Virus record (IMG/VR): IMGVR_UViG_3300035661_004715
Coordinates: 1-38,711 of that record
Length of the DNA stretch: 38,711 nucleotides
From: a virus
Taxonomy: Duplodnaviria > Caudoviricetes
Strand: one strand, 5' to 3'
Shown here: in pieces, positions 1-38,711 of the stretch
Layout: every line of letters begins with the position of its first letter
Position numbering within the stretch: position 1 is the first letter of the stretch
Program-made: the position numbers and the translations under genes
Notes under the pieces: model-generated
What the model was told of the DNA's origin: nothing
Seen by the model: the letters and a program-made list of their open reading frames with translations, nothing else
Databases searched by the model: none

Positions 1-216
1 ATGTCGAGACGACGCTTTCCCCTCCCCTGGTCGGTTCATCACAACGACGATTCCTACTGGGTGCAGGACGCGACCGGGACGCGGTTCGGCTACACGTATT
101 TCAGCGATAGCCAGCTCACCGGCACAGGCGGGAAGATGTCGCGAGACGAGGCGCGGCGGATCGTGACGAACTTTGCGAACGTGCCGGCGCTACTTGCCCG
201 CAAGGGCGTCTCGTAG
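1..216 (+). CDS. Small conserved hypothetical protein (RRFPxPW...RDEARRI type, recalled from Rhizobiales)
   Basis: ORF with RRFPLPWSV, YTYF and SRDEARRIVTNFANVPALL motifs. Confidence 0.7.
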   Translation: MSRRRFPLPWSVHHNDDSYWVQDATGTRFGYTYFSDSQLTGTGGKMSRDEARRIVTNFANVPALLARKGVS

Positions 217-642
217 CATCGCGTTGTACGCCTCGGACGCTTCCTTGTTCCGGTTGTCGCCGGAGTAGTAGCTTTGCTTGCTCTTGAGCTCCGTAAGGGT
301 GCAGCTCGTAAGGAGATAGGTGGCGCGGAAAACGGTGTGGATGCCGGACGGCTCGATGACCCAAAGGTAGTACATGCCGGGGCCATTTCCCGTCCGAACG
401 AACGCTTGGCTGACGATGCGGGTGCCGCTCGTCTCCGCTATGGCTGGGGTGATGGTACTCGGATCAATGGTCGTGCAAACCGTCTTGTCAGTCTGATCTC
501 TGAAGGCGTGAATGAGCCAGCCCCCAGGGCCGATCACGAACTCCATGTTGAAGACTTGGCTCTTCGTCGAAGGTAGGCCCTCAGACAGCGCAGGCGTCCC
601 GAGCGCCAAGCTGAGCACTACCGCCCAAAGCCAAACCTTCAT
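190..642 (-). CDS. Secreted hypothetical protein
   Basis: N-terminal signal peptide MKVWLWAVVLSLALGTPALS; GGAGG upstream. Confidence 0.65.
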   Translation of the reverse strand: MKVWLWAVVLSLALGTPALSEGLPSTKSQVFNMEFVIGPGGWLIHAFRDQTDKTVCTTIDPSTITPAIAETSGTRIVSQAFVRTGNGPGMYYLWVIEPSGIHTVFRATYLLTSCTLTELKSKQSYYSGDNRNKEASEAYNAMLRDALAGK

Positions 643-806
643 AGAAGCCTCCCGTCGCTACGGTGAAGCCTAGAGGAGCCCCACCACCTCGTCGAGGTAT
701 CGCGCAGGCTCAGTGCGTCCGGTAGGATCTGGATGTTCTCCCTATGTGCCGCGCGCGGCGACCTGGGCTATAGTACCGCTCCAATCCGAATCGGCACGGA
801 CGCCGG

Positions 807-1925
807 ATGACCCACTCCAAACGCGACCTGATCAACGCCGGCAAACTGCTGGCGAGCTACATCCCCTACCCGTATTCGGACGAGGCGCTAGACGCGTTCA
901 GGACTGCGCACGGCTGGCGGCTGAGCCATATGGCAGCGATGCGCGCCGTGCGGTCGGAACTTCGTACCCATGCTAATCGGCAATCGCCAGTGGGCGTGAC
1001 CGCCGGTCGCCTGAAGAGAATCGCGTCCATTCGCAAGAAGCTCCGGAGCACGCCGTTGAGCCTCTACGCAATTCAGGACATCGGCGGGTGCCGCGCGATC
1101 GTCGGGAGCATGACGGCGGTAGAGCACCTGACGGAGTTCTATCTCTCTGGCGGGTCCAAGTTCGGGGAGGCGCGCCCCTACGACTACATCGCCGCGCCGA
1201 AGCCGACTGGGTATCGCAGCCGGCACTTCGTCTTTTCGGTGGACCCGACCGATGGCGTGATGCGGCGGCGAATAGAGGTCCAGCTTCGGACGAAGCTCCA
1301 GCACGCTTGGGCGACTGCGGTCGAAGCCGTCGGTCTGGTTCGAGGCGAGGACCTGAAGGGCAACTCGGGTAGCCCGGAATGGCTGCGGCTGTTCGCTATC
1401 ATGGCGTCCGAGCTTGCGCATGAAGAGGGGTGCTCGTTGGTGCCTGGTGTCTCCGAGGATGCCGCTGGCCGGCGGGCCGAACTTGGGGACCTAAATAAGA
1501 AGCTAAAAGCCGTGGCGACCCTCGAAAGCTACAATCAGACCATCAGCAAGATCGCGGATACGCGTACGGCGCGCGGCTCGTCCTTCCTCGTGAGGCTGGA
1601 CCTTGAACGTAAGATCGTCGACGTGCAGAGCAACTACATGTTCGGGAAGACTGCCGCAGCTCTGCTCGATGCGGAAACTTCTTCCTCAGTGATGACCAAC
1701 GCCGTGATCATCGAGGTTGATAGGGTGTCGGATCTGCTGGCCGCGTATCCGAATTACTACCTCGATGTGCATATGTTCACGGAGCGCCTGAAGCTCGTCC
1801 TGGGCGGCAATCCTAAACGGCCTCAACTCGATCAAAGCGGGGTGCCCGACGCCGTAGCGCAGCGGCTCCGGAAGTGGGGAAATCTGGGCGAGTACCTACG
1901 CGTGTATCATCAGCGCAAGCGTTGA
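807..1925 (+). CDS. capRel: RelA/SpoT-domain protein, CapRel-like fused toxSAS-antitoxin
   Basis: Synthetase motifs RLKRIASIRKK, QDIGGCR, DYI..PKPTGYRSRH, EVQLRT..QHAWATAVE; C-terminal AYPNYY (YxxY) motif; 372 aa. Confidence 0.75.
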   Translation: MTHSKRDLINAGKLLASYIPYPYSDEALDAFRTAHGWRLSHMAAMRAVRSELRTHANRQSPVGVTAGRLKRIASIRKKLRSTPLSLYAIQDIGGCRAIVGSMTAVEHLTEFYLSGGSKFGEARPYDYIAAPKPTGYRSRHFVFSVDPTDGVMRRRIEVQLRTKLQHAWATAVEAVGLVRGEDLKGNSGSPEWLRLFAIMASELAHEEGCSLVPGVSEDAAGRRAELGDLNKKLKAVATLESYNQTISKIADTRTARGSSFLVRLDLERKIVDVQSNYMFGKTAAALLDAETSSSVMTNAVIIEVDRVSDLLAAYPNYYLDVHMFTERLKLVLGGNPKRPQLDQSGVPDAVAQRLRKWGNLGEYLRVYHQRKR

Positions 1926-1928
1926 GGG

Positions 1929-2243
1929 TTATGCGGCAAGCGCGCAAATCACGTCGTCCAGACTACGGGCGACGATGTACCGACCCCCTGCCCGCTCAAG
2001 CCGATCGCGAAAGCCCTCTTGGTTCTCATTGAGCCGGCCCCTCGTGTCTTTCACCTCGATGCCGAGTAGCTGGCCAGAGGGAGGCAGGACCGCAAAGATG
2101 TCGGGAGAGCCTGGTGAGCCGTAACGTATAAAACTGCCGTGTTCGGATTTGAAAGCGCCTGTGTTGTTCCGCCAGTGGAACACGCGCTTGAGAACGAGGT
2201 AGTTGAGAATGGCGGCTTGGGTTGCCTTCTCGGTCGAGATCAT
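1929..2243 (-). CDS. VRR-NUC domain nuclease
   Basis: E..TQ, GSPDI, IEVK, Q..F and GG.Y.VARS motifs. Confidence 0.85.
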   Translation of the reverse strand: MISTEKATQAAILNYLVLKRVFHWRNNTGAFKSEHGSFIRYGSPGSPDIFAVLPPSGQLLGIEVKDTRGRLNENQEGFRDRLERAGGRYIVARSLDDVICALAA

Positions 2244-2542
2244 CCCGGGCGCGGCGTTAGCTCATGCCGCAGCCCGGCCCCGAACTTCCGGTATTTATCG
2301 CACTGCTTGTAAACGGCATGGAGATCGTCAGTCGGGATGCCTTCGAGCATCTTCGCTACCCGTCCGATGGATACCTTGGCGTACCCGTCTGCGACGTTGC
2401 CGGCATTGAGCCTGGCCTGGAATGCTTCGAGCATTTCATCGCGTGCATTGCGAGGCTTACCGGCTTGGGAACGCCGCTCCTGAATTATTGCGAGCGCGCC
2501 GGATAAATCCAGTTCTCTCGTTCTTTCTCCTACTAGTTCCAT
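2240..2542 (-). CDS. Hypothetical phage protein
   Basis: 100-aa ORF; ATGA overlap with the VRR-NUC gene; TGnTAAAAT 9 nt upstream of the ATG. Confidence 0.65.
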   Translation of the reverse strand: MELVGERTRELDLSGALAIIQERRSQAGKPRNARDEMLEAFQARLNAGNVADGYAKVSIGRVAKMLEGIPTDDLHAVYKQCDKYRKFGAGLRHELTPRPG

Positions 2543-2559
2543 ACTCAGTGTATTTTATC

Positions 2560-2905
2560 ATCCTCAGCAATCTGAGATTTTCTTGTTAGATTTCTGGTCG
2601 CGCCCCCCTCCCCCAAATCCGTGAGGATTTCAGTTTGGAAGACGCGGACTTTCTCGTTGAGTTTCTGCCCTGTTGTTCGGCTTGGGCAGCCCGCGCTGGA
2701 ACCGGTGTATTTATGTCCCCCGGTTATACCCCCCAGGACACGGAAAAAGCCGCTACGCTTTCGCGCTGCGGCTCGTTCCGGCAATCCAATGCAAGCAAAT
2801 AGTATCATCCCCCAAGGAAGACACAAACTCTTTGCAGTGGACATTGGATCGCATGCGCACACCCTACCATGATCCACGCTGAAACTTGAAAGCCGTAGGT
2901 GTGGA
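2560..2905 (-). ncRNA. Candidate structured RNA or leader of about 340 nt
   Basis: Consecutive stems (2614-2640, 2644-2694, 2741-2780 with a GAAA loop, 2784-2849); A-C mismatches on + read as G-U on the minus strand. Confidence 0.45.
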
Positions 2906-2908
2906 CAA

Positions 2909-3070
2909 CTACACGCCAAGCACCATATCCATGGTCGTAATGAACGTGCGGCGAGTAAGCTTCGCTTCCTTGGCGATTATGTCGTACGCTCCGCGACTGA
3001 TACGCACATTGATGGCTTCGACCTTCGGGGCGGGAGCCGACTTCCCTTTCTTCGTCTTGGTTGGTTTCAT
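2909..3070 (-). CDS. 53-aa ribbon-helix-helix (Arc/MetJ-like) regulator, not in the ORF track
   Basis: Hand translation MKPTKTKKGKSAPAPKVEAINVRISRGAYDIIAKEAKLTRRTFITTMDMVLGV; alternating beta-ribbon INVRI followed by two helices. Confidence 0.65.
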   Translation of the reverse strand: MKPTKTKKGKSAPAPKVEAINVRISRGAYDIIAKEAKLTRRTFITTMDMVLGV

Positions 3071-3153
3071 ACGGGCATTGTACTAGCTAGGCGAATTGCG
3101 CGCGGGTAGTTATCCACACCCATTTGAGTACGGGTATATGCCCGTGCTATACT
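3071..3153. promoter_or_regulatory. Divergent promoters with operator half-sites and a DnaA box
   Basis: Minus-strand TACAAT at 3077-3082; plus-strand TTGAGT-18-TATACT at 3124-3153; ACGGGYAT half-sites at 3071, 3130 and 3138 (reverse); TTATCCACA at 3110-3118. Confidence 0.65.
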
Positions 3154-3239
3154 CGTATGAGGTAGGACGACTTAGTTCCTACGCTTGCTCTTCCTTCTCC
3201 CTGCGTTCGCAAGCGCGTGGGGAAGGCAGAAAACTTACT

Positions 3240-3332
3240 ATGACTACAAAGGACAAACTGGGCGAGATAGCGAAGTTCGCGGGCGTGTTCGCGATTATCG
3301 GATTGTTCGTTCTAATCCTCGCCGCTGCATGA
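3240..3332 (+). CDS. Small single-TM peptide (30 aa)
   Basis: MTTKDKLGEIAKFAGVFAIIGLFVLILAAA; ATGA coupling to the next gene. Confidence 0.5.
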   Translation: MTTKDKLGEIAKFAGVFAIIGLFVLILAAA

Positions 3333-3490
3333 GCCGGAAACATAAGCGCCGGAAGCTCCTCGTAGAGACAGAGCCGATCGCACCGCGCAAAGCCAGCCAA
3401 TGCCGCGATCGAGGAGCTCACTGGCAGCGAATCCTAATCTTCGGCGAGTGCGGCATGTGCGGCAAGGAACTAGCACCCTTTACCGTATGA
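3329..3490 (+). CDS. Small Cys/His zinc-binding protein
   Basis: C..H..CxxC pattern; ATGA overlaps at both ends. Confidence 0.55.
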   Translation: MSRKHKRRKLLVETEPIAPRKASQCRDRGAHWQRILIFGECGMCGKELAPFTV

Positions 3491-3759
3491 CCATCCTCCG
3501 CATCCCGACAGCCGACCCCTACGCCTACATCGAAGTGCAGTTCGACGGCACGCCGGATGAAGCGTTCGATGAGTACAAGCGGCTCACCGCGCTCGTGAAG
3601 GGCGGAGCCGGCCTTGAACGGAAGGACTTTATCGCAATCCTCGATGACTACCTGAAGACAGGACAGATGACGGGCGATCCCGGTATCCTCTCCGAAATGT
3701 CGGATGATCAGCAGCTAGTTATCAGTGAGATTAGAAAGAGCTTCGGCCGTAACAAATAA
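3487..3759 (+). CDS. Hypothetical phage protein
   Basis: Start re-called at MTILRIP through the ATGA overlap; 90 aa. Confidence 0.65.
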   Translation: MTILRIPTADPYAYIEVQFDGTPDEAFDEYKRLTALVKGGAGLERKDFIAILDDYLKTGQMTGDPGILSEMSDDQQLVISEIRKSFGRNK

Positions 3760-3763
3760 TTCT

Positions 3764-4228
3764 ATGGAGTATCAGAAAAGTTCGTCAGGCATCGCGGGCG
3801 ACTGGGTAAAGGGCGAGAAGCTTACTACGGGCACGAAGGCGAAGTTGCTCACTGCCGCCGAACGCCGCGAGTCCATGTTCAAGGACAAGGATGGCGGGGT
3901 GAAGATGCAGGACGTTGCCAAGATCAAGTTCCAGGGCGACGACACGCAGTACAATATCGCGCTCAATCGAGGAACCATCGACGCTCTCATCGACGCATAC
4001 GGCAACAAGAGCGAGGAATGGGTCGGCAAGGTGCTCACGGTTCACATCGAACAGATGAACGTGGGCGGCCGGCGCGTGAAGGCTGTCTACCTGCTGCCTG
4101 ACGGCTTCCAGGTTGCGGAGGACGCGAACGGCTACATGATCGTGCAGCGCATCCCGTACACGGATGCAGAAGGGCCGGTCATCGACTATCCGGCTGACGA
4201 CATCAAGCCGGAGGATATTCCCTTCTAG
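3764..4228 (+). CDS. Putative single-stranded DNA-binding protein
   Basis: Beta-rich 154-aa body ending in the acidic SSB-type tail DDIKPEDIPF. Confidence 0.65.
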   Translation: MEYQKSSSGIAGDWVKGEKLTTGTKAKLLTAAERRESMFKDKDGGVKMQDVAKIKFQGDDTQYNIALNRGTIDALIDAYGNKSEEWVGKVLTVHIEQMNVGGRRVKAVYLLPDGFQVAEDANGYMIVQRIPYTDAEGPVIDYPADDIKPEDIPF

Positions 4229-4231
4229 CGT

Positions 4232-4414
4232 ATGCCCCATCTACGAACGATTGAAACGACAGGCGGGAACTTAGTCAAAGATGTGAAGCGGCTCTATTGC
4301 CTATCATGTCTTGGTGCTGGGGAGCTTATGCAAACCGCCTGGGATAGCGATAGCATGCAGTACATCCCTGACCGATCCGCCACTTGTCCTGATTGCGACG
4401 GCTTCGGCTACTGA
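4232..4414 (+). CDS. Zinc-finger protein (CxxCxGxG twice)
   Basis: CLSCLGAG and CPDCDGFG. Confidence 0.6.
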   Translation: MPHLRTIETTGGNLVKDVKRLYCLSCLGAGELMQTAWDSDSMQYIPDRSATCPDCDGFGY

Positions 4415-4417
4415 ACT

Positions 4418-4702
4418 ATGCCGAAAATGTCTCAGGCCAAGCGCTTGCATGAACTACTGAAGGATGGCCGTCCTCATTCCACCGTCGAGATTATGGAGCG
4501 CGTATACGGCGGCTCTCACCTGGGCATCGCGCGGATTGGCGCACGCATCCACGATCTGCGTTCCAAGGGCCTGAGCATCGAAGGCCGGAAGGACGCGGAT
4601 AACCCCGCGATCTATTGGTACACGATGACCGTGAAACCGAAGCCGCGCGTCGAGTTCATCATGCGCGACGGTGTGCGGTACGCCCGAATAATCCCAGGCT
4701 GA
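4418..4702 (+). CDS. Winged helix-turn-helix protein
   Basis: LLKDGRPHST.E and ARIHDLRSKGLSIE pattern. Confidence 0.7.
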   Translation: MPKMSQAKRLHELLKDGRPHSTVEIMERVYGGSHLGIARIGARIHDLRSKGLSIEGRKDADNPAIYWYTMTVKPKPRVEFIMRDGVRYARIIPG

Positions 4703-4717
4703 ACCGCCCCCAACGTG

Positions 4718-4752
4718 CGACAAAGCCCCCGCCTAGCACGGGGGCTTTGTCG
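4718..4752. terminator. Bidirectional intrinsic terminator
   Basis: CGACAAAGCCCCCG/CGGGGGCTTTGTCG stem between convergent operons. Confidence 0.75.
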
Positions 4753-4763
4753 TTCTGATCGAG

Positions 4764-4946
4764 CTAGTTGGTAGCGCCCGCGCGGACCGCCGTGCTGGTG
4801 TGTGTGATGATAGCGAGCATGGCGAGGAGAGCGGTGATGATGTCCTGGTATTGCACCGGGACGAACGGAACGACGGCGTTCAATACGGCCATCGCGATGA
4901 TCGCGAGCTGAAGCAGGTTGGTCTTCGATTTGAGTGGGTTGTACAT
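4764..4946 (-). CDS. Putative holin (2 TM)
   Basis: 60 aa, two hydrophobic helices, N-terminal KSKT, next to the endolysin. Confidence 0.6.
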   Translation of the reverse strand: MYNPLKSKTNLLQLAIIAMAVLNAVVPFVPVQYQDIITALLAMLAIITHTSTAVRAGATN

Positions 4947-4998
4947 AGGTAAATTGTAGCAGCGAGACGGTGTCGCCTCGTGCGGTGACGTGGATAAG

Positions 4999-5772
4999 CT
5001 ACTTCGGCCGATAGCGGCCTCGGAGAATGTCGAGGATGAGGGTCAGGATCGGCCCGGTGTTCCAAGCCTTCGCCGTTTTCACCGCCTGGTCGTAGGGAAC
5101 GGTGGCGTCGACGACGGTCATTTCCGGCGGGAGCACGGGGTCCTGGGGTGCCTCTGGGGCCTTCACGGCGAGCCTCTCCGTCGAGAACTTCGCCAGCGAG
5201 ACGCACCCGTTGTAGCCGTTGTTGTAGCCGGGGATGCCGTAGAAATAGCCCGCGCGGTCTACGAATTTCGAACCATCAGCGAGCGTGACGTAACGGTCGT
5301 ATTTGTTCGAGAACTGCGTCTTGGCGAGGATGCGGATTTGCGGACCGTGAAGGTGCGCGCCGGCATGGCTCCCTGCCCGCTTCTCTGCCTCGGTCACAAG
5401 ATGCTGGCCGACGTAGCAGGCCCCGGTGTTCCCGACCTTCCCGATGATGTCGCCCACCTGGTAGGTCTTCCCTACCTCGGCCGAAGCCTCCGAGAGGTGG
5501 CCGTATGAAACCTCGTAAACGCCGGTCTGCGTCTCCACGATGAAGAACGCTGCCCGGTAGTCCATGAGCACCGGATCGTCGACATGCATGAGCGAGTAGC
5601 AGTAGGCGTTCGCCACGCAGTTCGGGATCTCCGTGCCCCACGGGACGCCCCAGTCATAGGCCGTGTGCCCCTGAAGGCCCTGTGAGGCGTAGAGCGGATT
5701 GGCGTTGGCCCCGAACCGCTGGGCGATCGTAGCTTTCGGGTAAGGCAGATAGACGGCTAGAGTTTTTTCCAT
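4999..5772 (-). CDS. M23 family metallopeptidase (endolysin)
   Basis: HTAYD (HxxxD), YGHL, IIGKVGNTG and HLH motifs. Confidence 0.85.
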   Translation of the reverse strand: MEKTLAVYLPYPKATIAQRFGANANPLYASQGLQGHTAYDWGVPWGTEIPNCVANAYCYSLMHVDDPVLMDYRAAFFIVETQTGVYEVSYGHLSEASAEVGKTYQVGDIIGKVGNTGACYVGQHLVTEAEKRAGSHAGAHLHGPQIRILAKTQFSNKYDRYVTLADGSKFVDRAGYFYGIPGYNNGYNGCVSLAKFSTERLAVKAPEAPQDPVLPPEMTVVDATVPYDQAVKTAKAWNTGPILTLILDILRGRYRPK

Positions 5773-5773
5773 A

Positions 5774-6136
5774 TTAGGGGAGGATTACGAGCTTCAAAAT
5801 TGCGACAATGACCGCGCCGACGACGATCCTGACGATCCACTTGTTGCCGTCCTTGATGTCGGCCACGTCGGAGTGGATCTGTTTGATGTCCTGACAGATT
5901 AGCGGGATGCGGCGGACAAGGATCGTCATCTGGTCCGGATCGCGCTTCTCGTCGCCCTCGCCAAACACCTCTTTCAGGCCCTCTATAAGGGCCTCCTTGG
6001 TCTGTTCGGCGGTCTTCTTGATGGCCTCGGCTAGCTGCACCTCACGGGCGATTTCAACGGCCATCTGAGCGCTCTTAGCCTTATGGGCGGCGTGCTCTGA
6101 GGCTTCGTCCGAAGTAAGGTTCGGGTCGTGCTCCAT
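5774..6136 (-). CDS. Coiled-coil protein with C-terminal TM (XhlA/holin-like)
   Basis: Start re-called at MEHDPN; coiled coil followed by WIVRIVVGAVIVAILKLVILP. Confidence 0.6.
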   Translation of the reverse strand: MEHDPNLTSDEASEHAAHKAKSAQMAVEIAREVQLAEAIKKTAEQTKEALIEGLKEVFGEGDEKRDPDQMTILVRRIPLICQDIKQIHSDVADIKDGNKWIVRIVVGAVIVAILKLVILP

Positions 6137-6137
6137 A

Positions 6138-8735
6138 CTATTTGCAGGTGTTGGTCGAGACCGTGAAGGCCCCCGCGACGATAGAGACATACTGAGGCGC
6201 GCCTAGCACGTCGTAGAGGAGGAGGCAGGAGCCCTTGTTCTGGCCAGCCTTGCCGACCTCAAGCGTGCTAGTCGCGTTAGCGGTGGTCGTTGCCACCTGG
6301 AGCTCGGCGGTTGGCGTGGTCGTGCCGATGCCGAGTCGTCCGGTGCTCAAAAACCGCGCCGTTTCCACACCACCTGCTGGCTGAAGGTCGATATGTCCGC
6401 CTGTCGTCTGGGCTGCGTTGCTCGTGCCTTGCAGGATCATAAATGCCGTCGAGGCGGTTCCCCCACGATAGGCCGCTGCGGTAGGCGTAACGAGCGCCGG
6501 AGAGCTCGACAGGACGATATTGCCGGTGCCCGTCACGCCGGTCGAGACGACACCCTTAAAGACGACGTTCCCAGCATTGTTTACTCCAAGCGATGTCTGT
6601 GTGGATGAACCCACCGCGAAGGCGTAGTTGGCATTTAGTTGTGTGTCGGCGCCTACCGAAAGTAGGGCCGTTGGAGTCGTGGTACCTATACCAACGAGGC
6701 CGCTACCGAGAATGGTCATCGCGGTCGAGGTCGCGTTCTGTGCGGTGCCGGTTAGACCAGCCGGTGCAGTCTGGAAGAGTATCGAACCGCCGACGCCCGT
6801 GCCCGTGCCCCTTGAACCAGTGATAGCGAAGTTCGCTCCTGAGCCGTTGGTAGTTCCCGTAAGCACATCCTGAACCTTGATAGTCTGAGCTATAGGAGTT
6901 GCAGAATCTGCCGCACCTAGGCGGAGCATCGCCGCACCATCACGACGTAGGAATAGATCATCTACGCTGCCTCGGAGTGCGATGGTGCTATTTCCACTGT
7001 AGTTAAGGATAGACACCGGATCGCCCAAACCCGAAGTAAGTATCAACGCGTTCGCGGTAGTCAGCTTAATAGCGAACGTCTGGCTGAACGTAGTACCACC
7101 GTTAGACGGGTTGATTGTGAGGCCAGCAATTTTTACGTTGCCGTTCTCGATGTCGAGAGGAGCCGTTGGCGTCAGGGTTCCAATACCTACGTTCCCGGCG
7201 TTGGTCACTACCACGCTGGTTGCTGACGAAGATCCTATGACGAACTGGGGCGTCGCGCCTAAAGTCGCGGTGGGGTTTATGGAAAGGAGGCCGTATGGAG
7301 ACGTTGTGCCGAGACCGAGACGGCCACTTTGAGTGATGCGCATCGTCTCGTTCGCAGCCGCAGTACCTCCGTTGAGGAAGTTCGTATAGCCCAGCCCTGA
7401 CGCAGTGGAAGTCGACGTGACAATGGATGTTGGACCCATCGAGTTCTGAATAAGGAACAAATACGGGACCGCGATAGCTGCGCCGAACGAGCTATCGGCG
7501 TAGGTACTTGAGTTAAGGAACATTCCGGCGAAGTTCGTGACGTTGCTATCGGCTTTGTCGTTGTAGAGATTGTAGCCAGAGTACGCGGCGGTGCCGTTGC
7601 TGGTGTTTCCGGTGTAGTAGCCCACACCCGCCGTGGTGTTATCGGTTCCCCAGAGGTCAATACAAGACTGCGAGACGCAGGAGAACGTAGGTGCCGCGCT
7701 GCCAAAATGGTAGTAATTGCCGTAGTGGTCTTCACGGCCCGTGACTGCGAATGCAGACATTGGCGACGAAGTGCCTACGCCAACTCGGCCAGCGTTGGTA
7801 ACAACGAAATTCGTGGCAGACGAGGAACCGATCGCGAAAGCGGGCGTAGCACCTGTGCCAGCCACTGGATTAACCGATAGCAACGCCCACGGTGACGACG
7901 AGGCAATCCCGGCATTTCCATTGCTATCGATAGTGAGGCGGCTCGTGGTCGCTAGTGCGTCGGTCAGCGTGTTGATGTTGAACACCCCACGCGAGAAGCC
8001 GAACGAACCATAGTGCTGGTTCGGGATGGCGGCGGCGTCTTCAAAGAGAAGTTGATTAGTTGTGCCAGTGTTCGTGAGCGTGAGAAGTCGTTGAGGAGAC
8101 GAGGTTCCGATACCCAAATACGAGCCGTTGTAGGTAAGACCAGAATTGCCGGCGAACGCTCCGCCCGCGTTGTACTGCACCGTGGAAGACGCACCGCCTG
8201 GTGTACCGCCCCCTGCCGTGGAGTTGACCACGTAGGGACTTCCCGACGTGCCCGATCCGGTCAGGCTGACATTGGTGCCTGCGGTGACCAGGCCGGTGAT
8301 GTTGCCGAGCTTGGCCGCGATGTTCGCGTCGAGCTTTTGGATAGCGGTTAGGATGGTGTCTGAGGGGCTAAGCGAGCCTGCTCCCGAGACGAACCCTGCC
8401 AAGGTGGCCGCCAAAGCGCGGGCATTCGTGAAATAGAGGTTGTTGAGTTCCGTCACCATCGCTGACGTGTAGTCACCAGCCTGGGCGGCCACGGCACCGG
8501 TACGAGAGAAGACTGACGAAACGCCCCCTGCCGCGAGGCCAAGCGAAGAGGTGGCGGTCAGCGTGTACGTGCCGGCTGCGTTCCCCACGAGCACTTTGCC
8601 GTACGTCGGTGCTGTGGAGGTGCCGGTACCGCCGCGTGACGGCGGCAGCACTTGGCCGTGGGCGGTGCCAGCAGCAAAGAAAGCTCCCAAGCCGACGAGA
8701 ACCGCGATCAGCCCACGCGAGAGGATTGATTTCAT
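6138..8735 (-). CDS. Fibre/adhesin-like beta-repeat protein with N-terminal signal peptide
   Basis: Repeated G(I/V/L)GTxxP units; VSSVFSRTGAV motif; signal peptide ending TAHG-Q; two C-terminal Cys. Confidence 0.75.
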   Translation of the reverse strand: MKSILSRGLIAVLVGLGAFFAAGTAHGQVLPPSRGGTGTSTAPTYGKVLVGNAAGTYTLTATSSLGLAAGGVSSVFSRTGAVAAQAGDYTSAMVTELNNLYFTNARALAATLAGFVSGAGSLSPSDTILTAIQKLDANIAAKLGNITGLVTAGTNVSLTGSGTSGSPYVVNSTAGGGTPGGASSTVQYNAGGAFAGNSGLTYNGSYLGIGTSSPQRLLTLTNTGTTNQLLFEDAAAIPNQHYGSFGFSRGVFNINTLTDALATTSRLTIDSNGNAGIASSSPWALLSVNPVAGTGATPAFAIGSSSATNFVVTNAGRVGVGTSSPMSAFAVTGREDHYGNYYHFGSAAPTFSCVSQSCIDLWGTDNTTAGVGYYTGNTSNGTAAYSGYNLYNDKADSNVTNFAGMFLNSSTYADSSFGAAIAVPYLFLIQNSMGPTSIVTSTSTASGLGYTNFLNGGTAAANETMRITQSGRLGLGTTSPYGLLSINPTATLGATPQFVIGSSSATSVVVTNAGNVGIGTLTPTAPLDIENGNVKIAGLTINPSNGGTTFSQTFAIKLTTANALILTSGLGDPVSILNYSGNSTIALRGSVDDLFLRRDGAAMLRLGAADSATPIAQTIKVQDVLTGTTNGSGANFAITGSRGTGTGVGGSILFQTAPAGLTGTAQNATSTAMTILGSGLVGIGTTTPTALLSVGADTQLNANYAFAVGSSTQTSLGVNNAGNVVFKGVVSTGVTGTGNIVLSSSPALVTPTAAAYRGGTASTAFMILQGTSNAAQTTGGHIDLQPAGGVETARFLSTGRLGIGTTTPTAELQVATTTANATSTLEVGKAGQNKGSCLLLYDVLGAPQYVSIVAGAFTVSTNTCK

Positions 8736-8750
8736 TATGTAAAGTATAGC

Positions 8751-9101
8751 TTACGGATTCCACACAAGACCGGCCGCAGCGAGTAGCCGACGGGCCTCGG
8801 TGAGCTGTTTGGTAAGGCCCGCGATCTGGTCACGCTCCTTGCGTGCCAGCATGTCCCACATCTCTCCGCAGGTTGTGCACCGACCGGAAGGATGAATGCA
8901 GTCTCGACGCGTCCGCACTTTCAAGTACGCGTAGATGCCGCCCTGCTCCGGGTACGCCTCCTGGTATTTCGCGACGTGATAGTTGATGGTCGAATGGTCG
9001 ACCCCAAACCGTCTGGCTAGAGACGCCTGGCTCTCGCCATCGTTAAAGGCAACAACAATCTCGGTGATTTCAGTGCCCGAGAGGTGCCGGAAGTGCCTCA
9101 T
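8751..9101 (-). CDS. HTH protein with Cys cluster and coiled coil
   Basis: GESQASLARRFGVDHSTI; C.H..C..C. Confidence 0.7.
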   Translation of the reverse strand: MRHFRHLSGTEITEIVVAFNDGESQASLARRFGVDHSTINYHVAKYQEAYPEQGGIYAYLKVRTRRDCIHPSGRCTTCGEMWDMLARKERDQIAGLTKQLTEARRLLAAAGLVWNP

Positions 9102-9107
9102 AGTTCG

Positions 9108-10166
9108 CTATGATAGGTATGAAATATTGAACTCGTAGGAGGAGCCGGTGACGCCGGCCGTGCCAGCAACGCCCGGCGCGCCGGTGCCACTGCCCGGAGA
9201 CGCAGCACCTCCAAGCCCGCCTGTAAGTGTGTATGCTCCGGTCCAGGTTTTCACGCCGTAGATCACGATGGCCAGGCCGCCGTTGCCGCCCGCGCCCCCG
9301 CCGTTGCCGCCTAGGTTGCCGCTTCCCGTGATCCCGCCGGCAGCCCCCCCAACACCGCCGATGCTCTTGATGGTGAACGTGCCCGCCCAGATGCGCGCCG
9401 CGATCCACACGATGCCGCCACTCGCTGCGCCACCGCCTGCTCCGCCCGTCGTGCCCGAGGCGCTGTTGTCGCCGCCGTTCGCGCCGCCGGTAGCTTCCGT
9501 GTGCGGGATTGTCAGTGAGGTCAGCGTGCCGTCAGACAGCCTCTGGGCCATGACGAGCATGACCAACGACCGGATGTGCTTCCAACTTTCTGCCGGTGCC
9601 GTGAGGGTACCCACCGAGCCAGGGCTACCAGCGACGTTTGCGCCGCCACCACTTCCGCCCGTACCCCCTTGAGAGCCGGCGCTGCCAAGTCCGGTGTAAG
9701 AACCGGCCGCCACTCCGGAATCGCCGGAGCCGGTGCCGCCACTGACACTGTTGTTGTGTCCGCCGCGCGTACCGCCTCGATTCTTGAAGACTCCTGACCC
9801 GCTTTGCACCGCGCCCGGGCCGCCGCCAGAGCCGATGCCTCCCGAGGTCGTTCCCGCGCCTCCCGGATTGGGCACGCCCCAATCAATGATTCCCGCGCCT
9901 GAGATCTGTTCGCTGACATAGATGCGGAACCCGTCGGTCGTTAGCGTGCTGCTGACCACGAGATTGCGGTAGTACATGTCCCGCGTGAGCGTGGTCGGAA
10001 CCGAGATAGTGACGTCGCCGTCGCTTCCGTCGCCGAAGCCACCCATCAAAGAGCCCGACAACTTGCCGCGGGCATCCATGCGGACGCCCTTCCCGCTGTC
10101 TGCGGAACCGGCGGAATCTCCTACAAAGTCGGAAGCATTGATCGGCTGGCCTGTGACAATGGACAT
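9108..10166 (-). CDS. Gly-rich tail fibre / receptor-binding protein
   Basis: FGDGSDGDVTI motif; extensive GGxGG repeats; position after the tail genes. Confidence 0.7.
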   Translation of the reverse strand: MSIVTGQPINASDFVGDSAGSADSGKGVRMDARGKLSGSLMGGFGDGSDGDVTISVPTTLTRDMYYRNLVVSSTLTTDGFRIYVSEQISGAGIIDWGVPNPGGAGTTSGGIGSGGGPGAVQSGSGVFKNRGGTRGGHNNSVSGGTGSGDSGVAAGSYTGLGSAGSQGGTGGSGGGANVAGSPGSVGTLTAPAESWKHIRSLVMLVMAQRLSDGTLTSLTIPHTEATGGANGGDNSASGTTGGAGGGAASGGIVWIAARIWAGTFTIKSIGGVGGAAGGITGSGNLGGNGGGAGGNGGLAIVIYGVKTWTGAYTLTGGLGGAASPGSGTGAPGVAGTAGVTGSSYEFNISYLS

Positions 10167-10169
10167 ACG

Positions 10170-10655
10170 TTAGCCAGTTAGGGTGAGCGAGTAAGTGAAC
10201 AGCGTGTCCTCACCGCTCGCCTTCGTGTAGTTCGGGCTGATGAGGATGCGCGCCAGCAAGCGCAGCGTGGCGAACAGCCCGAACTCCTTATAGGTCCCGT
10301 TCGGCAGGCTGGCGTCTGGTACGAAGACATCGACGACGAGCTGATTGTTCGTCACCGTCATGTTCGTGATCGACAGGCCGGATGCCACCGAAGTGACGAG
10401 ACCAGTGTCAGCATCGGCCGCTGCGGTCGCGCCCGTGCCCACAGCCGCACTGTTGATCGCGATGGGATAGGTCACCTCCCCCGCCATGGCGCGGAGCACG
10501 AGGTTCCGGCCGTAGCCTGAAGAGCTCACAAACTTGTTGGGGAACGGCCCCACCTCGCGGACTACCTGGCCGTCCTTGAAGGTCTTGATCGCCAGCGTCC
10601 CGCCGATGCGGGCATCATCGGCCAATTCCCTTGTTTGGACATGAGCGCATTTCAT
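10170..10655 (-). CDS. Tail/baseplate structural protein (tail-collar fibre-like)
   Basis: AVGTG...DTGL, EFGLF, L.ARI and K..EDTL..Y motifs; start re-called at 10655. Confidence 0.6.
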   Translation of the reverse strand: MKCAHVQTRELADDARIGGTLAIKTFKDGQVVREVGPFPNKFVSSSGYGRNLVLRAMAGEVTYPIAINSAAVGTGATAAADADTGLVTSVASGLSITNMTVTNNQLVVDVFVPDASLPNGTYKEFGLFATLRLLARILISPNYTKASGEDTLFTYSLTLTG

Positions 10656-10668
10656 ACGTCCAATAATA

Positions 10669-12084
10669 TCATGCCCAAGTCGCATATCCCCATCGCGGGG
10701 TATCCCAAACGTAAGGGGGAGAAGTGTGCGTTGGCGCTCCAAGTGAATCGGATGCGGCGGCAGTGTCTGTGAGCGGTATATAGTTTAGAATCGTCTCTTG
10801 ATCATCCACGATGACCTCGCGGCTGCGAATCTGGTTCTGAAGATACTCGATTATGCCGATGCTCTTCATCGTCGCGAAGCGCACGGTGTATTCCAGAGCG
10901 TCACCGAGCGGGTCACGCATAGTGGCTGTGACGGCCTGAATAAGCACGTCGATCGTCTTGCTGCGCTGCGTGGAGTTGATCGAGAGGATTTGACCGGATC
11001 GCAGCCCATCCGTGTAGGTACGGAACGAGCCCTCGTAGACCTGGCTGCTCTTATTCGACAGCTCCGCTATCGCCCGCGCGATAGCCTCGTCCTGTGAGGC
11101 AATGCTCTTGTCCGTGATCGCGAACTCGTAGGTGCCGAACAGCGCCTGCGACGCCGGGGCCGGGACCTTCACGACAATCGGGTATTTGTAGTAGCCGGTG
11201 ACATCGACGTTGCGCGTGCCGGCCGCCGGGAAATGACCAGCCGTGAAGCGAATGTACTTCTCGTTGTAGTTCCACAGACAGTCGAAGGATGCGTCGTCGT
11301 TCAGGTACTCCACGCCAACGGTCTTGGCGACGCCCCCTACGGTGACGGTGGGCTCGGATGCGAACTTGTTGCCCAGCCGGAAGACGTCGATCGTTCCGTC
11401 GCCGTCGAACTCCTCGGTGCGCGTGGTTGAAGAGGTCACCTCGCCACCCTGCACCAGGACGCTGTTGCAAATCTGGGTAAGGTCCTCGGTGATCTCCAAG
11501 CTGTCGTAGATGTAGTTCTGCGAACTGTCTGAGAGGCTGAAAGGAGCCGCCTCGCTGTTCCTGGCGAAGAAGTGAATGTCCTTGGCGTAGTCCACGTACC
11601 AGACGTGGCTGGTCGCATCGGCGAGCTTCTGGAGGCAATCCGCGACGCTAAGGCGGTTGAATGAGATGCTCTCGATAGGGAACGTGCTCGTCGTGCTCAC
11701 GCGGGTTATCCCATCGGTCGCCGCTGTGTAGTTCGTCACCAGATCAGCGACGATGGCTGCGATGGTGGTGTTCGTGTACCGCTCGGTCACGAGCTGCCGT
11801 TTGAGGTACTGGGAATAGTCGGCGCACTCGACCTCGTACTCGACGATTTTCGCGGCCTCCACATTCTCGGTGATGCGGAGGATCACCCCTCCGAAGATGA
11901 CCGCTGAATTGCGCGTTACGATCACCGCGTTTCCTATAGCTGGCGCGTAGGTGTCAGCCCCCGTACGGCGCGTCTTGAACGAGCAGTTGTCTACCTGCTG
12001 ATTGAGGACATCCCGCTTGCGGAAAGAGCCTACGACGATCTTGCTCGTCCGGTCGGTGCCCGCGATGCTGACGACGAAGCTCAT
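10669..12084 (-). CDS. Minor tail / tail-tip hub protein
   Basis: Directly after the tape measure gene; IFGG.I, WYVDY.KDIHFF and N.VLV.GG motifs. Confidence 0.7.
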   Translation of the reverse strand: MSFVVSIAGTDRTSKIVVGSFRKRDVLNQQVDNCSFKTRRTGADTYAPAIGNAVIVTRNSAVIFGGVILRITENVEAAKIVEYEVECADYSQYLKRQLVTERYTNTTIAAIVADLVTNYTAATDGITRVSTTSTFPIESISFNRLSVADCLQKLADATSHVWYVDYAKDIHFFARNSEAAPFSLSDSSQNYIYDSLEITEDLTQICNSVLVQGGEVTSSTTRTEEFDGDGTIDVFRLGNKFASEPTVTVGGVAKTVGVEYLNDDASFDCLWNYNEKYIRFTAGHFPAAGTRNVDVTGYYKYPIVVKVPAPASQALFGTYEFAITDKSIASQDEAIARAIAELSNKSSQVYEGSFRTYTDGLRSGQILSINSTQRSKTIDVLIQAVTATMRDPLGDALEYTVRFATMKSIGIIEYLQNQIRSREVIVDDQETILNYIPLTDTAAASDSLGAPTHTSPPYVWDTPRWGYATWA

Positions 12085-12085
12085 A

Positions 12086-13525
12086 CTAGAGAGCGCTGGA
12101 TAGCTTGAGGCGCGACATGATCATGTCGCCGATCTGCTCCGCGACGCTTTCGCTGAGGTAGGTGCCTCCGACGAGGTTGACGGTGCTGACCCCGCTGCTC
12201 ACTGGATTAGCGCGCCCGGCTAGGTCCGCGTTCGCGATAGCGCCAACATCGAAGCGGCCGAGATCCGCTCGTTTCAGTTCAGAGATGCTCGGTATGAGCT
12301 TGCCAACGCCTGGGACCTTCTGGGCCGCCGCGATGACGCTGTTGATCGCGCGGATGGCCGTGTTCACGCCGTTGATGATGAAGTTGATCATGCCCTCGAC
12401 GGTGCCGATCACCGCGTTGGCTGCGTCGGCCACGATCACTTTGATGCCGAGCCATACCTCCTGCCACGCGGCCTTGGTGAGGTAGCCCTGCGATACGAAA
12501 ATGGCGAGGATGGCGACCACAGCGCCGATGGCCAGCAGAAGAGGCGCTGAGATTGCCGTCACGGCCCCAAGGACGGTGCCCAGCGCGCCGAACATGATGA
12601 TGAGGCCAGGGAGGGCTATCGCGATAGGCAGGAGGACCGCCAGGACGGCTGCAAACGCCACAGCGCCTATGAGGAGTACGGTGGTTAGTTTGGGGTGTTC
12701 CTGAGCGAAGGCCGCCACCGCCTGCGTGATCTCGATAAGCTTCTCCACAAGCGGCTTGAGATAGGGCACGAGCTCGTTGCCGATGGCGCGCGAGGCAAGC
12801 GTCACCTGGTCCTTGAAGTTGCTCCACAGGCCGCCAAGCGATGCGGATTGCTTGTCCATGAGATTGAAGAAACGGCCGCCTTCCTCCGTTAGGCCGGTGA
12901 GCGCGACGCGTACGTCGTCGAAGCTAACGCCGCGATCTGAGACCATCTCCTGCACCGCGCCCGCTGTCGTATGGAAATGCTTCGCCAGCTCGTCGAGGAG
13001 CGGCACTCCGGCTTCGGTGAACTGACGGAGTTCAGCGCCAGTAAGGCGGGTCGCCGCCTTCACCTGGCCGAAGGCGAGGATGAGCTGAGGCAGTTTGTCC
13101 ATGCCGACGCCGGCCGAAATGTCCCCGAGCACCTTGAGCGTGGGAATGAGCTCGTCGGCGGTTGTCCCGTATGCCAGCAGCCGCTTGGATGCGTCCTCGA
13201 TCTGGGGAAGCTCGAACGGCGTCCTGGCGACGAACTGGGAGAGCTTGTTGAGGGTTTCCTGCCCCTTCTGGGCCGACCCGATCATGGTGGCGAATGCAAT
13301 CTGCGTCTGCTCGTACTTAGCGCCCGCTTCCACGACGCCCTTAGTCACCAGAGCGAGACTGCCAAACGCCACAACGCCGGCCGCGCCTACGCCCTTCATC
13401 GCTGAGGTCAGACCTTCGTTGCTCTTTTTGAGGCTATCGAGGTCGCCCTTGATCGCCGCGAAAGCGCCCTGAGCTCGGTTTTGGGCGTCAACGACTATCT
13501 GTAGTTTGGTCTCCTTAGTTGCCAC
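12086..13525 (-). CDS. Tape measure protein (short, 479 aa)
   Basis: TPFELPQI, LGDISAG, GQVKA, ELRQFTEAGVP and SNFKD motifs; long hydrophobic segment. Confidence 0.9.
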   Translation of the reverse strand: MATKETKLQIVVDAQNRAQGAFAAIKGDLDSLKKSNEGLTSAMKGVGAAGVVAFGSLALVTKGVVEAGAKYEQTQIAFATMIGSAQKGQETLNKLSQFVARTPFELPQIEDASKRLLAYGTTADELIPTLKVLGDISAGVGMDKLPQLILAFGQVKAATRLTGAELRQFTEAGVPLLDELAKHFHTTAGAVQEMVSDRGVSFDDVRVALTGLTEEGGRFFNLMDKQSASLGGLWSNFKDQVTLASRAIGNELVPYLKPLVEKLIEITQAVAAFAQEHPKLTTVLLIGAVAFAAVLAVLLPIAIALPGLIIMFGALGTVLGAVTAISAPLLLAIGAVVAILAIFVSQGYLTKAAWQEVWLGIKVIVADAANAVIGTVEGMINFIINGVNTAIRAINSVIAAAQKVPGVGKLIPSISELKRADLGRFDVGAIANADLAGRANPVSSGVSTVNLVGGTYLSESVAEQIGDMIMSRLKLSSAL

Positions 13526-13724
13526 GAGATTGGTGTTTAGCGGCTAGCTCCTGCTCCTTTCGATCCCGCCTCATCTTCTCGACGATGAGCTTGATCACAA
13601 AGGTCGGAGTGGCCATGTACTCTTCATATGTCCAGCCGAACTCCTGCATGAGAGCGACCATCTGCATGGCCGGATTCATCCGGCCCATGCTGTAGTTGCT
13701 GACGGCGTCGGCTATTTCTTTTTT
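13515..13724 (-). CDS. Tail assembly chaperone G-T extension (-1 frameshift product)
   Basis: A_AAA_AAG at 13718-13724; the -1 frame reads EIADAVSNYSMGRMNPAMQMVALMQEFGWTYEEYMATP...RGN*. Confidence 0.8.
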   Translation of the reverse strand, partial: KKEIADAVSNYSMGRMNPAMQMVALMQEFGWTYEEYMATPTFVIKLIVEKMRRDRKEQELAAKHQSRGN

Positions 13725-14032
13725 TTTGAAACGAGCTGGTCGAGAGCGTCCACGAGCTCGATAAAATCGTCGCTCGGTAGCTCAAGGCAGCGATCAAGGA
13801 TGTTCTCGGCGCTGCCATCCATCGCCACCACGATCTGCCGCACCATCTCCTGTTGAACCTCGAACTGCACTCCCGGATTGAACTCAGTGAACCGGGGCTG
13901 CTCTCCGACGACCTCTAGCTTCGTGCCCTTGAAGTATGCCTGCTGGATGGTGTTGGCTTCGCGGGCGGTAGCGTAGGATTTCACTTGGTACGCATGCGTC
14001 CCAATTGTCAGCTCATTGGTCTCTCGATCCAT
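13712..14032 (-). CDS. Tail assembly chaperone (gpG-like)
   Basis: Between tail tube and tape measure genes; ends SKKKK on a slippery A9G run. Confidence 0.8.
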   Translation of the reverse strand: MDRETNELTIGTHAYQVKSYATAREANTIQQAYFKGTKLEVVGEQPRFTEFNPGVQFEVQQEMVRQIVVAMDGSAENILDRCLELPSDDFIELVDALDQLVSKKKK

Positions 14033-14035
14033 ACA

Positions 14036-15010
14036 TTAGTAGCTAGTCTGGGTATTTATAAGCTCGGCCGTCATCATCGACGCATCGCTGACGCTGTAGA
14101 ATCCCTTGAACTCTACGGTGGCAGTGACGATGCCATCGTTCTCGTACTTGCGCTCGAAGCTGCTGAACTTGACCTTCGCAAGATCGAGAGTGAGCTGAGG
14201 GTTGAGCGACGTGCCGATGGTCACGTCCGTGTTCGTTAGGCGCAGGCGCATCGCCTTGGCGGTGTCTGCGAGCATCTCGGTCTTGAAGGTGTTGTCGTTG
14301 AAAACGAGCTCGATGCTGCCCTCTACGGCGAACTGCTTGTTGAGGATGTCAGCCGGATCGGTCGAGCCGAGCTTGCGGTCGTCCTCCACATTCTTGTTCA
14401 CCGACAGCTTGAAAGAACGGATTTCGATTGCTGTCGCAGCACCGAGGCCTGCGAGGTTCGTCGCCGTCTTGAGGCTGCCGTACTGCGGGAGGAAATGGTT
14501 CTCAGCCACGTAGGACGGAGTGACCGTTGCGGTCGCGCCGACCTTTGACCGGAAGGCCGCGCGGTAGGTCGCGTACTGTCCGAGCATGACCTCCAAGTCG
14601 AGGGTCTCAAGGACGGCAAGTGCGTATTTGTAGTCCTGGTTCGGGTCTTCGAGGAACAGCGTGAGGGATGGGTGTTGAGCCGATTGGAGCACCGAGAAGG
14701 CGTGCGTATAGACGGTCGTCTGGGCTGGCCCCGTCGTCGACACCGAGCCGAGGCTGGCAAGGAGGATCAGCCCGAAGCTCTTATCGAAGATGTGCCCTTC
14801 GATCTCGCCCTCGGCGAACTTGGCGATGACCGCCGCGCCTGGGGAATCTTCAATTACGCCGACGGTGCTCTCGTCGATGGCCTGGTTGATGCCGTCGTTG
14901 ATTGAGAGGGATGTCCTAGGGAGATAGAAGCTGGCGCTCGTCTCCGCCGTGCCGCGTACCGCCTCCTTTGCGATACCTATATCGGCCAATCGGCCGATGA
15001 ATTTCGTCAT
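14036..15010 (-). CDS. Major tail tube protein
   Basis: IGIAKE...GT, YTHAF and PSLTL motifs; position in the tail cluster. Confidence 0.8.
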   Translation of the reverse strand: MTKFIGRLADIGIAKEAVRGTAETSASFYLPRTSLSINDGINQAIDESTVGVIEDSPGAAVIAKFAEGEIEGHIFDKSFGLILLASLGSVSTTGPAQTTVYTHAFSVLQSAQHPSLTLFLEDPNQDYKYALAVLETLDLEVMLGQYATYRAAFRSKVGATATVTPSYVAENHFLPQYGSLKTATNLAGLGAATAIEIRSFKLSVNKNVEDDRKLGSTDPADILNKQFAVEGSIELVFNDNTFKTEMLADTAKAMRLRLTNTDVTIGTSLNPQLTLDLAKVKFSSFERKYENDGIVTATVEFKGFYSVSDASMMTAELINTQTSY

Positions 15011-15183
15011 ACCTCCTGTGTGTTACGGGCCTCTAATATGCGCTCCGCTTCCTCTCGGGTCGTAGCCCGAACAGAGATCGGAGGATTGTGCTTAGGGAAG
15101 AAGAAGGTCTGAGAGCGATCAGCTCTATCAGCGTCCATAGAACGGTCAGCGGAAGGAACTCGCTTCTTCGTCTCTTTGCTCAT
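15007..15183 (-). CDS. Small hypothetical protein
   Basis: Start re-called at MSKETK, 6 nt after TGcTATACT; ATGA overlap with the tube gene. Confidence 0.6.
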   Translation of the reverse strand: MSKETKKRVPSADRSMDADRADRSQTFFFPKHNPPISVRATTREEAERILEARNTQEV

Positions 15184-15212
15184 GCGAGAAGTATAGCACC
15201 CCGGATTCCACG

Positions 15213-15434
15213 TTATTCCGGGAAGGGACGGGGACAAGGCTTGAACCCGTCAAGCTCAAGACCCTCGGCGAGCCTCTCGTTCGGGTGCTCATAGCAGATG
15301 GCGAGTTCCCACTTGCCCTCCGACGTTTCTCTGACGCCGCTCCGGATCTTTGCCGAGCGCTCGTATATCGCGCGCGCGGCGTAGGCGTCGTCCTGGCTAG
15401 GGTATTCCTTGCACCAGCAGATTTCGGTCATCAC
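15213..15434 (-). CDS. Hypothetical protein inserted in the tail operon
   Basis: 73-aa ORF filling the gap, co-oriented. Confidence 0.45.
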   Translation of the reverse strand: MMTEICWCKEYPSQDDAYAARAIYERSAKIRSGVRETSEGKWELAICYEHPNERLAEGLELDGFKPCPRPFPE

Positions 15435-15442
15435 CGCCCCGG

Positions 15443-15880
15443 CTAAAATGTCAGCGTGACGTTCTGCTTAGCCTGAATCTGCACAACAGCCATGATGAGA
15501 TCCCTGCCGCCATGCTGGAATGGTTGCGGCGCGAGGGCCACCGGCAGAACGCCGCCCATGGCCGTGCCGGCGAGCGTCGGATCGTTGTCAAACACGTTCA
15601 GGATGGCTTCGATGTCATCCTCGACGGTCGTGGCGTCAGTTAGGTTCTCCGCGTTCCAGAGGACCATGATGTCGTATGTGTAGGTGCGCAGGTTCGTGCG
15701 GTTATCCAGCGCCTCGCTCTCTATGGCCGGCGGCATGAGAAACGCGTGGGGGAACGATGGTATGTCGGCACCCAAGGGGTCGCGCTTGATGTCCGTGATC
15801 GTCGCGCCCCCGAGCACCTGGCTTGTGACGAGCGTGTCGAGGTTCGCCTTTATGGCCTCCTTGATGGTGACTGCGCTCAT
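15443..15880 (-). CDS. Tail terminator / completion protein
   Basis: FPHAFL and DPTLAG motifs; position after the gp10-like gene. Confidence 0.65.
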   Translation of the reverse strand: MSAVTIKEAIKANLDTLVTSQVLGGATITDIKRDPLGADIPSFPHAFLMPPAIESEALDNRTNLRTYTYDIMVLWNAENLTDATTVEDDIEAILNVFDNDPTLAGTAMGGVLPVALAPQPFQHGGRDLIMAVVQIQAKQNVTLTF

Positions 15881-16278
15881 GCGGCAAGTTCGCGAACGAT
15901 GGCGTCCGCGGCGTCTTCAAACTGTTTGTTCACGTCGGGCGTAGCCGCCTCCGCGATGCGGTCCATGAATGGGTTTGGCCGGATGCCGCGCGAGGTACCT
16001 GAATAGACATAGGGGGCGTAGTTCGCGGTCGGACCGATCGACGCGCGAAGGCCGCTTGAGTCGAAATGGCGGCCATACGCGAAGGAGAGCGATAGGTAGC
16101 CGGTGCGCAGCCCGCGCGGCGTCTTGAACTGAAAATTGCGATCTACAGCTTGCTTCTCGATTTCAAAGACAGACGCCTTGGTCGCGGCCGAGAGGTATTT
16201 CAACGTCGTCGCTGGAGCCTTCGCGAAGTTCGCACGAAGGGCGTCGAGGTTCTCAATCGAAAGGCTGAGGGAGATCAT
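15877..16278 (-). CDS. HK97 gp10-like neck protein
   Basis: TP..RTGYL..S, YAPYVY.GT and PNPFM motifs; start re-called at MISLSL. Confidence 0.8.
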   Translation of the reverse strand: MISLSLSIENLDALRANFAKAPATTLKYLSAATKASVFEIEKQAVDRNFQFKTPRGLRTGYLSLSFAYGRHFDSSGLRASIGPTANYAPYVYSGTSRGIRPNPFMDRIAEAATPDVNKQFEDAADAIVRELAA

Positions 16279-17114
16279 AGGTAGTAGCCGCGTCGATAGT
16301 TGCGGATGGTCGCCAAATCCTCGTCCGTGAACACGTTCTTCGCCCACGTGATCGTGCTCTCCTGGAAACCCTCGCTGCTCTTCCCCTCGGATTCGCGTCG
16401 CTTGAAAATTCGGACGACCGCCTGCTCGCAAACCTCAACTATGTCGGCCGGAAGTGTGACATCACCCGCGTCGCTGAGAGCGGTCGCCAGATAGTCGATC
16501 GCGATGGTGCTGGTCGGTGCCCTTCCCGCTGCGAGCGTGAAGGTGGCGGTGCCTGGCGTGAAGGTCACGTTGACCGACGCTTCGCGAGGCCCATCCGCAT
16601 AGACGATCACCTGGTCGGCATTCTCGGGGAGCGTGAAGGTCAGATTCGAGCCGTTGACCAAGCCGCTTGGCGTGACGTTGAAATGCCAGAGAGAGGCGTT
16701 CCCGAGGGCGTATCCGCTGAACCCCGCCGTGTAGGTGATCCGGATGTTGCGCTTGCCGAGCGGCAGGCCGAAAGGGAAGTAGACGATGCCAGCCTCGGCG
16801 TCCGCGTCGTAGTCATTCTCGCTGTAGGCGGTCCATACCGGGTCGCTGTTGAGCCCTCCCTTGTACTCGATGCTCGCTATGGCCTGCACGGGTGCGTGCT
16901 TCGTCACGAGCATCGTGCGCCGGGTGCCGTACGTGTCCGAGCCGTCGTGTATCTCGTTCTCGTATTCCGCCAGCGTGAAGCGCCGGTTGGTCATCTGCTC
17001 GATGCGACCCGTGACCGCTAGAATAAGCCGATCTAGCAAGGCATCCCACGTCGTTACCGTGATCTGAAGGCGGTCCTTGATCCGCGTGTTAGTGGTTAGG
17101 GCGTCTTCGTACAT
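16275..17114 (-). CDS. Head-tail connector (gp6/gp15-like) with an inserted beta domain
   Basis: D.LL..LI.A....IE..TNRRF, NIRITYTAGF, LPADIVE and terminal I..YRR motifs. Confidence 0.75.
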   Translation of the reverse strand: MYEDALTTNTRIKDRLQITVTTWDALLDRLILAVTGRIEQMTNRRFTLAEYENEIHDGSDTYGTRRTMLVTKHAPVQAIASIEYKGGLNSDPVWTAYSENDYDADAEAGIVYFPFGLPLGKRNIRITYTAGFSGYALGNASLWHFNVTPSGLVNGSNLTFTLPENADQVIVYADGPREASVNVTFTPGTATFTLAAGRAPTSTIAIDYLATALSDAGDVTLPADIVEVCEQAVVRIFKRRESEGKSSEGFQESTITWAKNVFTDEDLATIRNYRRGYYL

Positions 17115-17137
17115 GCGGTGTGGTCATTATACCCACT

Positions 17138-17161
17138 GCACTCCCGAGCCTGCGGGAGTGC
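17138..17161. terminator. Hairpin after the capsid cassette
   Basis: GCACTCCCG/CGGGAGTGC stem; no clear U-tract. Confidence 0.5.
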
Positions 17162-17174
17162 TAGGGGACAACGA

Positions 17175-17567
17175 CTAGTCCTGGTTCACAGCGGCTCCGT
17201 AGGAATCTCCCATGAGGAGCTGCACCCCGAACGCGAAGGAAGGCGTGGTGCCTGCGATCGTGCCGAGTGCGCGGAGGTAGCGCTTGCGGGTGACGTTCAG
17301 CTCGGAGAGCCGAAGCACCTGTGAGCTGTTAGAGGCCGATACCTGGGTGAAGGTCGCGCCGCTGACGTCTGCCCACGAGCTGTTGTCGTCGCTCTCCTGA
17401 ATCTTGACGTTCAGGGTAGGCGTCGTGCCCGATACCGCACCTACTTCAAGTACGGCCACCGCATCGAAGTATCCTTGCGTATCTACGCCGGTGCCGGTGG
17501 CCGTAGCCGTCGCGGTAACTGGGCGGATCGTGAAGGATGACTTGATGCTGTCGAATAGCTTACGCAT
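17175..17567 (-). CDS. Capsid decoration / cement-like protein
   Basis: VKIQESDDNSSW.D and KRYLR motifs; downstream of the capsid gene. Confidence 0.65.
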   Translation of the reverse strand: MRKLFDSIKSSFTIRPVTATATATGTGVDTQGYFDAVAVLEVGAVSGTTPTLNVKIQESDDNSSWADVSGATFTQVSASNSSQVLRLSELNVTRKRYLRALGTIAGTTPSFAFGVQLLMGDSYGAAVNQD

Positions 17568-17576
17568 AGGCGTGAA

Positions 17577-17981
17577 TTATGAGTTGGTAATATCGCCCTC
17601 TGCTGCGTCAGGCTCCGGGGTCAGCTCATCCGCCTCCGGTTCGTCGCCTTCGGTCTCTGGAGCGTCAGGCTCCGGCTGCGCGTCTTCGTCAGCCGATCCA
17701 CCTGCCAGGTGCAGCGTGATGCGCTCCTGAAGGTCAGACTTGCTGCCGCCGGCTGAGAGACCGAGCTCCTTGGCCTTGGCCTTGAGCCGATCGAAGGACA
17801 TGTCCTCGATCGCGATCTCCTCGACCGGTGCCTCCAGCTCGTCCGCTGGCGATCCGTCTACCGGCGAAATGTCCGCTGGATCGAAGATCGCAGCTTCCTC
17901 GTCGGTGAGCTCGATCTCGCTGTTCTTCTCGACGCGGTCGCTCTTGATGGCGAGCGCGACGTTGGTTCGGTAAAGACCCAT
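17577..17981 (-). CDS. SAP-domain acidic protein
   Basis: MSFDRLKAKAKELGLSAGGSKSDLQERI. Confidence 0.75.
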   Translation of the reverse strand: MGLYRTNVALAIKSDRVEKNSEIELTDEEAAIFDPADISPVDGSPADELEAPVEEIAIEDMSFDRLKAKAKELGLSAGGSKSDLQERITLHLAGGSADEDAQPEPDAPETEGDEPEADELTPEPDAAEGDITNS

Positions 17982-17993
17982 AGAGCGCAGCGG

Positions 17994-19136
17994 CTACGAA
18001 GCCGACGTCTTAAGAACGACTGCTGCTGCCGGAAGCGCGATAGTCACCGCGTGGCGATGATTGTAGCGGAAGGCACTCTGGTTAGCGCGGAAGAGCGACT
18101 TGCCGCCGACCGTAGCATCCGTCGACTTCGCGACCTCCATAGGTCCACGGTCGCCGAAGGCGAGCGCGAGCTTGAGGTTGCCGAACACGGCGAACTTCTG
18201 GCTGATCGCAGAGCTTGAGAATGCTGGGAGAACGTCGGTCGTGTAGACCGGATACCCCAGAATCTCGCCTGACGGCTGGATGCCGTTCTGGCGGCGCTGA
18301 GACGCTAGGTTCGACTGACCGTACTCGAACACGCCGCTCGTAGAGCGAGCGCGGAGCTTCGCCCAGACGGTGCGGTGCATGTACCAAGCCGCATCTGCGA
18401 GCGCCGACGTATCGAGCGCCCCGATGGCGTCTGATGCTTCTGGAAGCGTGAGCTTGTCGAAGCCCGTGTTGCCAGTAGCCATCGTCTGAACGGTCACGTC
18501 GCTGGACGCGAGGAGACCGACGAATGGCGAGCCAGCGAACGTACCGCCGACAAAGCCTTCGCGGTCGATGCGGTAGGCGAGACCCTCGGATACGAGACCG
18601 AGGAGCCAGTCCGCTACGTTCACGTTGGCGTCGGACAACAGAATGTTGCTGACACGGATAATGGTCTGCCAGGTCTTGGTCTGGAGACGAGCGACGCCGA
18701 TGTCATTCTGCGTCTCGCCGGCTTCGGTGTCCTCGCCGTCGTACTCGCCCTGCATCGCCGCGCCGGTGTAGCGCGGGATCTCAAGCTCGCCGGTCGTAAC
18801 CGGGAAACGAGAGGCGTCACGGATCACGAGACCCGTGGTCGCCGCGATGCGCATGATCTCGCTGTGGACCTCTACCGGGATGAGGTAACCGCCGGTCTGG
18901 TCGCTAGAGCCGAGATAAGCGGCCTTCTCGCCGCGCGCGATGGCTGCAAGGTCCTGGGCGAAGGCGAGCTTGCGCTCACCATCGAGGCCATTGCCGTTGA
19001 GCTGAGCATCGAGGCGCGCTGCCCGGACCACTGTCTCAACCTTGTCGGCCACCTCCTTGCCGACGATCTCTTCGAGGTTCTTCTTGACGCTTTCGTCTAC
19101 AACACTGAACAGCTCCTTCTTGAGCGCTTCGTCCAT
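17994..19136 (-). CDS. HK97-fold major capsid protein
   Basis: GGYLIP, WYMH, ILGYPV and FGNLK motifs; SD AGGAG upstream. Confidence 0.92.
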   Translation of the reverse strand: MDEALKKELFSVVDESVKKNLEEIVGKEVADKVETVVRAARLDAQLNGNGLDGERKLAFAQDLAAIARGEKAAYLGSSDQTGGYLIPVEVHSEIMRIAATTGLVIRDASRFPVTTGELEIPRYTGAAMQGEYDGEDTEAGETQNDIGVARLQTKTWQTIIRVSNILLSDANVNVADWLLGLVSEGLAYRIDREGFVGGTFAGSPFVGLLASSDVTVQTMATGNTGFDKLTLPEASDAIGALDTSALADAAWYMHRTVWAKLRARSTSGVFEYGQSNLASQRRQNGIQPSGEILGYPVYTTDVLPAFSSSAISQKFAVFGNLKLALAFGDRGPMEVAKSTDATVGGKSLFRANQSAFRYNHRHAVTIALPAAAVVLKTSAS

Positions 19137-19148
19137 ATACTCCTAAAA

Positions 19149-20048
19149 TTATGTAGTAATTGCCGGGTGTAACTTGGTCTGAACTGCTTGGCGCGCCTCG
19201 GCTAATACGTCGCCAATTATGGTTGCAGCATCCTGGAGGGTCTTGCGGTTTGCATTGAATACCGCAAACGCCTTCTCCTCTTCGGTAGCTTCGGTAGCTT
19301 CGTCAGCCTCATCACCCTCCGGCTCCTTGGCTGTGATGCCGAGTGCCTCTAAGGCGAGGATCGCTGCTTTCAGGCTGTCGATGACGGGTGCGATCTGCTT
19401 CGTACTAAAACTGCGCTCCTCCACGGGCGCGGCTGCCTCAGTCACCACTACTTCGGCCGGAGCCTCCGCATCGGCTGCCGGCTCTTCCGCTGGTTCCGCC
19501 GTGCGCTCCACGAACATGAGCCCCTTCGTGACGAGCTCGTTGACGCTGAGCTCCTTTTCCATGGCGAGCGACAGCGCGTAGGGGTTGGCGGGAACGGAGA
19601 CGAAGGAGAACTCAAGGAGCTCCGCCTTCGTGATGAGGTTGCCCTCGCGCTCCTTCTCCAAGAAGCCAACCGACGTCGCGCGGATGATGCCGAAGTCGTA
19701 GAGCTTGCGTACCTCCTGGGCCTTGTCAGTCGGCGCAAACTTGCCCTTCGCGACCATCTTGCCATCGACGACCTCAACGCTTGTCGCCATGCCGATCGGC
19801 TGGTTGTGATCGTGGCCCCAAAGGACAACGGGATTGTTGAGGTAGTGCGTAAGGTCCCAACCATCGAGCTTGATGACCTCCTGGTAGCGGTCCAGGTTCT
19901 CCGTTGTGATGACGACTTCAAAGGTGCCGGTAGCAGCGTCTGCGGCAGCCTTAGTGTCCGCGAGTAGCTTTCGCACCTCCGCCGACTGGAACCGTTCGAC
20001 TATCTCTGCTGCAAGTTCCGCCCCAATACTCTTAAGCTCGTCTTTCAT
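19149..20048 (-). CDS. HK97 prohead protease with acidic C-terminal extension
   Basis: DRYQE, NPVVLWGHDH..PIG, SVGF and LLEFSFVSVPANP motifs; start re-called at MKDELK. Confidence 0.9.
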   Translation of the reverse strand: MKDELKSIGAELAAEIVERFQSAEVRKLLADTKAAADAATGTFEVVITTENLDRYQEVIKLDGWDLTHYLNNPVVLWGHDHNQPIGMATSVEVVDGKMVAKGKFAPTDKAQEVRKLYDFGIIRATSVGFLEKEREGNLITKAELLEFSFVSVPANPYALSLAMEKELSVNELVTKGLMFVERTAEPAEEPAADAEAPAEVVVTEAAAPVEERSFSTKQIAPVIDSLKAAILALEALGITAKEPEGDEADEATEATEEEKAFAVFNANRKTLQDAATIIGDVLAEARQAVQTKLHPAITT

Positions 20049-20179
20049 GACATGAAGTATACATGAGCAATTCCACGACTCCCGACGACAGGTGGAAAGC
20101 CCGCAGCGGCAAAATCGGCTATTGACTATCAAACTACCTCATCTCACTATTCTCACTATCTGAGGACAGGGAGGCCACA

Positions 20180-20575
20180 ATGGCTTCGATAGAGATCGAC
20201 TTCGACGTGTACAAAGCGCTCACGCTCCGGCGGGCGCACGAGGGCATGACTTACAACGACGTGCTGCGCGACCTTCTCGATCTGGGTGGCTCCAAGGTCG
20301 AGAGTGTTGCCACGCCGGCCACGGGCCCCGACTGCATCTTGCAAGGGATCGCCTTCCCCGAGGGGACGAAGTTTCGCGTCAGCTACAAGGGCCGAACATT
20401 CAACGCGGAGGTCAAGAAGGGCCAGTGGGTTGGCGAGGATGGCCAGGTCCGTCGCAGCCCCTCCGATGCGGCAAGCGCAATCACCCATACGAATGTGAAT
20501 GGCTGGCGCTTCTGGTCGTTCAAGCGGCCTTCGGACGGTCAATGGCGAAAGATGAGCGTCCTCCAAGCTGCCTGA
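20180..20575 (+). CDS. SeqA/RHH-like N-terminus plus RAMA (DUF4357-like) domain moron
   Basis: IEIDFDVYKAL..TYNDVLRDLL; SPSDAASAIT..NVNGWRFW; SD GGGAGG; opposite strand inside the head operon. Confidence 0.7.
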   Translation: MASIEIDFDVYKALTLRRAHEGMTYNDVLRDLLDLGGSKVESVATPATGPDCILQGIAFPEGTKFRVSYKGRTFNAEVKKGQWVGEDGQVRRSPSDAASAITHTNVNGWRFWSFKRPSDGQWRKMSVLQAA

Positions 20576-20580
20576 GACGA

Positions 20581-22665
20581 CTAGCCGATGCTGATCTCCG
20601 CCGGGCGGATGAAGCATCGGCAGTTCGTGTGCAGGGGCGGGACGTCGATGGCGCGGTAATCGAGAACAAGCTCCTTGCCCTCTGCCGTGAGGGTTTCGCC
20701 CTTGTTGAAGAAGACCTCGTTGATGCCGATCACCCGGCCATCCTGCGGGCCGCACCATGGACACACGCGCTCGTCCTCGGCTGTGTACCAGCGCATCGTC
20801 TTCACGACGCCGCTCTGTCGGAAAGCCTCTCGGCTGCCCTGGTTGGCTATGTAGAAGGATTCCGTGCGGGCGACGGCAGCTGCGCGCACGCTGTCTGAGT
20901 AGTCGTAGACCCGGTGAACGCGCTCCGTGAGGTCGTTCAGACCCTCGCCGCTCGCGATCCCGTCGTTCAGGGCCTTCTCTAGGAGCTTCGCCGTCGTCCG
21001 GTTGTAGGATTTCGCAAGCCGGCGCGCGGCCTGCTCAACGACTGTCCTGAGCGCGGGCAGTGAGGAGTCCAACGCGCCCGGGTAGCCCTGGTCGATGAAC
21101 TCCGCGATTGCCTGTTCGACCATGAGGCCCTTGAGGATCGGACCGATGAAATCGACGAGGAGCGAAACTTCGCCGTCCATGTCGAACAAGTCGCCCTGCT
21201 TGACGGCCTTGGTGATCTGCTTGAGCCGCTGCGTCACCTCACGCTTCTGGCGGCCGTTGAAGTCGCGCACCTTGTCGGCCACGAGCTTCTCATGGTCGCC
21301 GACCCGACCGACGAACGCCTTATGGCTGGCGGCGTCCGGGTCTTGGTGCGCGGTGGCGATCTCGACCGCGCGCGTCGCGATACTGCTCACCAAGCGTTCC
21401 AGCCTGGCCCCTGCCCTCGCCCTGGCCGGCATCGCCTTGGTTGGCTCGCCCTCATCCGTGTTGTCATTGGCCGGCGCTGGCGCGGGCTTCTCTGGGCTGC
21501 CCAGTGGAGTGAAAGTAGCGGAGCTGTTGACGACGTCACCGCCCTCTACAGGCGGAAGACCGACGGAAGCGCGAACCTCATTGACCGTCATGTAGGGCTG
21601 CTTGGCGAGGGCGATCTCGCGCTCCTTCAGCAGCAGATCCATGTTGACCGGGACGAACTCGTCGTATGCGAAATAATAGCGCCCGGTGCTGTCGAGCATC
21701 GGCGCAATGGTGGTGTTCAGGAAGGCCAGGAGGTCGTCAGCGATCGGCTTCAGGGTGTACTTGGCGTAGATGTACTCGCTCGCCTCGGCCGATGCCCGGT
21801 TCACCTCCGTGGTGAGCCCCACGAGGGTTTTAGGGACGCCGAAGCCGGCAAGTATCTTGTCGCGGTACCGGTCGTCAGTGGCCCCCATCTCCATCTCGGC
21901 CATGTTCGCGCCGGACTTGGAATACTTGCTGCCCTTGGGAAGCACACCGAGCTTGTGGGCGTTGGCAACGCCGACGTGATCGTTCTGCAGGCCGATCTTA
22001 ATGAGCTTGATGCGGGTCTCGGTCTCTTCGTCGGTCTCGATGAAGCCGCCAAAGGTCGCGCCGTTGACGAAGAAGCGGCTCAGGAACTCAGTCAGATACG
22101 AACTGGTATCCACCCATTTCGCGATCTTTTGGAGCTTTCCGGCGCCCCAGTAGGGCTTGGCAGGGTCGACATAACGGTCGTGCAGGACGTCCTTCGCCAG
22201 GATCGTCCGCTGCTGCGGTCCGTCGGAATATCGGAAGCCTACGAGCACCCCGCTTTCCACGATGGGAGCCATCTTGGTCGGGATTAGGGGCCGGAGTTTG
22301 CCACCTCCAAGGCGCTCCCAGAACGCGTTGCCGGTGAGCTCTTTGTACGCCGTGTTGAGGTAGACGAAGTCCTTACCAGTGAAGCCGGCGGCCGGACTTT
22401 CAAGGAAGGATACGAGAGGCCCATCGAAGACCTCCCTGTCGTCGCCAGCGGCCACGAACCGCATGACCTTGAGGCGAATGCTTGCCGCGGACTTCGCGTT
22501 TTTGTCCGTGGCTATGTAGACCCACTCCTTGTTCGCTTCGAGGAGATTGGCCGCGTTCACACCGTCCGCGTTTCCGCTGGTGACCGGATTCCATGTGCCC
22601 GGATAGCCCCCGTCCGCCCCTTTCTTTGCGCCCAGCCCTCGGAGGAGGGTGGTGAGGATATTCAT
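20581..22665 (-). CDS. Portal protein fused to a MuF/SPP1 gp7-like minor head domain
   Basis: Portal motifs LTGNAF, FFVNGA, ILAGFGVP, MTVNEVR..GLPPVEGGD; C-terminal ARTE, W.TAEDERVCPWC, PPLHTNCRC. Confidence 0.9.
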   Translation of the reverse strand: MNILTTLLRGLGAKKGADGGYPGTWNPVTSGNADGVNAANLLEANKEWVYIATDKNAKSAASIRLKVMRFVAAGDDREVFDGPLVSFLESPAAGFTGKDFVYLNTAYKELTGNAFWERLGGGKLRPLIPTKMAPIVESGVLVGFRYSDGPQQRTILAKDVLHDRYVDPAKPYWGAGKLQKIAKWVDTSSYLTEFLSRFFVNGATFGGFIETDEETETRIKLIKIGLQNDHVGVANAHKLGVLPKGSKYSKSGANMAEMEMGATDDRYRDKILAGFGVPKTLVGLTTEVNRASAEASEYIYAKYTLKPIADDLLAFLNTTIAPMLDSTGRYYFAYDEFVPVNMDLLLKEREIALAKQPYMTVNEVRASVGLPPVEGGDVVNSSATFTPLGSPEKPAPAPANDNTDEGEPTKAMPARARAGARLERLVSSIATRAVEIATAHQDPDAASHKAFVGRVGDHEKLVADKVRDFNGRQKREVTQRLKQITKAVKQGDLFDMDGEVSLLVDFIGPILKGLMVEQAIAEFIDQGYPGALDSSLPALRTVVEQAARRLAKSYNRTTAKLLEKALNDGIASGEGLNDLTERVHRVYDYSDSVRAAAVARTESFYIANQGSREAFRQSGVVKTMRWYTAEDERVCPWCGPQDGRVIGINEVFFNKGETLTAEGKELVLDYRAIDVPPLHTNCRCFIRPAEISIG

Positions 22666-22695
22666 GGCACTCAGTATACATCGCTGAATCCACGC

Positions 22696-23238
22696 TCAGC
22701 GGCGTGCCTTGCGACCTGTGGACGCCACGGGCGGTGCCAGCTTTGCGATCGTCGTGTCGATCATCTCGTAGTCGACCTGGGACCATTCCTCAGCGTCTTT
22801 GAAGTTCATCCAAGCCTTGTTCAGTTTAGGCCCGATGGCTCGGATTAGCAGCGCTTCGAGGTCGCCGATAGTCGTGTGGGTCTCTTCGGAAACCTCGCCC
22901 TCAAGCTCCAGCAGCGAAAGAACGCCGTCCGCCCCAGCCGCCCCGATCTGGTTGAAGCCGAACCAAGAGAAGCGGTCCCATTTCCCTTTCAGATTATCGC
23001 TCAAATGGTCCTTCAATCGAAGGCCAAGGCCCCGCTGCCTGGTGAGGCCTACGTAGCTCGGGCCATACTCGTCGTAGAGGATGTAGATGCCCTGCTGTTT
23101 CCGAAAATCGGCTACCTTGAGGGAGCCTCGGTTGGAACCGACCCTACCGAGTAAGCGGAACTCGCCCTTGTTTCCCTGGCCGGGCGACCACTCGATCTCC
23201 GCCTCTCGCCAAAAGAGGCCGTAGCTTGTTATCTTCAC
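22696..23238 (-). CDS. GIY-YIG nuclease family protein (moron)
   Basis: GIYILY...YVG, L..RL..H, WDRFSWF, LEALLI and N motifs; SD GGAGGG. Confidence 0.75.
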   Translation of the reverse strand: MKITSYGLFWREAEIEWSPGQGNKGEFRLLGRVGSNRGSLKVADFRKQQGIYILYDEYGPSYVGLTRQRGLGLRLKDHLSDNLKGKWDRFSWFGFNQIGAAGADGVLSLLELEGEVSEETHTTIGDLEALLIRAIGPKLNKAWMNFKDAEEWSQVDYEMIDTTIAKLAPPVASTGRKARR

Positions 23239-23303
23239 CGGTCACCCTCCATCCAAGCTTCACTCTAAGTGTTTCGTGGCATCGGGCAATCTGAGCGCCA
23301 CCT

Positions 23304-24677
23304 TTACAAGTCGAGGAAGACCACTCCGAGATTCTCGCCCTCGGTTGGCCGCGACAGCGTGAGTGCCAGCGCGTCGCCGACGTTCGGTGACGCTACGCCG
23401 CGCTTCTTCATGTCATCCTTGCTTTCGAGCTGGAGCTTGCCGGCCGACGTGATCTTGTATTTGGGCTGGGCCAGCTCGTAGAAGCCCTCGTGCTTTTCGA
23501 GGACCGCGTCCCGCAGCCAGTCCCGGACGTTCACCCAGCTCTCGATGCGGATGTTGATGTGCTCGGCTTCATTCCGGGCCTTGCTCGCGACGTTCACGCC
23601 GAACACGCGGTCTGCGATGTCCGGCTGCTCCCTGAGCCGGTCGAAGGTGCCGGCTCCCAGGCCGCCGGTGATGTCGATGAAGAGCCTGACCGTGGGGTTG
23701 GCGCGCAGGTAGATCGCGGACTTGCCCGCGAGCTCCATCGTGTTGTTGCCGTTGATGACCCACTCGACCTTCGCCCTGTTTCCGGTGCGGCGGACCAGGG
23801 CGCTGTCGTCATCGCCAAAGCGCGCCACGTCCAGGCCGGCAACGTCGTCATCCTGGTTGGTGAGCTCGCGGTCTGCATTGAAAGCGCCCTCCACCTGGTC
23901 GATGGAAATGAGGGTGTCTGACGAGCGCTGCGGGAAGTGCCCCAGCACGCGGACACGGTAAATGTCGCTGTCTTCGCCGTACTTCTTCCGGACCTCCTCC
24001 ACCCACTCCCACGTGACGAGACCGGGGATGACTTGGCGCTTGGCCTGCACGTTCGGCGTATCGAACGCGCTGATGTGAATCTTGCTGAAGGAGGGGTCTT
24101 TGAAGGCGTCGTAGAACGGCCCGCTGTTCTGCGTCGGGTTGCCGATGAGCACGAACCGCACGACGTGACCGCCGGCCATCGCACCCATGGCGGCTTCGTA
24201 GATCTTCGGAGATATGCCCGATGCTTCGTCGAAGATGACGAGCATGGATTTGGCGTGCCAACCCTGGAAGCCCTCCATGTTGTGCTCGTCGTTGGCGATG
24301 CCCAGCGCAAACCACGTCTCGTCGATGTCGAGCTTTGTCTTGAGGAGCTTGCCGCCTAGGGCGACCAGGGACTTCTGGTAGGCGTCACGCAGGTTTCGCC
24401 AGAACTGGTTCTCGATCTGCGTCCACGTCGGCGCAGTGTCGATGACTACGGCGTCGGGTCCGTAGGCATAGAGGAACCGCAGCGCCTCGCGCGCCATGTG
24501 GTAAGTCTTGCCGGAGCCGTTGTTGGAACGGATCGCGGTGTTCCGGTGATCCCGGATAGAGAGGCTGATCTCGAGCTGCTTCCCCCACGGCTCGTACCCG
24601 AGCACCTCGCGGTGGAAGAACGCCGGATCATCCCTGAACCGCTGCCGGAGCTTTTGCTCCTGGCTTGGCCTTTCCAT
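23304..24677 (-). CDS. terL: Terminase large subunit
   Basis: Walker A SNNGSGKT; Walker B VIFDEASG; GNPT; nuclease GLDVARFGDD; SPNVGDAL. Confidence 0.92.
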   Translation of the reverse strand: MERPSQEQKLRQRFRDDPAFFHREVLGYEPWGKQLEISLSIRDHRNTAIRSNNGSGKTYHMAREALRFLYAYGPDAVVIDTAPTWTQIENQFWRNLRDAYQKSLVALGGKLLKTKLDIDETWFALGIANDEHNMEGFQGWHAKSMLVIFDEASGISPKIYEAAMGAMAGGHVVRFVLIGNPTQNSGPFYDAFKDPSFSKIHISAFDTPNVQAKRQVIPGLVTWEWVEEVRKKYGEDSDIYRVRVLGHFPQRSSDTLISIDQVEGAFNADRELTNQDDDVAGLDVARFGDDDSALVRRTGNRAKVEWVINGNNTMELAGKSAIYLRANPTVRLFIDITGGLGAGTFDRLREQPDIADRVFGVNVASKARNEAEHINIRIESWVNVRDWLRDAVLEKHEGFYELAQPKYKITSAGKLQLESKDDMKKRGVASPNVGDALALTLSRPTEGENLGVVFLDL

Positions 24678-25023
24678 TGGCGATGGTGATTAGGTCGGCG
24701 AGCGTCTTCCCTCCGCTGGTGAGGTCCACCTTGTCGGTGATCTTGCCGTAGAGGCCGTTGCTGAGCTCCTGATAGTGGAAGAAGCTACCCTTCTTGATGG
24801 CTGCTTGAAGCGCTGATGCCTGAAGCAGCTCTTCGATCTCTTCGGGCTCCATGCCGTTAGCCGCCGCGAGCTTTCGCATGGCCTCCATGATGACCGTCTT
24901 GCGGTTACGGGTGCCGAGCTTCCGGCCCGCCGGATTGCCGCTCTGGCCTGGCTTCCACAGGATGAGGTTCTGCGGATTACCGCGCGGCTTGCTGTTCTTT
25001 TCTGTGTTCTTGGCCTCGGCCAT
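24628..25023 (-). CDS. terS: Terminase small subunit (DUF5681-like)
   Basis: WKPGQSGNPAGR motif; overlaps terL; ATG 8 nt after TGcTATAAT. Confidence 0.75.
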   Translation of the reverse strand: MAEAKNTEKNSKPRGNPQNLILWKPGQSGNPAGRKLGTRNRKTVIMEAMRKLAAANGMEPEEIEELLQASALQAAIKKGSFFHYQELSNGLYGKITDKVDLTSGGKTLADLITIANGKAKPGAKAPAAVQG

Positions 25024-25032
25024 ATCCAAAAA

Positions 25033-25257
25033 TTATAGCACTCGACGCCTCGCTAGGCGGAGCGTGGCGCGTCGATGCAGCTTCCTAACCCATAGGGAGA
25101 AGGAGGTCCAAAGAGTGGGCGGGAGGTGCGCCACCATCTGCCCTGACCTCATTCGATGCGCGAGCGTGTACATGTGCCGCGCATCCCAGCGCCGGCGGTT
25201 AGGGCGCTTGCGATCTATCCCCTGCTCTTTCACTAGGCGGGCAAACGCGGAGCTCAT
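25033..25257 (-). CDS. Basic hypothetical protein
   Basis: 74-aa ORF starting 2 nt after the upstream stop. Confidence 0.45.
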   Translation of the reverse strand: MSSAFARLVKEQGIDRKRPNRRRWDARHMYTLAHRMRSGQMVAHLPPTLWTSFSLWVRKLHRRATLRLARRRVL

Positions 25258-25259
25258 GG

Positions 25260-25388
25260 CTAGAAGATGATCGCGAGCCCGACGACTACGAATATTGCGA
25301 GCGGCACTACGCCGAAGAAGAAACCAAGCGTCTTGGCCGCGTCACGGCTGACCTGCTTACGCACATCAGCATATAGTTCCGGGTTCAT
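25260..25388 (-). CDS. 42-aa single-TM peptide, not in the ORF track
   Basis: MNPELYADVRKQVSRDAAKTLGFFFGVVPLAIFVVVGLAIIF; TGgTATAGT 8 nt upstream. Confidence 0.55.
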   Translation of the reverse strand: MNPELYADVRKQVSRDAAKTLGFFFGVVPLAIFVVVGLAIIF

Positions 25389-25433
25389 ATACCTGGACTA
25401 TACCACGCGCTGGTAGTGGTGGCTAACAGCCAG

Positions 25434-26444
25434 CTATTCGGCCGCCGGACGGAAATCGAGTGCCGACTGCGGGATATAGGCGTCCAGGTCCACGGCCTCC
25501 CCGGCGGCGACGCGGTCGTGAGCTTCCTTTAAGCGCTCGGGGCTCAGCCCCTTGGGCACGAAGCGGAAGACGCTGGCGGCGAGGTAGTCGAGACGTTCCT
25601 CGAACGCCATCCACTGCCGGCCTTCCGCCTCTGCAACCTGCCCTGTGGTGTTCGAGCCCGCGAATATATCGAGCACGACATCACCGGGATCAGTGAGGAA
25701 TCTGATGAAGAACTCAGGCAACTTTGCAGGGAAGCGAGCGGGGTGACGGTCTGCCCCCACTAGCTTGCAGCCGTTCACGTACGCTCCGTTGGACTCCGTG
25801 TTGGGTATTTGAAGGAGGTTCGACGGGATAGCCCCGCCGTTATCGGTAGCGAACCCGGCGCTGATGTCGTGGCCGGAGGGTCGGACCTTCGGGGTGTAGA
25901 ACTTCGCAGGGTCCTCAATGAGCTTCTTCATACGGTCGGAATACGGCGCGAGAACCTTGCTGACGTCGGCCTTCGGCCACTCAGTTTTCGAGAACCACCA
26001 GAGGTTATTTACGGAATCCTTTGCCCGGATTTTTCGCTTGTTCACCCACTCGATTGGGGACGGCAGCTTGGCCGGATTGTACCAATAGAAGTCCTCAGCC
26101 AAGAAGAATCCCAACTCATCGCAGAACCGTATGGGGATGCGCAGATGGTAGAGACTGCGAGCTGGCGTTCCCTTCTGATACGCACCGCCGACGTCCATGA
26201 CGAAGCTGCCGGTCGGCTTGAGCTTTGCGTGAACGAGCGCCGCGAAGTCCATCAGCCAATCAAGGTATTCGGCCTGATCCTTGTTGCCATATGCCTTCTG
26301 CCGTTGAAGAGCGAAGGGAGGCGACGTCATCACGAGGTCGAGGCTGTTGTCAGGTAGTTGGCGCAGCAGCTCACGAGAATCACCGCAGTAGGCGGCCCCG
26401 TTCCGGGTCGTGTAGGCGGGCGGCTGAAGCGTCATATTTGGCAA
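25434..26444 (-). CDS. pvuIIM: N4-cytosine DNA methyltransferase, M.PvuII-like (beta class)
   Basis: TSPPFALQR, KLPSPIEWVNKRKIR, HPARFPAKLPEFFIR and DIFAGSNTTG match M.PvuII as recalled; alternative ATG at 26435. Confidence 0.92.
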   Translation of the reverse strand: MPNMTLQPPAYTTRNGAAYCGDSRELLRQLPDNSLDLVMTSPPFALQRQKAYGNKDQAEYLDWLMDFAALVHAKLKPTGSFVMDVGGAYQKGTPARSLYHLRIPIRFCDELGFFLAEDFYWYNPAKLPSPIEWVNKRKIRAKDSVNNLWWFSKTEWPKADVSKVLAPYSDRMKKLIEDPAKFYTPKVRPSGHDISAGFATDNGGAIPSNLLQIPNTESNGAYVNGCKLVGADRHPARFPAKLPEFFIRFLTDPGDVVLDIFAGSNTTGQVAEAEGRQWMAFEERLDYLAASVFRFVPKGLSPERLKEAHDRVAAGEAVDLDAYIPQSALDFRPAAE

Positions 26445-26453
26445 TCCTAATCA

Positions 26454-26479
26454 CACTCATCGTGTGTAGACTCAAAGTG
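26454..26479 (+). promoter_or_regulatory. C-boxes (controller protein operator)
   Basis: CACTCATCGTG-TGTA-GACTCAAAGTG, close to the recalled PvuII operator GACTCATAGTC-TGTA-GACTCAAAGTC. Confidence 0.8.
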
Positions 26480-26502
26480 GTCAGCCATCAACCTCACGCA
26501 CC

Positions 26503-26727
26503 GTGACAAATGGCAAAACGTCGTCGATTCGCGAGACGCTCGCGGGGAATATGAGGCGGCTGCGGCTTGAGCGCCAGCTGAGCCAGGAGGCGCTTGCGGA
26601 TCGCGCCGGCATCCATCGGAACTACGTCGGCGGCGTCGAACGCGGCGAGCGGAACGTCGGCATCGACAACGTCGAGCGTATAGCCGGCGCACTTGGTGTA
26701 ACCGTTCCAGAACTGTTGGCCGGCTGA
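26503..26727 (+). CDS. pvuIIC: R-M controller (C) protein, XRE HTH
   Basis: LSQEALADRAGIHRNYVGGVERGERN; upstream of the endonuclease and divergent from the methylase. Confidence 0.88.
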   Translation: MTNGKTSSIRETLAGNMRRLRLERQLSQEALADRAGIHRNYVGGVERGERNVGIDNVERIAGALGVTVPELLAG

Positions 26728-27329
26728 TGCCTGTTCATCCCGACTGGCCCCGCCTCGAAGCGCTCATGCCCGCCGTCCGCGAGTTCCAAGACCTCGCTCG
26801 TGAGCACGGCATTGACGACGTGTTCCAGGACAATGGCGGCAAAATTCTACAGATGCTGCTCGCTCTGAATCTCCAGGGCATTCCGGGTCGGGAAGGCAAC
26901 GATGCCGTCGATGCTGAAGGCCGGGAATATGAGCTGAAGAGCGTCAATATCTGGCTCACCGCCAGCTTCTCAACGAACCACCACGTCAATATCCCTATCC
27001 TCAACAAGTACCGCGAAGTTCAGTGGGTCTTCGCGATCTACGAAGGCATTGAGATGCGCCGCGCCTATGCGATGCCGGCGGAGACACTCGAACCATTCTT
27101 CGCCGCTTGGGAAGCCAAATGGCTGAAGGATGAGCGGGACATCAACAACCCGAAAATCCCGCTGACCTTCGTGATCAATGAGGGAGAGCTCGTTTTCTCG
27201 GATCAGCGCGAGCTCGATCTGCAGAATGCCGGCGCGATCCGTAGGGCAAAGACCAAGGCGTCTGCCGACCGGCGTGCCGCCAAGGCGCTCGCGCAAGCCG
27301 AGCTCATCGAATCTCTTGAGGACGAATAG
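26727..27329 (+). CDS. pvuIIR: Type II restriction endonuclease, PvuII-like
   Basis: HPD, FQDNGGK, PGREGNDAVD, EYELKS, FSTNHH and DINNPKIP motifs. Confidence 0.9.
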   Translation: MPVHPDWPRLEALMPAVREFQDLAREHGIDDVFQDNGGKILQMLLALNLQGIPGREGNDAVDAEGREYELKSVNIWLTASFSTNHHVNIPILNKYREVQWVFAIYEGIEMRRAYAMPAETLEPFFAAWEAKWLKDERDINNPKIPLTFVINEGELVFSDQRELDLQNAGAIRRAKTKASADRRAAKALAQAELIESLEDE

Positions 27330-27334
27330 AAGAA

Positions 27335-27356
27335 AGCAGGCCCCGGGGGGCCTGCT
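27335..27356. terminator. Hairpin between convergent genes
   Basis: AGCAGGCCCC/GGGGCCTGCT stem. Confidence 0.65.
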
Positions 27357-27359
27357 GAG

Positions 27360-27709
27360 TTAGAACAGCGATAGCTGCTGTCCGGTGACCTCCTGCCGTC
27401 GCCACGCCCGGCTCTTAGCTTCGAGGTTCAGCCAGTTCTCTACGAACGCCGCCGGCCCGCCAGCGGCCTCTACGGGGCCTGGTTCATGAAACAGCGAGCG
27501 ATAGCCCGTCTCCGTCATCGGCAGCCTCGCCCTCGCCGGCCGGATTGCCTCCAGCTCAAGGTGGGCATGGTTGTGCCCGTGCTTGGCGTGCACCCCAGCC
27601 AGTCTGCCTCGTACCGCACCTCGATCTCGATTCCTTCCCATGTCAGCCGTCCGGTCCATATGTCGCGCTTCGGCTCATCTGTTGTTTCCAGGGTCTTCTT
27701 CGCTTTCAT
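27360..27709 (-). pseudogene. Frameshifted conserved protein ending in QLSLF
   Basis: N-half (WEGIEIEVRYEADWLG) and C-half (AHLEL..LPMTETGYRS..QLSLF) lie in different frames; one extra G at 27593-27596 joins them. Confidence 0.65.
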
Positions 27710-27740
27710 CGCACCACTCCTCTTCCGGGGATAAGTATAA

Positions 27741-27860
27741 ACCCCCGCTCGTGGCGGGGGTCTTAGGTGCTGTTGGCGGCGGCGATGTTTTGATGATTTA
27801 TCGTTGGGCTGAGCCTTACCTATCGTCCCATGAAAAGGCCCCGCACGGTGGCGGGGCCTT
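27741..27860. repeat. Two related CCCCGC...GTGGCGGGG hairpins
   Basis: ACCCCCGCTCGTGGCGGGGGT at 27741 and AAGGCCCCGCACGGTGGCGGGGCCTT at 27835. Confidence 0.6.
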
Positions 27861-27963
27861 GGGGATAGCCACTCGTCCGGATGCGCCCCGGAAGTCGGGC
27901 TGGCAGGTTTACGCGGTCAGTCTCCCCGATACGCCTGCGAGATGCGCCGAATGGCATTTCCCG

Positions 27964-28677
27964 TCAGGTGACGGGTTCACAGAAGCCGTCGATGACCTGG
28001 TGCAGAGCACTGGTCGTTTGCGGGTTTTCCGCGACCCGGCCGGTGAGGGCGAAGGTAGCGGCATTGAACAGACGCCAGGCCGTCTCCTCCCCCCAGTCAT
28101 GCGGGGGGTTTTGGTAGGCTTCGAGCACGTCAGAGATGCGGGTCAGGTTGATCACGTCGCGGCGATAGAGCTGCATGATGGCGTGGTCCACCTGGGCCTC
28201 TCCGAGGGCCGTACGGCGGTAGGCGTCGAACATGGCGGCCTGGCGCTGCCGTTGGTCCCGAAGCGGCTCCACGACCTCGGCGACGAGGCCGGGAAGATCC
28301 CGCTTGGCGTTGGCCGTGTGCTTGCGCTTGATGACGTGATCGCCGTTGAAGGCGAGGTTGTCACAGACGAAGACGCGGCTGCCGAAGCTGATGCCGATCG
28401 GGAAGCGCTTATCGTTGGAATTGCGCAGGCCGACCGTGTCCGTGTAGTCGCCATAGGGCGAGCGCAGCGACAGAAGGCCGAAGAAGCGAAGGCCATCCGG
28501 CGTGACGCCGTAGTTCTCGTCGACGATTTCGTGCTCGTAGAAGCCGAGCGCGTACTTTACCATGTCGACTACAGCGTAGTGCGCGATTGGGACGTGGCTC
28601 TCGGTGGCGTCGGGGATAGGCAGTTCGCGGAGTTTGGCGTAATCGACGGGTTCCGCGCCCGAGTGAAGCATAAGCAT
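27964..28677 (-). CDS. DUF932 family protein
   Basis: GLRNSND, RVFVCDNLAF, RKHT and TAWRLFNAAT motifs. Confidence 0.8.
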   Translation of the reverse strand: MLMLHSGAEPVDYAKLRELPIPDATESHVPIAHYAVVDMVKYALGFYEHEIVDENYGVTPDGLRFFGLLSLRSPYGDYTDTVGLRNSNDKRFPIGISFGSRVFVCDNLAFNGDHVIKRKHTANAKRDLPGLVAEVVEPLRDQRQRQAAMFDAYRRTALGEAQVDHAIMQLYRRDVINLTRISDVLEAYQNPPHDWGEETAWRLFNAATFALTGRVAENPQTTSALHQVIDGFCEPVT

Positions 28678-28771
28678 CGAAGTCTCTCCAGTTGTGAAAG
28701 GGCAACTGGAAGTATTGTAACGCGCGGTAGTCAGTTTAATTCAGCCAACTTGAGTATATGGGGATTGAACC

Positions 28772-29086
28772 GTGGGGCATTATCTTAATTTCCAGTGCCT
28801 TTTGTGCACCGAATTTCAAGTCCGCCCGGAGCATAAAGAGTGCGCTCGTGGTAGCGGTTGTGGCTTTGAGACCGGAAGGTGGCAACGCCTTTCCGACGAT
28901 CAATCGGAATTTGTGAGGTCCGAGTATGAGGAGCAGCAGCTAGCGGCCGACAGGGCGAAGGAGCCTCGGCAACTGTTGATGTTGGCCGGCGGCGTCGTGG
29001 GAGGGATCGTGGCGTTCTTGTATTTGGCATCTCATCTCTTTCAGATTTCGTACTTCATCTCCAACGGGCGGTGGCCGGGCAAATAG
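28772..29086 (+). CDS. Hypothetical membrane protein
   Basis: Cys-rich N-terminus and one C-terminal TM helix. Confidence 0.45.
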   Translation: MGHYLNFQCLLCTEFQVRPEHKECARGSGCGFETGRWQRLSDDQSEFVRSEYEEQQLAADRAKEPRQLLMLAGGVVGGIVAFLYLASHLFQISYFISNGRWPGK

Positions 29087-29115
29087 GAGCACCCCCGTTT
29101 CCGAGGGTGCTGATG

Positions 29116-29721
29116 TCATGCTCTCTTATGGAGCGGCACGACGTTGGTCGGCTGGAAGTCGGCCGGAAGCCAAGCCTCCGTAACTCCGACGTATCCGAGA
29201 AGCACGCCGTCTTCATCCCGGAAAGGGACAAGGACATAGCCGCGCGCCACTCCCTTGCCGGCATAGCCGATCCCGTGGGCCTTGCAGAAAGCAGGATCGA
29301 AGCCGACGGCATCGACTGCTTCATGGTCAGGCTCGAGGTAGCTCAACGGCTGGAGCTTCTGCGTCTCCTTGCCCGTCTCGCTCTGGGGAACGGTACGAGA
29401 CCGTACAGTACCACTGGTACTGTCCCGCTCGTGGACTGGTACTATACCGGCGCGCACGGCGAGCTCTTGGGCGGCCTCTTTGGCCGGCAGCTCAAGCACA
29501 TGCGCGGCGAGTGCGATCTGATCCCCGCCTTTTCGTTGGCCCCAGCAGTAGAAGCCTTTGCCTTCTGTGACGACGAGGGCGCGGTCGCCAGCGCTGTCGC
29601 ACGTAGGGCATGGCCCGCGCCACTGGTTGCCTGAGTGTTTGAGCTTGAGGCCGAGGTAGTCGATAGCATCCGAGAAGGAAACGGATTCCTTTACGGCAGC
29701 GAAGTCGATGAACTTGGTCAT
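29116..29721 (-). CDS. CHC2 zinc-finger (DnaG ZBD-like) protein lacking TOPRIM
   Basis: RGPCPTC, FYCW..GGDQI and VPFRDEDG.LLGY.G motifs; ends before any TOPRIM domain; SD GGAGG supports ATG 29721. Confidence 0.75.
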   Translation of the reverse strand: MTKFIDFAAVKESVSFSDAIDYLGLKLKHSGNQWRGPCPTCDSAGDRALVVTEGKGFYCWGQRKGGDQIALAAHVLELPAKEAAQELAVRAGIVPVHERDSTSGTVRSRTVPQSETGKETQKLQPLSYLEPDHEAVDAVGFDPAFCKAHGIGYAGKGVARGYVLVPFRDEDGVLLGYVGVTEAWLPADFQPTNVVPLHKRA

Positions 29722-29853
29722 CGTAGCCTCCATGGTGCATGGGAAGAACTCCTGTGTTCCTCCTCAATTCTACCACGGGGCTATCCCCAGCTACTGCGTC
29801 CGGGGGTGTACAGCCGTGCTTGAATGAGTGTGGATATTGAAAGGAGACACCTC

Positions 29854-30030
29854 ATGTCCAACCGCCCGGACTACGACGTCTTTGTCAGCCAGAAAAACGG
29901 CGACAAGAATTTCTACACGAAGGTCGGTGCCGCCTGGAACGTCGCCAAGGACGGCATCTCGATCAAGCTGCAAGCCCTGCCGCTGGATGGGAACCTGGTA
30001 CTGTTCCCGCCCAAAGACCCGGACGAATAG
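29854..30030 (+). CDS. Small beta-sheet protein (KVGAAW motif, DUF736-like)
   Basis: SD AAGGAG; FYTKVGAAW...GISIKLQALP.DG.LVLFPP. Confidence 0.75.
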   Translation: MSNRPDYDVFVSQKNGDKNFYTKVGAAWNVAKDGISIKLQALPLDGNLVLFPPKDPDE

Positions 30031-30142
30031 TCCACACCCCGCGTCTAGGCGCGGGGTTCTGCTTGGTATGATTAAGGGGCGAGTTCATAGCTCGTATGAT
30101 GTGATGCCCCTGAAACCGCCGATGACTCCGGCGGTTTTTGCG

Positions 30143-31081
30143 TCATGGGCGGTTGATGTGCTTCGGCTCGCTGGTGGTCGCCCATGGCTGGTCGAGTAGG
30201 TTCACGAGGAGCGAACGGGGCACGCGCCAGTTAGCGCCGAACGACGCATCCGACGTTACCGCGAACCGTCCCTCGAACTGCTGGTCACCATGCTTCTTCA
30301 CGTAGTCGAGGATGTTGCGGCCGTGCGTGGCGTTGGTCGTGACGGTGAGAACGGTGAGGTTCGGCAGGCCGAAATGCGCCTGGTAGGTGCGGTTGCGCAG
30401 AATCTCGAAGTAGCCGGCGATCTTCTTGCCGAATGAGTTCTGGTCGAGGTTCTTCCGCTCGATGCTCTCGGTGTTGCGGTCGATTTCCACGGCGAAGAAG
30501 CGGAAGCCTGCGCCCGGGTACTCGATGCCAAATAAGTCGTCCGGAACGATGAATTTCTGAGAGCCCATCTCTGAGAGAGGAATAGCCATCGGGTTGCCCT
30601 CGTGCCGGGGGCATTTCTCGTGCGCAAGTATCTCCGCGCGGGGGATGTACCGAAGCCCGTTCCACCTCGCCACGATCTCAATGGAAGCCGCGACGCAAGC
30701 GCCCATGAGCTGATGCAGGAAGGCGTCGGCACGCTTGGCTGCGACGGTCACGCCACGCTCAGCGAGCACAGCCTTGGCCCTGGGCGTCAGGTCGTACACG
30801 ATGTGCTGACAGTGGGCGTTGTAGGCGGCGAACTGCTGAGGGGGGCGGAAGAGGTAGGGGCCGCCGTGGTCGCCGTTGTAGAGCTGAGTCAGACGGTACT
30901 GGAAGTTTGCATAGTTCTTCCGGATTGGGCGGATGAACTCGAACAGGTAGTGCGTCGGCAGCGGGCCGTGGCGGTTTATTGCCTCGAAGATGAGGTACTC
31001 CGCTTCGGTCAGGACGATGCCTTTGGAGACCGCGCTCGGCGGCTCGAAGCGGATGCGTCTATTGAGGCTGTCCGTTTTCAT
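30143..31081 (-). CDS. Replication-relaxation (Replic_Relax) family relaxase
   Basis: wHTH-like N-terminus, FLHQL, PDDLFG, FFAVEIDRNTE, K...Y and VLTVT motifs. Confidence 0.8.
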   Translation of the reverse strand: MKTDSLNRRIRFEPPSAVSKGIVLTEAEYLIFEAINRHGPLPTHYLFEFIRPIRKNYANFQYRLTQLYNGDHGGPYLFRPPQQFAAYNAHCQHIVYDLTPRAKAVLAERGVTVAAKRADAFLHQLMGACVAASIEIVARWNGLRYIPRAEILAHEKCPRHEGNPMAIPLSEMGSQKFIVPDDLFGIEYPGAGFRFFAVEIDRNTESIERKNLDQNSFGKKIAGYFEILRNRTYQAHFGLPNLTVLTVTTNATHGRNILDYVKKHGDQQFEGRFAVTSDASFGANWRVPRSLLVNLLDQPWATTSEPKHINRP

Positions 31082-31182
31082 ACATGAGGAGATAACTGCA
31101 CGCGCTGCGGTCGTAACCGTTCGGCATGGGCAGCGATGGGTAGGGGTATTCCGCTACGAGCGAGAATGAACACCCTGAAATT

Positions 31183-33225
31183 CTACCATTCCGACGAGAT
31201 GTCTTCGTCCGGCGGTGGGGACACAGCTTTGCGGATAGTCATCGTCGCGTGCCCGGTGACTGCTGGCGGCTCGGGTTCAGGCGGAGGTAGCGCTCCCCTG
31301 CTCCCCAGGGATACGCGGGCGCGGTTGGCCAGCATGAAGGCGTCAAAGTCGTCCGGCGACATCTTGGGCAGTCGGTCGATAGACCCTACGCCTACCGGGA
31401 TAGAGACGGCGTGCGGCGTCACGTTCCGGATATGCGCTGCGAAATGAAGGCGGGGCTGGTCGTTGATAAAATCGGCCGTGGTCCGCATGTCGGGGGCCAT
31501 GTAGCGGGCGTCCGCGGCTGAGAGCCCAGCGGCGAACTTGGCCCCGGAGTTGGCGGCAAGGCTAGCCCGCAGAGAAGACGACGCCTGGTCGAGATACTGG
31601 TGAGCGAGCACCAATCCGCAACGGTACTTCCGGGCGTCCGTGAGTAGGTCGTCGATGTTGCTGTCGAAGTAGGACGCTGCCTCGTCGACGATGAGGAACG
31701 TGTCCTTCCGCTGGCTCTCCTTGATGGCCGCCCGCTCAAGGATTGCCTGAAGCGTGAGCGATATGAAGATGCGGCCAAAGTTCGAGGATGCGCCCTTGAG
31801 GAAGTCCTTTGCGGTATCGACGAGGATGACGCTGCCCCGGTTCATCTCCTGGAAGAGGTCGATCTTCGTGTCTGGGCTCGTGAACAGCCGCGCGATGGTC
31901 GGGTTCTCGATGATAGCCTGCAAGCGATAGCGTATCTGCTCCTTCGTCTGCGCGAAGGTCTTGCTCATGAAGTCCTGCATGAAGAAGTCGCGCGGGATCT
32001 CCGGCAGTGCGCGGATGGCGTCCATGTAGGGCGTCGGGTCCAACATGAGCTTCATCATGTCGAGGATCGTAGCGTTGCGGCCCATCGTCTCCGGCAGCGA
32101 CAGCATGAGGCGGGCGACATAGCGGAAGAAGACGCCCTGCTTGGCGGTGAGGTCCGCGCCTAAGAGGCCGGTGAAAAGGTAGTCGAAGGTCTGGATGACG
32201 CCGGCCGATACCTGCTCGCGGGTGGCTTCGTCGTAGCCCTTCATGCGTTCCTGGTTGACGGCGAAGACGTTGAGCGCGGGCGGGTTATGGATGTCTCTGG
32301 GGTCGATGACGATGAGGCGGTCTTCGATACCTATATCGGCATGGACGAGCCTGCGGATGAGGTCGCCGTGGGGGTCGATGATGACGAGGCTGGGGGGATC
32401 GTCGGACGCCAGGTCGTGCAGGATGAGGTTCTCGATGAGCGAGGTCTTCCCGGCCCCGGTGCCGCCGACGATGTGCATGTGGTTCATGCGGTCGTCGTGC
32501 GTGAGTTTAAGCGGGACGGACGTATTGAAGAGCTCGTGGAAGGTCGTATCAGCCAGATAGCGGTCGGCTAGCTCGTTCAACGCAAAGCGGCTGTCGGGTG
32601 CCCGAACGAGAGGCTTCTTGCTGTTCTGATCGTCCGGGTCTCGACCGGACGCCGCGCAGAGGTTTCGGATCATCTGGTTCGATGTCGGCCGGAACATGCC
32701 GCAGTCCGCGTACTCGTCGCGCAGGAAGGTGTTGAGTATCTGATCCATCACGAGCGCCGGCTTCGCGAGCGTGTAGCCGAGCGGGATAGTGAATGGTGTC
32801 GGGTTCTGGGTGCGGGGCAGGAGCTCGCCAATCCCAGTCAGGATCGAAACAAGGCCCTCATGCAAGAGGTCGAGCATCTTCTGCTGGTTCAGGAAAAAGT
32901 ACTGCTTCCGGTGCAGGAGATTTCGATAGTCGACGAACTCCTTGAGGCTCATACGCTCGAAGTTCGGCGGCTCGATCTCAAACAGGTACTCCTCGCCGAC
33001 GATGAGGTCGTACATGACGAGGATAAGCGCGCTCCTCACCTCCTCAGAAAACGGCGAGAGGTGCGGATAGACGCGCTGCCCTATCGTAGCGGGAGTCTCG
33101 CCGAAGCGATCCTGGTGAGCGCGCACCCACGCATATAACTGCTGCGCCTCGTCGAACTCCCTCCCCTTCTCGTCCGTAAAGCGACGGAGGAAGGGGACGT
33201 ACGTCGAAGGGCGAGGGAACTCCAT
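31183..33225 (-). CDS. Type IV coupling protein-like ATPase (VirD4/TraD/TrwB-like)
   Basis: HMHIVGGTGAGKT, IIDPHGD, LIVDEA and ARKYRCGLVLAHQYLDQ; start at MEFPRP through a TGATG overlap. Confidence 0.85.
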   Translation of the reverse strand: MEFPRPSTYVPFLRRFTDEKGREFDEAQQLYAWVRAHQDRFGETPATIGQRVYPHLSPFSEEVRSALILVMYDLIVGEEYLFEIEPPNFERMSLKEFVDYRNLLHRKQYFFLNQQKMLDLLHEGLVSILTGIGELLPRTQNPTPFTIPLGYTLAKPALVMDQILNTFLRDEYADCGMFRPTSNQMIRNLCAASGRDPDDQNSKKPLVRAPDSRFALNELADRYLADTTFHELFNTSVPLKLTHDDRMNHMHIVGGTGAGKTSLIENLILHDLASDDPPSLVIIDPHGDLIRRLVHADIGIEDRLIVIDPRDIHNPPALNVFAVNQERMKGYDEATREQVSAGVIQTFDYLFTGLLGADLTAKQGVFFRYVARLMLSLPETMGRNATILDMMKLMLDPTPYMDAIRALPEIPRDFFMQDFMSKTFAQTKEQIRYRLQAIIENPTIARLFTSPDTKIDLFQEMNRGSVILVDTAKDFLKGASSNFGRIFISLTLQAILERAAIKESQRKDTFLIVDEAASYFDSNIDDLLTDARKYRCGLVLAHQYLDQASSSLRASLAANSGAKFAAGLSAADARYMAPDMRTTADFINDQPRLHFAAHIRNVTPHAVSIPVGVGSIDRLPKMSPDDFDAFMLANRARVSLGSRGALPPPEPEPPAVTGHATMTIRKAVSPPPDEDISSEW

Positions 33226-34016
33226 CAGTTCTTCTTCAGATAAAAGTACGCCCCGAGCCCCGCAATTAGCGGGACGCCCAGATGCACCATGAGCGACGCC
33301 TTCAGGCCCAGGACGAGTAGGCCGAGCACCCCGCCAACGACGCATGCCCAGAGTATCGGACGTCGCCGAGCGGGTCGGGTCCGCTCGTTGAACCAGGCGA
33401 TGACGCGGTCAAGGTCGCTCGGACCCCCAGCGGTCGAGGCCGATGCGCTGTAGGAGCTTCCCACGTAGTCAGGACCCGCAAGTACTGGGTCGGCCGTCCG
33501 ATGCATGGCCTGGGTTCGCGGAAGGGCGGCCTGTGCCTGCGGGGGTGCGATAGCTAAGGGTGCTGGCGCTGTAGCCGTCACTGTGGGTTCATCCTGGTCG
33601 AAATCAACGACCACTTCACGGCCGTCAAAGGTAGCCGCGAGACCGAGATAGCCCTTGAGGTTTTGACAGGCCGTCATGATGGCCTCCTCGGTGCCGAGCA
33701 GTTCCTCCATGCTCTTGCACTCGACGTGCTGGCCATTGCGTAGACTGCCGATGCTTATGTTGAGGTTCATAGCGGCCATCGCCAGTGTGGCGAGGGACTT
33801 CAAACCGCCGATTGCTGAGCCGTCGTTTTGGCCCTGGCTCTTGTCGAGAAGGCGGCGGGCCGCCTCGCTGTTGTAGATCACCTGCTTCTCCATCTTGTAC
33901 CGCTTGATGTCAGCAGCTTCCGCGTCAGTGAAAGTGACGCGGGCGTCGAGGCAGAAGATTACGGTTTTCGACATGACGCCAGCATCGCGCTGCGAGCGCT
34001 GTAACTTGAGTTGCAT
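33225..34016 (-). CDS. Membrane protein with two C-terminal TM helices
   Basis: Globular N-domain, Pro/Ala linker and 2 TM helices; translationally coupled to the ATPase. Confidence 0.7.
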   Translation of the reverse strand: MQLKLQRSQRDAGVMSKTVIFCLDARVTFTDAEAADIKRYKMEKQVIYNSEAARRLLDKSQGQNDGSAIGGLKSLATLAMAAMNLNISIGSLRNGQHVECKSMEELLGTEEAIMTACQNLKGYLGLAATFDGREVVVDFDQDEPTVTATAPAPLAIAPPQAQAALPRTQAMHRTADPVLAGPDYVGSSYSASASTAGGPSDLDRVIAWFNERTRPARRRPILWACVVGGVLGLLVLGLKASLMVHLGVPLIAGLGAYFYLKKN

Positions 34017-34077
34017 GGAGCCCTCCCCGGCTACTCAAAATGGAACCCCGCCGCCGGGAAGAGTCAAGAGAACCGGG

Positions 34078-34842
34078 TTATCTGGGATTGATCATGCTCT
34101 CGATCAGGTCGTTGTAGCCGTTGGTATTCGGAAGGATGCCGGCATAGAGCGCCAGCGTCTTCGCGTCCTCCGGCGTGCAGCGGCTCCCGACCTTCGTCCC
34201 GATCTGCATGAGCTGGTTGCGGAGCTTCGGAACCTCGTCGAATGAGGTGATGCCCGCTACTAGCCGGCCCTGGCGTATGAGGCTGGTGTGGAAGGGGCAG
34301 GCATAAAAGCCGAAGTCCGGAATGACGACGGTGCCGGGGTACTGCGAGATCAGCAGGTTCGCGAGCACGAAGCAGTCGAAGTCCCCGAGCACGGCGCGGT
34401 CAAGCCTGGCGATGATGGTGCCCTTGAAAGACATGTTCGTCGGCCTGGTAAGGACATTCTCAAGGACAGGAGAGAGGAGCAATGTCTGTATCTTTTGGTA
34501 CGCGTACCTAGTGTCCTTACTGTCCTTGATAAGCTCCGCGAGCTTCCGTGGCTTGCCGTCGAGCGCTTCGAGTATCTGGAAGGTAGCGTTCGCCTTCGTG
34601 AGCGTGTTCTCACCTTCGGGAAATATCGCATTGAGGACATCGACGAACTCGCGCGCCCTCAGATAGGACATGTCCTTGAGCGGGTTGAACGAGTGTTCTC
34701 GGACATCAAAGACCGTGGTGCTCCTGCGCTCGGGCATATCCAGCGCGTCGATGATCGGCCCGTCGTCGATGATGAGAAAGCGATCGGGTGGTATGTACTG
34801 TAAAAGCGGTTCCTTATCGGAGCCGACGATGAGGGCATTCAT
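34078..34842 (-). CDS. Degenerate coupling-ATPase-like protein
   Basis: ALIVGSDK, FLIIDDG, FNPL and VVIPDFGFY align in order with T4CP motifs but lack GxxGxGKT and DE. Confidence 0.55.
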   Translation of the reverse strand: MNALIVGSDKEPLLQYIPPDRFLIIDDGPIIDALDMPERRSTTVFDVREHSFNPLKDMSYLRAREFVDVLNAIFPEGENTLTKANATFQILEALDGKPRKLAELIKDSKDTRYAYQKIQTLLLSPVLENVLTRPTNMSFKGTIIARLDRAVLGDFDCFVLANLLISQYPGTVVIPDFGFYACPFHTSLIRQGRLVAGITSFDEVPKLRNQLMQIGTKVGSRCTPEDAKTLALYAGILPNTNGYNDLIESMINPR

Positions 34843-34978
34843 GGGTCGGGAGGAGTAGAGCCTCGTCTCGTGTAGGGTGCTCCCGCCGACCACGAAACAA
34901 GGTACAATCCCTGCTCATTATAGCTTGATTTTCTGTTCACCTTTTGTTCCCTTCTGCAAATCGCTAGGGGAAATGTGC

Positions 34979-35182
34979 CTACTGTCCCCTCGCCTCCTTC
35001 TTCGCACTGCGTGCGTTCTGCATGAGCTTGAGGTGCGCCGCCTTCTCCTCGGCCGTCCTTCCTGCCCATCGTGCTATGCCTCGCTTGCTAGCTTCGGCCT
35101 TTCGCTGCTCCGGTGTGAGCCTAGCGTGGCGTGCTGACGCGATCTCGCGTAGATGCTGTCTGAGGGTCTTTTCTTTGGTCAT
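34979..35182 (-). CDS. Small basic protein
   Basis: LTPEQRKAEASKRGIARW helical repeat. Confidence 0.6.
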   Translation of the reverse strand: MTKEKTLRQHLREIASARHARLTPEQRKAEASKRGIARWAGRTAEEKAAHLKLMQNARSAKKEARGQ

Positions 35183-35202
35183 ATGTGTTTCGTTGGGAAT
35201 CA

Positions 35203-35233
35203 GAAAGCCGCCGGACTATGCCTGGCGGCTTTC
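35203..35233 (-). terminator. Intrinsic terminator
   Basis: GAAAGCCGCC/GGCGGCTTTC stem. Confidence 0.7.
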
Positions 35234-35272
35234 GTTGTTACTAGTGGTTGAAGTTTGGTTCGTTCATGGTTG

Positions 35273-35368
35273 CTATTCGCACTCGCACCAGTCCTTTGGT
35301 TTGCCGCACTCGTCGCAACCCTCGCAGTAGCGAATGAATATGGCGGCTCTTACTTCGTCGTCCGTCAT
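35273..35368 (-). CDS. 31-aa Cys-rich peptide
   Basis: MTDDEVRAAIFIRYCEGCDECGKPKDWCECE; starts 1 nt after the upstream stop. Confidence 0.4.
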   Translation of the reverse strand: MTDDEVRAAIFIRYCEGCDECGKPKDWCECE

Positions 35369-35369
35369 G

Positions 35370-35834
35370 CTATGCGGAGATTGCCGCGAGGTCTTTAGTA
35401 AGCGAAGAGAATATCTCCTGCGCCTCATCGCCTCCTGCGAATAGCTTCAGCGTGTAATCTCGTTTCAGACCTGTGAGCTTTTCACGACCCGTGCGGGTAG
35501 TTTTGTCAAAATCCTCAAGCACCTTCGGCGTATGACCGCCTCCGACAACGAGTTCTGGTTCGCTGGAATTGTAATTGCGCACACGGTAGCCAAGCGAAGT
35601 GAGAGCTTCTTCTGCCTGCTCTTTTGCGTCATGCGCCTGAACCCACGTTTTCATAAGGTTGGCGGCTGCTACTGGCGGCTTCTCCTCAATCTGCTTTTCC
35701 AGAGCCGCACGCTCCTTGTTGCGATTTGTAGAGTAGACGGTTTCCGCGCTTTCGATGTCAGCGAGTAGCAGTTTCTCTAGCTTGCGCTTCTCCTCCATGT
35801 TCAGCTTGCGCGGAACTAATATTGCTTCTTTCAT
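35370..35834 (-). CDS. Helical hypothetical protein
   Basis: 154-aa ORF; upstream promoter TTGCAT-16-TATGAT at 35876-35903. Confidence 0.7.
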   Translation of the reverse strand: MKEAILVPRKLNMEEKRKLEKLLLADIESAETVYSTNRNKERAALEKQIEEKPPVAAANLMKTWVQAHDAKEQAEEALTSLGYRVRNYNSSEPELVVGGGHTPKVLEDFDKTTRTGREKLTGLKRDYTLKLFAGGDEAQEIFSSLTKDLAAISA

Positions 35835-35889
35835 ACAGTTGGATTGCTAGTGAGGCCTTATTGCCTCACCTATGTATCATACACGCATG

Positions 35890-36334
35890 CTAGTAATATG
35901 CAAGGATAGTGGGGATAGTAGGAATGGGTGAAAGTGGGAATGGTAGGATTGTTATGCGAGCCACGGCTCGTTGATTTTCTTCACGCCGCAAGCCATCCGA
36001 AAGGGTGGCTTGTTGCGTTTCAACGCGACGGTGAATGTGTGGGGCGTCCTTTAGGACAGGGCGGGCGGGCAGGTTTCTATCGGACAGTGGGAGTGGTGAG
36101 GGTAAAGGACATTGTACTAGACCGCACCAGTTCGTCGGTGGCTTATGGCCACGACCCCTCACATGTCCTTGAGCGTTAGATCAAGGTTCTTGGGTGTCCA
36201 GAGTGACCCCTAGAAAAGGTGAGGGGTCGTGGCCGCTAGGCCATGCGAACTGGTGCGGAATCAGTCCCTTACGGTACCTATCCCCACCATACAGGGTACC
36301 AGGGCGTATGCCGTGGGTGTGTGGTGGTTGTCGC
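35890..36334 (+). ncRNA. Candidate large structured RNA or origin region
   Basis: Perfect 13-bp (36122-36134/36246-36258) and 16-bp (36147-36162/36219-36234) stems closing a branched junction; GAAA hairpin at 35989-36012; G-U pairs favour the + strand. Confidence 0.5.
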
Positions 36335-36592
36335 TTATTGTTGCCGGCCTGGTTGATCCGACGTCAGGCGATGTCGCCAGAACTTGTCGGCCCGCTCGTA
36401 CACGGCATCGGGGCTCAGCTTGTTGAACTCTGCAAGGACGCTTTTTCCGACGCATACATTGCTGTTCGCGTCGTAGTAGGCGAGAGCTTCGTCGTGCAAA
36501 TGCAGGAAGTAAGATGCGGCTTCTTCCTGATAGAGGAACCCTGCCACCTCTAAGCGCTCAAGCATCCACTCTGCGGCTTCTTTGACGGTCAT
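36335..36592 (-). CDS. DUF6953-like small protein
   Basis: AAEWML..L....LYQE.A, Y.DANSN..V.KSVL.EF and WR.R...D.PGRQQ motifs; ATGA-coupled. Confidence 0.65.
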   Translation of the reverse strand: MTVKEAAEWMLERLEVAGFLYQEEAASYFLHLHDEALAYYDANSNVCVGKSVLAEFNKLSPDAVYERADKFWRHRLTSDQPGRQQ

Positions 36593-36795
36593 TTCTTCGG
36601 GGGCACGAAGGTTTCGAGCAGGTGCTCGCCAAACTGCCCCCATTCGGCGGACGCACCCTTAAACCAGCGGCAGCCGTACTCGATGGTGCTCTCCCCAGGC
36701 TTCGCCCTGTCGTTGGTCTGCACAGCATCGATCGTCATAGCTGGCCCTCCAGACTTGAACCTTACGATGTCACCTTGCTTGAACTTACCTGCCAT
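36589..36795 (-). CDS. YodC / DUF2158 family protein
   Basis: FKQGDIVRFKSGGPAMT, CRWF and F.EHLL motifs. Confidence 0.85.
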   Translation of the reverse strand: MAGKFKQGDIVRFKSGGPAMTIDAVQTNDRAKPGESTIEYGCRWFKGASAEWGQFGEHLLETFVPPKK

Positions 36796-36855
36796 CCGAG
36801 AATCCCTTTTCGGCGAAGCGGTACTATGAAGCGCGAACCTTCACAGGCGCAAGGA

Positions 36856-36882
36856 AAGGCCCGCGGAAGTTCCGCGGGCCTT
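36856..36882. terminator. Intrinsic terminator hairpin
   Basis: AAGGCCCGCGGAA/TTCCGCGGGCCTT inverted repeat. Confidence 0.7.
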
Positions 36883-36906
36883 GTGTCGTACCGGTGGGCG
36901 ATAGCC

Positions 36907-37293
36907 TCACTTGGCGATGTAGTTGCCGTCCTTGATATCGACGGTGCCATTGCGCTTCAGGGCAGCGAGAGCGTTCCGGATTGAGGTCTTCTCCGCGTCG
37001 GTACCGGCTTCCATCTTGACCAGCACGTCGGCTGCGCTGATACCGCCTTTGGACATCTTGATGAGGGCCAGCACGTTATCACGCTGTCCCGTGCGACGCG
37101 TGCCGCCGCCGGTAGAAGCGGAGCGAGCGTTGCCCGCACCCTCGACCAGGCGGTAGTTGTAGCCGAGCTTCCGGAGTTCCTCGATGGCGGCGTTTGCCTT
37201 GCCGAGTGCGGCGTCTTTCGCCTTCTGCTGTATCTGCTTCTTCTGCTCTTCAAGCGCACGAATCTGTGCGTCGATCTCGTCGATGGTAGCCAT
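36907..37293 (-). CDS. Coiled-coil (H-NS-like N-terminus) plus winged-helix protein
   Basis: IDEIDAQIRALEEQKKQ N-terminus; SIRNALAALKRNGTVDIKDGNY C-terminus; SD AGGAG. Confidence 0.7.
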   Translation of the reverse strand: MATIDEIDAQIRALEEQKKQIQQKAKDAALGKANAAIEELRKLGYNYRLVEGAGNARSASTGGGTRRTGQRDNVLALIKMSKGGISAADVLVKMEAGTDAEKTSIRNALAALKRNGTVDIKDGNYIAK

Positions 37294-37338
37294 CGTGCGT
37301 CTCCTGCGGGGTTCAATTCCTCACTTAGTATACATACG

Positions 37339-37373
37339 AAAAAGGGGCCAGCGGGTTGATACCCACTGGCCCC
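37339..37373 (-). terminator. Intrinsic terminator after int-alpA
   Basis: GGGGCCAGTGGGT/ACCCGCTGGCCCC stem followed by TTTTT on the minus strand. Confidence 0.8.
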
Positions 37374-37383
37374 AGTGACTCCG

Positions 37384-37578
37384 TTAGGAGTCGGTGTGTC
37401 TATCGCGATCGGCAACGCGGGAAGCCATCCACTCCTGAATTTCACCTTCTACATAAGCGACCCTGCCGCTTCCGAGTCGTACCCGTCTAGGGAACTTCCC
37501 GTCCGCTTCGAGACGCGCCGTATGGGCGAAACTGTAGGTGACTAGCTCTTTTACCTGCCGCTTCGATAAGAACCTCAT
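37384..37578 (-). CDS. alpA: AlpA family regulator / excisionase
   Basis: FLSKRQVKE, GKFPRRVRLG..RVAY.E.EI.EW; SD AAAGGAG; next to the integrase. Confidence 0.88.
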   Translation of the reverse strand: MRFLSKRQVKELVTYSFAHTARLEADGKFPRRVRLGSGRVAYVEGEIQEWMASRVADRDRHTDS

Positions 37579-37616
37579 CGCGGAACTCCTTTTCAGGAGC
37601 TCGCGCGAGCTCAGGG

Positions 37617-38711
37617 TTAGCCCTGGGCGAGGAGACCTTGAAGGAAAGCCTCGTACTTAGCCAGTGCGGCCCGCTTCTCCTCGATGCGATCGTACCTGTC
37701 GTAGATCTCATCGAGCACGGGCGGAGCGTGGTTGATGAGCACCTCGCACACCTCGCGAGGAACCTTGAGCCGGGCCATGTTGGACCGGAACGTCCGGCGG
37801 ATATCTCGTATCTGCCAGTTCTTCGTTTTGGATCGCTTCATCACCTCCGCCTTGAGCTTCGGCAGGGCGTGGTGCGTCAGGTGTGCGTCTCCCCATCGGC
37901 TAGGAAAGAAATATCGTTCATTGGCCGGCAGTCCGTCGAGAACAGTCTGAGCGAGAGGCTCGATAGGGATGCCGTGATCCCGGCCGTTCTTGGTGTGCCC
38001 ACCCGGAATAGTCAGCACCCCCTCAACGACCCAATTTCGCTCCAGGAGCGTCGTCTCCATGTTCCGCGTACCAAACAGTATGAGGAGCCTAAAGATGCTG
38101 TAGGGGGCCGTTTCTGAGGCGTTCCAGATGGCTACGAGCTCCTCGTCGGTAAGGGTACGAGTTCCCTTCCGGTCCTTGCCCGGCGGCTCGTATCCTTCCA
38201 TCGGTGAGAGCTTCATGTAGCGGCGCGGCGCGCGCGTACACCACTTGAGGAAGGCGCGGACGGAACGGTAGGCATGAAGCTGCTGGCTCGGCCGGTCGGC
38301 AAGCTTGTCGAGACACTTCTTCACGTCGGCGTCGTCGATGTCCGCAAGCTGCTGTTGTTCCAGCGGCTTGAAATACAGCGTGAGGAGCTTGGTCACGTTG
38401 TAACGGGTGCGTGGGTTCTCGTACGTGTCCAGGAATGCTTCTCTGGCGGCCTTGAACGTCATTCCTGGCGCAATGGGCTCGGGCTTGGTGGAAAGGAGCC
38501 TACGGGCCTCGTTGCGGGCTTCCGCAAGGGAAATGTCCCCGAACTTCCCGATGGAGATGCGTTCGCGGTTTCGACCGCGCACGACGACATACGTCTTGGC
38601 CCGCTTCCCGACGCGGACGCCGAAGCCAGGCAAGCTATCCCAGTGCGTGACGCTCTTGTCCGAACCTTTGAGGGCGCGGATGGCGAGTTCGGTCAGGGCG
38701 ATTTGGCTCAC
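37617..38711 (-). CDS. int: Tyrosine integrase with arm-binding (DUF4102-like) domain
   Basis: LT...IR.LK, WD.LPGFGVRV, GTR, TKNG, RDIRRT, LINH and IYDRY motifs. Confidence 0.92.
   Translation of the reverse strand: MSQIALTELAIRALKGSDKSVTHWDSLPGFGVRVGKRAKTYVVVRGRNRERISIGKFGDISLAEARNEARRLLSTKPEPIAPGMTFKAAREAFLDTYENPRTRYNVTKLLTLYFKPLEQQQLADIDDADVKKCLDKLADRPSQQLHAYRSVRAFLKWCTRAPRRYMKLSPMEGYEPPGKDRKGTRTLTDEELVAIWNASETAPYSIFRLLILFGTRNMETTLLERNWVVEGVLTIPGGHTKNGRDHGIPIEPLAQTVLDGLPANERYFFPSRWGDAHLTHHALPKLKAEVMKRSKTKNWQIRDIRRTFRSNMARLKVPREVCEVLINHAPPVLDEIYDRYDRIEEKRAALAKYEAFLQGLLAQG

What the first reader, a model, noticed from the sequence alone, without database searches (positions are those of the whole stretch)
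1929..25388. Patescibacteria (CPR)-style phage core joined to alphaproteobacterial-style integrase and cargo
Seen: core genes start at tATG just after the previous stop with no SD (TAGtATG at 12084 and 6136; TAAtATG at 5772; TAAcgtATG at 10166; TAAtgtATG at 14032; TAGcgtATG at 4232; TGAactATG at 4418). In contrast alpA, 29854, 20180, 34016 and 37293 have strong AGGAG/GGAGG sites. From recall: the fibre repeats look Parcubacteria-like, while ORF 1-216, YodC, AlpA and the integrase look Rhizobiales-like. Inference: a cross-phylum chimera, possibly gene flow between an epibiont and its host.
Basis: partly seen in the sequence, partly recalled or inferred. Interest (0 to 1): 0.85.

Follow-up and report, generated by a model that had tools for sequence, protein, structure and literature searches.

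The report
Patescibacteria-type phage living in Proteobacteria
This prophage belongs to a rare family that sits whole in tRNA genes of cultured Proteobacteria, yet its virion genes lack ribosome-binding sites and are related to those of a prophage whose host is likely an ultra-small Patescibacterium, so the lineage likely jumped between the two phyla.

Summary
1 of 31 core genes has a Shine-Dalgarno (SD) site against 11 of 21 other genes, and 9 core genes start right behind a -10 box. It is not a misassembly or a one-off. Colinear 37-39 kb prophages with attL/attR repeats lie in tRNA genes of Parerythrobacter lacustris, a Sphingomonadaceae MAG and gammaproteobacterium LSUCC0112. The head-tail module is far from the two cultured alphaproteobacterial phages used as references. 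Its sister clade (capsid 36-45% identical, same SD-less style) holds a capsid from a Patescibacteria MAG and a provirus beside a Parcubacteria-like sppA. Integrase, RelA-like gene and restriction methylase match Alphaproteobacteria best, and the arm carries a MOBC relaxase and a VirD4-like coupling protein. Best reading: an old Parcubacteria-type siphophage joined a proteobacterial mobilizable island and now lives in Proteobacteria, with at least two such entries. The direction of transfer, the epibiont route and the target of the virions are not shown. Patescibacterial hosts rest on two labels.

The parts
1..1925 (.). Left-end cargo: ORF 1-216, secreted-type ORF 190-642 (SD-led), RelA/SpoT-domain gene 807-1925
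   Evidence: PF04607, PADLOC PDC-S33 E 4e-89; top 6 plasmid hits rhizobial, 34-38%; ORF 1-216 has a single hit, Methylobacterium 38%
1929..4702 (.). SD-less early block: VRR-NUC nuclease, small ORFs 2240-2542 and 2909-3070, and a divergent + strand operon (3487-4702) with zinc-finger and HTH genes
   Evidence: promoter-like site 3124-3153
4764..6136 (-). Lysis block: XhlA-like protein (6136-5774), M23 peptidase (5772-4999), holin-like ORF (4946-4764); no spanin seen
   Evidence: PF10779 (below cut-off), PF01551; holin label inferred from size and place; lipobox scan found no real lipoprotein gene in the window
6138..12084 (-). Tail tip: repeat-rich fibre (8735-6138), HTH gene, Gly-rich protein, baseplate-type protein, YqbQ-like hub (12084-10669)
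   Evidence: PHROG tail fibre and hub hits; Atlas; -10 box 7 nt before the fibre ATG
12086..17114 (-). Siphovirus-type tail and neck: tape measure (479 aa), chaperones, tube (15010-14036), terminator, neck, head-tail adaptor
   Evidence: PF20155, PF18906, PF05135; colinear at 47-80% identity in G001-G003, tape measure of G003 33%
17175..25029 (-). HK97-type head and packaging: decoration, SAP protein, major capsid (19136-17994), prohead protease (start 20048), portal-MuF fusion, TerL, TerS
   Evidence: PF05065, PF04586, PF04860+PF04233, PF03237; -10 boxes before TerS, portal, protease
20180..20575 (+). SD-led cargo inside the core (RAMA-like domain)
   Evidence: PF18755 below cut-off; absent from the colinear relatives
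22696..23238 (-). SD-led cargo inside the core (nuclease-like by recall; no family hit)
25434..27329 (.). PvuII-type restriction-modification cassette: methylase, controller, endonuclease
   Evidence: PF01555, PF09225, PADLOC; methylase 79% to a Gluconobacter plasmid, 67% to the Proteus vulgaris plasmid
27964..30030 (.). Conserved arm genes, SD-led: DUF932, CHC2 zinc-finger protein (start 29721), small ORF 29854-30030
   Evidence: conserved in G001, G002, G413, G010
30143..34893 (-). Mobilization module: Replic_Relax (MOBC-type) relaxase 31081-30143, VirD4/TrwB-like coupling protein 33225-31183, membrane partner 34016-33225, conserved ORF 34842-34078
   Evidence: PF13814, PF10412; PF13814 = MobC paired with VirD4 (PMC5357655); same trio on non-phage alphaproteobacterial islands
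36335..37578 (-). DUF6953, DUF2158 (YodC-like), ORF 37293-36907, AlpA
37617..38711 (-). P4-type tyrosine integrase with arm-binding domain
   Evidence: PF13356, PF00589; top 5 plasmid hits alphaproteobacterial, 27-30%; homologues sit at attL/attR of G001-G003

Best explanation
The window is a temperate, siphovirus-type phage of a family that integrates into tRNA genes of Proteobacteria, and its SD-less head-tail module likely descends from phages of Parcubacteria-type Patescibacteria that were joined, long ago, to a proteobacterial integrative mobilizable island (integrase, AlpA, coupling protein, MOBC relaxase). Shown: the gene content; the two start styles; whole relatives with att repeats between proteobacterial housekeeping genes; a circular form with the arm; the sister-clade links. 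Inferred: the integrase and AlpA insert and excise the DNA; the relaxase and coupling protein let a helper conjugation channel move it, which would bypass receptor limits and may have been the way across phyla. The late genes would be read in the new host by leaderless initiation and by re-initiation after the upstream stop, neither of which needs an SD site, so the old style could persist. The tube gene has gained an SD-like motif. Virions most likely reinfect Proteobacteria. SD-led cargo (restriction system, RelA-like gene) would defend the lysogen.
For: Whole colinear prophages of 38.3, 38.6 and 36.7 kb with 47-, 46- and 65-bp tRNA repeats beside aspS/mltG, mreC, and mfd/cysS/glnS/acnB; capsid also on a 565-kb Bauldia MAG contig. 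Operon-junction starts: SD 3 of 55 in four prophages against 20 of 64 in two hosts; T at -1 37 of 55 against 17 of 64. The style runs through all five lineage groups: SD 18 of 353, pyrimidine at -1 318 of 353. Sister clade: P0156 named Patescibacteria MAG; provirus G006 beside yerC and sppA, where 5 of the 6 taxon-named rows among 120 sppA relatives are Patescibacteria; G006 has SD in 1 of 26 starts. Parcubacteria are SD-scarce and about half lack the anti-SD (PMC10783764, PMC9297842). Capsids of Bradyrhizobium and Azospirillum phages lie on a branch of 5.85 changes per column. GC of each prophage follows its host a little below it (about 0.57/0.63, 0.61/0.69, 0.48/0.53). An SD-like motif precedes the tube in 9 of 9 of the proteobacterial group against 2 of 36 others. 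Caulobacter has about 17% leaderless mRNAs (PMC8459731).
Against: Only two Patescibacteria labels. One is a 13.9-kb MAG contig (binning can err); the other rests on one flanking gene whose closest named relative (94%, 2.5-kb contig) is labelled Obscuribacterales. The same sister search also names Stellaceae and Nitrolancea. No Patescibacteria-labelled member lies inside the window's own clade; identity to G006 is only 29-52%. The root is by midpoint or very distant outgroups, so direction is not fixed. Hosts themselves are only 26-47% SD by my rule. An arm-less complete genome, G415, nests inside the proteobacterial clade and needs either loss of the arm or a second host type. G413 has the arm but no SD-like motif before its tube. 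The relaxase of G001 has an internal stop. No spanin was found, which is unusual for lysis of Gram-negative cells (general knowledge).
Confidence: 0.6

Rival explanations
1. Two-host shuttle: the element rests in the proteobacterium as a tRNA prophage, entering by conjugation, while its virions infect patescibacterial epibionts. The late genes keep the CPR style because they are still selected there.
For: SD stays at 2 of 104 core starts in the proteobacterial group despite capsids diverged to 57-86%. Arm-less, fully SD-less complete genome G415 nests beside the LSUCC0112 prophage. No spanin. MOBC is the commonest relaxase class in Patescibacteria, 58 of 109 (PMC12102498). Phages co-targeted by CPR and non-CPR spacers are reported (PMC10746230, PMC12960796).
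Against: GC follows the proteobacterial host (three cases); SD-like motif gained before the tube; no CPR-labelled member in the window's clade; the introduction of PMC13059738 lists no alphaproteobacterial host for cultured Patescibacteria.
Confidence: 0.12
2. The SD-less, pyrimidine-ATG style is a trait of this phage lineage (tight coupling and leaderless promoters) and not a mark of CPR origin. The family has spread over several phyla, Patescibacteria being one recipient.
For: Labels in the sister clade span Patescibacteria, Alphaproteobacteria and Chloroflexota; root unsure; Proteobacteria have many non-SD genes.
Against: Host genes beside G006 (yerC, sppA) share the same style, a TATACT box 11 nt before the yerC ATG, whereas proteobacterial host genes do not. 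Basal members of both clades are A-rich and SD-less. Sigma-70-type boxes argue against Bacteroidota (general knowledge).
Confidence: 0.2
3. Dead-end captures: CPR phage DNA is occasionally trapped in a proteobacterial island and never makes virions there.
For: Very rare: 0 of 400, 0 of 400, 0 of 300, 0 of 14 and 0 of 44 other genomes; broken relaxase in G001; no spanin.
Against: Virion genes are whole and colinear in all three integrated copies; the arm keeps its place and order across distant members; a 43.5-kb record with terminal repeats carries both parts.
Confidence: 0.06
4. Misassembly joining a CPR phage to an alphaproteobacterial island.
For: The window comes from a metagenome; the best-covering run may be its source.
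Against: Re-assembled contigs 1337-6774 and 13401-29428 bridge both borders with no mismatch at depth 8-11; a second study's contig covers 25291-25546; the same build occurs in two isolates.
Confidence: 0.02

Closest known systems
HK97-fold temperate siphoviruses with P4-type integrase and AlpA at tRNA genes
   Same: Head, neck and tail gene order; tRNA 3'-end att repeats; defence cargo
   Different: No cultured relative: best identities in 50,697 phage records are about 33% (TerL), 29% or less among listed capsids, 26% (tube); SD-less late genes; relaxase and coupling protein; no spanin found
Integrative mobilizable elements with MobC (PF13814) relaxase and VirD4 coupling protein (IME class 8 of PMC5357655, passages read)
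   Same: Integrase + VirD4-like protein + PF13814 relaxase, no mating-pair genes; matching non-phage islands in 3 of 300 alphaproteobacterial genomes
   Different: Tyrosine integrase rather than serine integrase; fused to a full virion module
[quoted passage not shown]
   Same: One phage lineage linked to Patescibacteria and to another phylum
   Different: Those links come from CRISPR spacers and concern Saccharibacteria, Gracilibacteria and Absconditabacteria, or Paceibacteria with Desulfobacterota; here the link is integrated prophages in cultured Proteobacteria and a Parcubacteria-like sister clade
Bacillus phages carrying Replic_Relax (search listing only)
   Same: Relaxase-family gene in a tailed phage
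   Different: Not read; other hosts; no CPR link in the listing

Membership tests
Temperate tailed phage (Caudoviricetes, siphovirus build) | HK97-fold capsid, portal, terminase, protease | tested here: met
Temperate tailed phage (Caudoviricetes, siphovirus build) | Tube and tape measure without sheath | tested here: met
   PF18906, PF20155; no sheath hit among 60 proteins
Temperate tailed phage (Caudoviricetes, siphovirus build) | Integrase and att repeats | tested here: met
   Integrase in window; att repeats shown in three relatives only, because the window is cut at gene ends
Temperate tailed phage (Caudoviricetes, siphovirus build) | Makes infectious virions | not testable with these tools
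   Two relatives have terminal repeats; no RNA or virion data
MOBC/VirD4 integrative mobilizable element | PF13814 relaxase next to a VirD4-like coupling protein, with integrase and no mating-pair genes | tested here: met
   both Pfam hits over the cut-off
MOBC/VirD4 integrative mobilizable element | oriT and transfer by a helper system | not tested
   No oriT search or mating test
Patescibacteria phage (current host) | Integrated in, or targeted by spacers of, a Patescibacterium | tested here: not met
   All host-labelled members of the window's clade are Proteobacteria; spacers could not be searched
Patescibacteria phage lineage (ancestry) | Nearest outside relatives hosted by Patescibacteria | tested here: inconclusive
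   Two labels in the sister clade, beside Stellaceae and Nitrolancea labels
Patescibacteria phage lineage (ancestry) | SD-scarce, partly leaderless starts like the host's | tested here: met
   PMC10783764 section iv, PMC9297842 passages
Ordinary alphaproteobacterial phage clades | Virion proteins nest with cultured alphaproteobacterial phages | tested here: not met
   tree with two reference capsids
PvuII-type restriction-modification with controller | Methylase divergent from controller-endonuclease operon | tested here: met
CapRel fused toxin-antitoxin | RelA-like toxin fused to a capsid-sensing antitoxin domain | tested here: inconclusive
   RelA_SpoT domain 67-171 and PDC-S33 match; no CapRel model hit in PADLOC 2.0

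The most novel reading that the evidence does not exclude
A phage that shuttles between two phyla: it enters a proteobacterium by conjugation through an attached Patescibacterium's secretion channel, rests there as a tRNA prophage, and releases virions that infect the epibionts, so the host carries a weapon against its parasite.
Probability: 0.12. Interest if true: 0.95.

Novelty: new variant of a known kind. Interest (0 to 1): 0.72.

Why it matters
Host jumps of phages between phyla are mostly argued from spacer matches. Here whole prophages of a Patescibacteria-linked lineage sit in two cultured Proteobacteria, so the question can be tested by induction and host-range assays, and virions of a CPR-type phage could be had from an ordinary culture. 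The hosts of most Parcubacteria are unknown. If DNA passes by contact, these prophages and the related islands would be a record of who attaches to whom. The case also warns that SD use or best hits of virion genes can give the wrong host. Nine literature searches found no description of this family; the library lacks most subscription papers and I saw no supplements, where such phages could be listed.

Tried and rejected
Atlas look-ups gave no host taxa for the hub (viral clusters) or the fibre (taxa not recorded), so the fibre's CPR likeness stays untested. The top 10 tube representatives gave one taxon name, LSUCC0112. The genome scan used patterns of the near clade, so it could not find sister-clade prophages in Patescibacteria genomes, and no Patescibacteria genome could be set as a search centre. 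The metagenome loci held only 10-kb flanks, still phage DNA in the 20 of 80 that I read. No further integrated copies in samples of 400, 400, 300, 14 and 44 proteobacterial genomes. Single-protein scans for the relaxase and tubes in viral contigs added little. No RNA holder listed. ORF 34842-34078 as a decayed second coupling protein: only weak pieces, E 0.011; kept as a guess. Methylomagnum plasmid pRS11DPr5 as a circular form: it has coupling protein and relaxase but no annotated virion genes and no hit to the window's virion proteins. No att repeat found in the window, G413 or G415 with the five tRNAs tried. Earlier scan notes gave no sequence match. The careful capsid tree did not finish; the quick tree was used. 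Recent one-off chimera and misassembly were rejected (see rivals).
Full report
What the window is. The 38,711 bases are a whole virus record. Its integrase, terminase and capsid are on record on an 86,715-base contig, so it is probably a prophage cut from a chromosome. It encodes an HK97-type head, a sheath-less tail with a 479-aa tape measure, a lysis block, a small early block, a PvuII-type restriction system, a RelA-like gene, and an arm with DUF932, a CHC2 zinc-finger protein, a Replic_Relax relaxase, a VirD4-like coupling protein, AlpA and a tyrosine integrase. PF13814 is the MobC relaxase class and goes with VirD4 in mobilizable elements (PMC5357655, passages). GC is about 0.60 throughout, with no step at the module borders. 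The four runs that hold it are microbial-mat and sediment metagenomes.

The observation. All twelve quoted start contexts are right. For 52 of 58 called genes with starts that I chose, SD occurs in 1 of 31 core genes and 11 of 21 others; T at -1 in 20 of 31 and 5 of 21; a -10-like hexamer 6-11 nt before ATG in 9 of 31 and 0 of 21, against 0.6% by chance. An automatic rule agrees: 1 of 17 SD, 13 of 17 T. The border is blurred: capsid and tube have AGGAG(G) very close to ATG, two SD-led cargo genes lie in the core, and five arm genes, including relaxase and coupling protein, lack SD.

Not an artefact. Re-assembled contigs of the probable source run bridge both borders without a mismatch at even depth, and a contig from another study covers 25291-25546. 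More decisive, a scan of 185,579 species genomes confirmed 3 of 22 pattern matches: Parerythrobacter lacustris RS5-5, a Sphingomonadaceae MAG and gammaproteobacterium LSUCC0112. Each holds a colinear prophage (TerL 74-85%, capsid 57-66%, tube 70-80%) with integrase, AlpA, coupling protein and relaxase, bounded by 47-, 46- and 65-bp tRNA repeats, beside housekeeping genes such as aspS, mreC, mfd, glnS and acnB. A capsid is also named from a Bauldia MAG. A 43.5-kb record with terminal repeats carries core and arm. The family is rare: no other copy in samples of 400, 400, 300, 14 and 44 genomes.

The style is foreign to these hosts. At operon junctions the four prophages have SD in 3 of 55 starts and T at -1 in 37 of 55; DNA of two hosts has 20 of 64 and 17 of 64 (p=4e-4 and 1e-5). 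Prophage GC lies a little below each host's and moves with it (three cases).

The link to Patescibacteria. No cultured phage is close. A sister clade shares the gene order from portal to tail tip at 36-45% capsid and mostly 42-54% tube identity, usually with another terminase. Among its 120 best capsid hits three carry a taxon: a Patescibacteria MAG (13.9-kb contig), Stellaceae (250-kb contig) and Nitrolancea (5-kb contig). Provirus G006 ends in a XerC-like integrase followed by yerC and sppA. Of 120 sppA relatives six carry a taxon; five are Patescibacteria (Pacebacteria 73%, Campbellbacteria 74% on an 811-kb contig, Parcubacteria 59%, two unclassified) and the closest, on a 2.5-kb contig, is labelled Obscuribacterales. 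G006 has SD in 1 of 26 starts, and yerC starts 11 nt behind TATACT. Campbellbacteria and Wolfebacteria have 5% and 2% SD genes (PMC10783764, section iv), and the anti-SD was found in 48% of Parcubacteria (PMC9297842, passages). Over nine core genes in 58 loci, SD is 18 of 353 and pyrimidine at -1 is 318 of 353, alike in all five groups.

Trees. In a quick capsid tree of 67 rows the window's clade (22 rows, support 99) and the sister clade (39 rows, 98) group together (84), far from Bradyrhizobium and Azospirillum phage capsids. A four-protein tree of 38 rows repeats the split. A high-GC subclade with the Stellaceae capsid nests in the sister clade, and one member (G010) carries the DUF932-CHC2-relaxase arm. 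Holding it together with the window's clade is rejected (p-AU 6e-5; I named the group after seeing the tree). So the lineage met Proteobacteria at least twice. The root is not secure, so the direction rests on the start style being the likely ancestral state.

The arm and cargo. Top plasmid hits are alphaproteobacterial for the integrase (5 of 5), RelA-like gene (6 of 6 rhizobial) and methylase (Gluconobacter, 79%); ORF 1-216 has one hit, Methylobacterium; DUF932 hit a planctomycete and a cyanobacterium. In 3 of 300 other alphaproteobacterial genomes the coupling protein and relaxase occur without head-tail genes nearby, in two of them with integrase and AlpA; a Methylomagnum plasmid has the pair too. 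A phage-free donor for the arm therefore exists.

How it likely works. Integration and excision at a tRNA are inferred from the att repeats of relatives. Late genes would be translated by leaderless initiation and re-initiation; Caulobacter has about 17% leaderless mRNAs (PMC8459731, passages), so no SD gain is forced. The tube has an SD-like motif in 9 of 9 loci of the proteobacterial group and 2 of 36 others (arm presence is not shown for every locus in that group, and G413 is an exception), which suggests late expression on SD-using ribosomes. Mobilization through a helper channel is inferred from gene content only. Patescibacteria carry a type IV system, many stand-alone coupling proteins and mostly MOBC relaxases (PMC12102498, passages), which makes contact transfer plausible but untested.

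What does not fit. G415, a complete 26.7-kb genome with no integrase or arm and T at -1 in 30 of 37 starts, nests beside the LSUCC0112 prophage. No spanin was found. SD remains at 2 of 104 in the proteobacterial group despite deep divergence. These leave a two-host cycle open. Cultured Patescibacteria are known on Actinomycetota, Gammaproteobacteria and methanogens; no alphaproteobacterial host is listed (PMC13059738, abstract and introduction). Phages co-targeted by CPR and non-CPR spacers are reported (PMC10746230, abstract and one section; PMC12960796, passages).

Verdict. Observation confirmed; interpretation partly supported. This is an undescribed, old family joining a Patescibacteria-linked virion module to a proteobacterial mobilizable island, resident in cultured Proteobacteria. 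Confidence in the best explanation 0.6; interest 0.72.

Noticed in passing
G415 (L156-L157, 26,694 bases): Complete record with terminal repeats; genes called on one strand only, almost no SD, no integrase or mobilization arm, yet nested inside the clade integrated in Proteobacteria.
   Followed up: partly
G120:C1:991000-1009000; G226:C12:404000-413000; G297:C2:20000-42500: Non-phage alphaproteobacterial islands with the same coupling protein and relaxase plus a second, convergent coupling protein; a serine-recombinase-like gene in G120 (Pfam) and G297 (by likeness). G226 has a 1084-aa repeat protein (Peptidase_S74, GDSL) that shares the fibre repeat at 54% and starts behind a TACAAT box. They look CPR-like by recall only.
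   Followed up: partly
window 15010-15018 and 19136-19145: AGGAGG lies 1 nt before the tube ATG and AGGAG 3 nt before the capsid ATG, closer than a working SD site normally sits; an SD-like motif before the tube recurs in 9 of 9 near relatives.
   Followed up: partly
window 34078-34842: Conserved ORF in the place where G413 has a second coupling-protein-like gene; it may be a decayed copy (E 0.011).
   Followed up: partly
G006 (L056-L058): Two unrelated prophages in tandem with near-duplicate early genes, separated by yerC, sppA and a restriction island.
   Followed up: partly
G001:C6:523557-524429: The relaxase of the Parerythrobacter prophage has one internal TAG, while its virion genes are whole.
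   Followed up: no
G003 (L053:11801-12907): In LSUCC0112 the integrase lies at the lysis end of the prophage, opposite to AlpA, unlike the other members.
   Followed up: no
window 20581-22665: Portal is fused to a Mu-F-like head morphogenesis domain; close relatives match over its full length.
   Followed up: no
L018, L019: Two sister-clade loci have AAAGGA at normal SD spacing before several genes, hinting at a third host type.
   Followed up: no

Follow-up and report, generated by a model that had tools for sequence, protein, structure and literature searches.

The window analysed here (the whole stretch of 38,711 nt) raises two linked questions: do its virion genes and the relaxase-ATPase cassette beside them form a single mobile element, and, if so, could a temperate phage of this kind also be mobilised by conjugation?

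Gene content and limits of the element

The window is a provirus drawn from an 86,715-nt contig and trimmed at genes, with a start codon at each end. Its att sites fall outside these ends, and none lies inside. The features are as follows.

1..1925: left-end cargo (71-aa gene, secreted-type protein, RelA/SpoT-domain protein PDC-S33)
1929..4702, both strands: phage left arm (divergent small genes, VRR-NUC nuclease, HTH_39)
4764..6190, minus strand: lysis genes (XhlA-like, M23 peptidase, holin candidate of 60 aa with two helices by hydropathy)
6138..17114, minus strand: neck and tail genes (adaptor, neck, terminator, tube, chaperone pair, tape measure, hub, fibre)
12086-13525, minus strand: tape measure, by family matches
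14036-15010, minus strand: tail tube, by family matches
17175..25029, minus strand: packaging and head genes (TerS, TerL, portal-MuF, protease, HK97 capsid, SAP protein, decoration-like protein), syntenic in relatives
within 17175..25029, minus strand: S78 protease, by family matches
17994-19136, minus strand: HK97 capsid, by family matches
20180-20575 and 22696-23238: two cargo genes inserted in the head block
20581-22665, minus strand: portal-MuF fusion, by family matches
23304-24677, minus strand: TerL, by family matches
24628-25029, minus strand: TerS-like, by family matches
25434..27329: PvuII-type restriction-modification cargo (methylase, C protein, endonuclease) in a variable slot
27964..28677, minus strand: DUF932-like protein at the cassette edge (weak PF06067), 55-82% identical in relatives
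29116..29733, minus strand: CHC2 zinc-finger, primase-N-terminal-like protein (PF01807)
29824..30030, plus strand: small conserved protein that we label ssb-like (weak DUF736 match, E 0.16)
30143..31081, minus strand: MOBC-type relaxase (Replic_Relax; PF13814, 31.4 bits against a cut-off of 25.3)
31082..31182, minus strand: conserved spacer of ~100 nt
31183..33225, minus strand: TrwB/VirD4-like ATPase (PF10412, TrwB_AAD_bind; 37.7 bits against a cut-off of 20.5)
33225..34016, minus strand: conserved protein with C-terminal membrane helices (hydropathy; window and most full-length relatives)
34078..34842, minus strand: conserved protein of no known family (no Pfam match)
36122..36258: long inverted repeat, core GCCACGACC...GGTCGTGGC at 36148-36233
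37384..37578, minus strand: AlpA excisionase-like regulator (PF05930)
37617..38711, minus strand: tyrosine integrase, the sole recombinase (Arm-DNA-bind_3, phrog_1)

The full head, tail and lysis set claimed in the preliminary description is present and intact, as judged by Pfam and phrog-type matches, and includes the terminase, portal, protease, capsid, tube, tape measure and lysis genes by which a tailed phage of the HK97 fold is recognised; a spanin-like lipoprotein was not found in the lysis region of the window. The tail chaperone pair has an A9 run at the first stop, and the slot at 25434..27329 holds other cargo in relatives. The relaxase and VirD4-like module described earlier is equally real, both members scoring above the family cut-offs. 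Together with the integrase, and with no T4SS, it gives the window the gene complement of an IME as defined in the part of PMC5357655 available to us. Among the 59 window proteins, no VirB4 or other VirB, pilus, helicase or initiator family reached its cut-off, in line with the earlier account, and no plasmid replication initiator or partition family was found. Co-orientation, which had also been asserted, holds for most genes, but a few lie on the plus strand. Similarly, the proposed span of 4764..38711 covers the virion and cassette genes but is too short, as bases 1-4702 also belong to the element: a comparable left arm lies inside the att pair of the relative G016, and in the relative G025 a homologue of the 71-aa left-end gene lies upstream of tRNA-Gly and the integrase.

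The earlier claim of a single integrase and excisionase was upheld, with one integrase, one AlpA and no second recombinase or serine-recombinase motif in the window. A search for exact repeats longer than 13 nt joining 24.5-30.1 kb to either end found none. The att sites of relatives point the same way. In the syntenic relative G016, a Sphingomonadaceae genome, one 56-bp att pair (positions 8167-8221 and 46734-46789) at tRNA-Lys delimits 38.6 kb with a GC content of 0.61, against 0.69-0.70 in the flanks; in G445, a single pair, with a split tRNA-Gly, surrounds both halves. That one att pair encloses both halves in these two relatives supports the reading of the window as a single element, with virion genes and mobilisation cassette under one integrase. 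Each of nine virion-bearing elements has exactly one integrase, the window integrase is 54-66% identical to those of ten related elements (several at tRNA-Gly), and signs of a circular form were seen in G443 (terminal repeats) and G025 (attP-like order). Chance nesting of two elements or a chimera of the assembly process could be suspected, given that the att sites lie outside the window. However, there is no internal repeat, independent records have the same gene order, and the match lists of relaxase and capsid share 5 contig sizes where 0.05 would be expected. One contig of the likely source run, which is not independent, also covers 18712-29428. With the single att pair in G016 largely refuting it, we consider this explanation very unlikely indeed.

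Relatives and probable history of the fusion

Cassette genes in the other elements were scored with local HMMs that match known carriers; finding relaxase relatives in viral contigs required an alignment query, as a single-protein scan gave no match. The terminase clade proved to co-occur with PF13814 and the coupling-protein gene in all six close relatives that were found by terminase and have at least 9 kb of upstream DNA, although L159 (TerL 67%) has no cassette gene in 5.3 kb upstream, which counts against the pattern. Homologous virion modules without mobilisation genes do exist, but at greater distance, which goes part of the way towards the refutation named in the preliminary description: of six deeper relatives that are complete (27-32 kb), all six are without cassette and integrase alike, while the close relatives keep the cassette. 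That the deeper relatives also lack the integrase indicates a past fusion rather than a loose neighbour, and from this distribution the cassette was likely gained once and then kept in the terminase subclade. On the TerL tree, the cassette label changes once, compared with 5.0 times in shuffles (0 of 500 as low); this tree and that of the relaxase both come from quick searches.

The same cassette occurs on three further virion types, giving four phage types in all, and some of these fusions sit inside alphaproteobacterial chromosomes. It also occurs on virion-less islands, att-bounded at several tRNAs and in two cases next to a virB operon, and on plasmids, only some of which have annotated Rep genes. 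Among the plasmids are pRS11DPr5, where the relaxase-ATPase pair is accompanied by CHC2 and by two Rep genes, and a Sulfitobacter plasmid with the same pair. Is the window, then, an ordinary mobilisable island that carries a phage genome as passive cargo and no longer makes particles? The 14 virion-less stretches, in which the same core accompanies many other cargoes, are consistent with this, as is the relaxase tree, where the virion-bearing state is scattered (6 changes versus 7.9 in shuffles; 61 of 500 as low). Passive cargo would decay, however, and here the virion genes retain their full length and follow the same order as in a complete circular phage. Moreover, TerL remains 74-85% identical across elements whose relaxases drop to 26-60%, and the divergence of the two proteins runs parallel (rho 0.74 and 0.76, n=7, p about 0.05). 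Passive carriage is thus quite unlikely.

Wherever a bacterial host is named, it is an alphaproteobacterium (Bauldia, Parerythrobacter, Sphingomonadaceae), with TerL of the same clade in a Parerythrobacter lacustris record; searches of the Atlas pointed to no host. Sampling of 400 genomes from the order of G016 and 244 from a second order did not turn up the terminase clade, and 400 other sampled genomes of its class yielded a single distant match; the clade is rare, not absent, in the groups sampled.

Function of the cassette

The relaxase consists of a winged helix and a PD-(D/E)xK domain, an architecture supported by the fold assignment of the PF13814 family in the accessible text of PMC3424549 and by middling fold matches of the model (winged-helix Z 7.9, PaqCI Z 6.8). 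Its residues P180-D181, E199, D201, K220 and Y224 are invariant in 41 sequences. The ATPase has an intact Walker A (GGTGAGKT) and Walker B (FLIVDEA), and its model (pLDDT 83.6) finds TrwB as the best fold match (E 6e-10) and HerA as the next (E 7e-7); sequence searches of the PDB gave weak TrwB matches only. By hydropathy it has no N-terminal membrane domain and is predicted to be soluble, whereas its homologues in G026, G027 and G433 do have one. The gene at 33225..34016, whose stop overlaps the ATPase start, encodes a candidate membrane anchor; its family gave no usable Atlas match, and a predicted complex with the ATPase scored 0.00, which is evidence neither way. The neighbouring 34078..34842 protein looks like a degenerate ATPase paralogue, with HMM matches in 6 of the 13 elements that have virion genes and in 1 of the 14 islands, and in G445 its homologue sits away from the cassette.

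Two candidate origins can be proposed from the DNA itself. The 31082..31182 spacer, conserved in an alignment of 26 elements of both phage and island forms, contains spaced CAT boxes and a TTAC-N17-TA motif and may be the relaxase promoter or oriT. The inverted repeat at 36122..36258 (DNA fold z -9.7), a second possible origin, has arms conserved in sequence in 7 elements and a variable spacer; against Rfam it gave nothing at the gathering score and only chance-level matches nearby.

We estimate a probability of about one half that the element is a temperate phage that is also mobilisable through a borrowed T4SS. Int and AlpA would excise the whole 39 kb from a tRNA gene as a circle; the relaxase would cut its cognate origin, 31082-31182 or 36122-36258; and the soluble TrwB-fold ATPase, tethered to the membrane through the upstream anchor, would hand the strand to a VirB channel whose genes lie outside the element. 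Copying of the strand might be aided by the CHC2 and ssb-like proteins, and the same nick might also prime replication of the excised circle, as the relaxase nick does in ICEBs1. Head, tail and lysis genes would package the circle. The phage half would derive from small integrase-less phages on which the cassette conferred lysogeny in alphaproteobacteria. The recurrence of the fusion on four phage types makes such a second, putative route of spread beside virions likely.

Conjugation-type context speaks for mobilisation: TrwB is the best fold, plasmids carry copies, VirB4 is encoded in 16 of 24 host genomes, G016 included (candidate helpers), and virB operons adjoin the same three cassette genes in G008 (virB2/4/6/9/10/11) and G017 (virB2/4/6/11), where canonical VirD4 matches lie only far from these cassettes. 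RHS genes accompany these virB operons, which were seen in 2 of 24 genomes and may be cargo with no connection to the cassette. Several observations count against mobilisation: many islands have broken or separated cassette genes, the anchor is truncated and lacks its helix in G016 and G025 (hydropathy), and HerA is the second-best fold. The missing ATPase helix does so too, because MobB of CloDF13 needs its membrane helix for mobilisation, according to the consulted part of PMC7431656.

The main rival, which we hold to be possible but clearly less probable, is that the cassette is a phage replication machine only, conjugation being vestigial. The relaxase would nick the inverted repeat, the ATPase would translocate DNA in the manner of HerA, and priming and protection of the strand would fall to the CHC2 and ssb-like proteins. 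A phage-replication role fits the CHC2 gene (13/13 virion-bearing elements vs 2/14 islands), the ssb-like gene (10/13 vs 0/14) and the full repeat (6/13 vs 1/14), which track the virion genes and not the islands. The solubility of the ATPase and the lack of a helicase or initiator in the window agree with it, as does an initiator-like gene in five of six cassette-free relatives; in four of these we take the gene to be initiator-like, Pfam being silent for the one tested. However, G439 has neither cassette nor recognisable initiator, G016 combines the cassette with an HTH_36 protein, and pRS11DPr5 retains the pair and CHC2 beside its own Rep genes. Some virion-less islands also retain intact anchor, ATPase and relaxase genes, and in phage 0305phi8-36 deletion of the homologous MOBC-ATPase operon caused no laboratory growth defect, as stated in the accessible text of PMC3357382.

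Another question is posed by start signals, in which the two halves differ. With a motif set picked after inspecting the window, a TAnnnT box just before ATG was found in 23 of 174 phage-side ORFs (1.5 expected) and in 0 of 46 cassette ORFs (Fisher p 0.005), while SD-like motifs precede 18 of 174 phage-side ORFs (22 expected) and 14 of 46 cassette ORFs (6 expected; Fisher p 0.002). Cassette-free relatives follow the phage-side pattern (30 of 193 vs 5.4 expected). The phage half could have been built for a non-SD host lineage, by resemblance perhaps Patescibacteria, the alphaproteobacterium storing the element, the cassette moving it and virions being made mainly elsewhere. If so, alphaproteobacteria would store at tRNA genes the phages of another lineage, possibly Patescibacteria epibionts, with the cassette moving at least four phage types via a secretion channel, and the chromosome would keep in reserve viruses that target some other host. 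The lack of a spanin-like lipoprotein is compatible with this, and the anti-SD is absent in about half of Parcubacteria (PMC9297842, in the part consulted). Nevertheless, no homologue has a Patescibacteria name (almost all matches are unnamed), the named bacterial hosts are all alphaproteobacteria, the capsid and tube genes carry SD motifs, the two halves have a similar GC content, and leaderless starts occur in other bacteria too; both the non-SD origin and the storage scheme are unlikely.

Comparison with known systems

The idea is already partly known. Operons of a MOBC relaxase and a coupling ATPase, termed DNA translocation operons, have been described in Bacillus phages 0305phi8-36, SPO1, GBSV1 and Gamma/Cherry/WBeta (Pathria et al. 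2012, PMC3357382; PMC9658697), and such phage-borne pairs have been an unexplained oddity since 2012. As far as the accessible text of PMC3357382 goes, the window shares with them a CloDF13 MobC-type relaxase beside an ATPase inside a phage; the 0305phi8-36 ATPase also has no membrane helix, with separate anchors proposed there, and in temperate phages the operons adjoin integration genes, their function being left unexplained. By the same text, the window differs in its alphaproteobacterial hosts, its TrwB/VirD4-like ATPase and a cassette that supplies the only integrase, as well as in CHC2, conserved cis elements, virion-less islands and virB-adjacent copies. No close relative was found among cultured phages (TerL at most about 34%, tube 26%, one weak ATPase match), nor any report of this alphaproteobacterial family in the literature searched, most subscription journals being outside its scope.

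With CloDF13 MobB/MobC (PMC7431656) and streptococcal IME class 8 (PF13814 and VirD4; PMC5357655), in the portions available, the window shares the lack of mating-pair genes and a MOBC relaxase that comes with a dedicated coupling protein. It also shares an integrase with the class 8 form, tyrosine here and serine there. In contrast to both, the window ATPase lacks a membrane domain of its own, and a whole virion module is attached to the mobilisation genes. Phage-ICE tandems and nested forms (Huang et al. 2026, PMC13651849) likewise unite phage and conjugative functions in one integrated unit, often at tRNA-Gly, but as presented in the accessible text they are two elements keeping their identity, typically with an ICE-encoded T4SS, whereas the window has one integrase, no internal att and no T4SS; among the five rows listed from the supplement, all are T4SS-type ICEs and the alphaproteobacterial ones are MOBP1. 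Phage-plasmids (Pfeifer et al. 2021, PMC7969092, in the part consulted) also combine phage and plasmid-type genes in one unit; unlike them, the window showed no Rep/Par system and belongs with elements that integrate at tRNA genes. The present family forms a natural series in which a single core is found fused to phages, as an island alone, next to virB and on plasmids. Its matched cassette-free phages and two candidate origins open the question of whether a phage conjugates to experiment, perhaps even in a host that is in culture. The family suggests that integrase-less phages can become temperate by fusing with a mobilisable island, and such fusions blur the phage/IME split of mobile-element surveys.

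Gene order and extent of the element

The window, a piece of an 86,715-nt contig, has a start codon at each end, and neither a tRNA (38,711 nt scanned) nor an att-like repeat was found inside it. On the minus strand, the order is integrase, AlpA, small genes, an orphan, an anchor candidate, ATPase and Replic_Relax, followed by a CHC2 protein, a DUF932-like protein and PvuII-type restriction-modification (R-M) cargo, and then by TerS, TerL, portal, protease, capsid, neck, tail, fibre and lysis genes and a left arm of small genes. The region from integrase to CHC2 is referred to as the cassette. Its main genes are the following:

34078-34842, minus strand: conserved orphan protein
33225-34016, minus strand: protein with C-terminal membrane helices
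31183-33225, minus strand: ATPase
30143-31081, minus strand: Replic_Relax relaxase

No VirB, helicase or initiator family passed the cut-off among the window proteins. The gene content confirmed the preliminary description of a virion set and a relaxase/ATPase module under a lone integrase, without these families; its extent of 4764..38711 holds as a core, but not at the left limit, since bases 1-4702 also belong to the element.

Several cargo genes were observed. A RelA/SpoT-domain protein at the left end (807-1925) matches PADLOC PDC-S33 (297 bits) and is possible alarmone-type defence cargo. Between cassette and terminase, a variable slot (25434-27329) holds a complete PvuII-type R-M system including the C protein and, in relatives, other R-M genes or genes that we take to be ArdC-like. 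Two head-gene joints, at which the inserts differ among relatives, contain a RAMA/PDC-S14-like gene (20180-20575) and a gene for an unnamed 180-aa protein (22696-23238). The first tail chaperone gene ends in an A9 run (13705-13720), where programmed frameshifting is likely. The stretch 2545-2908 looks non-coding, and ~60 nt of it are 81% identical to an element with a different virion type (G445, L282:13858-13919).

A single element conserved among close relatives

In a Sphingomonadaceae MAG (G016:C47, locus L099), the gene order of the window is enclosed by a 56-bp direct repeat at tRNA-Lys. The copies lie 38.6 kb apart with no internal copy between them, and GC is 0.61 inside versus 0.69-0.70 outside. 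The ends of G445, whose virion module differs, are a split tRNA-Gly, and one integrase is present in each of nine virion-bearing elements. Among loci found by terminase alone (TerL at least 70%), all six with at least 9 kb upstream (L005, L151, L152, L225, L226, L229) carry ATPase, relaxase and CHC2; the cassette edge is visible in four shorter loci (L003, L004, L154, L232), and the remainder are too short upstream to tell. Locus L159 (TerL 67%), with no cassette gene within its 5.3 kb upstream, may be a counter-example to cassette retention. The relaxase and capsid match lists have five contigs of exactly equal size in common, G016's among them, versus 0.05 expected. Thus, the co-occurrence and synteny of the terminase clade with relaxase and ATPase, proposed as a check in the preliminary description, was borne out by the six close loci and by the G016 att pair enclosing both. 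The virion-plus-cassette fusion is real and conserved; chance nesting or a chimera is very improbable.

Origins of the two halves

How did the fusion arise? Six complete or near-complete relatives (G434-G439; 27-32 kb, TerL 51-66%, terminal repeats in three and in G439) lack an integrase and any cassette gene according to HMMs that detect all carriers. Virion modules consistently without mobilisation genes, which the preliminary description had set against its own reading, therefore exist among deeper relatives but not among the six close loci with at least 9 kb upstream. G439 (L252, L253) is a complete circular phage of 26.7 kb in which neither an integrase nor an initiator or helicase could be recognised. 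It is colinear with the window's virion half, and its length plus the ~12-kb cassette equals the window size. In the TerL tree, all carriers fall into a single group within the cassette-free phages (1 label change versus 5.0 shuffled); the branch parting them from G439 has a support of 13, so that gain followed by loss of the cassette in G439 is possible. The cassette also occurs with three other terminase types (G025/G443, G026, G444/G445), and G443 has terminal repeats. Virion-bearing elements do not cluster on the relaxase tree (6 label changes versus 7.9 shuffled), which suggests that virion modules were gained or lost repeatedly, in either direction given the uneven sampling.

The start signals of the two halves differ as well. 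In seven carriers, a TAnnnT box ending 4-12 nt before ATG precedes 23 of 174 phage-side ORFs (1.5 expected) versus 0 of 46 cassette ORFs, while SD-like motifs precede 18 of 174 (22 expected) versus 14 of 46 (6 expected). Cassette-free phages show the phage-side style (box in 30/193, 5.4 expected). In the window alone, a widened motif occurs at 11 of 18 hand-picked phage-side starts versus none of 10 cassette starts; because the motif was chosen after viewing the window, the relatives are the real test. This supports separate origins of the phage half and the cassette.

Just 5' of many structural genes (1929-25029) lies a -10-like box, with few SD motifs, which is unusual for a late operon and puzzling in a lysogen of alphaproteobacteria. 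The phage side presumably resembles Patescibacteria phages. Close to one copy of the cassette in the MAG of an alphaproteobacterium, a CAP-domain-like gene (L105:12919-13566) resembles, we assume, Parcubacteria proteins. A shuttle of the element across hosts is nonetheless rather unlikely, as no Patescibacteria host was named among the homologue matches. The anti-SD is lost in about half of Parcubacteria, according to the available part of PMC9297842.

Mobilisation, replication and known systems

The predicted relaxase model (pLDDT 85.8) combines a winged helix with a C-terminal domain resembling restriction enzymes, with middling fold scores; its PD...ExD and K...Y residues do not vary among the 41 homologues that were aligned out of the 120 matches listed. 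PF13814 equals the MOBC class in CONJscan terms (PMC5357655, available part). The predicted ATPase model (pLDDT 83.6) best matches TrwB (E 6e-10), then HerA (E 7e-7), and the window ATPase has intact Walker A and B but no membrane helix. The stop of the upstream gene overlaps the ATPase start, most full-length copies of its product have a hydrophobic helix at the C-terminus, and three deeper relatives have N-terminal helices on the ATPase itself, which suggests a coupling protein split into anchor and ATPase. Phage and island forms alike conserve a ~100-nt spacer ahead of the relaxase gene.

A relaxase-alignment search gave 28 genome loci, two entries of which share genomes; among the 24 genomes searched for it, the window's terminase clade was found in the genome of one locus. 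Att-bounded islands of 14, 21, 34, 42, 43 and 47 kb with defence-type cargo lie at tRNA-Gly or tRNA-Thr. Where integrases of the window's family act at tRNA-Gly, the 5' half of the gene is duplicated and the intact tRNA stands at the opposite end (L101:1277-1315 and 15133-15206; G001, G015, G017, G019). VirB4 is present in 16 of the 24 host genomes, including G016. In two islands (G008, G017), the anchor, ATPase and relaxase genes stand next to a virB operon, and canonical VirD4 matches sit elsewhere in the genome; since RHS genes flank them, the two operons may be independent cargo. Such operons inside or beside islands (L089:11088-18709; G017, L146 and L100, with two virB2-like genes) possibly encode a toxin-delivery T4SS. 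The relaxase-ATPase pair is also found on two plasmids; one of these, pRS11DPr5, carries CHC2 plus two genes annotated as Rep. In islands L098 and L104, the relaxase gene points the opposite way to the ATPase gene, and on pRS11DPr5 the two are likewise convergent. Virion-less islands G001, G002:C40, G015, G017 and G019 (e.g. L136, L145, L147) share a second nested module comprising a serine recombinase-like gene, a P-loop protein, an XRE-like gene and a further VirD4-like ATPase, which shares 26-28% identity with that of the window.

Among 13 virion-bearing elements and 14 virion-less stretches extended or examined (three checked less widely), CHC2 occurs in 13/13 versus 2/14 and an ssb-like gene in 10/13 versus 0/14. 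A long inverted repeat (36122-36258; fold z -9.7) is complete in 6/13, three of which 13 end near its position, versus 1/14, with one arm present in two more; since the seven complete copies went into the final model, only the first detection is independent. That these three features follow the virion genes and not the islands is the strongest argument that the cassette acts in replication and not in conjugation alone, and it favours a cassette serving replication only, an explanation we consider somewhat doubtful.

We give a probability of about 0.5 to a temperate phage that would excise as one circle, could be packaged and, with the relaxase and coupling ATPase that it encodes, could be mobilised via a borrowed VirB channel, the same nick possibly also priming replication. 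A phage genome that is passive cargo is quite improbable.

A MOBC relaxase with an ATPase is already known in phages: in its available text, Pathria et al. 2012 (PMC3357382) describes the pair in lytic and temperate Bacillus phages as dispensable in the laboratory, and its authors proposed spread by translocation. Further Bacillus phages with Replic_Relax and FtsK appear in the accessible part of PMC9658697. Our literature search returned no description of this alphaproteobacterial phage-cassette family. Some overlap with the phage-ICE tandems of Huang et al. 2026 (PMC13651849) is conceivable; as far as the available portion of that source goes, however, each tandem consists of two separate elements, whereas the window is one element with a lone integrase.
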